The notes beneath the pieces are model-generated. The model searched no databases and was not told the origin of the DNA. It was given only the letters and a program-made list of their open reading frames with translations. From Candidatus Latescibacterota bacterium (GTDB taxonomy: Bacteria; Latescibacterota; UBA2968; UBA8231): a DNA stretch of 64,000 bases. The stretch is taken from positions 320,001 to 384,000 of the forward strand of contig CBDCSU010000005.1 in NCBI GenBank assembly GCA_965221775.1, read 5' to 3'. Of this stretch, positions 1 through 64,000 are shown piece after piece (position 1 is the first letter of the stretch; every line of letters starts with the position of its first letter). Position numbers and translations under genes: made by a program.

Positions 1-335
1 ATCGTGCCGGCGCGCTCGAAGGGGGCGTTGGCGCCGGAGGGAATGGAGAACTTCACCTGCTGCCGGGCGACGCCGCTCACCGGGGGCGAGTCCAGGGTCA
101 GACGCCGGGTCTCCATGTACTCGCCGGCGACGACGGATACCCGGTAGTCCCCGCTCTTGAGATCCGAGTAGGTGGAGGTGCCGGCCTTTCCGAGCCGGTT
201 GTGGTGCATCTGCAGGTCCTGCGCGTCGAGCCGCAGCAACTGCCCGTCGCCGCCCTCGATCTCGACGACGACCTCGTTGCTGCCGCATGCGGCCAGGGCC
301 ATGCAGGCGGCGGTCAGGCTAGCTGCGTACCTCAC
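1..335 (-). CDS. Putative lipoprotein, 3' end runs off the window
   Basis: Read by hand: GGAGG RBS then GTG at 335, giving VRYAASLTAACMALAA-C-GSNEVVVEIEGG... with lipobox LAAC; open to position 1. Confidence 0.7.
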   Translation of the reverse strand, partial: MRYAASLTAACMALAACGSNEVVVEIEGGDGQLLRLDAQDLQMHHNRLGKAGTSTYSDLKSGDYRVSVVAGEYMETRRLTLDSPPVSGVARQQVKFSIPSGANAPFERAGT

Positions 336-441
336 GTTTCCTCCGTGCGGGCTTCGGTTCGTCGAACGGGTTGGAGGGCGGTCCGCCGGCCGGTGACGGC
401 GCGTGGGCCGCGGCGAAGCCGTCCCGAGGAGCGGTGCCGCC

Positions 442-942
442 CTACTGGAACAGGTCCTTGACCTTGCCCCAGGTGCTGATGCTGACGTCGGTCGAGGCTC
501 CCGGGGCGATGTCCGGCCACCCGGCCCCGGCGATTACCTGCCGGGCTTCGGCCCCGGGGCCGCTGGACACCACGGACCCCTCGTGCTCGATCAGGAGGTG
601 GTCGGAGCCGCCGGCGGCGCGCTCGCGCAGCCAGCCGGCGACCGGCCCCGGCCTGGAGGACTCGGAGAGCAGCTCCTGCAGAGCCACCGTCGTCAACCCC
701 GGGACCCGTGCGGGCGAGGGCGTGACGGCGGTCCACTCGACCTCCGGCAGGCCGCGGATCAGGCGATGGGTGGTCCGGGCGCGTTCGACCTGGCCTGCCA
801 TGGCGGGATCGAAATAGAAATAGCAGTGGTGGCCGGCCGCCTCGGGGCCGGAGGCCCTCGACCCGGGCGGCCCCAGGAGGAGCAGGGCCAGCGCCAGGGC
901 CGGCCCCGGGAGGATGCGCAGGGTGTCGTGGCTGGAGGTCAT
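442..942 (-). CDS. Small secreted protein with C-terminal TWGKVK motif
   Basis: Hydrophobic signal PALALALLLLG; ends STDVSISTWGKVKDLFQ; start overlaps the upstream stop. Confidence 0.7.
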   Translation of the reverse strand: MTSSHDTLRILPGPALALALLLLGPPGSRASGPEAAGHHCYFYFDPAMAGQVERARTTHRLIRGLPEVEWTAVTPSPARVPGLTTVALQELLSESSRPGPVAGWLRERAAGGSDHLLIEHEGSVVSSGPGAEARQVIAGAGWPDIAPGASTDVSISTWGKVKDLFQ

Positions 943-1946
943 TCCGCGCGCAGCGCGTCGTTGAGACGGATGCTGTCGACGCCTTCCAGGACCCGGCTCT
1001 TCGACAGGTGTTCGCTCAGGATCTGCTCGACCTGGATGGTGCCGACGCGGCTCGGCAGAGTCTTGCCCAGCACCTCGCCGGTCTCGGGGTCCGTCAGCTC
1101 CTGGCCCTGGTCCCAGACGGCGAACTTGTCGCCGTTCCGGATGCCGTCGGCCAAGCCGAGGTTAATGTACGCGACGGCGCCGTCTACTACCATGATCCTC
1201 CCGGCGACCTCGAGGGAGGGAGGGGGCCGGATCTGCTCGGCGATGGCGGCGGCGGCGTTCTTGGCCCAGGCCGCCAGGGCCTTGCCCACCAGGGACTCGC
1301 GGAAGGTGTCCGAATTCCAGGCGAGATCGTCGAGGAAGAAGTACTGCTTGTCGAGAGGGACGAAGGCGGCCGGGTTGGTGATCCCCGTGCGCTTGCTGTC
1401 CATCACCCCCTCGGTGGACAGCTCCCCTCCCCGGCGCCCGTCGATGGCGTTGACCAGGGTGAGGTCGGCCATGACGATGCCCTCGTAGCTGCGGTATCCG
1501 CCGAGGGGCACGGTGGCCTGGAACCGCTTCATCGTCAGCTCCTCGATGTTGCCGAGGATCACCCAGTCGGCGCCGAGAAAGGCGCCGATGCCGGCCGCGC
1601 GAGCGTGTCCGATCTCGCCGGTGAGCTCCGGCGGTTCCAGGTAGGCCAGGGCCGAGTCGACGGGGACGATGTGGTAGAAGCTGTTGTGGGCGAGGCTGTC
1701 GCCCAGGGTCCTCGCCAGGCCGCGGTGGATGTCCCAGGCCCCCTTGTACTTGGAGCTGTCGAGGAACGGCAGCAGCAGGATCTTCTGTCCCAGGAAGTCC
1801 GTGCCGTCGTGGGGGATCAAGGGCGGCGGCAGCGGCGCCTCGGCGGCCGGCTCGGCGGCGGGTTCCTCCGCCTCCTCCTCCTCCATCATCACCACCGACT
1901 CGAGGCCCGGCATGGTGGCGCAGGCCCCCAGGAGCAGGCCGCTCAT
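939..1946 (-). other. CsgG/FlgT-C-like lipoprotein moiety, possibly translated separately
   Basis: In-frame ATG at 1946 (MSGLLLGAC), acidic/Ala-Pro linker, then ILLLPFLD...GADWVILGNIEEL. Confidence 0.5.
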
Positions 1947-3275
1947 GGCGAGAGCGGCGGCCAGGGGCGCCCGGCCCTTGACCGCCGGCCGCGGCCTGCG
2001 GCTGCGCGCCAGGACGTACGGCCCCCGGGGGACGACCGCCACCGGCGCCTCTTCCCCGTGACCGATCCTGGCGGCCTGGATGCCCGCTTCGACGGAGGGG
2101 ACCGGCTCCACAAGGCCTCGCAGGTGGGGGCCGCCGGCGTCGACGCCCTCGCTGTAGAGCAGCACCCGGGCCCGGCGCAGGACCTTGCACAGCTCCTGGA
2201 GCTGCCACTGGTCGATGCGGAAGAACCCGGGGTCCTTGAGCCTCTCCTCGAAGGCCTCGACGCTCTCCGTCTCCTCGAGGAGCTGGACGAACTCGGGGCT
2301 GCCCAGGCCCTCGGCGCAGCGCGCCGCCAGCACGATCGTGCCCCCGTCGGCGACCACGGGCCGCACCGCGGTCAGTCCCTTGACCGCCTGGTAGAAGGTC
2401 AGGTCCAGGGGATAGCCGGCGCTCGTGGTGACCACGATCGGGACCGGCTCCTCGACCCAGGCGGAGGCCCCGGCCTCGACGAAGGCCACCCCCGCCGCGT
2501 GGGCCTCCTCGAGATCGCCGGCGAAGATCCCCGTCACCTCCCTGCGGTGGTTCATGGCCACGTTGAGGGTGAAGTCCACGCCGACCCGCAGGGCGACTTC
2601 GAGAGCCTGGCGGTGGAACGGATTGCCGTCGATGACGCCCTCCGCCGACCGGGGGTGACTCATCAGCTCGGGCCCGTGGAGCACCCGGATCGTGTCGACG
2701 CCCACGATCCCGGGGCAGACCGCCTTGCGGCCCCCGGAGTATCCGGCCATCAGGTGCGGCTCGATCAGAGAGGTGGCGATCTTGAGGTCGGCCTCGACGT
2801 AGAGCCGGTCGATCCAGATCGGCGCACCGCCGGAAGTCCGGCCGAGATGGACGAGGCTCTCGCGGTCGCGGGCCCTGTGGTTCTCGATCCGGTAGTCGGC
2901 GGCCACCCGCGCCCCCACGAGCCGGACCAGCTCCTCTCCCTCGTTGGGCCGGTGCAGGCCGGTCCCCACCAGGATGGTGATGTTCCGGCGCTCGATCCCG
3001 GCCTCTTCGAGGGTGCGCAACAACGGCGGCAGGATGACGGGGTTGGGCACGGGCCGGGTGATGTCGGAGATGACGACGCAGGCGCTGCGGCGGCCCCGGG
3101 CCAGCCGCGCCAGGGCGGGGGCCCCGATCGGCTGCCGAAAGGCCTCCTCCAGCCGGGCGTCGACATCGTCCAGGGCGGGCACGTCGGCCATGTCCAGGAT
3201 CCGGGCCGCGGCCGGGATCTCTGCCTCGAGGCCGTGCTCTCCGTAGTCCAGGCGCAGGCGGCGGGTGGATGGCAT
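939..3275 (-). CDS. larA: Nickel-dependent lactate racemase (LarA) family domain, fused in frame to a CsgG/FlgT-like lipoprotein
   Basis: N-terminal ~425 aa has LarA motifs VISDITRPVPN, GTGLHR, IEPHLMAGYSGGRK, GYPLDLTFYQAVKG, DQWQ. C-terminal ~335 aa has LLLGAC, a CsgG-like segment and FlgT-C-like YINLGLADGIRNGDKF...DPETGEVLG. No stop between them. Confidence 0.75.
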   Translation of the reverse strand: MPSTRRLRLDYGEHGLEAEIPAAARILDMADVPALDDVDARLEEAFRQPIGAPALARLARGRRSACVVISDITRPVPNPVILPPLLRTLEEAGIERRNITILVGTGLHRPNEGEELVRLVGARVAADYRIENHRARDRESLVHLGRTSGGAPIWIDRLYVEADLKIATSLIEPHLMAGYSGGRKAVCPGIVGVDTIRVLHGPELMSHPRSAEGVIDGNPFHRQALEVALRVGVDFTLNVAMNHRREVTGIFAGDLEEAHAAGVAFVEAGASAWVEEPVPIVVTTSAGYPLDLTFYQAVKGLTAVRPVVADGGTIVLAARCAEGLGSPEFVQLLEETESVEAFEERLKDPGFFRIDQWQLQELCKVLRRARVLLYSEGVDAGGPHLRGLVEPVPSVEAGIQAARIGHGEEAPVAVVPRGPYVLARSRRPRPAVKGRAPLAAALAMSGLLLGACATMPGLESVVMMEEEEAEEPAAEPAAEAPLPPPLIPHDGTDFLGQKILLLPFLDSSKYKGAWDIHRGLARTLGDSLAHNSFYHIVPVDSALAYLEPPELTGEIGHARAAGIGAFLGADWVILGNIEELTMKRFQATVPLGGYRSYEGIVMADLTLVNAIDGRRGGELSTEGVMDSKRTGITNPAAFVPLDKQYFFLDDLAWNSDTFRESLVGKALAAWAKNAAAAIAEQIRPPPSLEVAGRIMVVDGAVAYINLGLADGIRNGDKFAVWDQGQELTDPETGEVLGKTLPSRVGTIQVEQILSEHLSKSRVLEGVDSIRLNDALRAE

Positions 3276-3288
3276 CCGTCCTCCTTCC

Positions 3289-4161
3289 TCAGAGGCGGGA
3301 GCGCAGGTAGTCGGCGAAGGCCGGGCCGTTCTCGGGGTCGGCGAGAGCGAAGTCGGCGAAGGCCCGGTAGTAGGTCAGTGGGGTTCCGATGTCGTAGCGC
3401 CGTTCGCCCGGGGCCAGCTGCACGCAGCGGACGCCGTCCCCCCATTCGAGGAGGCGGCGGATCGCGTCCGTGAGCCAGATCTCCCCGTTCATCCCCGGGT
3501 CGGTTGCGGCGATCGCCTCGAAGATGCGCGGGGTGAAGACATAGCGGGCGGCCACGGCCAGGCGGCTCGGGGCCTCCGAGGCGGCCGGCTTCTCGACGAT
3601 GCCGTCGATGGCGAAGGCCCCCCCGGCCCGGTCCTCGGCCGGCCTCACCACGCCGTACCTGGAGGTCTCTTCCAGCGGAACCTCCCAGACGGCGATCGTG
3701 GCGCTGGCGCCGGAGCGCTCGTGCTCGTCCACCAGGCGGCGGACGACGCCCGGTTGGCCCTGGGAGGCGAGGATCGTGTCGCCGAAGCCGACGACGAAGG
3801 ACTCGCCGCCGACGAACTCGGCCGCCAGCCGCACGGCATCGGCATTGCCCAGGGGACGCCGCTGCCGGACGTAGAAGAACTCGACACTCTCGCGGTCGTA
3901 GTCGACCTCCCCGATCCGGTCCTTGGCGCCGACGCGCGACTCGAGCTCCGGGTCGTCGTCGAAGTGGTCCTCGATGGACCGCTTCTTGCGGCCCGTGACG
4001 AAGAGGAACTTGCCGACCCCCTGCTCGATCATCTCCTCCACCACGTACTGGACCACCGGCTTGTAGCCTACGGGCAGCATCTCCTTGGGCTGGGACTTGG
4101 TCGCCGGCAACAGGCGAGTCCCCAGGCCGGCCACGGGCAGCACGGCTTTGTCGATCGCCAT
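3289..4161 (-). CDS. galU: UTP--glucose-1-phosphate uridylyltransferase
   Basis: MAIDKAVLPVAGLGTRLLPATKSQPKEMLPV, VEKP, GEIWLTDAI. Confidence 0.9.
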   Translation of the reverse strand: MAIDKAVLPVAGLGTRLLPATKSQPKEMLPVGYKPVVQYVVEEMIEQGVGKFLFVTGRKKRSIEDHFDDDPELESRVGAKDRIGEVDYDRESVEFFYVRQRRPLGNADAVRLAAEFVGGESFVVGFGDTILASQGQPGVVRRLVDEHERSGASATIAVWEVPLEETSRYGVVRPAEDRAGGAFAIDGIVEKPAASEAPSRLAVAARYVFTPRIFEAIAATDPGMNGEIWLTDAIRRLLEWGDGVRCVQLAPGERRYDIGTPLTYYRAFADFALADPENGPAFADYLRSRL

Positions 4162-4193
4162 CGGAGACCTTTCGGATCGGGCTGGATTGCAGC

Positions 4194-4221
4194 AATCTAG
4201 GGGTGGTTTCGATTTCAGCAA
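4194..4221 (-). promoter_or_regulatory. Putative sigma70 promoter for the galU-larA operon
   Basis: TTGCTG-16 nt-TAGATT on the minus strand, ~30 nt upstream of the galU ATG. Confidence 0.45.
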
Positions 4222-4285
4222 GGCGCGGGGAGGCCGCGAGGCCGCCGCCTGCGCGGCCCCTCGGAAGGGCCGGGATCGCCTCGAT

Positions 4286-5443
4286 ATGGCTGTGACTGCT
4301 CCAGGCCCGTCCGGTTCCTTGGCGCCGGCCGCCGGCCGCCTTTGCCGGATCCCGCGGCGCGGCGCCGGACTGGGCACCGCCCTCTCCCGCCGCCGGCTGG
4401 AGGAGCTGCTGGTACGCCTGCGCGGCCTGAGGATCGCCGTGGTGGGCGACTTCTTCCTCGACGCCTACTACGACTGCGACCCCGGCCTCGACGAGGCCTC
4501 CCTGGAGACGGGCAACACCTGCTACCAGGTCGTGCGCACCCGCCGTCAGCCGGGAGCCGCCGGCGCCGTCGCCGCCGACCTCGCCGCCCTCGGCGCCGGC
4601 AGCGTCCACGCCATCGGCTTCTGCGGGGAGGACGGGGAGGGTTGGGAGCTGCGGCGCGCCCTGGAGGGCCTCGGCGTCGAGATGGCCGGCTTCCTCACCG
4701 CGCCGGAGCGGCGCACGCCGACGTACGGCAAGATCTGCCAGGTGGGAAGGGACGGCGGCCGGCTCGTCCTCCGCCGGGAGCTGGAACGCCTGGACATCCG
4801 CAACCGGCGGCGGACGCCGCCGTGGGTGCAGGAAGGGCTGACCGGATACCTGCGCGCCGGGCGATGGGACGCCGTGGCCGTCGTCGATCAGGTCCCGGAC
4901 GCCGGCTGCGGCGTGGTCACGGCGGCCATGCGGTCCTGCCTGGAGGATCTGGCCGCGGGCCACCCGGAACGGTTGATCCTCGTCGATTCGCGGCAGCGCC
5001 TCCGCCGCTTCCCCCGGCTGCCGGTCAAGCCGAACCGCCGCGAGGCGGCCGCCGCCCTCGGACAGCCTCCGGCCCGCTCGGTCCGCGCCGCGGCGATGCA
5101 GGCCCGGCAGCTGGCGGCGGGAAGGCGGGCGGTCTTTCTCACCTTGGCGGAGAGAGGCCTGGTGGCGGCCGACCCCGGGGGGCCGTTGCACCACGTGGCC
5201 GGATTCCCGCCGCCATCCGGAGTGCCCGTCGACCCGGTGGGCGCCGGTGACTGCATCACCGCGGCCCTGACCTGCTGCCTGGCCGCCGGCGCCTCCCCGG
5301 TGGAGGCGGCGCTGGTGGCCAACCTGGCGGGCTCGGTCACGGTGCGGCAGATCGGCACCACCGGCACCGCGTCGCCGGCCCAGGTCCGCCGACGGTGGCG
5401 TGAAGTGGACGCCGGTGATGGCGGTCCCGGCCACGGCCGGTGA
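4286..5443 (+). CDS. PfkB-family kinase resembling the HldE/RfaE kinase domain (start uncertain)
   Basis: IAVVGDFFLDAY, PGAAGAVAADL, KPNRREA, VDPVGAGD anion-hole motif; no adenylyltransferase domain. Confidence 0.8.
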   Translation: MAVTAPGPSGSLAPAAGRLCRIPRRGAGLGTALSRRRLEELLVRLRGLRIAVVGDFFLDAYYDCDPGLDEASLETGNTCYQVVRTRRQPGAAGAVAADLAALGAGSVHAIGFCGEDGEGWELRRALEGLGVEMAGFLTAPERRTPTYGKICQVGRDGGRLVLRRELERLDIRNRRRTPPWVQEGLTGYLRAGRWDAVAVVDQVPDAGCGVVTAAMRSCLEDLAAGHPERLILVDSRQRLRRFPRLPVKPNRREAAAALGQPPARSVRAAAMQARQLAAGRRAVFLTLAERGLVAADPGGPLHHVAGFPPPSGVPVDPVGAGDCITAALTCCLAAGASPVEAALVANLAGSVTVRQIGTTGTASPAQVRRRWREVDAGDGGPGHGR

Positions 5444-5602
5444 GCCGCGCCCGGCGGCGGCCTCCGGAGCAGCGGACCGGGTGGACGCCTCCCGGAGTCC
5501 CTGCAAGGGAGTGCTTGCCGCCCTTGCCCGGGACCACCTTCGTCCTGACGTTAGCAGGCGGATTCACCCTGTCGGCCGGTTGTCCCGGCCAGGAGCGTCC
5601 CC

Positions 5603-7015
5603 TTGACCGATCGAAGCACTGCATCGCGGGCGGATCGATGGCGTACCGGCAGGCGGCCTCGCGGGGCCGCCCGGCTGCGGCTCTTCGCCGCCCTGCCGCC
5701 GGCGTTGTTCCTGCTCGCCTGCGGCCCGGACATCGAGGGGGCCATCGACGGCCTCGGCGACCCTTCCCACCACGACGACGCCCGCCAGCAGCTGATGCTG
5801 GCCAAGGAGCTCGCCGTCGATGCCCTCCTCGGCGCCCTCGAGGACCCCTCGAGGTCCCCCGTCCGCGCCGACCTCGTCGACGTGCTGGCCAGCATGAACC
5901 TGCGCGTCGAAGACCCGCGCATCGAGGCGGCCCTCAAGGACCATCTCGTGAACGACCCCGACCCGCGGGTGCGCGCGCGCATCGCCTGGTCGGCGCGCCT
6001 GCACGGGCGGGAGGCGTTTCTCGAGCCGCTGCTCGAGAGCGGGCTGACCGACCCCGACGGGGACGTGGTTCACCAGTCCATGGTCGCCATCGACGCCCTC
6101 GGTGGCGGTATGAGCCCGGAGCAGTCGGACGGGCGCTTCAGGAAGACCTTGGAGCTCATCTCCCATCCCCATCCGGAGGTGGCCCGGGAGGCCCGCATCT
6201 TCCTGGCCGACCACGCCGGCGCCCTCGTCGACGAGGGACGGGCCCTGGAGATCCAGGCCCGGACGGCCGAGGCCGAGTCCCTGTACGCGCGCGCCCTCGA
6301 GATCGTGCCCGGCGGCCGCTACGCCACCTACCGCCTGGCCCGCATGCACTTCGACGCCGGACGCCGCGACCAGGGTCTGGCCATGCTGCGCGCCAACGGC
6401 ATGCTCCTCGACGTGCCCCGCGTATCCGGCACCGTCGTCGCCGACGGCCGCCTCGACGAACCCCTCTGGGCCGAGGCCGCCTCGGCCAGCGACTTCTGGG
6501 TCTTCGTCTTCGCCCACAAGGCGGCCTTCCCCTCTCCGGTGGCCTCCGAGATCCGCCTCGCCCGCAGCGACGACGCCCTCTTCATCGGTTTCGTCGGTCA
6601 CGACGAGAGCCCCGACAGTCTCGTGGTGAACACCCGCGAGGAAGACGGCCAGATCTGGTGGGAGGACGTGCTCGAGATCTTCCTCGACGCCAGCCTCGAC
6701 CACCGCAGCTACATCCACATGGGCGTCAACAGCATCGGCGTGCGCGCCGATGCCGCGCACGAGGACGGCCTGGCGACGAAGGACATGACCTGGGACGCCG
6801 ACGCCGAGGTCGGCGCCTTCGTCCTGGACGACGCCTGGTCGGCGGAGGTCGTCCTGCGATTCGGCGGGCCCTGGCTGCCGCGCCCGGGGCCCGGGGACGT
6901 GTGGGGGGCCAACTTCGTGCGCTCCCACCGCGGCGCCGATTACAGCCAGTGGGTCCGCACCTTCGTCGGAGGCGGCCACGCCCCCGACGAGTTCGGGTTC
7001 CTCGTCTTCCAGTAG
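5603..7015 (+). CDS. Lipoprotein with HEAT-like repeats, a TPR and a C-terminal CBM9-like domain
   Basis: Lipobox LLAC; DPDPRVRARIAW and DPDGDVV repeats; AESLYARALEIVP; VADGRLDEPLW...EDVLEIFLD...WSAEV...GDVWGANFVR. Confidence 0.7.
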   Translation: MTDRSTASRADRWRTGRRPRGAARLRLFAALPPALFLLACGPDIEGAIDGLGDPSHHDDARQQLMLAKELAVDALLGALEDPSRSPVRADLVDVLASMNLRVEDPRIEAALKDHLVNDPDPRVRARIAWSARLHGREAFLEPLLESGLTDPDGDVVHQSMVAIDALGGGMSPEQSDGRFRKTLELISHPHPEVAREARIFLADHAGALVDEGRALEIQARTAEAESLYARALEIVPGGRYATYRLARMHFDAGRRDQGLAMLRANGMLLDVPRVSGTVVADGRLDEPLWAEAASASDFWVFVFAHKAAFPSPVASEIRLARSDDALFIGFVGHDESPDSLVVNTREEDGQIWWEDVLEIFLDASLDHRSYIHMGVNSIGVRADAAHEDGLATKDMTWDADAEVGAFVLDDAWSAEVVLRFGGPWLPRPGPGDVWGANFVRSHRGADYSQWVRTFVGGGHAPDEFGFLVFQ

Positions 7016-7076
7016 CCCCTGCTGACCCCCGGGGGAGTCCCGGCCTCGGACCGGCTCCTCTTCCCGCCGGCGCGCC

Positions 7077-7982
7077 TTACGACCGCACCCGCCCCAGGCC
7101 CATGGACTCGGCGGCCTCCACCACCCGGCGGCGCTCCTCGTCGGTCAGGGGACGCCCCGGCGGCCGCGGGTCGCCGCAGTCGACGCCCAGGCGATGGGAC
7201 ATGACCGCCTTGATCGCAGCGAGGTAGCGGTCTCCGCCCAGGGCGAAGACGGCCTGCACCAGTACGCGGGCGCGGCGCTGTGCGGCCTCGGCCCGGGGGA
7301 GGTCGCCCTTGCGGTAGGCGTCCCGGACCGCCAGCCAGACCGCGGGCTCGATCAGCGGCGGGCCGTCGACACAGCCCACGGCGCCGATGGACATGGCCGG
7401 CAGCATGGACATGCTGTTGCCGATGAAGCAGCGCAGGCCCATCTCCGCGAAGTCGTGCACCACCGGCTGGTTCCCCGAGGAGTGCTTGAGGCCGGCGAGC
7501 TGCGGCACCTCGTCGCGGATCCGGCGCGCCAGGTCGACGGTGATCTCCACCCCCGTCATGCCCGGCAGGTTGTAGAGGAACAGGGGCAGCCCCGCGGCGG
7601 CGCCCACCGCCCGGTAGTGCTCGACGATCTCGTCTTCGGAGCGGGAGTAGAACAGCGGAGGGACGCAGCAGATGGCGTCGGCGCCGGCCCGGGCGGCATG
7701 CTCGGCGAGGCGGACGGAGCGGCGGGTGGTGGGCGTGCCCACGTGCATGATGTTCGCCGCGCGCCCGGAGGCGCAGGCGGCGGCGAGGGTGGCCACGCGC
7801 ATGTTCTCCTCGTCGTCGAGGAGCACGCTCTCGCCGGTTCCGCCCGCGAGCCAGAATCCCTGCACGCCCGCCCGCAGGTTGAACTCCAGCACCCTCTCCA
7901 GGGCTCTCTCGTCGAGCCGGCCTTCCCCGTCCATCGGCGTGATCGCCGCCGGAAAGAGCCCCTCGAATCGATCCAGATCCAT
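7077..7982 (-). CDS. Dihydrodipicolinate synthase / N-acetylneuraminate lyase family aldolase
   Basis: PAAITP, GGTGES, LYNLP, Schiff-base lysine in GLKHSSG. Confidence 0.85.
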   Translation of the reverse strand: MDLDRFEGLFPAAITPMDGEGRLDERALERVLEFNLRAGVQGFWLAGGTGESVLLDDEENMRVATLAAACASGRAANIMHVGTPTTRRSVRLAEHAARAGADAICCVPPLFYSRSEDEIVEHYRAVGAAAGLPLFLYNLPGMTGVEITVDLARRIRDEVPQLAGLKHSSGNQPVVHDFAEMGLRCFIGNSMSMLPAMSIGAVGCVDGPPLIEPAVWLAVRDAYRKGDLPRAEAAQRRARVLVQAVFALGGDRYLAAIKAVMSHRLGVDCGDPRPPGRPLTDEERRRVVEAAESMGLGRVRS

Positions 7983-8205
7983 CCTGATCTCCCTCTCTCT
8001 GCCGTCCCTTGCCGCCTGAACGGTGCCCTGTCGGTCGGCGGTGACTAACCTTCCAGATCCACTGCCATCGCCTCGAATCGCCGTGTGACGCCGGGCGGCC
8101 CGGCCACTGGCGAAAGCGGCGCAATCTCGATCATGCCCCGGTGAGGAGCAAACCCGGCGCTCGCCGGGCGGCCCCTGCTACCCGATTCAGGATCGCCACC
8201 GGCCC

Positions 8206-9147
8206 ATGGAGTTGCACCGCCCCTCCGGAAGCGCCCTCCTCGGCCTGGCCCTCGGCCTGTTCACCGCCTGGATGTGGGGCACCCTCCCGGTGGCGCTGAA
8301 GATCCTGCTGCCCCACGTCGACGTGGTGACCCTGACCTGGTTCCGCTTCCTGGCGGCGGGCCTCCTGCTGCTGCCCCTGGCCCTGCCGAGGGCGCTCAGG
8401 GGCGCCGCCGGTCTGCGCGGCCTCCCCCTCGCCCTGCTGATCCTGACGGTGGCCGGCCTCACCGGCAATCACCTCGCTTTCCAGAAGGGGCTGGAGTTCA
8501 TCTCGCCCGGTAGCGCCCAGATCGTCATCCAGCTGGCGCCGGTCTTCATGCTCCTCGGCGGCATGCTGTGCTTCGGCGAGCGCTTCCGGCGGCGGCAGTG
8601 GCTGGGCGTGGCCCTCCTTCTCGCCGGTCTCGCCCTGTTCTTCAGCCCCCGCCGCGACGATCTCCTGGCCGACGTGGACCGCCAGGGCACGGGGGTGTTG
8701 CTCATCGCCGCCGCGGCCCTGCTGTGGGGGTTCTACATGATGGGGCAGAAGCAGTTGCTCCTGTTCATGCGCTCCGACGCCGTGCTCCTGCTGGTCTACC
8801 TGGCCGGCGCCGTCCTGCTGACCCCCGCCGCCGCCCCCTCGGCGGTGCTGGCCCTCGAAGGGCCGATGCTCGCCCTGCTGCTGAGCACCGGGGTGATGGC
8901 GGTCCTCTCCTACCTCGGCTTCGCCGCCGCCCTGGCCCGCGTCGAGGCTTCCCGGGTCGGCATGCTCATCGCCCTCACGCCGCTCTTCGTCCTGGCCAAC
9001 GTGCGGCTCCTCTCCAAGGTGAGGCCCGGCCTCCTGGAACCGGAGAGCGTCGGCGCGGTGAGTCTCTGCGGAGCGGCGTTGGTCGTTCTCGGGTCGATGC
9101 TGAGCGTCCTCGGAGACGCCCGGGACGAACGCCCGCCGGCGGCCTGA
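8206..9147 (+). CDS. EamA/DMT family transporter
   Basis: About 10 hydrophobic segments; WGTLPVALK, LTWFRF, QLAPVF...GERF. Confidence 0.85.
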   Translation: MELHRPSGSALLGLALGLFTAWMWGTLPVALKILLPHVDVVTLTWFRFLAAGLLLLPLALPRALRGAAGLRGLPLALLILTVAGLTGNHLAFQKGLEFISPGSAQIVIQLAPVFMLLGGMLCFGERFRRRQWLGVALLLAGLALFFSPRRDDLLADVDRQGTGVLLIAAAALLWGFYMMGQKQLLLFMRSDAVLLLVYLAGAVLLTPAAAPSAVLALEGPMLALLLSTGVMAVLSYLGFAAALARVEASRVGMLIALTPLFVLANVRLLSKVRPGLLEPESVGAVSLCGAALVVLGSMLSVLGDARDERPPAA

Positions 9148-9163
9148 CCCCGGCGCGTTCCCG

Positions 9164-9192
9164 TTGTGAAGCACCCCGCGGAGCCGTACGGT
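9164..9192 (+). promoter_or_regulatory. Putative sigma70 promoter for the 9218-15731 operon
   Basis: TTGTGA-17 nt-TACGGT, followed by AAGGAG RBS and GTG at 9218. Confidence 0.45.
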
Positions 9193-9217
9193 TAACGATC
9201 CAGGCAAGGAGTCCGCC

Positions 9218-10321
9218 GTGAGCCAAGACAGACCCGTACGCGTGGCCGTCGTGGGCGGCGCCGGCACCTGGGGCCGCTTCTACCTGCGCGCCTACGCCGC
9301 CCATCCCGGCTGCGAGGTGATCGCCCTCGTCGACCGGGCGAAGGACCGCCGCCAGGCCTTCGCCGACCGCTACGGCGTGCCGGCCACCTTCGACGATCTG
9401 GAGGAGCTGCTGCGCCGCGAGGTGCCGGAGGTGGTCTCCGCCATCCTGCCCGTGGCCCGGTCCCACCCCGCGGTGCTGGCCTGCGCCGAGGCCGGCGTGC
9501 GCGTGGTGTCGATCGAGAAGCCGATCGCGGCGCAGCTCTCCAAGGCGGACGAGATGATCCGCGTCTGCCGGGAGCGCGGCACGGCCCTGGGCTGCGGCAC
9601 CAGCCACTGGCAGCTGCCGTACCAGGCCGAGGTGGCCGACTGGGTGCGCCAGGGCCACATCGGCGCCCTCACGGGCGCCGCGATCCCGGGCGGCCTGCCC
9701 ACGGAGGTCTCCGGCGGCGGCTGCGCCAGCCTGATCGTCCTGGGGCACCTGACGGGGATGGAGGTGGAGTGGGCCGAGGGCTGGACCCTGCCGCCGGTGG
9801 GCTCCTACGCCTCCCCCGAGGCGGAGGCCCCCCACGAGGTCGACTGCCCGGCCTACGGGAGACTGGGGCTGTCGGGGGGCATCGTCTGCGAGATCGCCGA
9901 GCCCGAGCCGGACCGGCCGGTGCCCTGCACGGTCTCCGTCACCGGAGAGCGGGGCCGCGCCTTCCTCGCCTCGCCGCGGCCGGTGCTGCTCCAGGGCGCC
10001 GGCGCCAGGCAGTCCCCGGTCTTCCCGGAGTTCCTCGACGGCGGTCCCCGGAAAGACGCCTTCACCCTCGTCATCGAGCGCCTGCTGAAGGCCGCCAGGG
10101 AGGGCGGCGAGGTCGCCTGCAGCGGCCAGGACTATCTCCACGTGCTGGAGGTCGCCCTGGCCATGACCCTGTCGGCGGCGCGGGACCACGAGCGCGTCCA
10201 CCTGCCCCTGGAGGACCGCTCCCTGCGCCTCTTCCCCCACCCCTACCGCATGTACGGCGGCGACGTGGCCGGCTGGAGGAGCATCGGCTACCAGGGGCCG
10301 CCCGGTCTGCCGGAAGCCTAG
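9218..10321 (+). CDS. Gfo/Idh/MocA family oxidoreductase
   Basis: VAVVGGAGTWG Rossmann motif; IEKP. Confidence 0.85.
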   Translation: MSQDRPVRVAVVGGAGTWGRFYLRAYAAHPGCEVIALVDRAKDRRQAFADRYGVPATFDDLEELLRREVPEVVSAILPVARSHPAVLACAEAGVRVVSIEKPIAAQLSKADEMIRVCRERGTALGCGTSHWQLPYQAEVADWVRQGHIGALTGAAIPGGLPTEVSGGGCASLIVLGHLTGMEVEWAEGWTLPPVGSYASPEAEAPHEVDCPAYGRLGLSGGIVCEIAEPEPDRPVPCTVSVTGERGRAFLASPRPVLLQGAGARQSPVFPEFLDGGPRKDAFTLVIERLLKAAREGGEVACSGQDYLHVLEVALAMTLSAARDHERVHLPLEDRSLRLFPHPYRMYGGDVAGWRSIGYQGPPGLPEA

Positions 10322-10333
10322 GGCGAGCCCCCG

Positions 10334-11140
10334 ATGGGCGAGCTGACCTCCCTGCTCCAGGATTCCGCCGGACACCTGGCCCGGATCGGCCCCCGCCTGG
10401 CGGGGGCCCTGGCCCTGGCGGTCCTCGGCCTGCTGCTGGCCTTCCTGGTACGCCTCCTGGCCCGCCGCCTGGTCGCCGGGCTCGACCGCCTCGCCCCCTC
10501 CCTGGGGACGCGACTCGGAGGCGGGGCCGACTACCGGGAGCGCGCCGGCCTGGCCGCCGGCCGGATCCTGTTCTGGACGGTCCTGCTCCTCTTCCTCACC
10601 GCCGCCACCGAGACCCTGGGGCTGCCCGTGCTCTCGGTCTGGCTCGGCGGCCTGGTCACGTACCTGCCGCGGTTCCTCGCCGCCGTGCTCATCCTCTTCG
10701 CCGGTCTGCTGGGGGGCCACTTCCTGCGGGACCTCGTCCTCTCGGGGACCGCCTCCGCGGGGATCGCCTACGGGCAGGCCCTGGCCCGCCTCGGCCAGAT
10801 GTCGGTGCTCGTCGTGAGCGTCCTCGTCGCCGTCGACCAGGCGGGACTGAACGTCTCCTTCCTCACCAGCATCCTGCTCCTGGTGCTCGGCAGCGGCCTC
10901 CTGGGCGCGGTCCTGACCTTCGCCCTCGGCGCCCGCACGGCGGTGGCCAACATCCTCGCCTGCCACTACCTGCAGAAGACCTACGAGGTGGGCCACCGCG
11001 TGCGCGTCGCCGGGTTCGAGGGCGAGATCGTCGAGGTCACGGCCACTTCGGTGGTGCTGGAGGCGGAGGAGGGCAGGGTGTCGGTGCCGGCTTCGGTCTT
11101 TGCCGAGGAGGCCTCGGTCCGGCTCGTCGAGAGGGACTGA
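10334..11140 (+). CDS. MscS-like / conserved TM-helix repeat membrane protein
   Basis: YLPRFLAAVLIL TM-helix motif; FALGARTAVANILA; YEVGHRVRVAGFEGEIVEV beta domain. Confidence 0.75.
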   Translation: MGELTSLLQDSAGHLARIGPRLAGALALAVLGLLLAFLVRLLARRLVAGLDRLAPSLGTRLGGGADYRERAGLAAGRILFWTVLLLFLTAATETLGLPVLSVWLGGLVTYLPRFLAAVLILFAGLLGGHFLRDLVLSGTASAGIAYGQALARLGQMSVLVVSVLVAVDQAGLNVSFLTSILLLVLGSGLLGAVLTFALGARTAVANILACHYLQKTYEVGHRVRVAGFEGEIVEVTATSVVLEAEEGRVSVPASVFAEEASVRLVERD

Positions 11141-11143
11141 ACG

Positions 11144-12001
11144 GTGGAGCAAGCCCCGGCCCTGATCGACCGCTTCATCCGCGGCCACCCCCCCGAGGCC
11201 GCCCGCGTCCTGGAGAACCTCACCCTCGACGAAGTGGTCTCCTTCTGCGGCCGCATCCCCCCCGACCTGGCGGCGGTCCTCTTCGACACCATGGAGGCCG
11301 GCGCCGCCGCCGGCTGTCTGGAGCGCATGCAGGCGGGCCGGGCCGCCGAGGCCCTGTCGCAAGTCCCCCTGGAACGCGCCGCCGCGCTCCTGCGGCGGCT
11401 TCGCCGGCAGGGGCGCGAGGCCGTGCTGGCGCTGCTGCCCCCCGATCCCGGCCGGCACCTCGCCCTGCTGCTGAGCTGCCGCCAGGACTCGGCCGGGGCC
11501 CTGATGGACCCGCGGGTGCTCACCCTGCCGCCGGAAGTGACCGCCGCCGAGGCCCGCGGCCGCATGGACGCCCGGCCGGAGCAGGCCACGGACTGCTACT
11601 ACGTGGTGGAGCGCGATCAGACCCTGGCCGGCGTCCTCGGCCTGAGGGAACTGCTCTCGGCGCCGCCCGAGACCCCCGTCTCCGCCCTCATGCGGCGGCA
11701 GGTGGACGGCCTGCGGATCGACGACTCCCTGGCCTCGGTGCGAGTCCATCCCGGCTGGCTGGAACTCCACGTCCTGCCGGTCCTCGACGGCCGCGGACGG
11801 TTCGCCGGCGCCCTGCGTCACAGGACCCTGCGGCGGCTCGGGGAGGCGCACCGGCCGCCCCGGCCCGACCCGGTGGGCGCCGCCCTGGGGGAGCTCTACC
11901 GCATCGGTCTGTCGGCCCTGGTGAAGGGCGCCCTCGGGGAGCAGCGCCCCGGTCCGCCCTCCGGCGACCGGATCGAGGACAGCAGGCAGGTCCCCCCTTG
12001 A
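11144..12001 (+). CDS. Soluble MgtE N-domain plus CBS-pair protein
   Basis: DSAGALMDP, YYVVERDQTLAGVLGLRELL, LPVLDGRGRFAG; no TM domain. Confidence 0.75.
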   Translation: MEQAPALIDRFIRGHPPEAARVLENLTLDEVVSFCGRIPPDLAAVLFDTMEAGAAAGCLERMQAGRAAEALSQVPLERAAALLRRLRRQGREAVLALLPPDPGRHLALLLSCRQDSAGALMDPRVLTLPPEVTAAEARGRMDARPEQATDCYYVVERDQTLAGVLGLRELLSAPPETPVSALMRRQVDGLRIDDSLASVRVHPGWLELHVLPVLDGRGRFAGALRHRTLRRLGEAHRPPRPDPVGAALGELYRIGLSALVKGALGEQRPGPPSGDRIEDSRQVPP

Positions 12002-14418
12002 GCGGCGGACGTCCCTTTCCCACGGTCTGGCTCCTGGCCTGCCTGGGGGCCCTGTCCTTCTCCATCCAGTACTCGACGATGGAGAAGTTCGCCGTCTTCG
12101 CGCCGGGCTCCAGCCACATCCGGCTGACCACCTTTCTGCAGGCCGTCGAGCAGCAGGTCGCCTTCTCCCTCCTCGACGGTGTGCTCGCCGCGCTCTTTCT
12201 GCTGTTGACCGCCGCACTCCTGTACGGGGAGGTCCGCCACGGGGCCCTCAGCGGCTTCCTGCAGGACTGCCTGGCCAGTCCGCGCGCGACCTTGTGGCTG
12301 CTCCTGGCCTCCCTGGTGGTCTGCGGCCGCTTCTACCTCGCCCGCGGCGAGTTGAGCTGGGCCGGCGACGCCTCCCACCACCTCGCCCACTCCTGGCTCG
12401 CCGCCCGGGCCATCGCCGACGGCCAGCTGCCGGTCTGGACGTTCTTCATCGGCACCGGCTCCCCCGTCTTCCAGACCTACGGCTTCGCCTTCTTCTACCT
12501 CGCGGGGCTCGTGGACCGGATCCTCGGGGATCTCTCCCTGACCCTGAAGCTGGTCATGTTCGCCGCCCACCTTGCTTCCGGCCTGGGCATGTACCACCTG
12601 GCCGCCAGCCTCTGCCGCTCCCGCGCCGCCGGGTTCATCGCCGGCCTGGGGTACGCCCTCTGCTTCTGGCACACCCAGCACGTGCTGCTCATGGGCCGCC
12701 TGCCCCTGTCCCTGTTCTACGCGGTCCTGCCCTGGGCCTTCTACTGGATCGAGGAGGTCGTCGATTCCCCGCGCAGGATGCGGGCGGCCCTGCTCGGCGG
12801 GGCGAGCCTGGCCCTGCTCGCCTTCACCCACCCCGGGTACGGCGCCTTCGCCTTGACCCTGGCCGGCGGCTACGCCCTGGTGCGCCTGTGGTCCTGCCGC
12901 GGCCGTTCCGACGGCGGCGCGATCCTTGGCGCCGGCCTCCTGCTCTTCGGCCTCGGCATCGCCTTCGGGTCCTACATGAACGTGGGCCTCTACTTCGAGC
13001 GCGCCTACACGGGGATGCACGACTTCGCCATGGACCTGTCGAGCGTCTCCGACCCCACCTGGCAGCACCTGCTGGGCTGGTCGAACATGCGCTTCTGGCT
13101 GATCCCCCCCCAGCCGTATCACTGGTACGGCGGCTACCTGGGGATCTCCCTGTGCGCCCTGGCCGGGGCCGGGGGGGTGCTCCTGCTGCGCCGGCGGGAC
13201 GGCCGTTTCGCCGCCTGCTGGGTCTGCCTGATCCTCAGCCTGCTGGTGGTCGCCGCCTACCGCCTGCCGCCGATCAGCTCGCTGCCCCTGGTCCACTCCT
13301 TCAACGCATCGCGCTACCTGCTCTTCCTCTCCTTCTTCCTGGCCCTGGCGGCGGGCCTCGGCGCCCACCTGCTCCTGGAGCGGGTTCCCGCGGCCTCCCG
13401 GCGCAGCCGATGGTGCACGGTCCTGCTCCTGGCGATCGGCGTCGATCTCTTCCCCACCACCTTCCAGCAGCCCTACCTCGGCAGCGGCTACCTGCCCTCC
13501 GGATGGCGAGACGACACCTTCGCCGAGGCGGCCGAGGCCGCCCGGCCCTTCGAGGAGCGGGGCGAGCTGCCCGCCTACCGGGCCCACTGGATCGCGGCGG
13601 GCGTCTACCCCTACAAGCGGCGGGCGAGCATGCTCCGCGAAGGGGCGACGCCGATTGCGGAGTCCTTCCATCCCGGGGAGCTGCGCACCCTCGGCACCTT
13701 CACCGCCCCCTTCACCGACTGGGCCATACAGGTCCTGCCGGAGATGGACTCCCTCCAGCCGCTGGCGGACCACCCGGGCGGCGAGGCCCTGATGGACGGC
13801 CTCCGCCTTCTGGACACGCGCTTCGTCGTGACCACCTCCAACGAGCGCGCCACCGGCTTCGCCTTCTTCATGGAACACACTCCCCTGGTCGTCTCCGGGC
13901 GCCTGCAGGGCTACGACGAGGGAGCCGTGGACCGCGCCGGCCTGTCCGCGCGCTTCGGCGAGGACCTGGACGAGCGGGAGGCGCGGATGCTGTGGATCAT
14001 CCTGGGGACGGGGCTCCACCCGGGCAGCGGCCTCTCCTGCGAGCGCATCCTCGTCCGCGGCCTGGAGGGCCAACGCGATCTGGGGACGGCGCCCACGGCG
14101 CGGGTCCTCGGCCACCGGGTCGACCACCAGGAGGTGGAGATGAGGGTGGCGGTCTCGGCCAGGTGCTTCGCGCGCCTGGCCTACGGGTACTGGCCCTATC
14201 TCGAGGTCTCCGTCGACGGAGCGCCGGTGCGGCCCATGGAGACGGCCGGCCGCTTCCTGGCCGTCCCGCTGGAGGCCGGCGAGCATGTGATCGCCATCCG
14301 GGCGCGCCTGTCCCCCCTGAGGAAGGGGTTGCTGCTGCTGGCGGGGGTCTGCCTCGCGGGAGCCCTGGCCCTGGTCATCCGTGAACGCCGAAGCGACACA
14401 GAAGAGGTGAACCCATGA
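11998..14418 (+). CDS. YfhO / PTPS-related polytopic membrane protein (GT-C-like glycosyltransferase)
   Basis: TTG at 11998 overlaps the previous stop; GDASHH, GQLPVW...GTGSPVFQTY, many TM helices; C-terminal YWPYLEVSVDG...LEAGEHVI. The upstream part of ORF 9769 is off-frame. Confidence 0.7.
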   Translation: MSGGRPFPTVWLLACLGALSFSIQYSTMEKFAVFAPGSSHIRLTTFLQAVEQQVAFSLLDGVLAALFLLLTAALLYGEVRHGALSGFLQDCLASPRATLWLLLASLVVCGRFYLARGELSWAGDASHHLAHSWLAARAIADGQLPVWTFFIGTGSPVFQTYGFAFFYLAGLVDRILGDLSLTLKLVMFAAHLASGLGMYHLAASLCRSRAAGFIAGLGYALCFWHTQHVLLMGRLPLSLFYAVLPWAFYWIEEVVDSPRRMRAALLGGASLALLAFTHPGYGAFALTLAGGYALVRLWSCRGRSDGGAILGAGLLLFGLGIAFGSYMNVGLYFERAYTGMHDFAMDLSSVSDPTWQHLLGWSNMRFWLIPPQPYHWYGGYLGISLCALAGAGGVLLLRRRDGRFAACWVCLILSLLVVAAYRLPPISSLPLVHSFNASRYLLFLSFFLALAAGLGAHLLLERVPAASRRSRWCTVLLLAIGVDLFPTTFQQPYLGSGYLPSGWRDDTFAEAAEAARPFEERGELPAYRAHWIAAGVYPYKRRASMLREGATPIAESFHPGELRTLGTFTAPFTDWAIQVLPEMDSLQPLADHPGGEALMDGLRLLDTRFVVTTSNERATGFAFFMEHTPLVVSGRLQGYDEGAVDRAGLSARFGEDLDEREARMLWIILGTGLHPGSGLSCERILVRGLEGQRDLGTAPTARVLGHRVDHQEVEMRVAVSARCFARLAYGYWPYLEVSVDGAPVRPMETAGRFLAVPLEAGEHVIAIRARLSPLRKGLLLLAGVCLAGALALVIRERRSDTEEVNP

Positions 14419-15731
14419 ACGACGGCTCCGAGGCCTCCCGGGCCCTGATCCAGGCCTTCTTCCACCTCCATCCCGCCGAGGCCGCCCGGGCCCTCGGGAC
14501 CGCGCCCGTGCCCGAGGCCCTGGGCCAGCTCGACGCCGGCGGCGGCCCCGAGTCGGCCCGGGTCTTCGAGCGCCTCGACCCGGACCGGGCCGTCCAGCTT
14601 CTCGAGGAAATGGACGAGGCCCTGTTCCGGCGGCTCTGGACCTCCATGGACCCCGGCGTCGGCGCCGCGCTGCTGGCCCGGCTCGCCCCCGGGGCCCGGC
14701 CCCCGCGCCTGGCCGCCCTGCCCCGCGAGCTGGCCGCCGAGATGGAGGAGCTCATGCGCTATCCGGCGGGATCGGCGGGCAGGCTCATGGATACGGCGGT
14801 GACCGTGTTCCGCGCCGACGAGACCGCCGGTGAGGCTCTCGACCGGATCCGCTCCTTCCCCGAGCGGCGCGTCCACGACCTGTGCGTGATCGACGGCGCC
14901 GGGCGGCTCACCGCCGTGCTGCCCCTGCAGCAGGTCGCCGTGGCCCAGCCCGCGGAGAGCCTCGGCGGACTCGCCCGCAGACCGCCGGTCAGCGTGCAGG
15001 CCATGGCCTCCCGCGAGGAGGTGGTGGAGCTGCTCGAGGCCCACAAGCTCTCCTCCCTGCCGGTGGTCAGCTTCGAAGGCCGGGTGCGGGGGATCCTTCG
15101 CCACGACGCCCTGGTGGAGGCGGCCCAGCAGGAGGCGACGGGGGACCTGCAGACCATGGTCGGGGCCGGCCGCGAGGAGCGCGCCCTGTCGCCGCCGGCG
15201 CTGGCCGTCCGCCAGCGCCTGCCCTGGCTGCAGGTCAACCTGGCCACGGCCTTTCTGGCCGCGGCGGTGGTGGCCCTCTTCGAGGACACCATCGCCCGGT
15301 TCACGGCCCTGGCCGTCTTTCTGCCGGTGGTGGCCGGCCAGTCGGGCAATACCGGCGCCCAGGCCCTGGCCGTGGCCATGAGGGGGCTGGCGCTGCGCGA
15401 GTTCCGGCCGCGCAACTGGTTCCCCGTGGCCCGCAAGGAACTGCTGGCGGGGCTGACCAACGGACTGGCCGTGGCCCTGGTCACCGCCCTGGCCGCCTAC
15501 CTGTGGTCGGGCGGGATCGGGCTTCCCCTGGTGATCGCCACGGCCATGGTCTTCTCCATGGCCATGGCCGGCCTGACGGGGGCCCTCATCCCCGTGGTCC
15601 TCACCGTCCTCGGCAAGGACCCCGCCCAGTCGGCGTCCATCGTCCTGACCACGGTGACCGACGTCCTCGGCTTCCTCAGCTTCCTGGGGCTGGCGGCCCT
15701 GGCGGCCTCGACTCTCGGCCTGGCTCTGTAG
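14415..15731 (+). CDS. mgtE: Magnesium transporter MgtE
   Basis: YPAGSAGRLM, CBS pair, RLPWLQVNL, GNTGAQ, DPAQSAS, TTVTDVLG. Confidence 0.9.
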   Translation: MNDGSEASRALIQAFFHLHPAEAARALGTAPVPEALGQLDAGGGPESARVFERLDPDRAVQLLEEMDEALFRRLWTSMDPGVGAALLARLAPGARPPRLAALPRELAAEMEELMRYPAGSAGRLMDTAVTVFRADETAGEALDRIRSFPERRVHDLCVIDGAGRLTAVLPLQQVAVAQPAESLGGLARRPPVSVQAMASREEVVELLEAHKLSSLPVVSFEGRVRGILRHDALVEAAQQEATGDLQTMVGAGREERALSPPALAVRQRLPWLQVNLATAFLAAAVVALFEDTIARFTALAVFLPVVAGQSGNTGAQALAVAMRGLALREFRPRNWFPVARKELLAGLTNGLAVALVTALAAYLWSGGIGLPLVIATAMVFSMAMAGLTGALIPVVLTVLGKDPAQSASIVLTTVTDVLGFLSFLGLAALAASTLGLAL

Positions 15732-16698
15732 GGGGGCTCCCGCGCGCCGGCGCAGTCCTCTCGTGGCACAGCTGCGCGATCTCCGCCCCCACGATGAAGA
15801 GCATCGCCGCCAAGTAGAGCCAGAGGGCCAGGGCCACGGAGAGGACATAGGCTCCGTAGAGATACCAGATCGAAGCGAAATGGCCCAGGTAGTAGCCGAA
15901 GAGCCACTCCGCCAGCTTCCACAGCAGGGCGGCCCAGAAGGCGCCGGTGGCCAGCGCCTTCATGCGGGGCCTTCGGGAGGGAACGAGCCAGTAGAGACCG
16001 AGGAAGACGGCGAGGATCAGGGCCGTGGAAGCCAGGTCGTAGAGGTGGGTCAGGTGCGAGTGCAGGGGTGACAGGGCGATCTCCAGGACCGCCACGAGGA
16101 TGGGCAGGGACAGGACCAGGAGCAGGAAGGCGCACAGCACCACCAGCACCAGGGCCAGATCCTTCAGCTTGCCCAGCGCCCCGGGCAGGGCCGCCCGAAG
16201 GAAGCTCATCTGCTTCTGCGAGGTGCTCAGCTCCCTGAGCCGGTCCACCGCGGAAGGCCACTGCCGGAGAATCCTGGCCATCGCCCTCGGCTCGCCGCCG
16301 GAGGCCTGGAATACCGTATCGAGAATCGTCCTCATGCTGGTGAAGAGGCCGCTGACGCTCAGCATCAGGATCGACAGGCCGGAGATCCGGTAGGTCTTCT
16401 TGAACTCGACCACGTCGGGGATGCGCGAGGAGAGGGCGTCCTTCAGGAAGGAGGCCTCCTCCCCGTAGGGGATGAAGACCTCGACGGTCCGGTTCACCAG
16501 CCAGGCCAGGGACGCCGCGTCGAGCACCGCGCCGAGGACGAAGAAGACGAGAAAGACCAGGGGGACGAGGCTCAGGAGGGTGGCGAAGGCGAGGCCGCCG
16601 GCGAAGAGGAAGAGGTGGTTCTCGCTCATGCGGCTGGCGAGGCCGCCCAGGTACCAGGCCAGGAAGCCCTGCCCGGGTCTCTGTCCCTGGTCGCTCAT
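15676..16698 (-). CDS. YihY/BrkB family membrane protein
   Basis: AGGLAFATLLSLVP, LYWLVP, LYGA...LWLYLAAMLFIVGAEI. Confidence 0.85.
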   Translation of the reverse strand: MSDQGQRPGQGFLAWYLGGLASRMSENHLFLFAGGLAFATLLSLVPLVFLVFFVLGAVLDAASLAWLVNRTVEVFIPYGEEASFLKDALSSRIPDVVEFKKTYRISGLSILMLSVSGLFTSMRTILDTVFQASGGEPRAMARILRQWPSAVDRLRELSTSQKQMSFLRAALPGALGKLKDLALVLVVLCAFLLLVLSLPILVAVLEIALSPLHSHLTHLYDLASTALILAVFLGLYWLVPSRRPRMKALATGAFWAALLWKLAEWLFGYYLGHFASIWYLYGAYVLSVALALWLYLAAMLFIVGAEIAQLCHERTAPARGSPPTEPGRESRPPGPPAPGS

Positions 16699-18771
16699 CT
16701 AGAAGGCCTGTCCCACCGAGAGGTACACCGACGGGCTGGAGAGCCGCTCCCTCCAGCCCACGTCCAGGCGTACGGGGAGGCCCGGGTCCCACCGCAGGCC
16801 GCCCCCGTAGCCGTCGACCATACCCCCCCACCCGGCCTCCCGGGGCCCGCGCCAGACGCCGGCGCGGTCCCAGAACGCGACGAGCCCCACCTGGCCCCGG
16901 TGCAGGCGCAACTCGTTGCGCAGGTTGATTCCCGCCCGGCCGCCGCCGAGGGCCCCGATGGTGTCCCGGTTCACCCCCCGCACCGAGCCCTCCCCTCCGA
17001 AGGTGATCCAGTAGGCCTGCGGCAGGTAGCGGTCGCGGCGCAGGGAACCGGTCACCACCCCGCGCACGGCATGGGCCCACAGCAGCCAGGGGCGGATGCG
17101 CAGGTAGTTGCGGGCCTCGGCCTCGCCTCTCAGGACCCGGCTCCGGTCGCCGCTGAACTCCCAGGCGAAGAGCCCCGCCAGGCGCACGAAGTCGCCCCGC
17201 GCCGGCGCGATCTGGCTGTCGCGGGTGTCGCGCAGCAGATCGACCCCGAAGTTCAGGGTGTTGGCGCGGTCCGCCAGCAGCCGCTGCCAGGTGGCGTCGA
17301 TGGGGATCCAGCCGTCGTCGTAGGGGAAGGCGCTGCCGCCCTGGGCGGGGCGCCCGGAGGCGTCGCCGAAGGGATCGTCGCCGCCGAATAGACCGTCGTC
17401 GCCGAAGCCGTCGCCATCGAAGCCGTCCTCCACCTCGCGGACCTCGAGGTCGATCCGCCGCCCGGCGAGGGGTTGAACCCGGAACCGCGTCCAGTCCGCG
17501 GTCAACGACGCCTGGTAGACCCTCACCCCCTCGGCCTGCCGGCGCCGCGCCAGGCTTCCCTTCACCTGCCACAGCCGCTTCACCGACGGGTAGCGGTACT
17601 CCAGACGCGAGACGAAGGCCGCCGCCTCCAGGGGCCCGGAGAACCGATCCAGCTCGTCGACGACGGAGTGGTTGGCCGCCAGCCGCGCGAACTGCACCGA
17701 GTCCGCGGGATCGGCGCTCACCCGGGTCCGGCTCCAGTCGTCGGTCATCCCCGCCGTCAAGGTCAGATCGAGGTTGGACCCGAGGAGGCCGTTCTCGGTC
17801 AGGAACAGGGTCAGCCCCTGCCGGGGGCGGCCCAGGTTGGCCTCGGTGCCGATGCTGTTGCCGCGGCCGAGGAAGTTCTCGTGGCGCAGCTGCGCCGACA
17901 GGCCGGGCTCGTTGTTGTTGACGAAGGCCCGGGCCCCCAGGTGGCGGGAGGGGCGCTCCTGCAGGCGCAGGACCACGGGCTGCACGCTGTCGCCGGCGGC
18001 CTGCTCCGGCGTCTCCAGGGTCACCGAACGGAACAGACCGGTGCGGGCCAGGTTGTTCCGCGAGGCGCGCACCGCCTCCGGGTCGTAGAGGGCCCCCTCG
18101 CGGAAGGTGATCATCCGCCGGATCAGGGACTCCCGGGTCCGCAGATCCTCGTCCGCCAGGCGCACGCGGCCGAAGTACATCTTCGGCCCCGGCCTCACCT
18201 CGAAGGTGACCGAGCCCAGCTGCTTCCCGGCGTCGTAGTCGAGCCGGTTGCGCACCTCGGCGTGGGGGAATCCCGCCTGGTTGAGCATTCCCAGCAGGGC
18301 GCGCTCGTCGCGCAGCACGTCCCCGTAGCGCAGCACGTCCCCGGCTCGCACCCCCACCCGCGACTCCAGATCGGGCAGCACCGCCTTCCCCGGGGCCGCC
18401 TCGACATCGACGGCGGCCACCCGCCACTGCCGGCCGCTGTCGATCCACAGGTGCAGGTGCAGCCGGCCCTCGCCGTCGAGGTAGTAGCGGCGCTTCACGA
18501 TGTCCACGTCCATGTAGCCGCGGCTGCGGTAGAGGTTCCTGATCTCCGACAGGTCCGACCGGTAGAACCGCGCCTGGAAGCGCTCCCCCACCCGCGTCGT
18601 CATCGCCGCCCGCAGGGCGTGGTTGGTGATCGGCTTGGCCTGCACGTGCTCGAAGTGGATGCGCTCCACCTTCGGCTCTCCGAGATCCCGGAGCTGCACC
18701 GCCCGCAGCGGTCCCTGACCGGCGGCCGGTCCCGCCAGCGCCAGGGACAGCAGCAGAAGGGCGGGCCTCAT
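16699..18771 (-). CDS. tamA: TamA/BamA (Omp85) family outer-membrane protein
   Basis: Signal peptide, three POTRA-like domains, HENFLGRG, GGEGSVRG lid motif, C-terminal VYLSVGQAF; adjacent to TamB. Confidence 0.8.
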   Translation of the reverse strand: MRPALLLLSLALAGPAAGQGPLRAVQLRDLGEPKVERIHFEHVQAKPITNHALRAAMTTRVGERFQARFYRSDLSEIRNLYRSRGYMDVDIVKRRYYLDGEGRLHLHLWIDSGRQWRVAAVDVEAAPGKAVLPDLESRVGVRAGDVLRYGDVLRDERALLGMLNQAGFPHAEVRNRLDYDAGKQLGSVTFEVRPGPKMYFGRVRLADEDLRTRESLIRRMITFREGALYDPEAVRASRNNLARTGLFRSVTLETPEQAAGDSVQPVVLRLQERPSRHLGARAFVNNNEPGLSAQLRHENFLGRGNSIGTEANLGRPRQGLTLFLTENGLLGSNLDLTLTAGMTDDWSRTRVSADPADSVQFARLAANHSVVDELDRFSGPLEAAAFVSRLEYRYPSVKRLWQVKGSLARRRQAEGVRVYQASLTADWTRFRVQPLAGRRIDLEVREVEDGFDGDGFGDDGLFGGDDPFGDASGRPAQGGSAFPYDDGWIPIDATWQRLLADRANTLNFGVDLLRDTRDSQIAPARGDFVRLAGLFAWEFSGDRSRVLRGEAEARNYLRIRPWLLWAHAVRGVVTGSLRRDRYLPQAYWITFGGEGSVRGVNRDTIGALGGGRAGINLRNELRLHRGQVGLVAFWDRAGVWRGPREAGWGGMVDGYGGGLRWDPGLPVRLDVGWRERLSSPSVYLSVGQAF

Positions 18772-18772
18772 C

Positions 18773-21700
18773 TCAGAAGTCCTTGCCCACCTCGAGGCCC
18801 AGCCCGTAGAGCTCGTACTGGGAGTGGGCGGTGACCTCGAGCAGGAGCCAGGAGGTGATCCCGTACTCGACCTCGAACTGGCCGAGGGAGGGGTCCTTGG
18901 TGATCGCCTCGTAGCGGACCCACATGGGCAGGGGCCAGGTCAGGCGCTTGCCGATGCGCACGGAGGTCTCGCCGATGGTGCCCTGGGCGGTCCCCGAGGG
19001 CAGCACCAGGAACTCGTCGAGGCCGGCCTCCTGCACCCGCCGGCCCAGCAGCAGCTGCCCGGCCGCCGTGTACAGGCCGGAGTAGTTGTACTGAGCCTCG
19101 TTGATGGTGCCGAAGGCGAGGAGGCCGAGGATCTGCCGGTCCGTGAGTCCGGGGGAGGTCCACTGCGGCGACGGGGCCAGCACCGTCCCATCCAGAGTCA
19201 GGGTCACCTCGTACTCCTCGTCGTCCTGGGGCACCTTCACCCGGGTGACCACCTCCAGGTCGAACTCGGGATCGAGGAGGATGGGCTCGTGGAACAGGTC
19301 GAGGATCGAGTAGGTCGGCACCAGCTTGTCGAGGACGACGCGCCCCCCCGGGGCGAAGGTGAAGGGCCGGCTGAGGAGGATCACCGTTCCTTCCTTGACC
19401 TCCAGCTCGCCCTGGAACCGGGGCTTGTAGAACGTCCCGTAGACCCGCACCCGTCCGTCGACGTCGAGGTCGGAGAGCTCGGACCGCGACTTCAGCTCCA
19501 CGATGTCGACGTAGACGTCCATGCCGACCCCGCCGAGGAGCGGGTCCTGCACCGCCGGCGGCGGCGGCACGGGCTCGGCCAGCTCCACGAGCTGGATCTC
19601 CGACAGGGACCGGTCGAGGAGGACGCTCCCCTTCACCAGGGAACCCTCCGGCTCGCCCGTCAGGGCCAGGTCGACATCGACCCGGGGAGCCGCGAAGTAG
19701 TCGCTGTAGTAGTAGGGAAACCTCCCCGACAGGCGGACCTCGTAGTCGATCTCCTCGACGCTGTCGACGTCGAGCCACCCCTCCATCCGCACCTGCCCGC
19801 CGCCCCGGGTGGGGCGGCCCTCGAGGCCGGCAAGCTCGCCGCGGGTCCCGCCCCCGGCCTTCGGCGTCAGGACGAGACGGCCCCCGGGGAAGCGGTACCC
19901 CGGCCGGACGTCGATGAGGGAGAACCCCAGGTCCTCGACCTCCACCTGCCCGGCGATCCGCGGCCGCGAGTGGAGGGAGTCGGCCGCCAGGTCGAAACGC
20001 ACGCGGCCCGACAGGCTCTCCAGCGGCACCAGGTCGAGGAGGATCAGCAGGTCGATGCCCTCGGACCGCGCCGCCAGGGACAGCCCCTCCCAGAGGGGCC
20101 GGCCCGCGGCGAGGGGGACGGCGGCGGTCACCACCAGGCTGTCCTCCACGGGGGTCACCCAGGCGGCGCGGGCGGAGCCGCCGCCGGCGCCGGACGACAG
20201 CCGCGCCTTCAGGTAGCCGAGACCGTCGAGGTCGACGAAAGCCTCCGAGCCCACCCGGAGCCCTTCCTCGCCCGGGACGACCTCGAGGCTCCCGTCGAGC
20301 CGGCCCGGCGGCAGGGCGGGGGCCCCGGGGACGGCGAGGGTCAGCGCCTCCAGGTCGAGGTCGGCGAGACGCAGCCGGATCCCGCCCGCGCCCTCGCCGG
20401 CTCCACCGTCCAGGACCAGGCTCCCGGCCTCCTCGAGGTGTCCTGCTGCCGCCCGTCTCCAACCATGGTCGACCCGGTCCGGGGATACTTCCAGATCGGG
20501 GTCGCGCCGGAAGACGAGCACGGGCAGCTCGAAGCCCTCGATCCTCGGGCGGCCCCGGGACAGGTGCACGGAGGCCGGTTGCGGGAGGGCCAGGCGCAGC
20601 CGCTCCCGCTCCAGGACCAGCTCGCCGAGTTGCAGGCTCCCCGCCGCATCGGTCCAGCCGAAGCCCTCGAGCAACGCGCCCGCCGGCAGGGAGAGGTCGG
20701 CCCCGGCGCTCAGCCGCAGGCCGGTGGAGTCCTCGAGGATGTGGGTCGCCAGCCACGAGGCGTCGAGGCCCTCGGCCCGCAGCCGCAGCCGCAGGCTGTC
20801 GCCGTCGGCGGCTCCCCCCTCGACCGCGGAGGCCGGCGACGCCAGCCGCAGGGCCAGCTGCCCGGCCTTCGAGGTGTCCTGCCGCAGCTCGAGGAAGACC
20901 CGGAGGCTGTCCCCGAGGTCCAGGGTGGCGCGCACGGCGCCGATGGAACGTCCGTGGAGAGCGAGTTCCTCGAGGTACGCCCGGAGGGCGAAGTCCGGGT
21001 CCGTGAGATCCCCCTGCGCCCGCAGGAGCGCCCGCCCCCGGGCGGTGAGGCCGGCCACGCCGGTGGACTCCACCGAGTCGAGGCCCGCCGTGAGGTCCAG
21101 CTGGCCGTTGTCGACCCTGGCTCTGACGCTGACCTCCCCCAGGGGCGTGCGCACGCGGCTGGGCTTCAGGAGGCCGCGGCCCTCGGCGTACTCCAGGACC
21201 GAGGGCCCGCCCAGGGACACGGGCCAGCCGCCGAGGGAGCCCGACGCCCCGTCGATGCGCACCCGCAGGGAGCCGGCCAGCGGGTCGTGGAGATCTCCGG
21301 AGGCCGCCGCCCGGCCGCCGAGGACGCGCACGGAATCGGAGGCGCCGGCGCGCCGCAGGACGGCGTTCCGCAGGGAGGCGCTCCCCCGGGCCCGCCCCGC
21401 GGTATCGACCCTGGCCCGCAGGTCGACGCCGGGAGCCGTTGCCGTCAACTCCAGGGCGCCCTCGGCGTAGTCGGCGTCGACGGCCGTCGGGCCCAGGCTC
21501 CATCCGGCGACGCGCAGGTCGTCCACCTGCAGCTGCATGCCCCCCCGCCCCTGCGCCCCCAGGAGGCCGTCCACGGACGCGGTCCCCGTCGCCGCCCCCT
21601 CGACCATCGACACAAGCCGGGACAGGTCCAGGCCCAGGACCGCGGCCGACAGGGTGTCCAGCTGCGGCGAGGCGAGGTCGGTGCCGAGGCGGGCGCGCAA

Positions 21701-23137
21701 CCGCCCCGTGCCCAGGCGCAGGGCGAGGTCGAGGTGGCGGAAGTCGCGCAGGGCCGCCTCCGCCACCAGGGGTCCGGGCAGGTCGAGGCCGCAGGGGAGG
21801 TGCTCCGACCGCAGCCGCAGGTCGAGGACCTCCGGCCGCCAGCGGCCGCGCACCGACGCGGGCAGGACCGTCCCGAGCCAGGACCCGACGTCGAGATCTC
21901 CGTCCAGAAGCAGGTCGTAGGTCTCCCACGACAGGCCGCCCGAGGCGGTCAGCTCGCCCAGTTGCGGGCTCCTCGCCGTGAGCCGCAGCGCTGCGTCCTC
22001 CAGCGACCCGTCGAGGTACAGATCGACCGGCCCGGGGGCGATCCCCTCCATGGCGGCCACCCGCAGGTCCAGGGAGGCCCGCGGGGAGTCGAGAGCACCG
22101 TCCACGGTCACGCGGCCGTGCGCCGTGCCGCCGTATCCCTCGACAGGCAGCCGCCTCAGGTCGACCTCCCGGAAGTCCACCTCGATCCCGAGGCTCCCGG
22201 GACCCGTCCGGTAGGCGCCGCCGGCGACGAGGCGGCCCCCCGCCACCCGCAGCCGCAGTGAGTCGGCCCGGATCTCCGAGGTGTCCAGGCGCCCGGCCAG
22301 GGCCAGGCCGACGTCCCCGAGATCCGGGTCCCTTCCCTCGCCGTGGGCGCGCACCTCGATCCGCACCGGTGACGCCGTCCCCCGGGCGGCGATCTCCAGC
22401 GTGTCCACCTGCATCGACCCGGCCCGGCCCTCCAGCCCCAGGTGGAGATCGAAGGTCACGGCCTGGCCGAGACCAACCCTTCCGCTCGCCCTCGCCGTGC
22501 CCTGACCGACATCGGCGGCCCCCCAGGCGATGCGGGCTTCCTCCAGGGCCATCTCGTCCGGCCCCAGGCGCCAGCGCGAGCTCAGCCGGCCGTCCGCCAG
22601 GGTGGAATCGGAGACCACCGACCAGGACCCGGCCAGCAGATCGAGGATGGCTTCCGACGGCGATTCTCCGGGAGCCAGGCGGGCCTCGATGCCACGGAAC
22701 GCGGCGGACGGGCCGTCATCGGGCTCTATCTCGAAGACCCCCCCGTCCACGTCGATCCGCGGCAGGTCGGCTATCGGCAGAAGGAGGGGTGCGCCGGATG
22801 CGGTTCCCTGTCCGCCGACTCCGGCGGCGGTACCGGCACCTGCCCCCGGGCGCCAGCGGACCTCCGGCGCCCGCAGCGACAGGCGCCAGTCCCACGGGTA
22901 CAGGACCAGCTCGTCCACCCGGGCCTCCAGGCCCTCGGAGAGCTCGGCCCGCAGGTCGCCGAACCGCGGCGAGGCCGCCAGCACGCCGCCGGTCTCGCCG
23001 ATGCGCAGGGAACAGCCGCGCGACGCGGCGGCCCACTCGGCCGCCCGGGCGGTGAGCCACACGCCGCCGGGGGTCGCCAGCAGCGCCACCGCCGCCGCGG
23101 CCAACGCCCCGATCGCGCCCAGGAGAGGTGGAGCCAC
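18773..23137 (-). CDS. tamB: Translocation and assembly module TamB (AsmA/DUF490)
   Basis: N-terminal anchor, long beta-taco repeats, DUF490-like C-terminus (PRFQGELEVKEG, SPGLTDRQILGLLAFG, IGKRL). Confidence 0.8.
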   Translation of the reverse strand: MAPPLLGAIGALAAAAVALLATPGGVWLTARAAEWAAASRGCSLRIGETGGVLAASPRFGDLRAELSEGLEARVDELVLYPWDWRLSLRAPEVRWRPGAGAGTAAGVGGQGTASGAPLLLPIADLPRIDVDGGVFEIEPDDGPSAAFRGIEARLAPGESPSEAILDLLAGSWSVVSDSTLADGRLSSRWRLGPDEMALEEARIAWGAADVGQGTARASGRVGLGQAVTFDLHLGLEGRAGSMQVDTLEIAARGTASPVRIEVRAHGEGRDPDLGDVGLALAGRLDTSEIRADSLRLRVAGGRLVAGGAYRTGPGSLGIEVDFREVDLRRLPVEGYGGTAHGRVTVDGALDSPRASLDLRVAAMEGIAPGPVDLYLDGSLEDAALRLTARSPQLGELTASGGLSWETYDLLLDGDLDVGSWLGTVLPASVRGRWRPEVLDLRLRSEHLPCGLDLPGPLVAEAALRDFRHLDLALRLGTGRLRARLGTDLASPQLDTLSAAVLGLDLSRLVSMVEGAATGTASVDGLLGAQGRGGMQLQVDDLRVAGWSLGPTAVDADYAEGALELTATAPGVDLRARVDTAGRARGSASLRNAVLRRAGASDSVRVLGGRAAASGDLHDPLAGSLRVRIDGASGSLGGWPVSLGGPSVLEYAEGRGLLKPSRVRTPLGEVSVRARVDNGQLDLTAGLDSVESTGVAGLTARGRALLRAQGDLTDPDFALRAYLEELALHGRSIGAVRATLDLGDSLRVFLELRQDTSKAGQLALRLASPASAVEGGAADGDSLRLRLRAEGLDASWLATHILEDSTGLRLSAGADLSLPAGALLEGFGWTDAAGSLQLGELVLERERLRLALPQPASVHLSRGRPRIEGFELPVLVFRRDPDLEVSPDRVDHGWRRAAAGHLEEAGSLVLDGGAGEGAGGIRLRLADLDLEALTLAVPGAPALPPGRLDGSLEVVPGEEGLRVGSEAFVDLDGLGYLKARLSSGAGGGSARAAWVTPVEDSLVVTAAVPLAAGRPLWEGLSLAARSEGIDLLILLDLVPLESLSGRVRFDLAADSLHSRPRIAGQVEVEDLGFSLIDVRPGYRFPGGRLVLTPKAGGGTRGELAGLEGRPTRGGGQVRMEGWLDVDSVEEIDYEVRLSGRFPYYYSDYFAAPRVDVDLALTGEPEGSLVKGSVLLDRSLSEIQLVELAEPVPPPPAVQDPLLGGVGMDVYVDIVELKSRSELSDLDVDGRVRVYGTFYKPRFQGELEVKEGTVILLSRPFTFAPGGRVVLDKLVPTYSILDLFHEPILLDPEFDLEVVTRVKVPQDDEEYEVTLTLDGTVLAPSPQWTSPGLTDRQILGLLAFGTINEAQYNYSGLYTAAGQLLLGRRVQEAGLDEFLVLPSGTAQGTIGETSVRIGKRLTWPLPMWVRYEAITKDPSLGQFEVEYGITSWLLLEVTAHSQYELYGLGLEVGKDF

Positions 23138-23155
23138 GGAGCGGTCCGCCGCGCC

Positions 23156-23977
23156 TCAGCGCAGCCGGGTCAGCTGCGCCGAGGGCCGGAAGAGCGAGTC
23201 GGGAAGGGCTTCCTGCGAGAGCCGCAGGACCTTGCGCGAGAGCCGCAGGAGCTGCTTCTCGGCGCCCGATCCGGCGGCGGTGAAGACATCCAGCCGGGAG
23301 CTCATCGGGAATCCCTCGAGCGCCTCCAGCTCCTGCTCCAGGCGCCCTGGATCTTCCAGGCCCTCGCCCAACCCGCCCCCGAAGGCGAGGGGCGCCAGCG
23401 AGGTGCGCGCCTTCTGCAGGCGCTGGAAGGAGGTGATCTCCTCGTAGCCGGGGAATCCCGCGGCCATCCACGCCTGGTAGAGGTAGCGGTTGGTGCGCCT
23501 CACCTGGCGCGTGCCCGGCCGGAAGTGGCGGGCCGTCATCTCCACCGCCACCCGGCCGCAGAGGATGCCGGCGATCTCCATGCTGTCGGGAAGGGCGCGC
23601 GTGCGGAAGGAGATCTCCCGGTTCGGATCCTCCCTTGGGCTCGCCGCCGCCGGCCTGGCGGCCGGCAGGGACGCTTGACGGACGGTCAAGGCGGTGCGGT
23701 CGATGTCGTACATCCGGCCCTGGTCCAGGCGCAGGATCGTCGTGGACCGCAGGCTCTTCCCCTGGCTCACCAGCACCCTGGCCATCCGCTCCGAGGTCTC
23801 GATGTCGGCGCTGACGCGCTGCTTCGGGCCCTGGATGTAGACCTGGTACACGGTTCGCCGGGCGCCGCTCTGGCCCGGTCCTGCGCCGGTGTGAACGACC
23901 TCCTCCTCGTAGAAGATGTCGGCCTGGGCCGCCAGGGCACCGGCCAGCAATGCAACCGCCAGGTGGAGCTGCCTCAT
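23156..23977 (-). CDS. Secreted hypothetical protein (DUF4412-like)
   Basis: Signal peptide AQA; TILRLDQGRMYDID, EIAGILC, GFPM, LPDSLFRP. Confidence 0.55.
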   Translation of the reverse strand: MRQLHLAVALLAGALAAQADIFYEEEVVHTGAGPGQSGARRTVYQVYIQGPKQRVSADIETSERMARVLVSQGKSLRSTTILRLDQGRMYDIDRTALTVRQASLPAARPAAASPREDPNREISFRTRALPDSMEIAGILCGRVAVEMTARHFRPGTRQVRRTNRYLYQAWMAAGFPGYEEITSFQRLQKARTSLAPLAFGGGLGEGLEDPGRLEQELEALEGFPMSSRLDVFTAAGSGAEKQLLRLSRKVLRLSQEALPDSLFRPSAQLTRLR

Positions 23978-24124
23978 GGTCGGGCTCCGTCGGTGACTGG
24001 ATGGAGAAGGCAGAATATAGGCAGGCAGGGGAGAGGAGCACCCTGCCGGGCGGTGGACCGCGGCTTCCGGCTCAGGCGTACGTGTGGGACCGCAACGCGC
24101 CGGACCGATGGGCCGGCTCTCCTG

Positions 24125-24517
24125 TCAGCGGATGCCGATCGTCTCGACCCCGTGCTCCCGGAGCTGGTCGAGGAAGACGATGATCTCCTCGTACGGAAGG
24201 TCGCCGGAGCCGGTGAACATCACCTTGCGCCTGGCCTTGGATCCCGGGGGGAAGAGCACGTCGATCTTGCGCAGGAGTTCCTCCATGGTGACTTCCTTCG
24301 TGTCCAGAAGGATGCGCCTGTCCGCCGTGTACTCCACGACCGGATCCGGCTTGACCTGGCCCGAAGCCGTGCCCGCTCCCTGGGGGAGGGTGGCCGAGAG
24401 CGTCTGGAAGATGATCGGCGTGATCACCATGAAGCCGAGCAGGAGCGAAAGCGATACGTCCGCCAGGGGCGTGACGTTGATCGACGACTCGGAACGCGTG
24501 CTTCGGGTCGTGTACAT
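24125..24517 (-). CDS. exbD: ExbD/TolR family protein
   Basis: INVTPLADVSLSLLLGFMV with the essential Asp; G(V)ETIG C-terminus. Confidence 0.85.
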   Translation of the reverse strand: MYTTRSTRSESSINVTPLADVSLSLLLGFMVITPIIFQTLSATLPQGAGTASGQVKPDPVVEYTADRRILLDTKEVTMEELLRKIDVLFPPGSKARRKVMFTGSGDLPYEEIIVFLDQLREHGVETIGIR

Positions 24518-24518
24518 G

Positions 24519-24962
24519 TCAGCCTCCCCCCTTCCTCTTCCTGGCTATCAGCTCGACGCCCGAGGCGCCCGCGTTCTGGCAGATCTCGATGAGCTGCAGG
24601 ATATCGCTGTAGGGCCGGTTGCGGGCCCCCTTGATGACGACGGGAAGGTGCTCCTTGCCCCGGTACACCCGGGCCAGCTCCTCCCGCAGCCCTTCGAGGG
24701 GGACTTCGCGCATGTTCAGGTACAGGCTCCCGTCGCTCTTGCAGGAGATGACGACGTGCTCCTGGCCCTGCTCGTTGATCTCGGTCAGGTTCACCGCTTC
24801 CGGTGTGTCGACGCGAATGCCCTCCTGGATGATCGGCATGACCACCATGAACACGATGAGCAGGACCAGCGCCACGTTCACCAGGGGGGTCACGTCGGGC
24901 ATGGGGCTCTTGCGAGGCCTCGCCCGCAATGTCAGGCTGTCGAAAGCCCTCTTCTTGGCCAT
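24519..24962 (-). CDS. exbD: ExbD/TolR family protein (Asn at the usual TM Asp position)
   Basis: DVTPLVNVALVLLIVFMV. Confidence 0.8.
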   Translation of the reverse strand: MAKKRAFDSLTLRARPRKSPMPDVTPLVNVALVLLIVFMVVMPIIQEGIRVDTPEAVNLTEINEQGQEHVVISCKSDGSLYLNMREVPLEGLREELARVYRGKEHLPVVIKGARNRPYSDILQLIEICQNAGASGVELIARKRKGGG

Positions 24963-24978
24963 CGCCCAGGGCCTCCCT

Positions 24979-25671
24979 TCAGGCCGCCCGACGGGCGCGG
25001 AGCAATCGGCGGACGCAGTGGCCCGAGAGGCGGGAGGCGGCGTTGTGCAGGCCGATGGCCAGGTTGTCCACCCGGTTCATGAAGACGTTGTAGGCCCACA
25101 GGGCCGGCATGGCCACGAAGAGGCCGATGACGGTGGTCACCAGCGCCTCCGAGATGCCGGCGGAGACCGCCGCCAGTCCGCCGCCCCCGCCCGAGGCGAT
25201 CCCCCTGAAGGCCGCGATCAGTCCCGTCACCGTTCCGAAGAGCCCGAGGAACGGTGCCACCCCCACGATCGTGGCCATGCCGGGCAGGCGCACCCGCAGG
25301 TTGGCCACGGCCACGTCCAGTCCGCGGCCCACCTCGACCTCCACGCCTTCCGTCACCAGCTGGTCGGACTCCTCTTCACCCCTGAGCATGACATACTCCT
25401 TCAGGGCGCCCTCCAGCACCGTGGCCAGCGGGTTGTGACCCGCCTCCCCGGCCTGTTGCACCCGGCTGCGCAGCTCGTCGACATCGACACTGCTGTCGAT
25501 GACGGCCTCGAAGTCCGCCGCCAGCGCCTCCGACCTCTCGCGCGCCCAGCGCAGGGCCAGGGCGCGGTCGATCATCACGGCATAGGAGTAGATGGAGAGC
25601 AGGGCCAGCACGATGACCACCGTCTTGCCGGTGAAGGCCATTGCGTTCCAGAGCTCGCTCACAAGTTCCAT
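24979..25671 (-). CDS. exbB: MotA/TolQ/ExbB proton-channel protein
   Basis: APFLGLFGTVTGLI, GISEALVTTVIGLFVAMPA. Confidence 0.9.
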   Translation of the reverse strand: MELVSELWNAMAFTGKTVVIVLALLSIYSYAVMIDRALALRWARERSEALAADFEAVIDSSVDVDELRSRVQQAGEAGHNPLATVLEGALKEYVMLRGEEESDQLVTEGVEVEVGRGLDVAVANLRVRLPGMATIVGVAPFLGLFGTVTGLIAAFRGIASGGGGGLAAVSAGISEALVTTVIGLFVAMPALWAYNVFMNRVDNLAIGLHNAASRLSGHCVRRLLRARRAA

Positions 25672-25690
25672 GGGACCAGACCTCCCTTTT

Positions 25691-26545
25691 TCAGGTTCTC
25701 AATCCGGTGAAGAGCAGGTTCCTGACGATGAATCTCTGGGCCAGGAAGAACAGGACCAGCAGCGGCGCCAGGGCCACGGCGCTGGCCGCCATCAGGTAGT
25801 GCACGAAGGCGCCGCCCTCTACCTGCTGGTACATGCGCAGTCCCAGCGAGATGGGATAGCGCTCGTAGTCGGACAGGTAGATGAGGGGCATCATGAACTC
25901 CTGCCAATGCTGGATGAAGCACAAGACGCCCACCGTGAGCATGACGGGCCTGGCCAGGGGGACGAAGAGGTTCGCGTAGATGCGCAGCTCGCTGGCCCCG
26001 TCGATCCTCGCCGCATCGATCAGATCGCCGGGGATTCCCCTGAAGAACTGGCGGAAGAGGAAGACGAAGAAGGCGCTGCCCCCCAGCCAGGCGGGGACGA
26101 TGAGGGGCTTGTAGGTGTTGACCCACCCGAGGTTCTTGTAGATCAGGTAGTGAGGGATCAGCAGGACCTGCCCCGGGAGCATGAGGGTGGCCAGGAGCAA
26201 TGCGAACCACACGTCGCGGCCCCGCCACCGCAGACGGGCGAAGGCGTAGCCCACGAGGGAGCCGGCCAACAGCTGACCGGCGGTGACGGCCAGGGTGATC
26301 ACCAGGGTGTTGGCGATGAAGCGCAGGAAAGGCAGCTTGGAGAGGGCCTGCGGGTAGTTTTCCAGTTGCGGCGGCCAGTGGAGAAATGTGGGGGGAAAGC
26401 GGTAGACCTCGATGAGGGGCTTGAAGGACGCGCCCACGGCCCACACCACGGGGAAGAGGAAGACTACCGACAGGCCGATGGCCACGGCGTACAGGGCGCC
26501 TCGGAGCAGCCCGCGCCGCATGCGGTAGTACCGGCTCGATCTCAT
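25691..26545 (-). CDS. Carbohydrate ABC transporter permease (MalG-like)
   Basis: ATG at 26545 overlaps the upstream stop; EAA loop DLIDAARIDGAS. Confidence 0.9.
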   Translation of the reverse strand: MRSSRYYRMRRGLLRGALYAVAIGLSVVFLFPVVWAVGASFKPLIEVYRFPPTFLHWPPQLENYPQALSKLPFLRFIANTLVITLAVTAGQLLAGSLVGYAFARLRWRGRDVWFALLLATLMLPGQVLLIPHYLIYKNLGWVNTYKPLIVPAWLGGSAFFVFLFRQFFRGIPGDLIDAARIDGASELRIYANLFVPLARPVMLTVGVLCFIQHWQEFMMPLIYLSDYERYPISLGLRMYQQVEGGAFVHYLMAASAVALAPLLVLFFLAQRFIVRNLLFTGLRT

Positions 26546-27471
26546 CGCCCCTCCCCTTCGTAGTACACCCAGAACCGGCTCGAGCGGAAGACGAGGGCGG
26601 TAAAGGCCATGATGATGACGAAGAGGATCCACGACAGGGCGCTCGCATAGCCGATCTCGAAGTCGCCGAAGGCCTTGTTGTACAGGTACAGCACGTAGAA
26701 CAGGGTCGCCTTGTTGGGCCCCCCCTCGGTCATGAGGAAGGCCTGCGTGAAGACCTGGAAGGAGCCGATGATGCCCATGACGAGGTTGAAGAACAGGGCC
26801 GGCGAGATCTGCGGCACGGTGACGAAGGCGAACTTCCGCCAGCTGCCGGCCCCGTCCAGCTCGGCGGCTTCGTACAGGGACTCCGGGACGTTCTGCAGGG
26901 CCGCGAGGAAGATCAGCATCGAGGCGCCGATGCCCCACAGGCTCATGAGGATGAGGGCGGGCTTGGCCCACAGGTCGCTGAAGATCCACTTGGGAAGGGG
27001 CCACCCGGCCGCTTGCTCCAGGCCCAGGGCCGCGAGCAGGTGCCAGGCCCGCAGGAGGACCGAGTTGAGCAGCCCGTACTCCGGGTTGAAGACCCAGAGC
27101 CACATCATGATCGTCGCCACCCCCCCCACCAGGGCCGGCATGTAGAAGATGGTGCGGAACAGGGCGATGCCGCGCAGGGGCTGGTTCAGGAGGAGGGCCA
27201 GAAGGAGGGCCACGGCCAGACCCATGGGTACGCTGATGAAGCTGTAGAAGGCGGTGTTCCACAGGGCGACGGCCACGTCGGGATCGGCGGCGGCCCGGGC
27301 GTAGTTGCCCAGTCCCACCCAGGCGATCGTCTCCGTGCTGATCCCGTCCCAGCGGATGAAGGCCAGCAGGAAGGAGACGACCATGGGGCCCAGGGCCAGG
27401 CCGAAGAAGCCGATGATCCAGGGCATCGCAAAGAGGTAGCCCGTCATGCTCTCGCGGGTCCGCAGGTTCAT
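26542..27471 (-). CDS. Carbohydrate ABC transporter permease (MalF-like)
   Basis: LYEAAELDGA; GSFQVF; GYASAL. Confidence 0.9.
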   Translation of the reverse strand: MNLRTRESMTGYLFAMPWIIGFFGLALGPMVVSFLLAFIRWDGISTETIAWVGLGNYARAAADPDVAVALWNTAFYSFISVPMGLAVALLLALLLNQPLRGIALFRTIFYMPALVGGVATIMMWLWVFNPEYGLLNSVLLRAWHLLAALGLEQAAGWPLPKWIFSDLWAKPALILMSLWGIGASMLIFLAALQNVPESLYEAAELDGAGSWRKFAFVTVPQISPALFFNLVMGIIGSFQVFTQAFLMTEGGPNKATLFYVLYLYNKAFGDFEIGYASALSWILFVIIMAFTALVFRSSRFWVYYEGEGR

Positions 27472-28850
27472 TGCGATCCCTTCACCCCGGGCATGATGAA
27501 CCGGTCGGAGAGGTGGACGTTGCGCACAAGGTCCAGAAGGGTCCGGCGCGGAGACTGCCGGTCATCGAGCATCAGGTCGACCTCGCTCGACACCTCCCGG
27601 GACATGAGGACCCAGTTCAGCGTGATCGGCTGGAAGCGAGAGTACCCCAGGGCCTCGATGAAACGCCCGGCGCGGACCTGCGGGTTGGCGTCGATGAAGG
27701 CCGGCCCCGCCGCCTTGAGGGCGGGAATCGAGCGCTGGTAGCGGGCCACGATCCCCTGGGCCTCCAGGCCGAGTACGAAGTGGATGAACCTCCAGGCCTC
27801 GTCCTTCTTCCGCGATCCGCTGAACATGACCAGGGCATCCCACGTCACCCGGGTGGCCCGCCCCCCCGGACCGGACGGCGTGTGGGCCACATCGTAGCGC
27901 ACCCCGGCGGCGTTGAGGGGCGGCATCGCCCACGGGCCGTTCACCTGCATCGCCACCCGGCCCGTCATGAAGGCCACGCTCTCGGTCTCCCCCAGCTCGT
28001 CCCGGTGGGGCGCCACGTGGTAGCGGTGACGCAGGTCCTGCCAGAAGGCGAAGGAGGCCTCGGCCTCGGGGCCCCACAGGCGCCAATGGCGCCGGGTCGG
28101 GTCGAGGTACCTGCCGCCGTGGGCGAAGTGGAAGGGCATCCAGTAGACCCAGGAGGGGACCAGGAAGGCGTAGCGGTCCATGCGGCCGTCGCCGTCGGTG
28201 TCCGCCGTGAGGCGGCGGCAGGTGGCGAGGAACTCGTCCAGGGTCCAGCGGTCCGGCGGCTCCGGCAACCCGGCCTCGCGGAAGGCGTCGCGGTTGTAGA
28301 GGATCAGGCAGTTGCCGCCGAAGACGGGAATCCCGTGGGTCCGGCCATCGACCTGGAAGTGGGCCACCGAGGTCTCGAAGAAGTCGCTCTCCAGGTCCAG
28401 CCCCAGACCCGGTTGCCGGCAGTACGCGTCGAGGGCCTCGAACTTGCCGCTGGAGACGAAGCGCGGGAACGGCTCGTCCTGGAACATCATGACGTCCGGC
28501 GCCTCGTCGGCGAGCAGGAGCTGCTGGATCTTCTCGCTGTAGCGGTCGGTGATGTACTCCCGCTTGACGCTGATCTCCGGGTGGCGCCGCCGGAAGGCCT
28601 CGATGATCTCCCCCCACATCTGGTGCTCGCGGTAGGAGCCCCAGTAGGCGAAGCGCAGGGCCGACTCCTTCTCGGCGTAGTAGAAGGCGTAGGTGTCGCT
28701 GAACATCCAGAAGCAGGCGCCTGCGCAGAACAGCCCGAAGGACCCCCAGCCCATGGGGCGGGAGACGCCCAGGGCCCCGGCCCGTCCCGCCAGGCAGGCC
28801 GCACCCCCGGCCACCGCGGCCAGCATCCACAGGACCCATTCGCTCATCAT
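27468..28850 (-). CDS. Sugar ABC transporter substrate-binding protein with two N-terminal hydrophobic helices
   Basis: APDV, YNRDAF...WTLDEF, FMTGRVAM...GPW. Confidence 0.85.
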   Translation of the reverse strand: MMSEWVLWMLAAVAGGAACLAGRAGALGVSRPMGWGSFGLFCAGACFWMFSDTYAFYYAEKESALRFAYWGSYREHQMWGEIIEAFRRRHPEISVKREYITDRYSEKIQQLLLADEAPDVMMFQDEPFPRFVSSGKFEALDAYCRQPGLGLDLESDFFETSVAHFQVDGRTHGIPVFGGNCLILYNRDAFREAGLPEPPDRWTLDEFLATCRRLTADTDGDGRMDRYAFLVPSWVYWMPFHFAHGGRYLDPTRRHWRLWGPEAEASFAFWQDLRHRYHVAPHRDELGETESVAFMTGRVAMQVNGPWAMPPLNAAGVRYDVAHTPSGPGGRATRVTWDALVMFSGSRKKDEAWRFIHFVLGLEAQGIVARYQRSIPALKAAGPAFIDANPQVRAGRFIEALGYSRFQPITLNWVLMSREVSSEVDLMLDDRQSPRRTLLDLVRNVHLSDRFIMPGVKGSQ

Positions 28851-28857
28851 GGACAGC

Positions 28858-31854
28858 TCACGCCCGTCCGCCTAGGCTTGGCGCATGCACCACGTCGTCA
28901 TCTACCGCGAGCCCGGCCGCTACGCGGGCTGGCCCGCCAACTACGGCATCTGGTCTTGGGGCGACGAGATCGTCGTCGGCTTCACCCTCGGCTACCACGA
29001 CATGGGCGGCGGCTTTCACGCCCGGGACCGCTCGCGGCCCTTCGCCGGCATGCAGGCGCGCAGCCTCGACGGCGGCGTCACCTGGACAACGGAGCCGACC
29101 CCCTGCCGGACGCCCGGAGGCCGGGGCCTGTCCGCCGACGAGCACATGACCCCGGGCCTGCGCGTCGGCGAGGCCCTCCGCGACCGGGACGTGCTGGCCG
29201 AGCCTCCCGGCGGCATCGACTTCTCCCATCCCGACTTCGCTCTCATGTGCGCCAAGACGGGGCTGGATGCGGGCACCGTCTCCTTCTTCTACACCTCCGA
29301 GGACCGCTGCGCCTCGTGGCAAGGCCCCTTCCGGCTCCCCATGTACAGCCCCACCGGCGTGGAAGCGCGCACGGACTACATGGTCGACGGTCCCTCCACC
29401 TGCACCCTCTTCCTCACGGCCACCAAGGCCAACGGCCGGGAGGGGCGCGTACTCTGCGCCCGCACCAGCGACGGCGGGCGCACCTTTCCTCTGCGCGGGT
29501 GGATCGGACCCGAGCCCGAGGGCTTCAGCATCATGCCCGCCGGCCTGCGCACCTCGCCGTCCCGCCTGCTGGCGGCCGTGCGCTGCCGCGGCCCCGAGGA
29601 GGCCGGCCCCGCCGGCAACTGGATCGACCTCTACGCTTCCGAAGACGACGGAGTCACCTGGGCGCTGATGAACCGCCCCGTGGAGAGCACCGGAATCGGG
29701 GGCAACCCCCCCACCCTCGACCGGCTGCACGACGGCCGCCTCTGCCTGGTCTACGGGTACCGGGACGCGCCCCATCAGATGCACGCCAGGTTGAGCGAAG
29801 ACGACGGGACCACGTGGGGCGAACCGATCGTGCTGCGCGACCACGCCGGGTGCCACGACATCGGCTACCCCCGTACCGTGCAGCGGCCGGACGGCACCGT
29901 GGTGACGGTCTACTACTTCTGCGACCGGCCCGACGGCGAGCGCTACCTCGCCGCGACGCTCTGGCGCCCCTAGAGAACCGCGGCCCCCCACGGGCCCCTG
30001 CCGGTGCACCGCCTGCCGGGGGCTTCTCAACAGCTCCCTCAACTGCCCCTCGATCCCTGTCATGAAGGACGGATCGAGCTCCGGCTCCGGGACGACGAAG
30101 GGCAGGCGCCCGAGGCACTCCTCCAGGCGCGCCTGCTCCACCGGCGTCAGGCCGCGGCCGGAGCGGCGTATGGCCTGAGCCCACCGGACCGCCGCCCACA
30201 GGTCCCCCACCGCCGTGAAGGGGGCCTGGCGCCGGGATGCGGCGTAGTACGCCTGGGCCCGGGACATGTCCTCTGCGGCGAAGAGCCGGTCCGCCACCTT
30301 CAGGACCAGCGGAACGTCCACCGCATGCCGGGCGCCCTCGACGACGCCCTGCTGCTCGGCCCGGGTCAGCTGCCGCCACTGCTGGCCGGCCAGGCGCCGG
30401 AAGCGGATGGCGCTGTGGGCGTTGTAGCGGTCCAGGGGAGGGCTGGCCAGCAGCTCCGCCATGTTGTGGTCCACCTGCCACCGCAGCACCGCAAGGTCGC
30501 CCAGAGTCCTCCGGTACTGGTCGTCCTCCTGGAGTCGTCGACCGTCCACGGGGGGAACAACGGCAGCCGGGACCTCGGCCATGGCGGCCACGATGGTGCG
30601 AGCCATCAGGATCTGACCGGCGATGGAGGGATGCACGTGGTCGACCATCAGCCCCCAGCCCACGCCCTCCGGGGGCGCCGCCTCCTCGAAAGCCCTGTCC
30701 ATGTCGGCCAGCACCGCGCCGCTCTCCGCGGCAGCCGCGCGGATGGCCCGGTTGTGGCTGTCGGGGGCGCGCCACGGCATGGTGTCCAGCTCACGCGCGC
30801 GGGCAAAGGCCGAGCGCGCCTCATCGGCGCGGTCGAGCAGCACCAGGGCCCGCCCCTTCAGGTACTGCAGCCAGGCGCTGCCGCCGGCCAGGGCTTCGGC
30901 GCCCTCGAGCCGGGCCAGCGCCCCGGCGGCCGCCTCGGGGCCGGCGGCATCCTGGAGCAGCGCCTCGGCGGCCAACACCAGCCCTGTCTGCCAGGTGGAT
31001 TGCTGCCTGGCCGGCAGGCCCGGGTCTGCGGAGCCAGCGGGCGCGAAGCCGGCGTCGTTGGAAGCGACGGTGCACAGGATGACGGGGACCTGCGCGCGCC
31101 GACAGGCCTCGGTCATGCGGGAGAGATTGGCGGCGAGACAGGCCGGGGCCGACTGCCGGCGCCGGTCCTCCAGGGGCACCGAACCTCGCTCGCCCATCAC
31201 CTGGATCAGGTCGGCGCCGGTGACCTTCGTTCCGAGCACGCGTCCGAGCACAGCGTTCAGCATCCAGGGAACGTGCCCATCCATCAGCGTGTGGCGGAGG
31301 CGGTTGCTCACGGGACTCCAGCGGCTGACGGCGCCGTCGATGCCGTAGTACTCGTTGTGCCCCGAGTAGACCACGACGAGATCGGGCTCCAACCGCATGG
31401 CGTCCTCCAGCACCTGGGCCACCGCGAAGCTGGCCAGGGCGGGGATGCCCAGGTTGAAGACCTGCACCTCCCGTCCGGGCCAGGCATCGGCGAGCATGGC
31501 TTCCAGAAAGGCGGGAGCCGACAGGGAGCGGGGATGGGGAAAGCCCCTTACGGTGGAGGCGCCGACAAAGGCGATCCGGAAGGGGTCCGGGGACGCGGGT
31601 TCGAGGAAGGGGTGGGCATCCATGCGCCCGCTGGCCATGAGCCGGCCCTGGTGGCGGGCGAGGAAGTACCGCTTCGGATACGACGGGTTGACGCTGCGCA
31701 ACCGCTGCCTCCCGTGCTCGGACAGGGTCACCAGGAACGGCGGTGGCCCGCCGGCGTCCACGAGCCGCAGACCCGCCTCCGCCGCCGCCAGGACGCCGAA
31801 GCCCAGGGCGAGGGCCGCCAGCCGAAACATCCACGCCCGCCTCCGCTCGGCCAT
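28858..31854 (-). CDS. SGNH/GDSL hydrolase plus TPR protein. Protein-like part ~30030-31854; the frame stays open antisense through the sialidase gene
   Basis: N-terminal TM; FVGASTVRGFP, VFNLG, YSGHNEYYG, DHVHP catalytic blocks; TPR-like helices. Confidence 0.75.
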   Translation of the reverse strand: MAERRRAWMFRLAALALGFGVLAAAEAGLRLVDAGGPPPFLVTLSEHGRQRLRSVNPSYPKRYFLARHQGRLMASGRMDAHPFLEPASPDPFRIAFVGASTVRGFPHPRSLSAPAFLEAMLADAWPGREVQVFNLGIPALASFAVAQVLEDAMRLEPDLVVVYSGHNEYYGIDGAVSRWSPVSNRLRHTLMDGHVPWMLNAVLGRVLGTKVTGADLIQVMGERGSVPLEDRRRQSAPACLAANLSRMTEACRRAQVPVILCTVASNDAGFAPAGSADPGLPARQQSTWQTGLVLAAEALLQDAAGPEAAAGALARLEGAEALAGGSAWLQYLKGRALVLLDRADEARSAFARARELDTMPWRAPDSHNRAIRAAAAESGAVLADMDRAFEEAAPPEGVGWGLMVDHVHPSIAGQILMARTIVAAMAEVPAAVVPPVDGRRLQEDDQYRRTLGDLAVLRWQVDHNMAELLASPPLDRYNAHSAIRFRRLAGQQWRQLTRAEQQGVVEGARHAVDVPLVLKVADRLFAAEDMSRAQAYYAASRRQAPFTAVGDLWAAVRWAQAIRRSGRGLTPVEQARLEECLGRLPFVVPEPELDPSFMTGIEGQLRELLRSPRQAVHRQGPVGGRGSLGAPERRGEVALAVGPVAEVVDRHHGAVRPLHGTGVADVVAPGVVAQHDRFAPRGPVVFAQPGVHLMGRVPVPVDQAEAAVVQPVEGGGVAPDSGALHGAVHQRPGDSVVFGSVEVDPVAGGAGLLGAAAAHGRQQAGRRGAQAGGHDAEALGLGSDPPAQRKGAPAVAGAGAEYAPLPAVGLGGREEEGAGGGTVDHVVRARFHAGGAVHGEPEGALPRGAAVLGGVEEGDGARIQPRLGAHESEVGMGEVDAAGRLGQHVPVAEGLADAQARGHVLVGGQAPASGRPAGGRLRCPGDAAVEAARLHAGEGPRAVPGVKAAAHVVVAEGEADDDLVAPRPDAVVGGPARVAAGLAVDDDVVHAPSLGGRA
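28885..29973 (+). CDS. Sialidase-family / BNR Asp-box beta-propeller protein
   Basis: Asp boxes RSLDGGVTW, TSDGGRTF, SEDDGVTW, SEDDGTTW; DIGYP...VTVYY. Confidence 0.85.
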   Translation: MHHVVIYREPGRYAGWPANYGIWSWGDEIVVGFTLGYHDMGGGFHARDRSRPFAGMQARSLDGGVTWTTEPTPCRTPGGRGLSADEHMTPGLRVGEALRDRDVLAEPPGGIDFSHPDFALMCAKTGLDAGTVSFFYTSEDRCASWQGPFRLPMYSPTGVEARTDYMVDGPSTCTLFLTATKANGREGRVLCARTSDGGRTFPLRGWIGPEPEGFSIMPAGLRTSPSRLLAAVRCRGPEEAGPAGNWIDLYASEDDGVTWALMNRPVESTGIGGNPPTLDRLHDGRLCLVYGYRDAPHQMHARLSEDDGTTWGEPIVLRDHAGCHDIGYPRTVQRPDGTVVTVYYFCDRPDGERYLAATLWRP

Positions 31855-31861
31855 GACAGCG

Positions 31862-32701
31862 TCAGGGACTGCTTCGGAGAAGGCGGGCCCCGATGGAGGC
31901 GGCACGGGCCTGGGGCCACGCATGGAAACGGTTGGCGGAGCGCAGACGCTGGGCCCCGTTGTGGTGGAAGTACCCGCCGCGATAGACGCGTTGTTCACCG
32001 GCGGACGGGCCGGGCGGATCGGCGCCCGGAGCCTGGCCGTAGTAGTCTGCGGCGTACCAGTCCGCTACCCACTCATTCACGTTGCCGTGCATGTCGTGGA
32101 GCCCCCACGGATTGGGACTTCGGGTAGCCACGGCCTGGGCGTGGCGCCTTCCCGCGTCCCAGGTGTTGCCCGTGTGCCAGGCGTAGTCACCGAGGATCGA
32201 AGGGTCGTCGCCGAAGGACCAGCGCGTCGTGGTCCCGCCCCGACAGGCGTACTCCCACTCCGCCTCGGTAGGGAGACGGTAGAGATCGGCACCGGCCAGG
32301 GCGTTCAGCCGTTCCACGAATCCCTGCACCTCGTCCCAGGAGACATTCACCGCCGGGTATTCCGGCCCCTCCTCCACGAAGTCCAGACCCGCCCAGGGGC
32401 GGCTGCCCATGACCGCCTCCCACTGGGCCTGGGTGATCTCCGTGCGCCCCAGATGGAAGGGCCGGGTGATCCTCACCTCCCTGAGGGGGCTCTCGTCGGC
32501 GTCCCTCCCCGGCTCGGTAACCGGCGAGCCCCTGAGAAAAACGCCCGAGTCGATCCGCACGAATTCCATCTCCAGGCCCCCGGGCAGCTCCGCCACCAGG
32601 GCGGGGCGGCTGCCCCCGCCCGCTGAATCCTCCTCCTGCGCACACCCCAGGCCGAGGGCTCCCGTGGCCAGCACGGCCATCTGCCTTGCCACCGAGGGCA
32701 T
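31862..32701 (-). CDS. FGE-sulfatase (SUMF1) fold lipoprotein
   Basis: LGLGC lipobox; TEITQAQW, RLPTEAEWEYACRGG, NPWGLHDMHGNVNEW; lacks the catalytic Cys pair. Confidence 0.85.
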   Translation of the reverse strand: MPSVARQMAVLATGALGLGCAQEEDSAGGGSRPALVAELPGGLEMEFVRIDSGVFLRGSPVTEPGRDADESPLREVRITRPFHLGRTEITQAQWEAVMGSRPWAGLDFVEEGPEYPAVNVSWDEVQGFVERLNALAGADLYRLPTEAEWEYACRGGTTTRWSFGDDPSILGDYAWHTGNTWDAGRRHAQAVATRSPNPWGLHDMHGNVNEWVADWYAADYYGQAPGADPPGPSAGEQRVYRGGYFHHNGAQRLRSANRFHAWPQARAASIGARLLRSSP

Positions 32702-32704
32702 GGC

Positions 32705-33952
32705 TCAGAAGGCGGTCTCGGCGCGTGTGTCCATGAACTGGAGGGTGCAGTCCACGGTGACCCGCGCCGACAGCCCCTGCAGGACCTGCGAAACCAGACC
32801 CGAAGCCGGCCGGCCGCCGGGCGGGCCCGTTCCGGCCGTGTCCGCCGCAGCTCCCTCTCCCCTCATGGGGCCGCCGGAGGGGCGGAAGCGCCAGGCGCGC
32901 ATCCGGGCCGCCATGCACCCACCCACCGCCTCGCTGACCACCGTCGAGGAAATCACCTCCGCCTCGGCGACCGTGCCGGGAGGCAGGATCACGAATCTGA
33001 CCGATACCTCCCCTTCCGAGGCCCTCCCGGCAAGGGACTCGCGGGCAAAGCACTCGTTGAGCTCGTCCAGGCGAGACTTGATGTGGGCCTCGACGGCCGT
33101 CACGTCCCGGGTGATGTCACCCGTCACGTTGCCGACCACTCGAGTGCCGGGACTCAACTCCGCGCGCGACACCTCCCTGGAGACGGACTGACGCTGCTCC
33201 TGGTACTCCGCCACCTCGATCCGACGGTCGAAGTCGAAGCCGATGTCGATCGTCTCCAGCGGTTTGCCGAAGGTGTTGAACTTGAGGACGAAGTCCCTCA
33301 GGTTGAGACGGACGCCCTCGACGTCGGAGTCGAGTGGATCGAAGACGATGAACCCCCCGTACTCCTCGCCCCGGAAGATCCGCTCGCCCACGCCGTAGTT
33401 GTTGGTCCGAACCAGCCCCATGCGCATGTTGAAACGGTAGTACTCGTTGCCGCTGGGTCCCCGGAGACTCCGGTAGTAGGACTCGAAGTTTCTCGTCGAC
33501 GAACCGGCCAGGACCCCGTAGGGCTCCAGGAGCTCTCCCGGCCGGTCGGTGGTCAGGAACGACCGCAGCGGCTGCAGCTCGACCTTGGCGAAGGAGTAGT
33601 TGTGCACGGTGACCCGGAAGACGGTGAAGCGGTTGCGCACGTAGCCGACGGCCGGGTCGATGTAGTCTCCGTAGGTGTACGGATTCGTCGAGTACTCTCC
33701 CTCGCTGGACTCGGCCGGGAAGAGGTCGTTCAACTCCTGGTCGGTCATGTGCTCCACGTCGATCCGCAGGCCCTCCAGCCCGAAGGAGACCGTGCCCCCC
33801 TCTCCGACGGAGAAGCTGTCTCCCTGCTCCCCGCGCGGGGAGAGGGAGGAGGTCCGCTGGTAGATCGGCGGGTAGATGACGCTGCAACCGAGAAGCGCGG
33901 GGATGAGGAGGGCCAGCAGTGGCGCCGGGAGGCCTCGCCAGAGGTTTCTCAT
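32705..33952 (-). CDS. Lipoprotein with a C-terminal AgmX/PglI-type TonB-C-like domain
   Basis: ALLGC lipobox; LNECF...GEVSVRFVILPPGTV...SSTV...VGGCM...WRF. Confidence 0.7.
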   Translation of the reverse strand: MRNLWRGLPAPLLALLIPALLGCSVIYPPIYQRTSSLSPRGEQGDSFSVGEGGTVSFGLEGLRIDVEHMTDQELNDLFPAESSEGEYSTNPYTYGDYIDPAVGYVRNRFTVFRVTVHNYSFAKVELQPLRSFLTTDRPGELLEPYGVLAGSSTRNFESYYRSLRGPSGNEYYRFNMRMGLVRTNNYGVGERIFRGEEYGGFIVFDPLDSDVEGVRLNLRDFVLKFNTFGKPLETIDIGFDFDRRIEVAEYQEQRQSVSREVSRAELSPGTRVVGNVTGDITRDVTAVEAHIKSRLDELNECFARESLAGRASEGEVSVRFVILPPGTVAEAEVISSTVVSEAVGGCMAARMRAWRFRPSGGPMRGEGAAADTAGTGPPGGRPASGLVSQVLQGLSARVTVDCTLQFMDTRAETAF

Positions 33953-33989
33953 GGTCGTTGAAGCACCCCTCTTCGAGAAGGCCGGGTCA

Positions 33990-35216
33990 TCAGCGGCCGG
34001 CCTGGTTGTAGAAGTCGATCTGCTGCTGGGCGATGGAGCCCTTCTGGGTGAGGGCGAAGACCACGAGGTTCACTCCGAGCTTGAGCTGGGGCTCGTTCTC
34101 CGTCTCCCGTTCCCAGATCGCTCCGTAGCCCTTGTCCGAGTAGACGGCCACCAGCCGGTCACGGAGGTAGATGCCCTCCAGCCAGTAGGAAGGCCGGCGG
34201 GTAGCGGCGTACTGGTTGGAGGCGTTGATCACCTCCCCGCCCAGCGGCGGGCCGCCGTCGAAATCGAAGAAGACGTGGTAGATGGGGTTGTCGTCCCGCA
34301 GCGGCACGAAGCGCGCGTCCCGCCCCAGGGCCTGCTTGAACATCGCCTTCATCGAGGCCTCGGCCGGGCCGTACTCCAGACGCGGAGCGTCGTTGTCCGC
34401 CAGCACGAAGCCGCCGTTGCGCAGGTACTTCCCCAGGTTGGCCGCCTCGTGCTTGGTCAGCTCGAAGGCCGACCGGGTGGTGATGTAGACGAAGGGGGCC
34501 TTGAAGAGGGCCTGGGAGTCGAGGTACATCTGCTCGTCCACCTTGGCCTCGATCCGGGTCCAGTTGTTGATCCAGCGGGCCAGCTGGAGCAGCGCCCGGG
34601 GCCGGGACGGCTCGAGGATCGTCCCCCAGGCGCGGGCCAGGTAGACGAAGCCGGTGACGTTGGTCTTGTCCGTGGGATCCTGGATCACCATTCCCTTGTA
34701 CCGGCCGGTGTTGATGGCCGACAGGTCCAGGAACTCCGCCTGCATGTCGATCCGTCTCTCGGGCTCCTTCATGCTGGCGATGCTGACCGCCTCGAAGCGG
34801 GGCATGGCCACCACGGCGTCGCCCAGGCCGGTGCCCGCGGCAACGGTGAACTCCGCGCTTCCCCCGGTCCGGCTCCACATGCGCGTGCCCACGGGCATGC
34901 CCGCCCTCGCCATGCGCCGTCCGCTCACCGTGGTGGTGGTGCGGTCGCCGCTCGAGCGGACCACGGGGGTGCCTTCGGGGACGGCCTCCTTCCGGAAGGC
35001 GAACTCGCGGGTCAGCTGCGGCTCGGGAAGGAAGAAGGGGGTCTTCTCCTCGTCCCACTCGATGCGGGCCACCACCTCCTCCTCTTCCTCCTCCCGCGGC
35101 ACCAGGTAGAGGAAGAGCACCAGGGCGTGAAGCGCCGCCGAGGCCGCCAGGCCGGCATGGAAGAGGCGGCGATGGCGGGACAGGACCCGCAGGGACCCGC
35201 TCTGTCGAGGACTCAC
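33990..35216 (-). CDS. DUF4159-domain protein with N-terminal TM anchor
   Basis: SAALHAL TM (TonB-like SxxxH), poly-Glu, PFVYIT, LGKYLRNGGFVLAD, PIYHVFFDF, KLGVNLVVFALT. Confidence 0.75.
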   Translation of the reverse strand: MSPRQSGSLRVLSRHRRLFHAGLAASAALHALVLFLYLVPREEEEEEVVARIEWDEEKTPFFLPEPQLTREFAFRKEAVPEGTPVVRSSGDRTTTTVSGRRMARAGMPVGTRMWSRTGGSAEFTVAAGTGLGDAVVAMPRFEAVSIASMKEPERRIDMQAEFLDLSAINTGRYKGMVIQDPTDKTNVTGFVYLARAWGTILEPSRPRALLQLARWINNWTRIEAKVDEQMYLDSQALFKAPFVYITTRSAFELTKHEAANLGKYLRNGGFVLADNDAPRLEYGPAEASMKAMFKQALGRDARFVPLRDDNPIYHVFFDFDGGPPLGGEVINASNQYAATRRPSYWLEGIYLRDRLVAVYSDKGYGAIWERETENEPQLKLGVNLVVFALTQKGSIAQQQIDFYNQAGR

Positions 35217-38200
35217 AGGTGCTTCCTCTCGATGGTGTGGCGCCGCCGTTCGCAGAACTCCATCATCCGCGGCGTCACGCGGTCATTGCCCTGCTCTCCC
35301 TGGGTGATGACGTCGCTGAAGGCATCCACGGCCTTCTGCCATTCCCCGAGCTGCTGAAAGCACACCCCCACGTTCATCTTGGCCGCCAGGCCGCTCGAGG
35401 TCATCGGGTACTGCCGCCACACGGCTTCGAGGGGGCCGATGACCTGGCGGACCAGGTCGCGGTCGTCTTCCGCGAGGGCCCGGTTGAAGGCCTCCATGGC
35501 GCCGTTGTACTCCCGGAAGGCGACCGCCTCCTGCACCTCCTGCAGCACCCCTTCGGCGGCGCGGGCGGCCTCGGATTCCGGGAAGTCGGCCCGGAGCCCC
35601 TGGAACAACTCGTAGGCCCGGCCGTAGTCGCCGGCGTTGTAGCTCATCTCGGCCAAGGTGTACCTGGCCGTGGCGAGGTGGCGCCCCGCCGGGTAGCGGG
35701 TCAGGTACTCCTCCATGGCCTGCCGCACCGCGGCCCGGTGCTCTGCCGAAGGTTCCGCCGGCGCCTCGTTGAGCAGACACCAGGCGATGTTGTAGAGCGC
35801 CTCCTCGGCCAGCCCGGTCTCCGGGAAGCGCCGGATCACCTGGCGGTAGGTCTGCCGCGCTTCCCCGTAGGCCCCCGAGTTGTAGCGGCTCTCGGCCAGG
35901 CGGAAGAGGGCATCGGCGGCCACATCCAGATCCGGGTACTGGTCGACGACGCCCGCGAAGTAGGGGATGGCCCTGCTGAAGCGGGCCTCGTTGAAGTGCG
36001 CATAGCCGAGGTAGTACCGGGCATACCCGGCATTCGGATGTCCGGGGTCCTCGGCCAGCATCCGGATGAAGCTGGCCGCGGCCAGGTCGGCACGGTCGGT
36101 CTGGAGCGCTGCCAGACCCCGCAGGAACAGGAGGTCGGCGGCGTAGAAGCCCCCCGGGAAGGCGCGCAGACCCGCGTCGGCCCGGTCGAAGGCGCGCTCG
36201 AACTCCTCGATCCGCACCGCCGACTCGGCCTGCAGGAACCAGGCCTTCTCGCGCAGGTGGTACGGCCGCTCTTCCGGGAGGGGCCCCTCCTTCAGATCCA
36301 GGCCGATGATCTCCTCGCAGGCGGCGGAGGCCTCGGCGTAGCGGCCCTGACGGTTGGCGATCTCCGCCTCCGCCAGCAGGTGCTCCGCGCGCTCCAGGGG
36401 ACCGGCCGCCGCGAGCGCCATCCGCCGGTAGATCTCCTGGGCCCGGTCGTACTCTCCGAGGTTGGCCCAGGCCGCCGCCAGGAGGCGCCGGGCCGCGGAG
36501 GACAGCTCCGGGTCGGTCCACTCCCGGTTCAGATCCTCCAGGGCCTCGGAGTACCGCTCCATGCGGAACAACAGCGAACCGCGGCTGTACGCAGCCCGCT
36601 CCCGCAGGTCGGGATCGCCCAGGCCGATGACCGCGGCGAAGTGCGCCAGGGCGGTTTCCTGCTCTCCCAGCTGCATTGAGGCGGAGGCGAGCAGGTAGTG
36701 GAGAGCCTGACTCTCGGGCCGGTCCTTCGCCTCCAGGCCTTGCTGCAGCACCGCCACCGCCTGGCGGTGCTCTCCCTCCTGCACCAGGAGCTGCCCGGCC
36801 TCCAGGCGCGACCGGGCGAAGAGCTCCGCTTCCCTCCGCACGGCCAGCAGCTCCGCCAGGGCCCGCTCCTGGTTCCCCGCGTCCCTCTCGACGATCCCCA
36901 ACTCGAAGCGGGCCACATCCTCTTCGGGCTTGTCCTCCAGCTCGGCGATCACCGTGCGGTAGGTCTCCGCCGCCAGGGCGTGGTCGCCGCGGCCATGGTG
37001 GATCCGGGCGATCTGGAAGAGGGCGCTCTGGCGGTACCCTTCCGCGTTGGGGGCCTCGGCCACGCTTCCCAGGAAGACCAGGGCTTCGCCCACCTTGTCC
37101 TGCTGGTCCTGCAGCTGAATGGCCAATCCCAGGTTGAACCGCAACTCCACGTCGTAGGGGGATCCCGGGTACGCCGCCAGGGTGGCGCGCAACTCGCTCT
37201 CGGCGCGGCGATAGTAGTCCAGGCGCTCCTCTTCGGGTTGCCTGTCCGCCACGCGGAACCAGGCCCGGGCGACCTGCAGGGCCACGCCCTCGACGGCGAG
37301 GCCGGCCCGCGCGGCGGCGGCCTCGTAGTTCGTCCGGTAGACCTCGTACTCACGCACCGCCTCCTCGTAGTGCCCGGTCTCGAAGTAGCGGTTGGCCAGC
37401 AGGAGCTGCATGCGCGCCTTCTGCACGACATCGCCCGTCGCCTCGATGGCCTGGTGGTAGACGGCGACGACGGCGGCGAAGTCCCCCCGCCGGTAGTGCA
37501 TGTCCGCCTGGCGCAGGTACGCCTCTTCGGCGAGCCGCTGCTCCTCGGCAAAGCGTGAGGCCACCAGCTGGAAGGACTCCTCGGCCTGGGCGTACTGCCC
37601 CGTCTTCTCGTGGCACTCGCCGATGCGGATGAGGGCCTTGGCCGCCAGGTCGAGAGCGGTCTCGTCGACGAGGCCGGCGATCTTCTGCCGCTTCATCCGC
37701 AGGATCTCGCGTTCGGACATCTCCTCGATGCGCTGGGAATCGACCAGCCGCTGGTAGAAGGGGATGGCCTCCCGGTAGTTCTCCAGGGCGAAGTGGCCCT
37801 CGCCGATCTGGAACAGGGCCCGGCTGCCGCGGTAGCCGCCGGGAAAGCGCTCAACGAGGCGCTCGAAGGCGGCTATGCTGTTGGCATAGTCCTCCATGTC
37901 ATAGTGGGCCCACCCGACATCGTACATCGCCTGTTCGACATAGGCGCTCGACGGATAGCGCTCGATGAGGAGGCCCGCCCCCTCGATGGTGCGCTCGTAA
38001 TCCTGAATGGCGTACCAGCAGGCCACGGCGCGGCTGCGGGCCAGGGCCTTCAGCGCCGGGACGGTGGACAGCTCCTCGGTCTCCACGAAGGCGTCGGCCG
38101 CCTCTCCGAAGAGGGACCTGGCGCGGTCCTGGTACCGGGAACGCCTTGCCGGGTCGCGGCTCCTGGCGGCGCTGGCGAGGGCCTCCTCGGCGGACTTGAA

Positions 38201-38527
38201 GTGCGCATTCCCGACCTGGTACCGGGCCACCTCCTGCAGCGGCGCCGTGATCTGGCCGACGGTCACCTCCACGTCCCGCATCTGCAGGAAACGGCTCTGG
38301 CTCCGGATGATGCGCCGATAGCCCTCGATCGCCTGGTCGTAGGCTCCCGAGGCGTAGAACTTCTGCGCGTCGGCGAAGGTCGCCTGCATCTCCGGGGCCG
38401 TGGGCACCGACCGGGTGACGGCGATCATCGCCGTCAGGCCTACCAGGGTGATCAACGCGACCATGGTCCGTTCCCTCCGACCGGGCGCGGTCGGTACGCG
38501 CCCCGCCTCGGCTTCCTCCGTCGACAC
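35213..38527 (-). CDS. Large TPR-repeat protein (YbgF/BamD-like repeats), N-terminally anchored
   Basis: Many TPR units (AMYDVGWAHY, ALFQIGEGHF, ARYYLGYAHF, ALFRLAESRY, ALYNIAW). Confidence 0.85.
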   Translation of the reverse strand: MSTEEAEAGRVPTAPGRRERTMVALITLVGLTAMIAVTRSVPTAPEMQATFADAQKFYASGAYDQAIEGYRRIIRSQSRFLQMRDVEVTVGQITAPLQEVARYQVGNAHFKSAEEALASAARSRDPARRSRYQDRARSLFGEAADAFVETEELSTVPALKALARSRAVACWYAIQDYERTIEGAGLLIERYPSSAYVEQAMYDVGWAHYDMEDYANSIAAFERLVERFPGGYRGSRALFQIGEGHFALENYREAIPFYQRLVDSQRIEEMSEREILRMKRQKIAGLVDETALDLAAKALIRIGECHEKTGQYAQAEESFQLVASRFAEEQRLAEEAYLRQADMHYRRGDFAAVVAVYHQAIEATGDVVQKARMQLLLANRYFETGHYEEAVREYEVYRTNYEAAAARAGLAVEGVALQVARAWFRVADRQPEEERLDYYRRAESELRATLAAYPGSPYDVELRFNLGLAIQLQDQQDKVGEALVFLGSVAEAPNAEGYRQSALFQIARIHHGRGDHALAAETYRTVIAELEDKPEEDVARFELGIVERDAGNQERALAELLAVRREAELFARSRLEAGQLLVQEGEHRQAVAVLQQGLEAKDRPESQALHYLLASASMQLGEQETALAHFAAVIGLGDPDLRERAAYSRGSLLFRMERYSEALEDLNREWTDPELSSAARRLLAAAWANLGEYDRAQEIYRRMALAAAGPLERAEHLLAEAEIANRQGRYAEASAACEEIIGLDLKEGPLPEERPYHLREKAWFLQAESAVRIEEFERAFDRADAGLRAFPGGFYAADLLFLRGLAALQTDRADLAAASFIRMLAEDPGHPNAGYARYYLGYAHFNEARFSRAIPYFAGVVDQYPDLDVAADALFRLAESRYNSGAYGEARQTYRQVIRRFPETGLAEEALYNIAWCLLNEAPAEPSAEHRAAVRQAMEEYLTRYPAGRHLATARYTLAEMSYNAGDYGRAYELFQGLRADFPESEAARAAEGVLQEVQEAVAFREYNGAMEAFNRALAEDDRDLVRQVIGPLEAVWRQYPMTSSGLAAKMNVGVCFQQLGEWQKAVDAFSDVITQGEQGNDRVTPRMMEFCERRRHTIERKHL

Positions 38528-38540
38528 TGGAAGGCAGATC

Positions 38541-41351
38541 TCATTCGTCGAATCCCAGGATGACCCGCAGGAAGGCGGAGGCGATGTCGAGATCCTCCCT
38601 CTGCCGGGCGGAATCGCCGTACTCGCGCCGGGTCCACTTCACCCCCAGGTTGGTGGCGATGTTGTACCCGAAGTAGGGAGACCGGTTCGTCAGCTGCACC
38701 ACCCGAACGACCTCCTCGTAGCTGTCGCGGCCATCGGCCAGGTCCTCCTTGCGCAGGGGCAGGCCCGGCAGCCCCTGGGTGCCGAGCCACAGGTGGGTGC
38801 GCGGCGTGATGTGGTAGGTGGCCTTGAGGATCGGTATGAAGGTCCACTCGTTGGCCAGGTCCACGATCAGGCTCTCCCGGGTCCTTCGCAGCACCAGTCC
38901 CTTGGCCTGGGCGATCACCTGCCAGCGGTCCGCCAGCTCCCTCACGTACTCGGCCCGGGCCACCATCGTCAGCCGGGTGATCGTGTCGGCCGCCTGGTCA
39001 CTGCCGTCGGAGAGGGTTGCCTCCTGCTGCTCGTTGACCGCATAGCGCAGGTTGCCGCCGAGACGCAGACCGCGGCCGGCCTTGAGGTCGGCCTCGACGT
39101 AGTGCTGCCGGTCCAGGCTGTCGCGGTACTCCAGCTGATCCGTCAGCCGGGTGGGGGCGTAGGTGGGCCAGAACTCGTGCCCGCCCAGAACCTCACCGTA
39201 GGTGATGTAGTTGTCCATGATGTCGTCATGGACCCGCTGGAGGCGGGTTTCGGCCCAGGCCGAGCCCCACCGGGGGCTGTGGCGGCGAAGGGTCACCACG
39301 CCGTAGGTGCTCTCGTTGCGGGCGCCGCTGGCGATCCCCGCCGCCCGCAGCCGGCCCGCCGTGAGGCGAAACCCGCCGGGCAGATGGAGCGACCCGAAGA
39401 GGTGGTGCCCGCTCTGGTCCAGCTCGTAGGGGTAGTCCGAGTCCAGGTCGTCCTCGCGGTGGTCCGGGATGCCGTTGTTGTTGGCGTCCCGTCCATAGGC
39501 ATACTCCTCCGGCTCCACGTCGTACAGCAGGAACGCCTCCAGGTAGTCGGGCACCTGGTTGCCGTTGCGGTTGGTGTCTGGAATCCGGTCGTTGTCCCGG
39601 TCGTTGCCCGGGAACACCCCGTCCGGGTCGTAGGGGATCGTCGTGTAGTGAGGACTCGGCCGGTGGCCGTGGCCGATGTCGGGGTAGCGGTCGTCGTCGT
39701 CGTTGTCCTGCACGAAGCCGCTGTCGTACTCCTCGGCGATGGAGAACAGCTCCCCCCCCACCTCCACCCGGCCCCGGCGCCACCGTCCGTTCACGTAGTA
39801 CGCGCCGGCGTCGGTGCTGCTGCGCGCCCCGTTCCAGCGGCGGATGCCCCTCACCTCCCGGTCCTCGCGGTACCCCGGCCGGCCGTCGGGAAACTCCCGG
39901 AACTCCACGTTGCGGGCGTATTCCCAGCGCACCTCGGCGTCGCCCCACTCCCAGGCCCCGTTGAGACCCCACAGGGCCCGGCCCGTCCACTCCCCCAGGT
40001 CCAGGCGCACCCACTCCAGGTTCGACATGTCCTGCACGTTGCCCGGGGAGCGGAGGACGGCGGTCACCCCCGGCGTCTCCTTCCTCTCGAGGTATCCGCT
40101 CGTGGAGACCAGGGTATTGCCGCCCACGCGGTAGTGGAACTCGTAGTTCTCCACCGCCGGGGCCGAGACGTAGAGGGGCAGCACCTCGACGCGGTAGTCG
40201 TTGCCCACCAGCGCCTCCACCTGCACCTGGCGGATGAACGGCTCCTGGCTCACGTCGAAGAAGGCGATGATCTGCTCGTGGCCGTCGGCCCGCAGTCCGG
40301 GCACGTCCGGCAGGGCCTCCACCCAGCGCAGCAGCTCCTCCAGGTTGACCTTGTCCGACACGTCCTCCCCCCGCAGGTGGTCGCGCAGGTAGAGGACGTC
40401 CGCGAAGCGCGTGCCCTGATCCAGGTAGACCGCCCGCCGGAACTGGCCGGAGAGTCTGTTCGTCGTGCCCACCGCGGTGGGATTCTGGCCGTTGATGCGA
40501 GCCAGGAAGGGCCGCAGGTCCGGGCGCTCCTCGCCGTTGACCTTCAGACGCACCTCCGCGACCACGGCGCCGGCCTGCAGGTCCTCCGGCGAATCGTCGG
40601 AGAGCCGCACCAGGTAGCCCACCGGCAGCACCTGCTCGGCCTGCAGCCCGCCGCGCAGCACGAAGCTCTCCTGCTCGGCGTCGAAGATGTGGAAGTTCAC
40701 CCCCGTCGCCCCCAGGGTCAGCGCCCCCAGCTCGACATCGCCGTGGGCCCCCAGAAGCATCGCCGAACTCCGGATCTCCTCGGCGGAGTCCCAGTGGTGC
40801 CAGGTGGGACCGCCGCCGTAGCGGCTGTCGGCGAAAGGCCCGGTGTACCGCTGCCCGATGACGGCCACACGGGTATTGCCCACCTGGCTGTCGAGGCGGA
40901 TGCCGTCGTAGCCCGGCAGGGCCAGGGTCAGCGGCGTGAACAGCGTGCGGATCTCCTCCCCGTAGATCAGGCTCGCCGCCCACCGCGCGTGCGACTCCCG
41001 CGCCACCAGGTTGCGCTCGAAACGCCGGAAACGGGGGAGGGTGCGGAAGGACTTGGGCAAGGCCGACGTCGTCGACGACCGGGTCTCCCGCCACTCGTAC
41101 ACGTCGTAGCCCTGAATCAGGAAGTTGCCCAGGGGGCCGTAGTAGTTGCGCCGCGAGAACCGGGTGAACTCCGGCAGCGTGTAGTCCTCGAAACCGTAGT
41201 TGAGGTAGGAGGGATCCGACCGGTAGAGGAAGGAACGGCCGGAGACGTCCTGGGCGAACCCCAGATGCGGGTCCTCCGCCCCCACCCGACCCGGCCCCCC
41301 CCAGGCGGGCATGAAGACCAGAGTCCAGACCGCGAGCCTCATCCGTCTCAT
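38541..41351 (-). CDS. Uncharacterised ~940-aa putative outer-membrane protein, paralogue A
   Basis: Signal peptide; FTPLTL, GIRLD, GVFPGNDRDNDRIPD...NNNG core; amphipathic C-terminal strands. Confidence 0.8.
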   Translation of the reverse strand: MRRMRLAVWTLVFMPAWGGPGRVGAEDPHLGFAQDVSGRSFLYRSDPSYLNYGFEDYTLPEFTRFSRRNYYGPLGNFLIQGYDVYEWRETRSSTTSALPKSFRTLPRFRRFERNLVARESHARWAASLIYGEEIRTLFTPLTLALPGYDGIRLDSQVGNTRVAVIGQRYTGPFADSRYGGGPTWHHWDSAEEIRSSAMLLGAHGDVELGALTLGATGVNFHIFDAEQESFVLRGGLQAEQVLPVGYLVRLSDDSPEDLQAGAVVAEVRLKVNGEERPDLRPFLARINGQNPTAVGTTNRLSGQFRRAVYLDQGTRFADVLYLRDHLRGEDVSDKVNLEELLRWVEALPDVPGLRADGHEQIIAFFDVSQEPFIRQVQVEALVGNDYRVEVLPLYVSAPAVENYEFHYRVGGNTLVSTSGYLERKETPGVTAVLRSPGNVQDMSNLEWVRLDLGEWTGRALWGLNGAWEWGDAEVRWEYARNVEFREFPDGRPGYREDREVRGIRRWNGARSSTDAGAYYVNGRWRRGRVEVGGELFSIAEEYDSGFVQDNDDDDRYPDIGHGHRPSPHYTTIPYDPDGVFPGNDRDNDRIPDTNRNGNQVPDYLEAFLLYDVEPEEYAYGRDANNNGIPDHREDDLDSDYPYELDQSGHHLFGSLHLPGGFRLTAGRLRAAGIASGARNESTYGVVTLRRHSPRWGSAWAETRLQRVHDDIMDNYITYGEVLGGHEFWPTYAPTRLTDQLEYRDSLDRQHYVEADLKAGRGLRLGGNLRYAVNEQQEATLSDGSDQAADTITRLTMVARAEYVRELADRWQVIAQAKGLVLRRTRESLIVDLANEWTFIPILKATYHITPRTHLWLGTQGLPGLPLRKEDLADGRDSYEEVVRVVQLTNRSPYFGYNIATNLGVKWTRREYGDSARQREDLDIASAFLRVILGFDE
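38548..41252 (-). repeat. ~2.7-kb inverted repeat, copy 1 (partner 51913-54620)
   Basis: Direct comparison: identity starts at CAGGACGTCTCCGGCCG just after the signal peptides and runs to CTGGGATTCGA. Confidence 0.9.
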
Positions 41352-44062
41352 CCCTGGAAGGGCTCCAGTCCCAGCAGCAGCCGGACGAACAGCAGCGAGC
41401 GCTCCACATCGAGCTGCTTCCGGCTCCTGTCCTCGAATCGAAGGGTCTTGGCGAGGTATCCGGCGTTCAGGGTCAGGTAGTAACCCTCGTACGTGGTGCG
41501 GTTGGTGACGGAGACGATGTAGTCCCTGCTGCCGTAGTCGACCTGGTCGTTGATCAGGTTCCTGTAGGTGCTGGACAGGAAGGGGAAACCCTGGGCCCCG
41601 GCGCTCAGACTGGTCTGGGGGGACAGGGCCACCGTGGCCACCACCATGGGGTAGAAGTAGCGCTCGGAGACGGGATGGACATGGATGTCACCGCCTCGCC
41701 TCCGGTAGGCCATGTACTTGGCCCTGGGCGTCACCGTCCACCGGTCCCTCTTCCAGGTGTAGCCGCTGCGCAGCACCCACGCCCACTCCTGGATCGTGTC
41801 GGCGGGCTGGAAGGCGGAGGCCCGCTGCCGATTGACCGTGTGCTTGAGCCGGCTGTTGACCTCCAGGTCCTTCACCCGGAGGAAGGTGGCGTCGAGGTGA
41901 GCCGTGTTGACGACGCTGTCCCTCATCAGCAGCGGGTCTTCGACCTGCGTCAGACCCTGGACGCTGGCCACCGAGGTGGGGTCGATCGGCAGTCCGTGGG
42001 GCGTGAAGAAGCCGAACTGGGGGGAATCGTCGGCGATGTCGTCATGGACCCGCTTGAAGAAGTCGGAGAAGTCGATCGAGGCATAGGGGAAGAGGGTGCG
42101 CCGGTAGTTCAGGCGCACGTAGTTGACGCGGTTCTTGCCCGGTCCCCAGATCTCGCGGACATGGAAGCGCCCCGCGCTCAGTTCCAGGGCCTCCACCGGC
42201 TCGACGGTGCCGAAGAGGTGATACCCCTTCCTGTCCGTCGGATAGGGGTAGTCCGGCCGGAAGTCGTCCTCGCGGTGATCGATCACCCCGTTGTTGTTCA
42301 TGTCGTCGCCGTAGTCGTACTCCAGGGGATCGACATGGTAGAGCAGGAAAGGCTCGTTGTAGTCGGGCTCGGCGTTGCCGTTCTCGTTCACGTCGGTCCG
42401 GCCGTCCTGGTCCCGGTCGAGTCCAGGGAAGACGCCGTCCCCATCGCCGAAGCTCTTGTTGAGGAAATGGAAGTCGGGCCACAGGTCCTTGTCGTCGTTG
42501 TCGTCCACCGTGTCGAGGATGACGGTGTCGTTGTACCTGTCCTGCCAGTTCGGAGCGACCTCTCCGATGAAGGGACTGCCGAGGTCATCGGAGTAGGTCC
42601 AGTACTCCCTGCTCTGCACGGAGAGGGAAGTGCCGTAGAGGGGGTCCATCCGGAAGTACTCGCCGGCCAGGCGAAACCACGCGAGCTGCTTCCTGGCGTG
42701 GACGAAGAAGGCATCCGCCGTCTCCCGGTGCCAGCGGCTGCGCCCGATCGTGCTCGGATACTGGAGGTAGTTGAAGCTGCGGGCGTACTCCCCGCGCACC
42801 TGGAATCCCTCCCGGTCCAGTTCCAGGCGCAGGCTGCCCGTGGTGCGGCCGCTCTGGCGGCCGTACTCGAAGGAGACGCGGCGCAGATTGCCCAGGTCGC
42901 CCACGTTTCCCTCCTGGGACGCCACGTCGCGGAAGAAGGTGGCCCGCACCACCCGGAGGTCCGGGTTGCTGGTGGTGGCCGCCGCCGCGGGCAGGAAGAC
43001 CTCGGAGAGGCTGATGCGGTAGTCGTTGGCCACCAGGGCGCTGAAGCGGACGGACTCGACCTCGTCGCGCATCTCCTGGGGGATCTTGAACCAGTAGATG
43101 AGATACTCGGTCCCGTTGGCCTCCAGGAAGCCCTGGGCGCCGGGGTCCTGAAGGGGCAGGTCCCCCTTCAGGAACTCGATGTAGGGAGGAATCGTGAAGC
43201 CCGGCCGGAAGGCCCTGTCCCCGTTCGGGAAGTGCGGATTCACCACGTCGGCGTCGTGGCGGGTCACGCTGACTTCCACGGCGTCGTTGAGGGGGCCGTC
43301 GACGCGAACGTCGTAGACCCGCGCGCCCCGGCCGTCGTCCTCCGAGCCGTCGCTGATCCTCACGGCCAGATAGGCGGGAGGATTCTTCAGCCGCGAAGGC
43401 AGCACGCCCTTGAGGCTGTTGTCCCCGAAGCCGACGAAGCTGTCGGTGCGCAGGAGGTTGGCGTAGGAGAGGCTCACTCGGAGGGCTCCCGCCCTGTGCG
43501 CGAGGTGACCGCCGAGGAGGTAGGTGGGCTCGTTCGTCAACATGTGGAACTCGTTGTCGTCGTCGTTGTAGATCGGCCAGTCGAACCGCGACGACACCGC
43601 GGTGGCCTGCGTGCTTCCGAGGTCCACGTCCCAGCGAATCCCGTTCAACTGGGCCAGGTCCAGGGTCAGGGGAGTGAACTTGGTGCGTATCCGGTTCCCC
43701 ACCATCAGCCGGCTGGCCCAGTCCTTGTGGGTATCGTGGGCCACCACGAGGTTGCCCACGAGGGCCCGGAACTGCGGGTCCTTGTTCAGCATGCTCCCGG
43801 GATCCCACTCCATGGGCCGCGTCTCCTGGCTGCGCCAGATCTCGGTGCCGTCGAGGAGGAAGTTGCCCAGCTCGTCGAAGACGGGGGCCCGGATCTGCGA
43901 CCACAGAGAGGCCGTGTACTCCCTGTGACCGGTGCGGGCGTAGTACTGCTCATAGTCGCGGACCGGCTCGTAGAGGAGCTGGCTCTCCCCGGGCCCCGAG
44001 GACAGTATCAGCCAGGCGGCCAGCGGAGCAGCGGAGAATCCAGGTATTCCACCCACCCTCAT
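41348..44062 (-). CDS. Uncharacterised ~900-aa putative outer-membrane protein, paralogue C
   Basis: ATG at 44062, 2 nt after the upstream stop; same motifs (FTPLTL, GIRWD, GVFPGLDRDQDG, NNNG). Confidence 0.8.
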   Translation of the reverse strand: MRVGGIPGFSAAPLAAWLILSSGPGESQLLYEPVRDYEQYYARTGHREYTASLWSQIRAPVFDELGNFLLDGTEIWRSQETRPMEWDPGSMLNKDPQFRALVGNLVVAHDTHKDWASRLMVGNRIRTKFTPLTLDLAQLNGIRWDVDLGSTQATAVSSRFDWPIYNDDDNEFHMLTNEPTYLLGGHLAHRAGALRVSLSYANLLRTDSFVGFGDNSLKGVLPSRLKNPPAYLAVRISDGSEDDGRGARVYDVRVDGPLNDAVEVSVTRHDADVVNPHFPNGDRAFRPGFTIPPYIEFLKGDLPLQDPGAQGFLEANGTEYLIYWFKIPQEMRDEVESVRFSALVANDYRISLSEVFLPAAAATTSNPDLRVVRATFFRDVASQEGNVGDLGNLRRVSFEYGRQSGRTTGSLRLELDREGFQVRGEYARSFNYLQYPSTIGRSRWHRETADAFFVHARKQLAWFRLAGEYFRMDPLYGTSLSVQSREYWTYSDDLGSPFIGEVAPNWQDRYNDTVILDTVDDNDDKDLWPDFHFLNKSFGDGDGVFPGLDRDQDGRTDVNENGNAEPDYNEPFLLYHVDPLEYDYGDDMNNNGVIDHREDDFRPDYPYPTDRKGYHLFGTVEPVEALELSAGRFHVREIWGPGKNRVNYVRLNYRRTLFPYASIDFSDFFKRVHDDIADDSPQFGFFTPHGLPIDPTSVASVQGLTQVEDPLLMRDSVVNTAHLDATFLRVKDLEVNSRLKHTVNRQRASAFQPADTIQEWAWVLRSGYTWKRDRWTVTPRAKYMAYRRRGGDIHVHPVSERYFYPMVVATVALSPQTSLSAGAQGFPFLSSTYRNLINDQVDYGSRDYIVSVTNRTTYEGYYLTLNAGYLAKTLRFEDRSRKQLDVERSLLFVRLLLGLEPFQG

Positions 44063-44064
44063 GG

Positions 44065-46893
44065 CTACAGGATCCTCGCCTGGATGAAGAACTCGCTGAG
44101 CCGCTGGGTCCGCCGGCTCGGCAGGTTGACGAACTCCGAGCGGCTGGAGCGGAAGCCGAGATTCGTGCTCACGTCGTAGCCGGTGTAGTTGCTCAGGTTC
44201 TGGATGAGGACGATCCAGTGGCGCGCGTCGAAGTCCCTCGACGCCGCCTCGGCATCGCGGAACCGGTGGGCCCACGGCAGTCCCTGCACGCCCGCGCGGA
44301 GGGTTGTGTGCTCACTCAGGGCATAGTCGGCCCTGAGAATGGGGATGATCTCGTGGCTCTCCAGGGGCATGACGAGATCCTCGGGCGCCGACCGCCGCCG
44401 CAGGGCGAGCTTCACCATCGGGCTCAGGGTCAGCCCGCCCCTGACAAAGGCGTAGTCCGCTTTGCTCACGAGGCTCCAATCGAGGATGTCGTCTCCCAAC
44501 CCGGGCCGGCTGTCCCTGCGGTTGTTCCACTCGACCTTGGCTGCCTGGATGACGTTGAGCCCCTCGATGCCGGTGTAATGCCCCTTTGCGAAGAGGGTGT
44601 TCACGAGGCTGTTCTCCATCAGCATCAGATCGGGCCGCGGTCGAATGGCCACGTTGACCTGGGTCTGGGGCTCGATCACCGCCTCGTACAGTGGATTGGC
44701 TATGTCGTCGCGAACACGCTTGAGGCGCCAGCGGGCGATGAATCGGCCCGCTTCGCTCCCCTCCAACGTGTAGCCCAGCTCGCCGTAGGTCACCTCGTTC
44801 CGGCCCGCCGCCGCTCGCTGCCGAACCCCGTACCGCCCGAGACGCAGCGCTGCTTTCTCGAAGGGCTGGGCCGAGGCAAAGCCGTGGTAGCCCCGGCTGT
44901 CCAGGTCGTAGGGGAGGTCCGGCTTGTTGTCGTTCTCGCGCACGTCGACGACGCCGTTGTTGTTGAAGTCCTCCCCGTACACGAAGTCGTCCGGCTCGAC
45001 GTAGTACATGAGGAAGGGCTCGAGATAGTCCGGGAACTGGTTGCGGTTGACGTTGGTGTCCACCACCCCGTCCTCGTCCTGGTCCAGGCCCGGGAATACC
45101 CCGTGCCCTCCGCCCAGACCAAACTCGCCGGCCGCATCGGGCCGGATGGCGTCCACGTCGATTCCCGAGGCGTTGGCATAGGCGATGTAGACGGGGTCCA
45201 GAGGGTCCCAGTGCTCCACCTTGTCCGGCCACTCGTCCCCGTCGTCGTTGTCCTCCACCAAGTCCCACCCCAGGACGGCCTGCTGGCCTTCGGACCACAC
45301 GGGCAACGAGACCTGGTAGGTGGGAGGGACGTCGAAGAGCTCCAACCCCACGTCCGCGAGGGACCCCTCCTGCAGGAGACGCACGTAGTACGCGCTCGTG
45401 GCGCGGCTGTCCCGGCGGCCTGCGAAGGGGAAGCGGGCGTGCTGGACGTTGCTGATGTACTCCGCCTCGAGGTTGGCGCCGCCGATCTTCGCCTCCACCG
45501 TGCTGCCGAACTGGACGAGGCCCGTGGGGAAGGCGTAGTCGACGGTGACCCAGCCCATGTTCGACCCGTCCTGCACGTTGCCGGGCGCCCGCTTGACGTT
45601 GTGCCAGTCGCTCCAGAGCGAGGTGCCGCCACCGAAGAAGCCGTAGGCGGCGCCCACGTCGAGGCTGTAGTCTCCGGCCACCTGCACCCGGAACTGCAGG
45701 CTCTGGGGATCGCCGGGTATCTCGTAGCGCAGTACCAGCAGGTCCGTGCCGCCCACCTCAAGCGGAAAGGGCCCGTCGAGGGGGATGCCCTCCCTGGCGA
45801 AGAGTCCCGTGCGCTCGACGAAGATCCGGTCGGCATTGAAGATCCGGGGTGCCCACGCTCCGTCCCGGCGAATGTGGGGAACTTCACTCACCTCCACGAC
45901 TTGGGGGATCAGCTTCACCTCGGGCTCCGCGTCCACCCGCTGCCGGTCGACGTACAGCTCCACCGCGAACAGATCGACACCGTCTCCGTCCCCGGGCGAA
46001 TCGTCGCTGATGACCAGGTAGAAGGACGACGTGCCGGTCAGGCGCGAAGGGACGTCCCCCCGAAGGCTCGTGTTCCGCCGGGACGCATCCTGCAGGTGGA
46101 GGTTCACGTAGGAGGCCCCGAAGGTCAGGATGTCGCCGAACTGGCTGCTCCAGTGGCCTCCGAAGAGGTAGTGGGTGAAGTGTCGCGACCCCGTCAGCGG
46201 CCGGGGCACCCGGGAGGAGATCAGGGAGAAGCTGTTGCGGTGGGAGGACGCATCCCAGCGGAGCCCCTCGAGGCGGGACAGGTTCAGGGTCAGTGGAGTG
46301 AACCGGCCGTCCAGGAGGTCGCCGATCATGAACCGGGTGGACCAGCCGCCGAAGGCGTCGCGGAGGATCACCATGTTGCGGAACTGGCCCAGACCCCAAC
46401 CGGGAACCCTGCTGCTGCGCGCGGGGTCCAGGGTGCCGTACTCCTCGATCCGCAGGATCTCCACCCCGTCGACCAAGTAGGAGCCGAAGGGATCGTAGGT
46501 GGGGCGCTCCGGACGGAATCCGTAGTCCCGGTAGCTGAGGAAACTGTAGTTCTCGTAGCGCTCGTCCCAGAGGGGACGCAGCTCCCGGTTCAGGAAATCC
46601 TGCTGTCCCGACCAGTAGTCCTCGGGGGAGCGCTGTGCCAGGCAGGGTGCGGCCAGGCTGCCTGCCAGCAACCACACGGCAAGACCCGCCGCCCGGCGGC
46701 GCCGTGTCCGGCCAGCGGCGCCGGACGGGCCACCGGCGCGGCGGCCTCGGGCGATCGGGTGACCCGCATGATCCTCAAACCGATGGAAGGCGGGACGTTG
46801 CTCGACCGGGGGGCCGACCTCCAGTACAGGCGCGGCCCCTTCGGGCCCATCACCCGTCCCGTTCGTCCTCTCGGAGGCCTCGTCGGTTGCCAA
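44065..46893 (-). CDS. Uncharacterised ~900-aa putative outer-membrane protein, paralogue D (start uncertain)
   Basis: Signal-like RRRRAAGLAVWLLAGSLAAPCLA; FTPLTL, GLRWD, GVFPGLDQDEDG, NNNG. Confidence 0.8.
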   Translation of the reverse strand: MATDEASERTNGTGDGPEGAAPVLEVGPPVEQRPAFHRFEDHAGHPIARGRRAGGPSGAAGRTRRRRAAGLAVWLLAGSLAAPCLAQRSPEDYWSGQQDFLNRELRPLWDERYENYSFLSYRDYGFRPERPTYDPFGSYLVDGVEILRIEEYGTLDPARSSRVPGWGLGQFRNMVILRDAFGGWSTRFMIGDLLDGRFTPLTLNLSRLEGLRWDASSHRNSFSLISSRVPRPLTGSRHFTHYLFGGHWSSQFGDILTFGASYVNLHLQDASRRNTSLRGDVPSRLTGTSSFYLVISDDSPGDGDGVDLFAVELYVDRQRVDAEPEVKLIPQVVEVSEVPHIRRDGAWAPRIFNADRIFVERTGLFAREGIPLDGPFPLEVGGTDLLVLRYEIPGDPQSLQFRVQVAGDYSLDVGAAYGFFGGGTSLWSDWHNVKRAPGNVQDGSNMGWVTVDYAFPTGLVQFGSTVEAKIGGANLEAEYISNVQHARFPFAGRRDSRATSAYYVRLLQEGSLADVGLELFDVPPTYQVSLPVWSEGQQAVLGWDLVEDNDDGDEWPDKVEHWDPLDPVYIAYANASGIDVDAIRPDAAGEFGLGGGHGVFPGLDQDEDGVVDTNVNRNQFPDYLEPFLMYYVEPDDFVYGEDFNNNGVVDVRENDNKPDLPYDLDSRGYHGFASAQPFEKAALRLGRYGVRQRAAAGRNEVTYGELGYTLEGSEAGRFIARWRLKRVRDDIANPLYEAVIEPQTQVNVAIRPRPDLMLMENSLVNTLFAKGHYTGIEGLNVIQAAKVEWNNRRDSRPGLGDDILDWSLVSKADYAFVRGGLTLSPMVKLALRRRSAPEDLVMPLESHEIIPILRADYALSEHTTLRAGVQGLPWAHRFRDAEAASRDFDARHWIVLIQNLSNYTGYDVSTNLGFRSSRSEFVNLPSRRTQRLSEFFIQARIL

Positions 46894-46920
46894 GTCAAGC
46901 CAGACAGGAAGCGAAGCTTC

Positions 46921-48987
46921 TCAGTAAGCCACCCCTACGACGCCGGTGGCGGTTTCGGTCCCGGCGTCGAGCTCCACCTGGACGCGGTAGAGGTAGTTGC
47001 CCGGCGGCACCAGCCGGCCTTCGTCGTCCCTGCCGTCCCAGTATCCGGGGACGATACCCCGTGCCCCGCTGACGAGGCGCAGGTAGACGCCGGCCGCCAG
47101 GGGGGACGGCTTCAGATCGCGCACCAGAGCGCCCCGGAGGTCGAAGATGCGCAGTCCCAGGTCGCGGGGCGTGTCTACCTTGCTGAGAATGAACTCGATG
47201 ACGGTGTCATCGTTGATGTCGTCACCGTTGGGTGTGAACACGGAGGGATTGGCGCGGACGTTCGACAAGGCGTCCTCGGGAGAGGTCGTCGGGACCACCG
47301 CCCAGGAGAAGGGCTCGCCCGTGCTCTCGTCCATACCGAGGCTCTCGGCCACGTTGACGGGGTTGTCCGACCCGGGGCTGAAGAGAAAGACGCGGAACTC
47401 GTGGCTGTTCGCGTGGGAGCGGGCCCGAAAGGGTATCTGCAGTTGGTCGATGTCGCGCACCGGCTCGGAGAAGACGAGCTCAAGCGCATCCTGCGTGGAG
47501 ATCCAGCTCTCCAGGATCCCCTGGAGCTGACCGTCGTCGACCAGTCGGGCCTCGCTGGGGACGGCGACGCGGAGCCGCTCGATCCCCGAGTCTTCGGGGG
47601 AAAAGGCCAGGTCCAGGGTGCACACGAAGAGGGTGTCGGCACCCATGGACACGCGGTTGGGCGAGATCCTGGAATGGGCGCCGGAAACGGCGATCTCCTC
47701 GGTCGTGTAGTCCAGCTCCAGGCTGTGCAATGCCGGCGTGCGCCGCTGGTCCCTGGACTCCAGGGCGACCCGGTATTGGAGCCAGGCTCCCGGCTCCGAG
47801 GCGGGGAACCAGACCTCTCCACTCGACAGAGGGGTGCTCCACCCCCGCTTGGGATCCTCGAAGTCCGACGGGGAATTCCCCGTCCGGAACTGGACGAAGA
47901 GATCCGTGCGCTCGGGGATCTCGGCATCCCAGCGCACGCGGCCGAAATTCTTGGCCTGGTCGGGCGCGCCCAGCGAGAGAGGATCGGAGAGGTATGTGCC
48001 CTCGTCCGTGTACCCGTCTCCGTAGACCTCCACCTCGGCCACCTTGGGAGGGCTCACGGAGTTGATGTCGACGATCACGACTCGCACGTACCGGGTCCAC
48101 ACCGGCGTAAAGCGCACCTCGGTCCAGTCGAACTTCTCGATATCGTGGATGACGCCCACCTCGGTCCAGCGGACCCGGTCGTCGCTGACCTGCACCGAGT
48201 AGCCCCTCAACGAATTCTCCTCCAGCTGGCCGGGATTGCTCCCCCTGGTGATGACGCGGACGCTGCTGACGTTGCGCCTGACCTGCAGATCCACACTGGC
48301 CGAGTAGTTGAGAGCAGAGGTGGGCGGGTCCCAGGAGGTGTTCAGCTTGCCGTCCACGACTTCCACACGGTTGCTCGGCTTGTCGAGGGCCAGGTTCTGG
48401 CCGCGAATCTGACTGAGAACCAGGCTTCCCTGCCGGGCGCCCACGTCGATCCCCGACGGGAACCCGGAGACGATCTCGATCTCCGGGTCGAGCAGATCCT
48501 GGATCCGGGCGCGCTCGACCGCCCCCTGCTGCACGGCCTGCCACGCCGGATCGTCCTCCGGATCGGCCGTCGTCCACTCGAGACCCTGCTGCTCGAAGGA
48601 GGTCCAGTACCACCCCTGCACCACCTGGTTCGTGGTCGTCTCGATCCGGTACTCGTCGGTGACCACCGCGGCGATGAGGCCGTTGCCGGCGCCGGCGCCG
48701 CGGTTGACGACCTTCACGGCGATGTCATTCCCCGCATTCCCGTCCTGCACCTGGACGGCATAGACCTGCATCCGGGTACCGAGAGAGTCCCCGCCGAGGA
48801 GCACGCCGTTGAAGTAGACCTCGTAGCTGTCCACGGCGGCCACGTGGAGCCTGGCCTCGAGAGCGGCGTCGGAAACGAAGTTGGAACGGAAGTAGGTGGT
48901 GCTACGCCACGAACTCTGCTCCCAGGTCTGCGCGGTGACCGCAGCCGTGCAGCAGAGCACGATGAGGGAGGTGAAGCGGATAGACAT
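46921..48987 (-). CDS. Secreted protein with a discoidin/F5-F8-like domain and an FTPNGD + FlgD-Ig C-terminal domain
   Basis: Signal peptide; NLALDKP...YSVQVSDD...TRYVRV...VAEVEVYG; NPSVFTPNGDDIND...WDGRDDEGRLVPPGNYLY. Confidence 0.8.
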   Translation of the reverse strand: MSIRFTSLIVLCCTAAVTAQTWEQSSWRSTTYFRSNFVSDAALEARLHVAAVDSYEVYFNGVLLGGDSLGTRMQVYAVQVQDGNAGNDIAVKVVNRGAGAGNGLIAAVVTDEYRIETTTNQVVQGWYWTSFEQQGLEWTTADPEDDPAWQAVQQGAVERARIQDLLDPEIEIVSGFPSGIDVGARQGSLVLSQIRGQNLALDKPSNRVEVVDGKLNTSWDPPTSALNYSASVDLQVRRNVSSVRVITRGSNPGQLEENSLRGYSVQVSDDRVRWTEVGVIHDIEKFDWTEVRFTPVWTRYVRVVIVDINSVSPPKVAEVEVYGDGYTDEGTYLSDPLSLGAPDQAKNFGRVRWDAEIPERTDLFVQFRTGNSPSDFEDPKRGWSTPLSSGEVWFPASEPGAWLQYRVALESRDQRRTPALHSLELDYTTEEIAVSGAHSRISPNRVSMGADTLFVCTLDLAFSPEDSGIERLRVAVPSEARLVDDGQLQGILESWISTQDALELVFSEPVRDIDQLQIPFRARSHANSHEFRVFLFSPGSDNPVNVAESLGMDESTGEPFSWAVVPTTSPEDALSNVRANPSVFTPNGDDINDDTVIEFILSKVDTPRDLGLRIFDLRGALVRDLKPSPLAAGVYLRLVSGARGIVPGYWDGRDDEGRLVPPGNYLYRVQVELDAGTETATGVVGVAY

Positions 48988-49008
48988 CAGGCGGTTTCCC
49001 TTGCCGAT

Positions 49009-49047
49009 AGAAACAAATGGGTGGCCGGCTTGCACCGGCCACCCATT
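49009..49047 (-). terminator. Intrinsic terminator/attenuator after the first gene of the envelope operon
   Basis: Perfect 13-bp stem AATGGGTGGCCGG/CCGGCCACCCATT (49016-49047), 6-nt loop, then TGTTTCT on the minus strand. Confidence 0.7.
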
Positions 49048-49090
49048 CCGAGTCAGGCTGCTCCCAAACAGGGACGCCCGCTGACCGCTT

Positions 49091-50938
49091 TTACTTGAGC
49101 AGAGTCACGCGCTTGCTCTCGGCAAAACTCCCCGCGACCATCCGCAGGACATAGACCCCGCTGCCAACCTTGACGCCCTGGTAGTCCGTGCCGTCCCAGG
49201 TGACGTGGTAGGAGCCGGAGTCCAGCACTTGATCCACCAGCCTGGCCACTTCCTGGCCGGCCACGTTGTGCACGGTCAGTGTCACCGACTCGTTGATCTC
49301 GGGAACGGCGATGCGGACGGTCGTCTCGGGGTTGAAGGGGTTCGGGAACGCATCACCCAGTGCGAAAGCGCCGGGCGTGGCCCCACCTTCCAACTCCGTG
49401 ACGTCCGTGGTCAGGCCGTCGCCCACCTTCGCCCGTGCGATGTCCATGGGGAAGTGTGCCAGGTACGGACCGGCTCCCACGCCGATGTAGAGACCGTCGG
49501 CCTCGTTGTCGTTGTCCATCAGCATGGCGATGCCGCCGAGTGAGCCCGGGGGCATGTGGATTCCCACGTTGAGCTTGAACAGACCGAAGCCGTCGGGTCC
49601 CATGACCGTGGCCCATTCAGGCGCCTCCCAGCCGCCGATGAGGCTGATACCCCAGCGGGTGGCCAGTATGCTGATCGGAATGTTCGAGGGGATCCCCAGG
49701 GCCTCCCTCTCCTCCCTGGTGTAGAAGTCCAGGTAGAAGTCGCCGTTCTGGTTTTTCCAGACCAGGTTGAGGTCCTTGTCGGTCTTGGTCGGACCCGCTC
49801 CTTCCCGGCCGAGGTAACTGGTCCCGTAGTAGCCCGTGTCGTCGACGTCGAACCCCGCAACTGCCTTGAAGTTCCTCGGGGCGCCTTCGTCGTTGAAGAC
49901 CTGGGGGAAGTAGTCCAGGAAGGAGAGGACCTCCACCAGCTCTCCGGTGGCGCGGTCGAATATCTGCACCGCCGGACCCGGCGAACCGTAGGGCTCCACG
50001 TGGTCGGCGACGGTGGCGTAGAGCATGCCGTCGTCGGCCACCCAGGGATGGTGGCGGGCGTTGGCCACCATGGTGGTGATGCCGCGGACCTCCATGGCGA
50101 TGTAGCCGCCGTCGGCGTTCTCCCAGCTCTCGTCCAGCAGCGCCGTGCCCGCCTCGCGATCGATGATCGCCCGGTACAGGCCGCCCGGCGGGTTCTGGAA
50201 GCGGATGACGTAGGCCACGCCATCTTCCGACGGGTCCATCTGCAGATAGCCGACATCCTTCCAGTCATTCCCGGTCTCGCCCGGGACCGCGTTGACCCAC
50301 GGGATGGCGAAGGTCTCGAAGGCCTCGGGGTTGGCGAGCAGGTCGGTGCCCATCTCGCTCACCCTGATGTTCCAGACGCCCTCGATCTGCTGGGGGAACC
50401 AGATCTCCGGAGGACTCGCCTGGTCGTTGACCACCGAGTTCTGCCAAGGGGCCATGGTACCGCCCGCGTAGGTGGGCTTGGAGTCGACGTCGATGGCGAA
50501 CAGGTAGGTCCTGTAGGTGCCGGAGCCGACGGTCGCTCCCGTGTAATCCGTGCCGTCCCAGGTGATGGTGTTCGAGCCCGCGTCGAACCGGTCTCCGGCA
50601 CTGATGTAGACGAGGGTATCCAGACCGGCGGCGCGGATCAGGCTCTGTTCGATGCCTCCCACCCCGAAAGGCTCTCCGCCGTACTGGGGATTGGCATCGA
50701 GGGTGTACACGGCAAGCCAGACCATGGCCGAGGGAACGCCTTCGATGGTGAAGGGGATCTCGACCGCGGAACCGTCAAAGGTGTGGTTCACGTCCTGCGT
50801 CGAGAGCTTCAGCACCGTCGGCGCGCCGCCCTTCCAGTGGACGTCAAAGCCCTGCCAGTCGGGGTTGGACTGGCCGAAGTCGTTTGCCGCGGCCGTCCCG
50901 AGGAGTCCGGAACACAACAGCAGGATCGCCTTCTTCAT
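49091..50938 (-). CDS. Secreted protein with N- and C-terminal FlgD-Ig domains (T9SS type A-like CTD)
   Basis: AAGGAG RBS, MKKAILLL signal; TITWDGTDYTG and C-terminal AFPNPFNPET...VTWDGTDYQG...SGVY...KRVTLLK. Confidence 0.85.
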   Translation of the reverse strand: MKKAILLLCSGLLGTAAANDFGQSNPDWQGFDVHWKGGAPTVLKLSTQDVNHTFDGSAVEIPFTIEGVPSAMVWLAVYTLDANPQYGGEPFGVGGIEQSLIRAAGLDTLVYISAGDRFDAGSNTITWDGTDYTGATVGSGTYRTYLFAIDVDSKPTYAGGTMAPWQNSVVNDQASPPEIWFPQQIEGVWNIRVSEMGTDLLANPEAFETFAIPWVNAVPGETGNDWKDVGYLQMDPSEDGVAYVIRFQNPPGGLYRAIIDREAGTALLDESWENADGGYIAMEVRGITTMVANARHHPWVADDGMLYATVADHVEPYGSPGPAVQIFDRATGELVEVLSFLDYFPQVFNDEGAPRNFKAVAGFDVDDTGYYGTSYLGREGAGPTKTDKDLNLVWKNQNGDFYLDFYTREEREALGIPSNIPISILATRWGISLIGGWEAPEWATVMGPDGFGLFKLNVGIHMPPGSLGGIAMLMDNDNEADGLYIGVGAGPYLAHFPMDIARAKVGDGLTTDVTELEGGATPGAFALGDAFPNPFNPETTVRIAVPEINESVTLTVHNVAGQEVARLVDQVLDSGSYHVTWDGTDYQGVKVGSGVYVLRMVAGSFAESKRVTLLK

Positions 50939-50987
50939 GGGATACTCCTTTTCTCCGCCCCGGACTCCCGTCTGGCCCGGTGTGGCG

Positions 50988-51072
50988 TGAGTTCGTGGCC
51001 TGCCTCGTCCTGCCGGGTCTCGGCAGGGCCCAAGAGGCCACAATGATCGGCAACTCAACCCCTTTGGGGGTT
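50988..51072 (-). promoter_or_regulatory. Structured 5' leader upstream of the envelope operon
   Basis: Nested complementary pairs TGAGTT/AACTCA, GTGGCCT/AGGCCAC and CCTGCCG/CGGCAGG, plus hairpin AACCCC-TTTG-GGGGTT. Confidence 0.5.
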
Positions 51073-51094
51073 CGTCCATTCGTTCACTAGAAGA

Positions 51095-51123
51095 CTGTTA
51101 CTGCTCTTTCGGATGGAAGTCAA
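51095..51123 (-). promoter_or_regulatory. Putative sigma70 promoter of the envelope operon
   Basis: TTGACT-17 nt-TAACAG in a locally AT-rich stretch; the -10 match is weak. Confidence 0.35.
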
Positions 51124-51195
51124 GGAAAAAGCACGGCCCCCCACGCCCCTTCACCCCGGGGAGAGAGGAGCTATTGGTTGCCACTTACGGACCGC

Positions 51196-51672
51196 TTATG
51201 GGCCGCTCTGGGCCTCCTCCTCGCCGGCCTTGATCCTCACGGGGTCGGACCCGACCGAGATGAACCGTGTCCGCGGGTTGAGGGTGAGCTTGTCGTACGG
51301 CCCGTAGGGCCGCCAGCGCTTGGCCCCCGGAGTCGTCATCGTCTGGGGCTCGGCGTCGGGCCGTTCCGCGCCGATCATCCGAAGGGCCTCGTCCTCGTCG
51401 AAGGGGTCCATCTCTTCGAACCTGTAGCTGACATAGCTCGCCTCCCCCTCCTTAATTACCACGAAGACCCGGACACCCGTGCCAAGCACATCCTGCCACA
51501 GCAGATGCCCGAACCTCCCCTCCGAGGCCTGGACCCTCTGCCAGGGGTCTCCCCAGCGCTCGATGAGATCGGCCTCGCTCCTGCCGAGAACCTCATGAAC
51601 GTCCAGCGGCGGCGGCTCCCGGGAGCAGGACGCCCCGAGAACCAGGACTGAGATGACCAGCGCGGCTCTCAT
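51196..51672 (-). CDS. Small lipoprotein, hypothetical
   Basis: MRAALVISVLVLGAS-C; only this 3' end of ORF 51196-54126 looks real, the rest is antisense to paralogue B. Confidence 0.7.
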   Translation of the reverse strand: MRAALVISVLVLGASCSREPPPLDVHEVLGRSEADLIERWGDPWQRVQASEGRFGHLLWQDVLGTGVRVFVVIKEGEASYVSYRFEEMDPFDEDEALRMIGAERPDAEPQTMTTPGAKRWRPYGPYDKLTLNPRTRFISVGSDPVRIKAGEEEAQSGP

Positions 51673-51739
51673 TCGGATCCGATCCTTGTCTCGTGCTCGG
51701 TTGAAGCCCGGCACGTCCCGGCCCCGGGCAGGGAGCCGC

Positions 51740-51767
51740 AAAATAGAGGGGGGGCTTTCCCGGTCAA
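51740..51767 (-). promoter_or_regulatory. Putative sigma70 promoter for the 51672 lipoprotein
   Basis: TTGACC-16 nt-TATTTT; the spacer contains a C7 run. Confidence 0.5.
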
Positions 51768-51819
51768 GCAGCCGAATCCGACGGCTTGCCGATCGGTGGT
51801 GATTTCCTCTCCGGCAGGG

Positions 51820-54624
51820 ATGGTGCGTATGCGGCCCTGGATCTGGATGCTCCTCCTCTTGCTGACGGGCGGGTTCCGGGCGCTGGCGTCCGAGCCGGTC
51901 CTGGGGCTCCCGCAGGACGTCTCCGGCCGCTCCTTCCTCTACCGGTCGGATCCCTCCTACCTCAACTACGGTTTCGAGGACTACACGCTGCCGGAGTTCA
52001 CCCGGTTCTCGCGGCGCAACTACTACGGCCCCCTGGGCAACTTCCTGATCCAGGGCTACGACGTGTACGAGTGGCGGGAGACCCGGGCCTCGACGGCCAC
52101 GGCCTGGCACAAGTCGCTGCGCACCCTCCCCCGCTTCGGGCGTTTCGAGCGCAACCTGGTGGCGCGGGAGTCGCACGCGCGGTGGGCGGCGAGCCTGATC
52201 TACGGGGAGGAGATCCGCACGCTGTTCACGCCGCTGACCCTGGCCCTGCCGGGCTACGACGGCATCCGCCTCGACAGCCAGGTGGGCAACACGCGGGTGG
52301 CCGTCATCGGACAGCGGTACGTGGGTCACTTCACCGCCGGCCAGTACGGCGAAGGGCCCGTCTGGACCAACTGGGACTTCACCGAGCACATGCGCAGCTC
52401 GGCGATGCTCCTCGGGGCCCACGGCGACGTCGAGCTGGGGGCGCTGACCCTGGGGGCGACGGGGGTGAACTTCCACATCTTCGACGCCGAGCAGGAGAGC
52501 TTCGTGCTGCGCGGCGGGCTGCAGGCCGAGCAGGTGCTGCCGGTGGGCTACCTGGTGCGGCTCTCCGACGATTCGCCGGAGGACCTGCAGGCCGGCGCCG
52601 TGGTCGCGGAGGTGCGTCTGAAGGTCAACGGCGAGGAGCGCCCGGACCTGCGGCCCTTCCTGGCCCGCATCAACGGCCAGAATCCCACCGCGGTGGGATC
52701 CACCAGCCGGCTCACGGGCCAGTTCCGGCGGGTGGCCTACCTGGACCGGGGCACGCGCTTCGCAGACGTGCTCTACCTGCGCGATCACCTGCGGGGGGAG
52801 GACGTGTCGGACAAGGTCAACCTGGAGGAGTTGCTGCGCTGGGTGGAGGCCCTGCCGGACGTGCCCGGGCTGCGGGCCGACGGCCACGAGCAGATCATCG
52901 CCTTCTTCGACGTGAGCCAGGAGCCGTTCATCCGCCAGGTGCAGGTGGAGGCGCTGGTGGGCAACGACTACCGCGTCGAGGTGCTGCCCCTCTACGTCTC
53001 GGCCCCGGCGGTGGAGAACTACGAGTTCCACTACCGCGTGGGCGGCAATTCCCTGGCGCCGGGGCAAGGCTACTTCGTGGAAAAGGAGACGCCGGGGGTG
53101 ACCGCCGCACGCCGCTCCCCGGGCAACGTTCAGGACATGTCGAACCTGGAGTGGGTGCGCCTGGATCTGGGGGAGTGGACGGGCCGGGCCCTGTGGGGTC
53201 TCAACGGGGCCTGGGAGTGGGGCGACGCCGAGGTGCGCTGGGAATACGCCCGCAGCGTGGAGTACCGCGAGTTTCCCGACGGCCGGCCGGGGTACCGCGA
53301 GGACCGGGAACTCAGGGGCATCCGCCGCTGGAACGGGGCGCGCAGCAGCACCGACGCCGGCGCGTACTACGTGAACGGACGGTGGCGCCGGGGCCGGGTG
53401 GAGGTGGGGGGGGAGCTGTTCTCCATCGCCGAGGAGTACGACAGCGGCTTCGTGCAGGACAACGACGACGACGACCGCTATCCCGACAGCGGCCCCGGAC
53501 ACCGCCCCATGAGTGCGGACACGGGCACCCCCTTCGACCCGGACGGGGTGTTCCCGGGCAACGACCGGGACAACGACCGGATTCCGGACACCAACCGCAA
53601 CGGCAACCGGGTGCCCGATTACCTGGAGGCGTTCCTGCTGTACGACGTGGAGCCGCTGGCCTATGCCTATGGACGGGACGCCAACAACAACGGCATCCCC
53701 GACCACCGCGAGGACGACCTGGACTCGGACTACCCCTACGAGGTGGACCAGCGCGGGCACCACGCCTTCGGGACGCTGCATCTGCCCGGCGGGTTTCGCC
53801 TCACGGCGGGCCGGCTGCGGGCGGCGGGGATCGCCAGCGGCGCCCGCAACGAGAGCACCTACGGCGTCGCCACCCTTCGCCGCCACAGTCACCGGTGGGG
53901 CTCGGTCCGGGCCGAGACCCGCCTCCGGCGGCTCCACGACGACATCGTCGACAACTACGTCGTCTTCGACGAGGTGTGGGGCCGCTATCCCAACCGGGAG
54001 CGGACCTATGCCCCCACCACGGTGCTGGATCTGCTTGAGTATCGCGACAGCCTGGACCGGCAGCACTACGTCGAAGCCGACCTCAGCCCCGCCCCCGGAC
54101 TGCGCCTCGGCGGCAACCTGCGCCATGCGCTCAACGAGCAGCGCGAGGCCACCCTGGCCGATGGCAGCGATCAGGCCGCCGACACGATCACCCGGCTGAC
54201 GATGGTGGCCCGGGCCGAGTATGTGTGGGAGCTGTCGGAGCGGTGGCGCGTGATCGCCCAGGCCAAGGCGCTGCGGCTGCGCCGGACTCGGGAGAGCCTG
54301 GCGGTGGACCTGGCCAACGAGTGGACTTTCGTGCCGATCCTGAAGACCTCATGTCACATCACGCCGCGCACCCACCTGTGGCTCGGCACCCAGGGGCTGC
54401 CGGGCCTGCCCCTGCGCAAGGAGGATCTGGCCGACGGCCGCGACAGCTACGAGGAGGTCGTTCGGGTGGTGCAGCTGACGAACTGGTCTCCCTACTTCGG
54501 GTACGAAATCGCCACCAACCTGGGGGTGAAGTGGAGCCGGCGCCAATACGGAGATCCCGCACGGGAGAGGGACGATCTCGACATCACCTCCGCCTTCCTG
54601 CGCGTCCTCCTGGGATTCGAATAG
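51820..54624 (+). CDS. Uncharacterised ~935-aa putative outer-membrane protein, paralogue B (near-identical to A)
   Basis: Its own signal peptide MRPWIWMLLLLL...ALA; mature sequence matches 38541-41351 except for short patches. Confidence 0.85.
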   Translation: MVRMRPWIWMLLLLLTGGFRALASEPVLGLPQDVSGRSFLYRSDPSYLNYGFEDYTLPEFTRFSRRNYYGPLGNFLIQGYDVYEWRETRASTATAWHKSLRTLPRFGRFERNLVARESHARWAASLIYGEEIRTLFTPLTLALPGYDGIRLDSQVGNTRVAVIGQRYVGHFTAGQYGEGPVWTNWDFTEHMRSSAMLLGAHGDVELGALTLGATGVNFHIFDAEQESFVLRGGLQAEQVLPVGYLVRLSDDSPEDLQAGAVVAEVRLKVNGEERPDLRPFLARINGQNPTAVGSTSRLTGQFRRVAYLDRGTRFADVLYLRDHLRGEDVSDKVNLEELLRWVEALPDVPGLRADGHEQIIAFFDVSQEPFIRQVQVEALVGNDYRVEVLPLYVSAPAVENYEFHYRVGGNSLAPGQGYFVEKETPGVTAARRSPGNVQDMSNLEWVRLDLGEWTGRALWGLNGAWEWGDAEVRWEYARSVEYREFPDGRPGYREDRELRGIRRWNGARSSTDAGAYYVNGRWRRGRVEVGGELFSIAEEYDSGFVQDNDDDDRYPDSGPGHRPMSADTGTPFDPDGVFPGNDRDNDRIPDTNRNGNRVPDYLEAFLLYDVEPLAYAYGRDANNNGIPDHREDDLDSDYPYEVDQRGHHAFGTLHLPGGFRLTAGRLRAAGIASGARNESTYGVATLRRHSHRWGSVRAETRLRRLHDDIVDNYVVFDEVWGRYPNRERTYAPTTVLDLLEYRDSLDRQHYVEADLSPAPGLRLGGNLRHALNEQREATLADGSDQAADTITRLTMVARAEYVWELSERWRVIAQAKALRLRRTRESLAVDLANEWTFVPILKTSCHITPRTHLWLGTQGLPGLPLRKEDLADGRDSYEEVVRVVQLTNWSPYFGYEIATNLGVKWSRRQYGDPARERDDLDITSAFLRVLLGFE
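51913..54620 (+). repeat. ~2.7-kb inverted repeat, copy 2 (partner 38548-41252)
   Basis: As for copy 1; a tract of over 200 nt is identical even at synonymous sites. Confidence 0.9.
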
Positions 54625-54629
54625 CAGGA

Positions 54630-56639
54630 CTACAACCCGGGGAAGTAGCTCAGATCCAGGTGCGGGCGCTCCATGTATCGCGTCATGTGAGAGAGGTCCG
54701 AGAAGAACAGGTGCTCGTGGTCCTTCCGGAACCGCACCAGCTCGCGCAGGGCCTCCGTCGCTTCGTCGACCCGCTCCTCCGGCACCTGCGCACTGCCATC
54801 GTGGATGGCGGTGAAGGCAACCGCCAGCAGGGCGTGTTGCAGACCCACCTGAAGGAACCTGACCCGCTCCGCGAACTCGGGCCGGGGGCTGGTGCCCGCC
54901 TCGTGCAGCGCCCGCTCCAGGATGGGGAGGGCGGGATCGAAGACCTCCGGGGGAAAGGCATCGTGGGCCTGGAGAGGATACTTCGCGTAGCGGCGCACCT
55001 CCAGGTCCTGGATGAAGTTCAAGGTGTTCTCCACCGCATAGCCCTCCCAGTAGTCGCAGTAGCGCCTGACACTCTCCGCCGCCGGTCCGAAGGCCGAGAA
55101 GTACTCGCCGCGAATCGCATCGATCTCCAGTTCGGGATCGCTGTGCAGCCGCAGGTGCATGTAGAGCCGGAGCCCCTGCGCCGCCCACTGCCCGGTGTTC
55201 ATGTCGAAGTCGGTGCCCTCCATTCCGTTTTCGTAGGCGAACTTGAAGAAGGCCCCGGACTGATGGGTCTCGAAGTGGGGCAGCAAGTAACCGTCGAGAA
55301 GGTAGTTGGGCCGGTACCCCATCCTCATGCCGGTCTTCTTCCAGCCGAGCCACTGCTCCTTCATCCACTCGAAGGCCGCCACGGGCATCGGGAAGTAGCG
55401 CAGGTGGGGATCCCTCCACTGGACGAATTCGCCGTAGTAGCTCTTGCCGAGGTAGACGTCGTTGACCGGTGCGGTGAACTCGTTCTCGTACAGTGACATG
55501 ACCAGCATCTGCACGTTCGGATTCCGCCTGGCCGCCTTCTCCCGTATGGCCTGCCAGAAACGGACGTACCGGTCGGAGGTCTGACCGTAGAAGACCTGGG
55601 TATCGTGGTCGTCCTCGTACATGAGCCTGGCGAACCAGGGCGGCGGTTCGGGCTGGGGCCCGTCCCATGCCCGGCACGGCTCGCACGTACACCGCCCCGG
55701 CCGGTCCACCGGCCTTACCACGAGGCCCCTCTTCCCGTCCCATCGCTCGACGATGAAGTCCTGCAGCTCCTCGTTCGTCACGCACAGCGACACATACGGG
55801 TGCGGTCTTCCGGGTTTCGGATTCCCCCGCCTCCCGTCGCGGGTAAGGACGAACCACTCCGGGTGCTTCTCGCCGTACTGGTTCCAGCTGACGGACTTGT
55901 GATCCCCCGGGGGGCGCGCATCCAGTCCGCCCAGCCGGTGTCTCCGATAGAGCACCCTCAGGGCCGCGTCGTACTCGCGCGCCACTTCGGGTGAGAATCC
56001 GATGCGGGCATCGGCGCTTCCCTCCCCGATGTCATGGCGAGGAATCCTCATGTAGCGGAAGCGGAGGGCCGGTTGTTCCATCCGCCTCACCGCCCGCAGA
56101 GCGATCGACCTCGTCCCGGGCACGTAGGTGCCCAGATCTCCGGGCCACAGCCAGCGCACGCCCACGAATTCCTCCAGGAACTCGTAGACGCCGAAGAGGG
56201 TGCCCACGTCCGGATTGTCCAGTTCCAGGGGATCGGCGTCGCTCTCCCGCCCGAGGATGTAGAGGTCGTTGCCCACGGAGCGCATGACGAAGGTCTCCCT
56301 GGGGAGGCGCTCCACGTCGATCCCCTGGCGGAGAGCGGATTCCGTCTCCCCCACGTAGATGCGGGTATTGACGTCCCGGGGCGTCTCCGATTCCGGGATG
56401 ACACGGAGGGTGACGCCCGTGGCCAGCCGTACGTGCTCCACCAGCTCTTCCACGGCATAGGCCGCCGTCCTCGTGGGCGCGTCGGCAGTGACCACCACGG
56501 CCCTCGGTTCGCCCTCCACCACCAGGGTGACCTGCGCCCCGGCCACCGGGGGCAGGAAGGCCGCGAGAGCCATCACCAGGGCGGTGACGACGCTTCTCCG
56601 GCAATGCCTCCTGTCTCTGTTGGAGATCGATCGGGGCAC
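54630..56639 (-). CDS. DUF4838-domain secreted protein (GH67/GH20-like N-domain, putative glycan hydrolase)
   Basis: AGGAGG RBS and GTG at 56639; GTLFGVYEFLE...GVRWLWPG, HPEWF, LCVTN, CTCEPC, FGPAA. Confidence 0.8.
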   Translation of the reverse strand: MPRSISNRDRRHCRRSVVTALVMALAAFLPPVAGAQVTLVVEGEPRAVVVTADAPTRTAAYAVEELVEHVRLATGVTLRVIPESETPRDVNTRIYVGETESALRQGIDVERLPRETFVMRSVGNDLYILGRESDADPLELDNPDVGTLFGVYEFLEEFVGVRWLWPGDLGTYVPGTRSIALRAVRRMEQPALRFRYMRIPRHDIGEGSADARIGFSPEVAREYDAALRVLYRRHRLGGLDARPPGDHKSVSWNQYGEKHPEWFVLTRDGRRGNPKPGRPHPYVSLCVTNEELQDFIVERWDGKRGLVVRPVDRPGRCTCEPCRAWDGPQPEPPPWFARLMYEDDHDTQVFYGQTSDRYVRFWQAIREKAARRNPNVQMLVMSLYENEFTAPVNDVYLGKSYYGEFVQWRDPHLRYFPMPVAAFEWMKEQWLGWKKTGMRMGYRPNYLLDGYLLPHFETHQSGAFFKFAYENGMEGTDFDMNTGQWAAQGLRLYMHLRLHSDPELEIDAIRGEYFSAFGPAAESVRRYCDYWEGYAVENTLNFIQDLEVRRYAKYPLQAHDAFPPEVFDPALPILERALHEAGTSPRPEFAERVRFLQVGLQHALLAVAFTAIHDGSAQVPEERVDEATEALRELVRFRKDHEHLFFSDLSHMTRYMERPHLDLSYFPGL

Positions 56640-56673
56640 GGTAGTCCTCCTTCCGGCAAGGCGGACGCCACGC

Positions 56674-58626
56674 TCAGCGGACGCCGACGTATACCACATT
56701 TCCGGTCTCCCCGAGGATGGCGTCCACCACCATCCACACGGCGGCGCCCATGAGCTGTCCCGCCACGAACCCGAGGAAGACCGGTTTCATGAAGTGATAT
56801 CCCCGACTGCCCCAGAACCTGAAGATGATCGCCTTCAGCAGCCAGCCGAGGAATACGGAGAACCAGGCCCGGCCCATGACCCAGCTGTCGCCGATGGGCA
56901 GGCCGATGTAGTGCAGGGGCCACCAGGGGAGCCGGTGCTGCAGATGGATGAGCAGTCCCATGACTGCGCCGCCGATGGCGGTGAAGAGCAGGCGCGGCTT
57001 GATGGTCTCCCAGCCGATGGGGTTGACCAGCTTGTCCTCGAGGAACCGGTAGGCGATGCTGGGCACGCCGAACTGCCGCAGGTTGATGCCGCCGTACGTG
57101 TAGCTCAGGTGCATGGTCATCCAGGTCGCCCCCGCCATGCTGACGACGATGGCCACGAGGATCGCCCAGAACAGGCGCCGCGGATGCCGGCACGCCGGCA
57201 GGCCTCCCGCGTGGGCGAGCTTGAGCCCGTTGGCCGTGGAAGCCATGACGGTGGTGCGCATCTCCCCCGCCCACGAATAGCTGAGGCTCAGGCTGGCCAG
57301 GCCCTTCCAGCCGATGAGGTCCGTCCCCAGGGTATAGACCGCGAAAGGCTGGGGTACCATGGTGGAGGCCGTGAAGCCCACGCCTCCCTGGGCGATCACC
57401 CGGGTGACGGCCACGAAGATCGTGAGGACTGCCAGGAGGAAGACGATGGCGGTCAACGGCGGCATCCCGCTCATCAGCAGCCAGACGAAGTAGTAGGCGG
57501 CGCACGCGGTCCAGAGCCAGACGGCGGCCCGGTAGGAGAGAATCTCCTCGGCGTCGGCCGCGTCCCTCCGCCAGCGGACGGCTGCGCCCAGGACGCGCGC
57601 CAGGTGCCGGCGGGCCGTCCACAGGATGGCGGCCACCAGCACGATGATCGCCCCCATGCCCTGATGGGACAGGGCGGGAGAGGATGCGGTCAAGGACTCG
57701 TGCCGGCCCGGGAGCTCGTAGCCCACGACGTGGAAGACGCCGGTCTGGCACATCCCCAGCACGTGGAAGAACCACACTGAGAAGGCGACGTGCAGGTTGA
57801 GGAAGTAGCTGAGGCCGATGATCGCGAAGTTGACGAAGATGCGCAGCCGGACGCTGTTGCGGAACAGCGGGATCGGGTCGAAATAGGTCTCGATCTCCGG
57901 GATGAAGAAGTAGTAGTGGTGCAGTCCGCGGAGCATCTGCAATGCGAAGGGGATCGCGAAGCCGGCCCACAGGAGCCGGTTCCTGAAGAGGGGCGGCACC
58001 GCGTGATCGTCGGCGCCGCGAAGCATCTCGAGAGGAAGCTGGGTCAGGGGAAAGACGAGGCGCTCCTGCTCCACCCAGGGGCGGCGCAGGATGACCATGG
58101 TGCAGACCATGAGGACGAAGACGGCGAGCATGGCGCTGCCCCACGCCAGCATGGGCACGGCCCACTCGCTCCACGGTATCCCCTGACCCGCCGGGAGGCC
58201 CTCGTAGAAATAGCGCGCCACGTCGGGGTCCCGCGGAGCCAGCCAGCTCGGAATGAGTGGATGGACGAGATCGACCCAGCCGTTCTCAGGGGTGGCGTAG
58301 TAGAAGGGCCGGGTGAGTATGTGGAACAGGTTGGTCACCAGGCCCCAGGTGGGGATCGCGCAGGCCACGACCATCATGGCGAAGACCACGATGAGCTCGA
58401 CGCTGCTCAGTCCCCAGCCCGTGCGGAGACGCTTCAGGACCGGGTTGATCAGCCCCACGAGCACGAGGAACAGCATCATGGCGCCGGCGGTGATGTAGTC
58501 CGAGGTCAGGCCCGCGTTCTGCAGCAGCAGGACGCTGTACGGACAGGCGAGGTTGATCGCCAGGGCCAGCAGCGCCCCGAGGGCGATGGCGCGGAATGTC
58601 ACATCGTGATGTGGGCCCTCGGACAT
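56674..58626 (-). CDS. DUF6785/DUF6784-type polytopic membrane protein (OPT-like putative transporter)
   Basis: TFRAIALG, PFYYATPEN, IPSWLAP, FYEG, W...ERLVFPL, WWPLHYIG. Confidence 0.75.
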   Translation of the reverse strand: MSEGPHHDVTFRAIALGALLALAINLACPYSVLLLQNAGLTSDYITAGAMMLFLVLVGLINPVLKRLRTGWGLSSVELIVVFAMMVVACAIPTWGLVTNLFHILTRPFYYATPENGWVDLVHPLIPSWLAPRDPDVARYFYEGLPAGQGIPWSEWAVPMLAWGSAMLAVFVLMVCTMVILRRPWVEQERLVFPLTQLPLEMLRGADDHAVPPLFRNRLLWAGFAIPFALQMLRGLHHYYFFIPEIETYFDPIPLFRNSVRLRIFVNFAIIGLSYFLNLHVAFSVWFFHVLGMCQTGVFHVVGYELPGRHESLTASSPALSHQGMGAIIVLVAAILWTARRHLARVLGAAVRWRRDAADAEEILSYRAAVWLWTACAAYYFVWLLMSGMPPLTAIVFLLAVLTIFVAVTRVIAQGGVGFTASTMVPQPFAVYTLGTDLIGWKGLASLSLSYSWAGEMRTTVMASTANGLKLAHAGGLPACRHPRRLFWAILVAIVVSMAGATWMTMHLSYTYGGINLRQFGVPSIAYRFLEDKLVNPIGWETIKPRLLFTAIGGAVMGLLIHLQHRLPWWPLHYIGLPIGDSWVMGRAWFSVFLGWLLKAIIFRFWGSRGYHFMKPVFLGFVAGQLMGAAVWMVVDAILGETGNVVYVGVR

Positions 58627-58697
58627 GTGGGATCAGTCTTCTGCGACCATCCGGGCGGGTATGGGCATCCGATGCGGCCTCGGGTATGGGGCGGGTC

Positions 58698-58726
58698 AAG
58701 GTATTCGGGACAGGCCGCAGCGACAA
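58698..58726 (-). promoter_or_regulatory. Putative sigma70 promoter for 58626
   Basis: TTGTCG-17 nt-TACCTT. Confidence 0.35.
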
Positions 58727-58889
58727 CGGGCGGAAGCCCCCTCCCGGTCCCGGTTTCCTGAGATTCGCTGCCCTCGAAGCCGCGGGGGCTTCAAGTGGAG
58801 GTTTTCACCTCTCCCGCGGCCCCCTATCTTGGGACGGCCAGCGGAACAACAGCCCCTCAGCTCCGCGCCAGTATGCGGTGGGAGGCACC

Positions 58890-60323
58890 ATGACCACGAT
58901 CCGGCTCCTCGCGGCCCTCGGGCTCATCCTGGCGGCCTTGACGCGCACCATGGCACAGACCGGCGACCAACTCATCCAGGAGATCATCCGCACCACCGCC
59001 CCGCTGGAGCAGCCGCGTGGCGAGCGCCTTCCCCTCTACCTCTGGCCGGCTCACAACCTGGGCACAGATGACGAGGCCGAGGTGGAGACGTTGCTGCGCC
59101 AGCTCGAGGCGCGCGGCATCGCCGCCATCGCCAACTGGCGCACGGACGACGCGGAGGCCCTGGAGCGGGCCCTGCGCCTGGGGGCCTTCCAGAAGCGCCT
59201 GGGACTGCCCATCACGGTCAACGCCACCTCCTGCACCTACTCCTTCTTCAACGGCGACGAGGCCACGGCGCACGTGGACAGCGACGGCCGGCCCTTCTTC
59301 GATCCCTCCTTCGGCCCCCAGCACATGGGTTGTCCCTTCGCCATCGACTCCCGCACCACCGAGATGCGCCGCCGCATCGCCGAGCCCGTGGCCGCCTATG
59401 GCGAGGCCGGCCTCGACATCCACATGATCTTCGCCGACTGGGAGATCGACGGCCCCATCGAGTGGAACGAGGCCTGGGAACACTCGCGCCGCTGCATGCG
59501 CTGCCGGGCCCGCATCCCCCGGATTGACGACTTCGACGCCTTCCAGGGGGCCCTCCGCCGGCAGCGCAGCTACCTGCAGCGGCACATGCTCGCCGAGCCC
59601 GTGCTGGCGCGGTTCCCCCGCGCCCTGGTGGGCAACTACGCCGTCTATCCCCACAACGGCTACCGGTACTGGTTCGACTACTTCGAGAAGCACACTCCGG
59701 GCACGCCCCATCAGGTGGAGGGCGGCGCCCGCTACCGCCAGTGGTACCCCGAGTTCGACGGCACGGGCTACACCTTCGCCATGCCGGTGGTCTACACCTG
59801 GCAGGACATCTACGGCTGGTATGACTTCGACGTGCCCGACTACCGGTGGTTCTACAACATGCTGCTCGTGGGCAGCAACGCCGGAGAGTCGACGCCGGCC
59901 CACGTCCCGCTGATCACCTTCGTCCATTGGCACACGGTGATCCTCTCCGATCCCCCGCCGGATCACCCCCAGTTCAGTGAGGAGAAGTACCGCGAGCTGC
60001 TCTGGCATCTGCTGCTGCGCGGGCACGACGCGCTGTTCATGTGGAGTCCGCGGGATCAGGCCCTCAAGGAGAGCCAGCTCGCCCACCAGGTGTACGCGGA
60101 ATCCCACGAGTACCGCGATTTCCTCGCCCACGGAACGCCCGTCTCCTTCACCGTCCCGAAGCAACCGGGCCCGGTGGTGTCGGCCCTGCGCCGGGATGAC
60201 CGCTTGCTGGTGAGGCGCACCGACTTCACCGATACGGACGCCGTGGTGGAACTGGAGGTCGATGGCCGGATCCTCCAGGTGCCGCGGCTCGAAGGAAGCT
60301 GTCAGGTCATGACGCTGGACTGA
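58890..60323 (+). CDS. Secreted hypothetical protein, possible glycoside-hydrolase TIM barrel
   Basis: GGAGG RBS, signal peptide; IFADWEIDGP, CMRC, aromatic-rich, LLLRGHDALFMW. Confidence 0.65.
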   Translation: MTTIRLLAALGLILAALTRTMAQTGDQLIQEIIRTTAPLEQPRGERLPLYLWPAHNLGTDDEAEVETLLRQLEARGIAAIANWRTDDAEALERALRLGAFQKRLGLPITVNATSCTYSFFNGDEATAHVDSDGRPFFDPSFGPQHMGCPFAIDSRTTEMRRRIAEPVAAYGEAGLDIHMIFADWEIDGPIEWNEAWEHSRRCMRCRARIPRIDDFDAFQGALRRQRSYLQRHMLAEPVLARFPRALVGNYAVYPHNGYRYWFDYFEKHTPGTPHQVEGGARYRQWYPEFDGTGYTFAMPVVYTWQDIYGWYDFDVPDYRWFYNMLLVGSNAGESTPAHVPLITFVHWHTVILSDPPPDHPQFSEEKYRELLWHLLLRGHDALFMWSPRDQALKESQLAHQVYAESHEYRDFLAHGTPVSFTVPKQPGPVVSALRRDDRLLVRRTDFTDTDAVVELEVDGRILQVPRLEGSCQVMTLD

Positions 60324-60334
60324 GCGGCCCTCCC

Positions 60335-61078
60335 GGTCCGTCCGGATCATCTCCCCCTCGGGAGCGTCCCAGGACTCGCAGGGTTGGATGCACAGAGGCG
60401 GTGGCTAGGATAGCCCTCGTTCTCCGGCCCCTCGTTGTCGCGCGTCCCGTCCGAAGGCCTGCCACTCGTCCGTCCTCCTCCGCATCTCGAGGAAGGGCTC
60501 GTGGTCCCACCCCAGGGCATCGATCCTGGTGTGGCATACGCCGTTGCAGGCCTGGTTGAAACATGTCCCGCCGGCGAGAGCGGGGCGTCTGCCGGATGCG
60601 CACCTCGGGAATGGAGATCTCCTGACGCTGCGGCACGACCTCCCCCAGCGTATCCGGCCACAGCCAGCGGACCCCGAGAACCTCCCGCGCGAAGAGGTTT
60701 CCCCGCGAAGAGCGTCCCCCCTGAGGGGGAGCCCATCCGGACGGGCATCGTCGCTTACGAACGCCACCGCGCCGGGGAAGGTCCGAAGGCGCACCTCCTC
60801 GAGCCCCAGCTCTTCCGGACTGATGCCGAGGTCGCGGGTGCGCTCCGTGTCACCCACGGGGATGAGGGCGGACTCCGACTTCGGGGCGACATCGCTCCCG
60901 CAGGAGGGGCAGGCGGGCGCCGCTCATCTTCTCGATCCACGTCCTCAGGGACTCGGCGGCATCCCGGGCTGATGCCGTTGGCTCGTCGGCCACCACCAGG
61001 ATCGATGCCGGCGGCGGAACCCGGTCCTGTCGTCAGCGGCATCACGGAGAGTGCCAGGATGGAGACTCGATTCAACAT
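60335..61078 (-). pseudogene. Degraded DUF4838-like gene (several frameshifts and internal deletions)
   Basis: Fragments in different frames: MLNRVSILAL / ILVVADEPTASARDAAESLRTWIEKMSGARLP / VGDTERTRDLGI / GTLFA / EVLGVRWLWPDTLGEVVP / DGTR...RLCASNP / CESWD, collinear with 54630-56639. Confidence 0.75.
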
Positions 61079-61131
61079 GGACGACCTCGCTGATCTCTGC
61101 GGCGCGGCCGGAAGAGGTGGTCCTCCCGTGC

Positions 61132-61623
61132 TCAGAGGAGACCCGGCCAGAGATGCCGGACCAACTGCCCCAGCCCGTAGCTCGCGCCGTTGGCGAGGAA
61201 GGAAGCGACTATGGCCCTCGCCAGCGGGATCCGCCCTGCCGCGAGCCAGAAGGTGACGCTCTCGATGCAGGCGATGAGCAACTCGGCGATGGCGACACCG
61301 GACCAGAAGATGTGAGGCTGGTCCATGACGAAGAAGATCGCCTGTCGTCCGTACTCCTCCCTGAGGCTCTCCGGCGCCAGCAGGAGGCTGAGGGAGGCCA
61401 CGTAGAACCTGGGCCAGAGGAACCAGAGCAACGGGTGGGTCATGCACGTGCCCCACGCCCCGGCCGCGGCCGCCCGGCGGACGGTTACCCGGGGATGGGC
61501 CCGGTAGCTCCGGGCCATCCAGACGAAGACCGGCACCTCGATGGTCAGCGTGAAGGCGAACGACCTGAGCCAGCTCAGCTGCCGGGGCGACAGGTCGAAT
61601 GGCAGGAGATCGAGAGGCCCCAT
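61132..61623 (-). CDS. Small membrane protein, hypothetical
   Basis: FAFTLTIEVPV, THPLLW, AELLIACIES, SFLANGASYGLG. Confidence 0.65.
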   Translation of the reverse strand: MGPLDLLPFDLSPRQLSWLRSFAFTLTIEVPVFVWMARSYRAHPRVTVRRAAAAGAWGTCMTHPLLWFLWPRFYVASLSLLLAPESLREEYGRQAIFFVMDQPHIFWSGVAIAELLIACIESVTFWLAAGRIPLARAIVASFLANGASYGLGQLVRHLWPGLL

Positions 61624-61701
61624 GAGAACGCAACTCCACCGGTCGGTCCGGGAGTCGCGGCCAGGCACCGGTGGTCAACGGGCCGCGGATCCCCCGAGCG
61701 G

Positions 61702-62928
61702 TCAACCGCTCACGTAGATCCGTACCTCGAAGCCCTCCATCATGGTGATGATCCCGTCCTCGATCGTCGTCAGGTCGGACGAGACCGGCGTCAACGGGCG
61801 CAGGTCCCCGGCATCCAGCCAGTCCAGCCCCTGGATGATGAGGTCCGCGGGGGTACCGTCCTCGTTGATGAGCACGAGCATCGTCCGCTCGCCATGGCGC
61901 CGGGCCACGGCGGTCCCGCCGAGCAGCCACGGATAGCGGTTGGGTTCGTTGACGGCCCGCACGCTGTGAATGGTGGCCGATGTCAGGAACGGGTGGAGCT
62001 GCGAAAGCTCGGAGACGACAGGCAGGAGGTTTGCCATGAGGGCCTCCCGGTCCCCCTCATACGCTGAGCCCCACCAGAAGATGCCGGTGGCGCCGTAGGC
62101 GATGGACTGCCAGGCCATGAAGCGCATCTGCTCCAGGGTCGGCAGGAGGTGCGGACCCTCGCGGTCGGGCAGCGAGCTCCACGAGAAGGCCTGCTGCACG
62201 ATCCACAAGTCGCACCGCGGCGCCGTCTTGTGGAAGCGGTCGGTGTACAGCCCCATGTACTGCATGGGACGGCGGTCGCTGGCGGGGATCGGGTAGTAGT
62301 CGAATCCGACGATGTCCAGGGACGGCGCGCAGCGGGCCAGGGAAGCCTGGCTGCTCTGACAGGCCTCGTTGATCCACAGGCGGCGGCCGGGGTCGTGCTC
62401 GCGGATCAGGGCGGCGCCCCGGGTCAGCCCGCGGACCAGCGCGTCCATCCGCGCGATCCTCTCTGCAGCGACCTCCTTGTGGGGACCCCAGAAACGCGGC
62501 GGCTGGGCGCGCTCCAGGCGCCAGGCCCACCAGATCGCCTCGTCCGGGGCTTCCCATACCTCCAGCGCCGGGTGGTCCTTGAGGCTGTTGACGAACTCGA
62601 CGAGCTGGGAGCCGTCGTCATCGTCGGCCAGGATCATGGGGGCGTGGACCGTGGCGGACATCCCCCACTTCCAGTTCTCGTCGAGGTGCTCGCGGTTCCC
62701 CGCCTTGACGAGGTTGATGCCCGCCTCCTTCCAGCGGCGCCACTCGTCGTCGTTCCGGGGACGCTCGTACATCCCCAGGGCGAAGAGGGGCTGCCCGTCC
62801 CGGGAGACGACCGAACGCCCGGGCCCGCGGGCGTTGTGGTCATCCCCGTAGGCGACGCCCAGCGGTAGAAGGATCGCCGCGGCCCACACCGCGGCGACCG
62901 CTCGGGGACAACTATTCTGCGTCAGCAT
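61702..62928 (-). CDS. Secreted putative glycoside hydrolase (GH-A-like TIM barrel)
   Basis: DGQPLFALGMY, AGINLV, KDHPAL...DEA, GFDYYP, WIVQQAF, GATGIFWW. Confidence 0.65.
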   Translation of the reverse strand: MLTQNSCPRAVAAVWAAAILLPLGVAYGDDHNARGPGRSVVSRDGQPLFALGMYERPRNDDEWRRWKEAGINLVKAGNREHLDENWKWGMSATVHAPMILADDDDGSQLVEFVNSLKDHPALEVWEAPDEAIWWAWRLERAQPPRFWGPHKEVAAERIARMDALVRGLTRGAALIREHDPGRRLWINEACQSSQASLARCAPSLDIVGFDYYPIPASDRRPMQYMGLYTDRFHKTAPRCDLWIVQQAFSWSSLPDREGPHLLPTLEQMRFMAWQSIAYGATGIFWWGSAYEGDREALMANLLPVVSELSQLHPFLTSATIHSVRAVNEPNRYPWLLGGTAVARRHGERTMLVLINEDGTPADLIIQGLDWLDAGDLRPLTPVSSDLTTIEDGIITMMEGFEVRIYVSG

Positions 62929-62956
62929 TTCTCACCTCCATGAGTGAAGCCATGAC

Positions 62957-64000
62957 CTATTGCTGCAGGCGGACCAGGATCCCCTCCACGGCCCGGCAGA
63001 TCTCCCGTACGCGGCCCCAGTCCGGGGACTCGCGGTAGAGCAGGAAGGTGGAGGAGGAGCGCAACTCCTCGAGGAGTGCCTCGGCTTCGGGATCTCCGGT
63101 CGCGGCCGCCCGCTCCGCGAGCATGGTGAAGGCGGTGAAGTCCTCGGTGCCGTCGCGCACGGCCTGCCAGCGCCGGTTGCTGGTGAAGTGGACCCCGTCG
63201 TCGCCGATGGTGACGTATTCGGGCTCCTCCTCGGGGCGGGTCCTCCACAGGGTCGACCCCATGCGCAGGCTCCAGAAGCCCCAGCCCTCCACCCCCAGGC
63301 GGAAGGTCTCCCAACCCGACCCCCGGTAGAACCCCAGCGGGTCGAGTACGATGGCGTTGCCCTCGGCGACGAACCACCAGACCGGGCTCCCCTCCCGCTT
63401 CCGCATGGCGGGCATGGCCTCGTCGAAGAGGCGCCTGAGGACCTTCATCGCCGGCTGCCAGACGTGGGTCACCTCGGCCATCCTCTCGACCTGCTCGGCC
63501 GTGGTGGTGCCGGCGTAGTTGCTGTAGACCCGCCATCGCGGATCGCTGTCGACGAACCGGCGCGCCTTGTCGATGTAGGTCTGCACCGACCCCTCGCCGG
63601 TGAGCCCCGGCTCGTCCTGGGGGTAAACGGACCACCGGTCGGCGCCGATCCCGAGGGAATCCAGCCGCGGGAAGACGGCGTCGGCATAGGTCCCGTAAGC
63701 CGCGAGCCACTGATCCTCGGTCGGCTTCATCCCCTTGGGCCAGGAGATGTGGTAGTTCTGGAAGAGCAGGTGCTTCAGGGGACCGACCGTCTCCCACATG
63801 CGGTCGAAGGTCGACCAGTCCACCGGCTTGACCAGCCGGGTCCCGGTGCTGTCGACATGGATATAGGGCAGGTTCAGCACCGCCGCGTTGACCCCCGAGC
63901 GCTTCAGGTGGACCGCCAGCCGCCGCATCCGTTCGGGGCCCTGGTGCAGGGGGTAGGTCCATGGATGGAAGACGTAGGGCCGCTCCCAGGCGTGCTCCGG
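62957..64000 (-). CDS. Hypothetical glycoside hydrolase / DUF4091-like protein, 5' end outside the window
   Basis: YPQDEP, GWGFW, SNRRWQAVRDGTEDF C-terminal motif; frame is open to the window edge. Confidence 0.6.
   Translation of the reverse strand, partial: PEHAWERPYVFHPWTYPLHQGPERMRRLAVHLKRSGVNAAVLNLPYIHVDSTGTRLVKPVDWSTFDRMWETVGPLKHLLFQNYHISWPKGMKPTEDQWLAAYGTYADAVFPRLDSLGIGADRWSVYPQDEPGLTGEGSVQTYIDKARRFVDSDPRWRVYSNYAGTTTAEQVERMAEVTHVWQPAMKVLRRLFDEAMPAMRKREGSPVWWFVAEGNAIVLDPLGFYRGSGWETFRLGVEGWGFWSLRMGSTLWRTRPEEEPEYVTIGDDGVHFTSNRRWQAVRDGTEDFTAFTMLAERAAATGDPEAEALLEELRSSSTFLLYRESPDWGRVREICRAVEGILVRLQQ

Follow-up and report, generated by a model that had tools for sequence, protein, structure and literature searches.

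The window, the whole 64,000-nt stretch of Latescibacterota DNA analysed here, carries a locus that probably forms a new cell-surface display machine, built around three proteins that belong, as modelled from one of them, to a large and so far undescribed family of giant barrels in the outer membrane. Our tentatively preferred account is that of a T9SS-coupled machine for surface display or anchoring, similar to PorP/SprF with type B cargo, with new barrels and possibly a PMF-coupled, envelope-spanning scaffold. The first-pass annotation had proposed an undescribed envelope machine made of four related outer-membrane proteins, FlgD-tagged secreted proteins, a TPR scaffold and TonB-like energy couplers. 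Taken as a whole, that proposal survives in part: the barrel, its novelty and the co-conservation of the gene set are supported, the FGE-fold lipoprotein and the TonB coupler are not, and the motor genes lie outside the operon here.

A survey of ORFs and domains in the window recovered the following features.

51196..51672, minus strand: K0, a 158-aa lipoprotein (lipobox LGASC), first gene of the run, GC3 0.86
49091..50938, minus strand: I, secreted, two stretches of FlgD_ig and, C-terminally, a sorting domain of T9SS type A (TIGR04183)
46921..48987, minus strand: H, secreted, with F5/8 type C (discoidin) and CHU_C domains and the motif FTPNGDDIND
44065..46893, minus strand: G, barrel paralogue at position 1, directly after H, start codon uncertain
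41348..44062, minus strand: F, barrel paralogue at position 2, 904 aa from the ATG at 44062
38541..41351, minus strand: E, barrel paralogue at position 3, 936 aa
35213..38527, minus strand: D, 1104 aa, TPR protein with an N-terminal hydrophobic anchor
33990..35216, minus strand: C, N-terminal hydrophobic helix and DUF4159
32705..33952, minus strand: B, lipoprotein (lipobox LLGC) with an AgmX/PglI C-terminal domain
31862..32701, minus strand: A, lipobox and FGE-sulfatase fold
51820..54624, plus strand: J, divergent, a recent duplicate of E, position-3 type
24125..25671, minus strand: ExbB-ExbD-ExbD (Pfam MotA_ExbB and twice ExbD), candidate motor
16699-23137, same strand as the run: TamB/Omp85

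The tight packing of the minus-strand run described earlier was confirmed, with gaps, after refinement of the starts, of ~103 nt (I-H), 27 (H-G), 2 (G-F), -4 (F-E), 13 (E-D), -4 (D-C), 37 (C-B) and 3 (B-A). The description nevertheless has to be amended, as the fourth paralogue, J, lies on the plus strand and diverges from the run, and the gene list had missed K0, upstream of I. K0 itself has no Pfam match; its homologues are found upstream of the module in locus L019 and at C3:4357-5247 of the same genome, and directly upstream of H-like genes at five more loci. I and H are covered by contigs from RNA libraries, as are portions of B, C, E, F and G; this falls short of proving transcription.

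The three barrels of the run, E, F and G, share 27-30% mutual identity over ~900 aa (E 1e-63 to 1e-90), and J, with 86% amino-acid identity to E and 91.6% DNA identity over 2727 nt, is the sister of E in the tree; the divergent J-type arrangement also occurs in L019 and in the genus relatives G061 and G111. For F, the signal peptide comes after M72 of the ORF. The AF2 model of E (pLDDT 80.2, pTM 0.78), the sole paralogue modelled, predicts a transmembrane beta-barrel of ~26 strands in the outer membrane, not a soluble non-barrel protein, and places two large insertions, ~225-453 and ~539-645 (Asp-rich), on the outside. The best structural matches of this model are all outer-membrane barrels (SlpA, MtrB, FimD and porins), with SlpA (8e-9) and MtrB on top in Foldseek and, in VIA, Z 16.2 to 8agd_A against Z 10-15 for generic outer-membrane barrels. 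Throughout the family, each barrel bears a conserved unstructured periplasmic N-terminal segment, and the most conserved part is an Asp-rich external loop, which probably binds Ca. Searches with E, F, G and J returned no Pfam or NCBIfam match at E<=0.01 and no match among PDB sequences. The earlier claim of four related outer-membrane proteins from a family that could not be assigned therefore holds, their paralogy being evident from sequence and the barrel fold from E. The family comprises 1123 clusters at 50% identity (E<=1e-3), was detected in 94 of the 151 Latescibacterota genomes searched and counts 21 copies (20 full, one truncated) in the genome studied here.

Co-conservation of the gene set in relatives, named beforehand as a check, was found in the neighbourhood survey: the order of small lipoprotein, I, H, three barrels, TPR protein, DUF4159 protein and lipoprotein B recurs in many Latescibacterota. 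D and C occur together at 23 loci in 21 assemblies, D, C and B together at 18 loci in 18 assemblies, and D comes after the barrels at 25 of the 77 loci. Each of the three barrel positions corresponds to a single clade with a support of 100, G being placed in the first (17 rows) and F in the second (16 rows); G, F and E stand for three ancient orthologous groups. A, in contrast, is adjacent here and is not a conserved member of the machine, FGE lipoproteins being near barrels in only 3 of 77 loci. Its best family is the generic FGE-sulfatase PF03781 (E 3.5e-43); an assignment to GldK/PorK was rejected (64.7 bits, cut-off 350), and the best GldK score across the genome was 100.9 bits against the same cut-off.

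The connection between barrels and secreted proteins is carried by the tail of H, which follows a signal peptide-bearing discoidin protein and shows the pattern FTPNGD ... WDGRD ... VAY. It matched CHU_C with 27.4 bits in the whole protein and 32.5 bits as an isolated tail (cut-off 27), and TIGR04131 with 19.6-24.9 bits (cut-off 35). Among 37 aligned H-type tails (alignment A2), matches at E<=0.01 were obtained to CHU_C in 35, to FlgD_ig in 36, to TIGR04131 in 30 and to the type A domain in 12; the terminal VAY is conserved at >=90% across this alignment, and the domain reaches the last residue in all 28 H-type ORFs of the genome. Since the TIGR04131 score of H lies under the cut-off and FlgD_ig was matched as often as CHU_C, we only infer, from sequence, that the tail is a type-B-like T9SS signal.

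Gene linkage tells H-type and type A tails apart. A barrel gene is found <=7 kb from 27 of the 28 H-type ORFs of this genome, compared with 3 of 80 type A ORFs; 11 of the 28 stand directly upstream of a barrel (<250 bp, same strand), 6 more are upstream of barrels in tandem arrays, and 11 have no same-strand barrel downstream. Over 77 loci from 33 assemblies, which had been chosen by barrel match, a barrel ORF directly follows 32/32 H-type ORFs and 4/45 type A ORFs. Furthermore, of the 94 genomes that contain the barrel family, 92 gave a strong match to the H tail (best E<=1e-31, the threshold being fixed after inspection of the data), as did 1 of the 57 that lack the family. This linkage lends strong support to the suggested analogy with type B cargo encoded beside a dedicated barrel.

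The other secreted protein, I, carries its type A match (27.2 bits, cut-off 23) at residues 578-658 of a 662-aa ORF and matches FlgD_ig at E 4e-17. Its orthologues occupy the same position in syntenic loci, the N-terminal part being conserved together with the module; an Atlas search with I gave NHL/FlgD_ig leads only. Elsewhere in the genome we found T9SS core genes, namely SprA (612 bits), two PorU (580 and 542 bits) and a PorV-like gene (148 bits), and therefore the FlgD tags, which had been reported without any recognisable T9SS core gene nearby, are best read as T9SS sorting domains with their core genes at a distance. SprA was detected in 146 of the 151 genomes, some of them from families without the barrels, so the presence of a T9SS does not discriminate; one 96%-complete genome (G015) has barrels and no SprA match. 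PorP/SprF was not found above cut-off in any of the 151 genomes, the best score in the genome studied here being 20.2 bits, in a gene other than E, F, G and J.

As regards the putative scaffold, D matches TIGR02795 in five stretches (181.9 bits), with YbgF/CpoB- and BamD-like TPR units, and PorW/SprE with 52.7 bits, under the cut-off of 250; C matches PF13709 (DUF4159) at E 8e-28. B scores 53.6 bits against NF033768, the AgmX/PglI C-terminal model (cut-off 40), and stays under cut-off for Pfam TonB_C (18.8 bits against 24.6) and TIGR01352 (21.5 against 27.1). Its model (pLDDT 85.7) predicts a conserved beta-sandwich at 22-255, weakly resembling YjhA/MPT63, and a TonB-CTD-like domain at 284-360, which superposes on TonB CTDs with rmsd 1.9-3.1 A over 55-60 residues, at Foldseek E values of only 0.04-0.1. 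A TonB-CTD-like fold is thus predicted for B, and the domain is fused to it in 11 of the 20 loci that have B. However, B possesses neither the N-terminal membrane helix nor the Pro-rich spacer of TonB, its lipoprotein signal (LLGC|S) leading into the beta-sandwich, and for want of that helix the role of energy coupler is not established.

The candidate motor, pointed out earlier together with TamAB, is indeed on the same strand downstream, but lies 6.2 kb beyond A and outside the operon here, with a GDSL gene, a convergent BNR gene and ABC-transporter genes in between. The link gains support from sister modules, as an ExbB-ExbD-ExbD trio directly follows the module at C6:27112-28727 of the same genome and at four other loci.

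The preferred account may be summarised as follows. The locus would encode the core copy of a cell-surface machine that is specific to Latescibacterota and uses the new ~26-strand barrel family. H and ~27 H-like discoidin proteins encoded elsewhere in the genome would be exported by Sec and then cross the T9SS translocon (SprA) with the help of their type-B-like C-terminal domain, upon which the barrel encoded directly downstream would receive that domain and hold it at the surface, in the manner of PorP/SprF shuttles or anchors. In the core module, three non-redundant barrels may constitute an outer-membrane platform that D, C and B would tie to the inner membrane, and either the TonB-CTD-like domain of B or the ExbB-ExbD2 stator adjacent in sister loci could let the PMF act on this platform. 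I, with its type A tail, and K0 may be further conserved surface or periplasmic parts.

Energised uptake, in which the barrels would import like SusC or TonB-dependent transporters, with H-like proteins as SusD/E-like binders and with ExbB-ExbD2 and B opening the channel, appears rather unlikely to us. Large outer-membrane barrels in 21 copies, each with partner genes encoding a neighbouring surface binding protein, recall SusC/D pairs; the H-like partners have F5/8 type C domains, which bind carbohydrate; several loci are bordered by DUF6785/DUF6784 membrane proteins and DUF4838; and the unstructured N-terminal segment of each barrel, the stator beside sister modules and the TonB-CTD-like fold of B would all fit. 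Nevertheless, E, F, G and J gave no Plug or TonB_dep_Rec match, in agreement with the first-pass annotation, which had seen no classical TonB-dependent receptor, and in the E model no globular N-terminal domain precedes the first strand. The partners bear secretion-type tails instead of lipoprotein signals; at the three solo loci inspected, the neighbours are SurA-like chaperones and FG-GAP proteins, and neither glycoside hydrolases nor other catabolic genes were found; 9 of 20 B orthologues have no TonB-like domain, B itself being a lipoprotein without a TonB helix; and the genome already has ~22 classical TonB-dependent receptors and a canonical ExbB-TonB locus.

A structural role, with abundant porin or tether barrels like SlpA of Deinococcus radiodurans (PF21620), D, C, B and ExbBD acting like Tol-Pal/CpoB to fasten the outer membrane to wall and inner membrane, and H and I forming a surface layer, seems improbable. 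SlpA, likewise a very large outer-membrane barrel, is the best fold match of E by both Foldseek and VIA, 4 of 6 distant relatives show weak SlpA_C matches, and the Asp-rich loop is conserved; the strongest families of D are YbgF/CpoB, in five stretches, and BamD, a TolQ/TolR-like stator adjoins sister modules, and no canonical TolB was found (best 137 bits, cut-off 343). Yet the SlpA_C scores, at 17.8-27.3, remain under the cut-off of 35, the TM-scores are 0.23, and no part has an SLH domain, an OmpA-type wall-binding domain or a coiled coil; E, F, G and J, tried as SlpA beta-barrels, gave no PF21620 match. Nor were equivalents of TolA, TolB or Pal recognised. A set of 21 diverged copies, every one having an H-like partner of its own, is easier to reconcile with specific pairs than with a bulk structural role, and the system is missing from whole families of the same class (f2, 0/30; f3, 0/19), so it is not essential envelope architecture.

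To our knowledge, motility data for Latescibacterota do not exist. The weakest reading, and a very improbable one, is a surface-motility or adhesion motor like Agl-Glt or SprB/SprF, in which the ExbB-ExbD2 stator would move a three-barrel platform, together with H and I as adhesins, relative to the cell: the parts list does recall the Agl-Glt machine of Myxococcus xanthus (one TolQ/ExbB-like and two TolR/ExbD-like proteins, TPR proteins, several outer-membrane barrels and, by the NF033768 score of B, an AgmX/PglI-type TonB-C-like domain), H-like proteins resemble adhesins, and the type B cargo SprB binds SprF (PMC9143113), but the GltG match (E 5.6e-10) is confined to the ~75-80 C-terminal residues of B and reaches 38.4 bits against the 650 of the GltG equivalog NF033760, for which B was rejected, B is a lipoprotein and not an inner-membrane protein, the locus has no cytoplasmic Glt-like parts or MglA-type regulators, and the motor genes of this window lack linkage to it.

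Display through the T9SS, our preferred reading, is modelled on the PorP/SprF systems of Bacteroidota, from which the Latescibacterota locus differs in several respects. E, F, G and J were not accepted as PorP/SprF members, having no match to TIGR03519 or Pfam PorP_SprF, though the barrel fold of E and the gene position agree. With ~900 aa, ~26 strands and two large external insertions, the barrels here contrast with the far smaller PorP/SprF proteins, whose NCBIfam model has 292 positions; the tail falls between FlgD_ig and type B; and the three-barrel core with DUF4159, lipoprotein B and ExbBD is without counterpart there. The likeness is one of organisation. In Bacteroidota, type B cargo genes lie directly upstream of their own PorP/SprF shuttle (PMC12618676), and PorP binds both cargo and the TPR-containing PorE (PMC9143113). 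Here, similarly, an outer-membrane beta-barrel gene directly follows a gene with a CHU_C/type-B-like C-terminal domain, such cognate pairs are numerous within one genome, the SprA translocon is encoded in the same genome, and D would take the place of PorE as the TPR-containing periplasmic partner.

The paralogues G, F and E, each of about 900 aa, and J, a divergently transcribed copy of E, are, judging from the structural model of E, predicted to be very large outer-membrane barrels whose family is still unnamed (hereafter barrels), and they stand in or beside a gene run that spans 31862 to 51672 on the minus strand, in the order listed here.

Genes of the run and the adjoining paralogue
51196-51672, minus: K0, 158-aa lipoprotein, first gene of the run, between I and the divergent J
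minus: I, FlgD_ig domain and type IX secretion (T9SS) type A tail (TIGR04183, 27.2 bits, cut-off 23)
minus: H, F5/8 type C domain and C-terminal CHU_C (27.4 bits, Pfam cut-off 27)
minus: G, barrel at position 1
minus: F, barrel at position 2
38541-41351, minus: E, barrel at position 3
minus: D, 1104-aa TPR protein with a hydrophobic N-terminal anchor
minus: C, DUF4159 protein, the domain preceded by a membrane helix
minus: B, lipoprotein with an AgmX/PglI C-terminal domain (53.6 bits, cut-off 40)
minus: A, lipoprotein of the FGE-sulfatase fold
51820-54624, plus: J, copy of E

The domains assigned to I, H, D, C, B and A in the first-pass annotation were confirmed by Pfam and NCBIfam searches, while G, F and E had no match among the family models searched and no Pfam or NCBIfam model covers the barrel family; TIGR04131 scored 19.6 bits on H against a cut-off of 35. 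With the starts refined, the gaps amount to about 103 nt (I-H), 27 (H-G), 2 (G-F), -4 (F-E), 13 (E-D), -4 (D-C), 37 (C-B) and 3 nt (B-A). Two amendments concern the head of the run: the fourth paralogue, J, lies on the plus strand, and K0 had been overlooked. K0 has no Pfam match, and its homologues precede the module, or H and H-like genes, at seven other places. J is a copy of E that arose recently (86% amino acid identity; 91.6% DNA identity over 2727 nt), and the pair forms an inverted duplication of 2.7 kb that encloses F, G, H, I and K0, an arrangement also found in the close relatives L019, G061 and G111. Given their size, these repeats could permit inversion of the ~10-kb segment between E and J.

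The ExbB-ExbD-ExbD stator genes and the TamB/Omp85 genes, described earlier as following the run on the same strand, do share its strand, but 6.2 kb separates them from A, a stretch taken up by a GDSL gene, a convergent BNR gene and genes for ABC transporters. They occupy 16699-25671 (minus) in the order ExbB-ExbD-ExbD, a 273-aa secreted protein without family, TamB and an Omp85/TamA gene, and such adjacency of a stator and a TAM system is unusual. In this window of about 70% G+C, third-position G+C (GC3) was used to tell real genes from chance ORFs, and the 329-aa ORF upstream of ExbB (25659-26648, minus), considered as a module gene, proved spurious (GC3 0.42), the real gene there (25691 to ~26545, GC3 0.93) being read in a different frame and encoding a second ABC permease. 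The coding signal of the GDSL-like gene (28858-31998, minus) stops near 29,950, and its frame stays open to 28858, antisense across the convergent BNR-repeat gene (28885-29973, plus), so that the two genes truly overlap or a frameshift is concealed there. The window also holds a lactate racemase (LarA) gene with a fused C-terminal FlgT_C-like domain (939-3275, minus) and one of the genome's approximately 28 copies of a DUF6785/DUF6784 membrane-protein family (56674-58626, minus); genes of the latter adjoin several barrel loci in this genome and elsewhere (L019, L066, L088 and others), and two copies have DUF4838 genes alongside.

The order I, H, three barrels, D, C, B (hereafter the module) recurs in the same genome at C6:6.8-26 kb (C3 to C6 denote its contigs) and in a third copy on C3 interrupted by the contig end, and it was found in many other assemblies. 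D and C occurred together at 23 loci in 21 assemblies, and D, C and B at 18 loci in 18 assemblies, with a one-barrel variant, C-H-barrel-D-B, in L090, L091 and L093. The lipoprotein A, by contrast, lies near barrels in only 3 of 77 loci and is not a conserved member of the module. In a tree of 65 barrels (FastTree, local support only), positions 1, 2 and 3 each formed a clade of their own (17, 16 and 16 rows), supported at 100 in every case, the 12 barrels of this genome lying outside the module formed a fourth, and J adjoined E. Because the three positions form three clades, we regard the module barrels as old, non-redundant partners.

The model of E, built from a 51-row alignment, reached a pLDDT of 80.2 and a pTM of 0.78, and its structural matches were outer-membrane barrels without exception. 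Foldseek returned SlpA at 8e-9 and MtrB at 3.5e-8; VIA applied to the Foldseek matches placed 8agd_A best (Z 16.2, rmsd 5.2, 391 aligned), followed by porins, ushers and TonB-dependent receptors at Z 10-15, and an independent wide VIA search gave only generic outer-membrane barrels (FimD, Z 13.9; MtrB, Z 11.7), no single family being prominent. About 26 strands were counted on the predicted secondary-structure string. By the usual rule that short turns are periplasmic, the conserved but unstructured N-terminal segment (~27-76) would lie in the periplasm and two large insertions (~225-453 and the Asp-rich ~539-645) would be external; the Asp-rich stretch is the best-conserved region of the family. 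The family profile matched no PDB sequence (best E 0.82) and collected 1123 clusters at 50% identity, 774 of them at E<=1e-10, the named relatives all being 'hypothetical protein' of Latescibacterota.

The window's own genome (5.36 Mb, six contigs) carries 20 full barrel copies and one cut by a contig end, along with about 22 classical TonB-dependent receptors. Barrels were present in 94 of 151 sampled Latescibacterota genomes and in 63/63 of the window's own family, and were absent from four other families (0/30, 0/19, 0/2 and 0/5 genomes). The records with barrel-related loci carry the name Candidatus Latescibacterota, some MAGs being labelled otherwise.

Two profiles, made from the C-terminal domains of H and of I, were applied to the ORFs of the genome, in their first-round form because Jackhmmer at convergence merged both classes (111 and 114 matches). 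They separated the 114 tail-bearing ORFs cleanly into 28 H-type and 80 I-type (type A), six rows with ambiguous or zero scores being left out of the counts. Within 7 kb of a barrel gene lay 27 of the 28 H-type ORFs, the sole exception being the copy on C4, a contig that has no barrel, as against 3 of the 80 type A ORFs; these three are the orthologues of I found in the three copies of the module, and of the remaining type A ORFs the closest stands 24 kb away. Eleven of the 28 H-type genes stand directly upstream of a barrel (<250 bp, same strand) and six more upstream in tandem arrays, 1.7-4.8 kb from it; all 28 proteins terminate in ..VAY, ..VVY or a similar motif. The H-like genes at C4:821826-824051 and C5:168679-170751, identical in their last 60 residues, were either duplicated very recently or doubled during assembly.

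The same order was seen in related loci: among 77 of them from 33 assemblies, picked by barrel match so that order is informative and proximity is not, a barrel ORF lay directly downstream of 32/32 H-type ORFs versus 4/45 type A ORFs. A strong H-tail match (best E<=1e-31, set post hoc at the gap between 1e-17 and 1e-31) was found in 92 of the 94 barrel-bearing genomes (the misses being G003 and G044) and in 1 of the 57 without barrels (G030, 75% complete), figures to be read with the non-independence of related genomes and the derivation of the profile from barrel-bearing genomes in mind. Strong matches were kept in distant families and missing in sister families of the same class. In 37 H-type tails, CHU_C matched 35, FlgD_ig 36, TIGR04131 30 and the type A model 12 (E<=0.01), and because of these counts we class the tail, from its sequence, as type-B-like and not as a certified type B domain. 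A complex prediction from alignments for barrel G (846 aa) with the H tail (150 aa) scored 0.00 and, run without controls, was uninformative either way.

Judged by its genes, the genome has the outer part of a type IX secretion system: SprA (612 bits, a single 2192-aa frame), two PorU sortases (580 and 542 bits) and a PorV-like gene (148 bits, under the cut-off of 250), located at C5:96-101 kb, C5:943-947 kb and C4:1166-1170 kb. For PorP/SprF the best score in this genome was 20 bits and 0/151 genomes exceeded the cut-off; GldK gave no equivalog-level match, and GldL and GldM gave none in searches without a positive control. The T9SS of this phylum may be without the known motor and ring. SprA occurs in 146/151 genomes, the barrel-less families included, so its phyletic profile does not discriminate.

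The core module would be a platform that spans the envelope, and an ExbB/ExbD2 stator may be coupled to it. In the model of B (pLDDT 85.7), for which Foldseek gave no match at E<=0.001, the N-terminal domain is a beta-sandwich weakly like YjhA/MPT63, and the C-terminal domain can be laid over those of TonB proteins with an rmsd of 1.9-3.1 A across 55-60 residues (Foldseek E 0.04-0.1). The N-terminal domain is present throughout and the TonB-like one in 11 of 20 loci; where it is missing, a conserved gene of ~350 aa and then ExbB-ExbD-ExbD follow B directly (C6:26030-28727 in this genome; L063, L072, L080 and L089). The ~350-aa protein (C6:26030-27085), without family and always between the B-like gene and ExbB in this sister module type, shows a weak resemblance to the C-terminal portion of the LarA fusion. 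At C5:283-290 kb, next to barrels outside the module, there is one more group of B-like, TPR, ExbB, ExbD and DUF4159 genes.

These genes could also suit a less likely rival explanation, an energised uptake system. A canonical ExbB-TonB locus lies elsewhere (C6:341-345 kb), and the three barrel loci outside the module that we examined contained H-like proteins with F5/8 type C domains, SurA-like prolyl isomerases and FG-GAP/UnbV_ASPIC proteins, and no glycoside hydrolases or other catabolic genes. A structural system of the SlpA/Tol-Pal kind, a second and improbable rival, recalls the SlpA match of E and the sub-threshold SlpA_C matches in four of six distant barrel relatives, and the search for TolB in this genome gave only beta-propeller repeat matches below the cut-off. 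A Glt-like motility machine, which would draw on the same stator, is the rival that we place last.

Contigs from RNA libraries of several studies align to the locus: a near-identical one of 1895 nt covers I with 5 differences, short near-identical ones fall in E, F, G and H, and one of 3093 nt spans H to I at lower likeness (241 differing letters). They are a weak sign of expression, as such contigs could include DNA. Near-identical DNA occurs in sequencing runs whose labels are sponge or marine metagenome, so the system could be relevant to the way in which these bacteria form an adhesive surface.

In the limited literature collection searched, nothing linked Latescibacteria to type IX secretion or described the barrel family, and nothing on DUF4159 was found beyond the Pfam database paper; the part of PMC4454575 concerned with the Latescibacteria outer membrane mentions porins and TonB import alone. 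We consider it rather improbable, and put it forward as a speculation, that the genes encode a categorically new PMF-driven trans-envelope machine, in which a three-barrel platform, an inner-membrane-anchored giant TPR protein, the DUF4159 protein, the beta-sandwich lipoprotein and an ExbB-ExbD2 stator load, hold or move dozens of adhesin-like proteins via a new class of sorting tail. Such a machine would assume the tasks of PorP/SprF in Bacteroidota and perhaps also the motor-ring tasks of GldLM/PorKN, proteins undetected in this genome (GldL and GldM without a positive control). The conserved core suggests a complex that spans the envelope and is energised, and specific pairs, e.g., the H tail and its downstream barrel, are supplied for testing. 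The barrel family is large: at 50% identity it comprises >1100 clusters, and a genome has ~20 copies. Through it thousands of 'hypothetical' outer-membrane proteins would gain annotation.

The handling of type B cargo in type IX secretion is only now being clarified, and in Bacteroidota alone. There, the gene for the cargo is followed immediately by that for its PorP/SprF shuttle (PMC12618676), and PorP binds the cargo as well as PorE, which contains TPRs (PMC9143113). The barrels are not members of the PorP/SprF family, for which the sequence test failed, but the H/barrel pairs follow the same gene grammar, cargo gene and then barrel gene. Because this cargo-then-shuttle order is shared with Bacteroidota, we think, by analogy, that the barrels may act toward H-type proteins as PorP/SprF do toward their cargo. 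The grammar of PorP/SprF and type B cargo recurs here in a different, uncultured phylum.

Follow-up and report, generated by a model that had tools for sequence, protein, structure and literature searches.

Concerted evolution and two-form islands in an inverted pair of uncharacterised envelope-protein genes from a sponge-associated Latescibacterota bacterium

We analysed a 64,000-nt stretch of contig CBDCSU010000005.1 (positions 320,001 to 384,000 of the forward strand; hereafter, the window) from an uncultured, sponge-associated bacterium of the Latescibacterota. In it, a large and uncharacterised envelope-protein gene is present twice, in inverted orientation, with about 10.4 kb between the copies. 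Gene A (38541..41351, minus strand) encodes 936 aa and is the last of three family paralogues arranged in tandem in an operon on the minus strand; its start ATG overlaps the stop codon of the preceding gene (ATGA). Gene B (51796..54624, plus strand) is solitary and divergent from the operon. It encodes 942 aa when counted from a GTG, and its probable start is the ATG at 51829 (MRPWIWM...), matching the database gene calls. The annotated frame shows coding-type GC3 in both genes (0.88 in A and 0.92 in B).

The two proteins are identical at 808 of 933 aligned residues (86.6%), and the base identity of the genes is 90.4%. The inverted repeat consists of four blocks of 89-95% identity that cover A and B, and a single blastn alignment (2725 nt, 91.4%) spans its arms, 38548..41264 on the minus strand in A and 51901..54620 on the plus strand in B. 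Both arms are limited to the mature protein, and the signal peptides and flanks of the two genes are unrelated. Between 36 and 57 kb of the window, no further long repeats were found. A and B are the only close copies in the genome, where the next paralogues reach at most 39% identity in partial alignments.

Upstream of A lie N1 (41348..44275, minus strand), a distant paralogue of A with 30% identity over its full length, and N2 (44065..46893, minus strand), another with 27% identity. As listed, N2 begins within N1, with an overlap of 211 nt; N2 probably starts further downstream. These are preceded by a gene for an F5/8 type C domain protein with a C-terminal T9SS-type sorting domain (46921..49035, minus strand) and one for a T9SS type A sorting-domain protein with FlgD_ig and Por_Secre_tail domains (49091..51079, minus strand). 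A small conserved gene (51196..51672, minus strand), whose 158-aa product has an N-terminal signal and no family match, lies between the operon and B. Directly downstream of A is a gene for a 1104-aa TPR protein with YbgF/BamD-like repeats (35213..38527, minus strand).

A family gene follows a T9SS-sorted gene in the four other clusters examined in this genome as well. Outside this genome the link is partial: in a search with a seven-seed HMM, a T9SS-sorted gene precedes the family gene in 14 of 71 loci, compared with 4 of 71 on the opposite strand, while a further family member lies upstream in 29 and neither is found in 33. A promoter scan of 50900-51950 returned one minus-strand site and none for B, and Rfam and tRNA scans of the window gave no match. 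One public RNA run (X19) contains a 152-nt contig on 53315-53466, plus one in the next gene. Since A and B are identical over 53315-53466, this contig is no evidence of expression of either copy.

The family is unannotated and multi-copy in Latescibacterota, with 1138 representatives at 50% identity; this genome alone has about 20 copies. N-terminal hydrophobic signals are readable in both A and B. In a crude scan for alternating hydrophobicity, 335 of 936 residues were strand-like, and these were dense at residues 440-540 and 650-935. Judged from such crude sequence features, A and B are probably outer-membrane beta-barrels with an Asp/Asn-rich insert. Pfam and NCBIfam searches at E values up to 1 left A and B unmatched except for one chance-level NCBIfam match. 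Plug and TonB_dep_Rec domains, expected of a TonB-dependent or SusC-like receptor, are absent from both proteins, as is a T9SS C-terminal sorting domain. Searched against PDB sequences, the family profile returned nothing beyond a PDZ match at chance level (E 0.76). Membership in the SlpA C-terminal beta-barrel family (PF21620) was considered and rejected, as neither A, B nor anything else in the genome matched it. Weak matches occur in 13 of 36 family members at residues ~433-550, and the best of them (E 1.6e-6, 27.3 bits) falls below the gathering cut-off of 35 bits, which no family member reaches. The likeness to the SlpA_C barrel of Deinococcus and Thermus thus consists of sub-threshold matches, and we take it as a lead to the fold rather than as membership.

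Differences between A and B are strongly clustered. There are 232 in 2706 sites, with a variance-to-mean ratio of 4.4 in 30-nt bins, and between them lie five identical runs that are 119-236 nt long. The longest run in 10,000 shuffles was 162, short of the observed 236 nt, and when only third codon positions were considered, the longest run of 78 was reached in 44 of 10,000 shuffles. The clustering therefore exceeds chance. The initial annotation had described long near-identical tracts broken by six divergent patches. The patches and the peptides quoted for them, including a 1-aa indel in the sixth, were located where claimed. Near identity holds for approximately the first two thirds of the genes, and the description fails for the C-terminal 190-191 codons (B 54052..54621, plus strand; A 38544-39116), where the last 191 codons diverge fairly evenly in this genome (89% base identity, that is, ~11% diverged; dS 0.21).

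Patch 1 (p1) occupies B 52084-52119 (plus strand, as for all B positions below) and A 41046-41081, and p2 occupies B 52318-52395 and A 40770-40847. The third patch, p3 (B 52699-52749; A 40416-40466), is weakly divergent, with 11 of 17 residues identical, and has intermediate forms and frequent exchange. The remaining three are locus-fixed dimorphic islands: p4 (B 53047-53109; A 40056-40118), p5 (B 53485-53538; A 39627-39680), which lies within an Asp/Asn-rich repeat region, and p6 (B 53947-54051; A 39117-39218), a long segment flanked by two strand-like stretches. The signal peptides constitute a seventh divergent segment.

The suggestion that the patches are loop-like is borne out. They are variable, indel-prone segments throughout the family and lie between strand-like stretches: only 13 of 128 patch residues were strand-like, compared with the 335 of 936 overall. 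Both p2 and p4 contain clade-specific insertions, that of p4 being ~19 aa long. Among 54 distant homologues, patch entropy was 2.23 bits as opposed to 1.75 elsewhere, a value reached by 3 of 5000 random placements.

Within the close relatives of the pair, each patch exists in only two forms among 54 sequences. For p4-p6, trees cleanly separate the A copies from the B copies as two clades, and of the informative quartet sites 300 were of the paralogue type, 12 of the genome type and 5 of the cross type. Forty-three of the 48 paralogue-fixed sites fall in the bins of p4-p6. On contigs of at least 100 kb, the three islands were mutually concordant in 27 of 27 sequences, and their form matched the type of the signal peptide in all 25 that could be typed. 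Thus, p4-p6 have two forms, each of which keeps to one locus and is conserved between species. The first three patches also have two forms but are occasionally converted: of the same 27 sequences, 2 carry a swapped p1 form at the B locus and 2 a swapped p2 form at the A locus. Reassortment of patches, proposed in the initial annotation, was accordingly seen for p1-p3. Outgroups are A-like in some patches and B-like in others.

Each form of the islands is under strong purifying selection. In p4-p6, orthologues differ by a dN of 0.02-0.05 and a dS of ~0.29-0.30, giving a within-form omega of ~0.1 (about 0.07-0.16), and paralogues by a dN of 0.36 and a dS of 0.56. Fixed differences between the forms comprise 38 nonsynonymous and 4 synonymous sites, while 18 and 47, respectively, vary within forms. 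This McDonald-Kreitman-like contrast (odds ratio 24.8, p 6e-11) undercounts fixed synonymous sites, as such sites also vary within forms. On the internal branch separating the forms, parsimony gave an omega of ~1.4. Pairwise counting gave a between-form omega of 0.65-0.77, and positive selection is therefore not demonstrated.

These data bear on an arms race, in which the patches would be hypervariable loops facing phage or ligand, and the source of a diversified repertoire of receptors. Divergence within the pair is greatest in the patches, they fall in segments that vary family-wide, and the differences between their forms are mostly amino-acid changes, all as an arms race would have it. However, the 54 close relatives come from many assemblies and show two forms per patch, with within-form dN far below the dS of ~0.3, so the patches are not hypervariable. 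Nor do the two copies in this genome, each with one of two forms, make up a diversified repertoire. PHROGs and PADLOC families gave no match to A or B, and tblastn against phages and plasmids was likewise empty. We consider this explanation highly unlikely. A diversity-generating locus, either a DGR or cassette-based antigenic variation, was also considered and appears excluded, given two forms per patch in 54 sequences, no further close copies in the genome that could be donor cassettes, and no additional long repeat at 36-57 kb that could be a template.

The inverted pair is not confined to this genome. It is found, again ~10.4 kb apart, in genomes G001, G002 and G003 (G1 to G3 below; the genome of the window is G0), which represent three other species, and the flanks are collinear over 22.8 kb at ~90%. 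To judge from contigs of matching size, A-like and B-like proteins share one contig in at least 11 assemblies. The syntenic pair in four genomes, together with the A and B clades of p4-p6 and their dS of 0.56 versus 0.29-0.30 between orthologues, places the duplication before the species compared. It is older than the split of at least four species with ~90% base identity.

The history of the scaffold is different. At 71 sites A and B are the same in every genome and yet differ among genomes, and scaffold quartet sites numbered 334 of the genome type, 81 of the paralogue type and 15 of the cross type. Scaffold dS within a genome averaged 0.123 (0.080 in this genome), as opposed to 0.205-0.221 both for orthologues and for A against B between genomes. 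Base identity of the A and B scaffolds was 96.9% in G0, 94.9% in G1 and 97.1% in G3, whereas orthologues ranged from 91 to 95.5%. In trees, A of G0 paired with B of G0 (support 0.988 and 88), and the two copies of G3 likewise paired with each other (0.998 and 95). The exception was G2, where the scaffold identity of 91.2% was not above that of orthologues, indicating no net homogenisation; the G1/G2 quartet gave 27 genome-type and 36 paralogue-type sites. The C-terminal third carried a mixed genome and paralogue signal (46 genome-type, 64 paralogue-type and 7 cross sites). Repeated non-reciprocal recombination between the inverted copies has thus kept the scaffold alike within each genome, that is, the scaffold has undergone concerted evolution. 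The 71 shared species-specific sites and the quartet counts support the earlier proposal of a scaffold homogenised by gene conversion around patches that remain divergent. A scaffold that groups by genome and patches that group by paralogue point to an old duplication kept alike by conversion, with conversion-resistant islands.

The near identity of the scaffold in this genome could in principle reflect a recent duplication whose loops then diverged fast, without any gene conversion. This is almost certainly wrong: the pair and both patch forms are common to four species, the patch dS of 0.56 is about twice that between species, and species-specific scaffold changes are found in both copies.

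Identical tracts between divergent segments might also arise in assembly, if two more divergent genes, or strain variants, had been collapsed or joined into chimeras. Consistent with this, 9 of the 23 sequences on contigs shorter than 100 kb that were typed at all of p4-p6 are mosaic there, and in the public runs X1, X3 and X10 the Logan contigs break off at the edges of the identical tracts. As a result of these breaks, the Logan contigs can neither phase the patches nor reveal an inversion, and their depths are not copy numbers. A candidate joint 51300/51901 on 'opposite strands' was set aside, since its best explanation is the far end of a contig of 10,756 nt running from B's to A's first shared bases. 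Against an artefact, the same layout and patch linkage are found on the 1.5-Mb contig of this genome and on two chromosomes, each a single record, of 4.79 and 5.50 Mb, and the 27 sequences on contigs of at least 100 kb agree. Moreover, the longest identical tract is just 236 nt, and species-specific substitutions common to A and B occur in four separate assemblies, which is not expected from the collapse of reads. We regard an assembly origin of the mosaic as extremely unlikely.

A further alternative is that the islands are passive: they would be too diverged to form heteroduplexes, conversion tracts would stop there, and A and B would be functionally equivalent. The patches are 60-75% base-identical, well under the tolerance of recombination, and the conversion of the less divergent p3, as well as of p1 and p2, fits a divergence threshold. 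On the other hand, tracts anchored at both ends in the identical flanks (119-236 nt) are able to take a patch with them, which did occur for p1 and p2, and p4-p6 nevertheless remained concordant in every sequence on the long contigs. Purifying selection on each form, and an excess of nonsynonymous over synonymous fixed differences, would not be expected from neutral drift of equivalent loops. Passive islands between equivalent genes thus appear unlikely.

We favour, with a probability of roughly 0.75, an old inverted duplication of a secreted envelope-protein gene with gene conversion of the scaffold and loop islands held in two forms. The duplication would have covered the mature-protein part of the large gene, and conversion would then have repeatedly homogenised the scaffold within each genome. 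The islands may persist because their conversion is selected against, and their own divergence may also block heteroduplex formation; the data would fit selection against conversion as well as a purely mechanical block by mismatches. The islands are presumably surface loops that give A and B different binding specificities on a common scaffold. The shared scaffold could allow both proteins to use the same partners, namely N1 and N2, the TPR protein and the operon's proteins with a T9SS sorting domain, with A probably made together with the operon and B from its own promoter.

In a more speculative extension, which we consider unlikely, Latescibacterota would have an undescribed envelope machine in which A and B serve as interchangeable subunits that set specificity. 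Its other parts would include surface proteins delivered by the T9SS, a TPR protein as scaffold and a protein resembling TonB, and its giant paralogous barrels would number three. The p4-p6 loop sets would represent two ligand specificities maintained by selection across species. What the operon displays would change slowly and combinatorially as the inverted copies recombine, through conversion of p1-p3 and perhaps also through inversion of the 10.4-kb stretch that separates them.

In an uncultured phylum, the pair illustrates partial concerted evolution cleanly and across species. Conversion erases the history of the scaffold, and three short islands retain a record of the old duplication. 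In a family with neither annotation nor structure, the islands also mark the residues most likely to set specificity. For annotators and binners, short-read assemblies of such pairs call for caution, as mosaics on short contigs may be chimeric.

The closest parallels are found in Helicobacter pylori. As described in PMC2795765, homA/homB and babA/babB are two-locus outer-membrane paralogues of ~90% identity, in which intragenomic recombination drives the concerted evolution of part of the gene and a short middle region exists in a few conserved allelic forms that can move between loci. The likeness to A and B lies in partial concerted evolution and in conserved alternative forms at two loci. 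Unlike the H. pylori genes, A and B belong to an unrelated protein family and phylum and have no Pfam match. Where the H. pylori genes have one middle segment, A and B have several small islands, three of which stay strictly with their locus from species to species, and the copies are inverted, 10.4 kb apart, with one inside an operon. Their host is an uncultured sponge-associated bacterium, whereas H. pylori is a pathogen under immune pressure. Islands of divergence under interlocus gene conversion, with a homogenised scaffold and short divergent regions read as selection for different function, are treated in PMC3728101 and PMC3924837; these are eukaryotic cases and models, unlike the bacterial pair. 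Paralogues more alike within a genome than orthologues, over long times, were described in a survey of concerted evolution that reports 26 genes, mostly members of core pathways (PMC6053082). The evolutionary pattern is therefore already known and no new mechanism is involved; what is new is the protein family that shows it.

In an ORF and composition scan, the longest coding-type frames at their respective places were gene A (38541-41351, minus strand; 936 aa) and gene B (51796-54624, plus strand; 942 aa). Their alignment spans 933 codons, 808 of which specify identical residues (86.6%), with a base identity of 90.4%. At the DNA level, positions 41264-38548 of A matched positions 51901-54620 of B over 2,725 nt at 91.4%. 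The likeness sets in about 30 codons inside each gene and extends to the final codons; the signal peptides and promoters are unrelated, as are the flanking regions. The two genes differ at 232 of 2,706 sites and share five identical runs of 119 to 236 nt. This mosaic of identical and divergent tracts is not due to chance: the 236-nt run was matched in none of 10,000 shuffles, and the run of 78 observed for third positions only was equalled in 44 of 10,000. The final 191 codons follow another pattern, with an even divergence of about 11%. Re-alignment reproduced the positions and peptides originally reported for six short divergent patches (p1 to p6). A genome search for more copies, as proposed in the initial annotation, yielded only A and B as close relatives; the genome contains 20 open frames of the family, and the others were at most 39% identical to A, in partial alignments only.

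The pair is an old inverted duplication. It recurs, with the copies again inverted and about 10.4 kb apart, in three other species (two single-record chromosomes titled Candidatus Latescibacterota and one short-read MAG titled Gemmatimonadaceae), and the flanking 22.8 kb is collinear at about 90% among the pair-bearing genomes. Nine other species of the genus were searched: four contained matches, one of them merely a 2.6-kb B-like fragment, and five, with completeness of 76 to 96%, had no match at E 1e-150. The fragment (L017; G004:C353, 2,569 nt) carries one in-frame TAG and an A-form p2, both of which may be assembly or sequencing errors, since the short-read contig is very short. In a relative from another genus (G023:C1:582621-593579), four family genes lie in tandem, two adjacent ones being about 51% identical to A; this side-by-side arrangement may be of the pre-inversion type.

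The common scaffold has undergone recurrent conversion. Among the 2,775 ungapped sites of a codon alignment of A and B from the four genomes, 71 were identical between A and B inside every genome and different among genomes, and 48 were fixed differences separating every A from every B. When quartets were counted for the six genome pairs, the scaffold had 334 genome-type, 81 paralogue-type, and 15 cross sites, as opposed to 12, 300, and 5, respectively, in p4-p6, and 46, 64, and 7 in the C-terminal third. The proposal that gene conversion homogenises the scaffold while the patches stay divergent was thereby borne out, with one species, G2, as an exception. Scaffold dS averaged 0.123 within genomes (0.080 in the genome studied here), compared with 0.205-0.220 for orthologues and 0.221 for A versus B across genomes. 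Scaffold trees joined A with B of this genome (FastTree support, 0.988; IQ-TREE ultrafast bootstrap, 88) and A with B of G3 (0.998 and 95), whereas in trees of p4-p6 the A and B genes formed separate clades on long branches. Counting against concerted evolution, the G2 scaffold displayed no net homogenisation, with an A/B identity of 91.2% and one identical tract of 386 nt, and the quartet of the closely related G1 and G2 contained 27 genome-type versus 36 paralogue-type sites.

The patches had been described as hypervariable, which they are not. Typing of 54 close relatives drawn from protein clusters revealed only two forms per patch, plus minor variants. A nine-sequence alignment showed p4, p5, and p6 to be nearly invariant among the four A genes in their A form, and among all B genes in their B form. 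Among the 27 sequences located on contigs of at least 100 kb, A and B of the window included, p4, p5, and p6 were mutually concordant in all 27. The other three patches did reassort, as had been suspected: p1 was swapped in 2 of 27 sequences and p2 likewise in 2 of 27, and p3 was often swapped (9/15 at the A locus and 4/12 at the B locus). Patches p4-p6 form three constrained islands, each with two forms tied to their loci, and p1-p3 are converted now and then. Of the 23 sequences on contigs shorter than 100 kb that were typed at all three islands, 9 were p4-p6 mosaics, which may reflect either genuine recombination or chimeric assembly. Since A and B lie head to head in opposite orientation, a crossover between them would flip the intervening 10.4-kb segment and swap the 3' ends of the two genes. 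Such a rearrangement was found on no long contig, and the signal-peptide type matched the p4-p6 form in 25 of 25 typeable sequences.

The islands are constrained inside each form. Between orthologues, dN and dS for p4-p6 were 0.021 and 0.30 in A and 0.046 and 0.29 in B; between forms, they were 0.36 and 0.56. Fixed differences between forms comprised 38 nonsynonymous and 4 synonymous sites, versus 18 and 47 variable inside a form (odds ratio, 24.8; p = 6e-11), although this contrast undercounts fixed synonymous sites, which vary within forms too. Parsimony, which biases dS downwards, assigned the between-form branch a dN of 0.28, a dS of 0.20, and an omega of about 1.4 (12 for p4, 0.84 for p5, and 1.13 for p6). 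Because of these two biases, we claim only a split biased towards amino-acid change, with purifying selection afterwards; positive selection is not proven.

Neither A nor B matched Pfam, PHROGs, or PADLOC, an NCBIfam search returned a chance-level hit only, no solved structure was related in sequence to the family, and a literature search found no published description of it in Latescibacterota. Among 1.84 billion proteins, the family profile retrieved 1,138 representatives at E 1e-3 and 373 at 1e-30, and the matching genome records were titled nearly all as Latescibacterota or "Gemmatimonad*" MAGs. In a phylum sample, 36 of 61 genomes contained the family (1 to 27 matches apiece); it was not found in three taxonomic families searched (0/16, 0/3, and 0/5). 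This genome has an expansion to about 20 copies (for example, at G000:C6:11301-19847, C5:161582-168818, and C6:251878-257330), several of which lie in tandem sets of two or three.

Both proteins have an N-terminal hydrophobic signal, Asp/Asn-rich repeats at about residues 548-645, which presumably resemble thrombospondin-type-3-like calcium sites though without a Pfam match, and numerous segments of alternating hydrophobicity, concentrated at 440-540 and 650-935. Together with the matches below threshold that 13 of 36 family members gave to the SlpA giant-barrel model, these features lead us to infer an outer-membrane beta-barrel. The patches coincide with family-wide variable, indel-carrying segments (entropy, 2.23 bits versus 1.75; equalled by 3 of 5,000 random placements), and p2 and p4 are clade-specific insertions. 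Strand-like stretches cover 13 of 128 patch residues versus 335 of 936 residues overall. As a rule, the C-terminal strand of a barrel terminates in the periplasm, with the long loops pointing outward, and p6 would accordingly be an external loop.

B stands alone, divergent from the operon of A. A closes a run of three tandem paralogues, after N1 (41348-44275, minus strand; 30% identical to A) and N2 (44065-46893, minus strand; 27%), whose listed starts overlap by 211 nt (44065-44275); the true N1 start is probably further downstream. Upstream of the three lie genes for a small secreted protein and for two proteins bearing T9SS sorting domains at the C terminus, including one that also has an F5/8 type C domain. 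The operon tail downstream of A (31862-38527, minus strand) encodes a TPR protein (1,104 aa), a DUF4159 protein, an AgmX/PglI protein whose domain is C-terminal and TonB-like, and an FGE-sulfatase domain protein of 279 aa that weakly resembles GldK/GldJ. With the putative barrels, these proteins may form a trans-envelope assembly. The gene for the small secreted protein (51196-51672, minus strand; 158 aa, GC3 0.86) lies only about 125-155 nt from B and encodes an N-terminal hydrophobic signal ending in LGASC; conservation in three relatives is about 90%, and it had no Pfam family match. It is absent as a separate gene from the list of ORFs of 100 aa or more. Elsewhere in the window (16699-23137, minus strand), an Omp85/POTRA gene adjoins a 1,454-aa TamB-domain gene as a TamA/TamB-type pair, which is ordinary in diderms.

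Matches above the cut-offs identified SprA and two PorU in the genome, one PorU being followed directly by a PorV-like gene below its cut-off (G000:C5:943124-947459; 148 versus 250 bits). About 48 additional sorting-domain tails are also encoded. No GldK match exceeded its cut-off in this genome, so the T9SS of the lineage may be divergent in ring components. Four other family clusters examined here adjoin genes for sorting-domain proteins, and a TPR gene comes after one. Another three-gene set of the family comes after two T9SS-sorted genes, as in the operon of A. Outside this genome, the link was partial (14/71 loci versus 4/71 on the opposite strand).

In the mechanism we propose, the shared scaffold would serve shared partners, and the p4-p6 islands would be exposed loops fixing specificity. 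Conversion tracts overwriting them would be purged by selection and also impeded by mismatches, with A presumably expressed with its operon and B independently. The general idea of divergence islands persisting under conversion has been discussed in published work (PMC3728101, PMC3924837). The closest known cases are homA/homB and babA/babB of H. pylori, outer-membrane pairs in which, according to PMC2795765, one segment evolves in concert and a middle segment occurs as a few conserved alleles that can sit at either locus.
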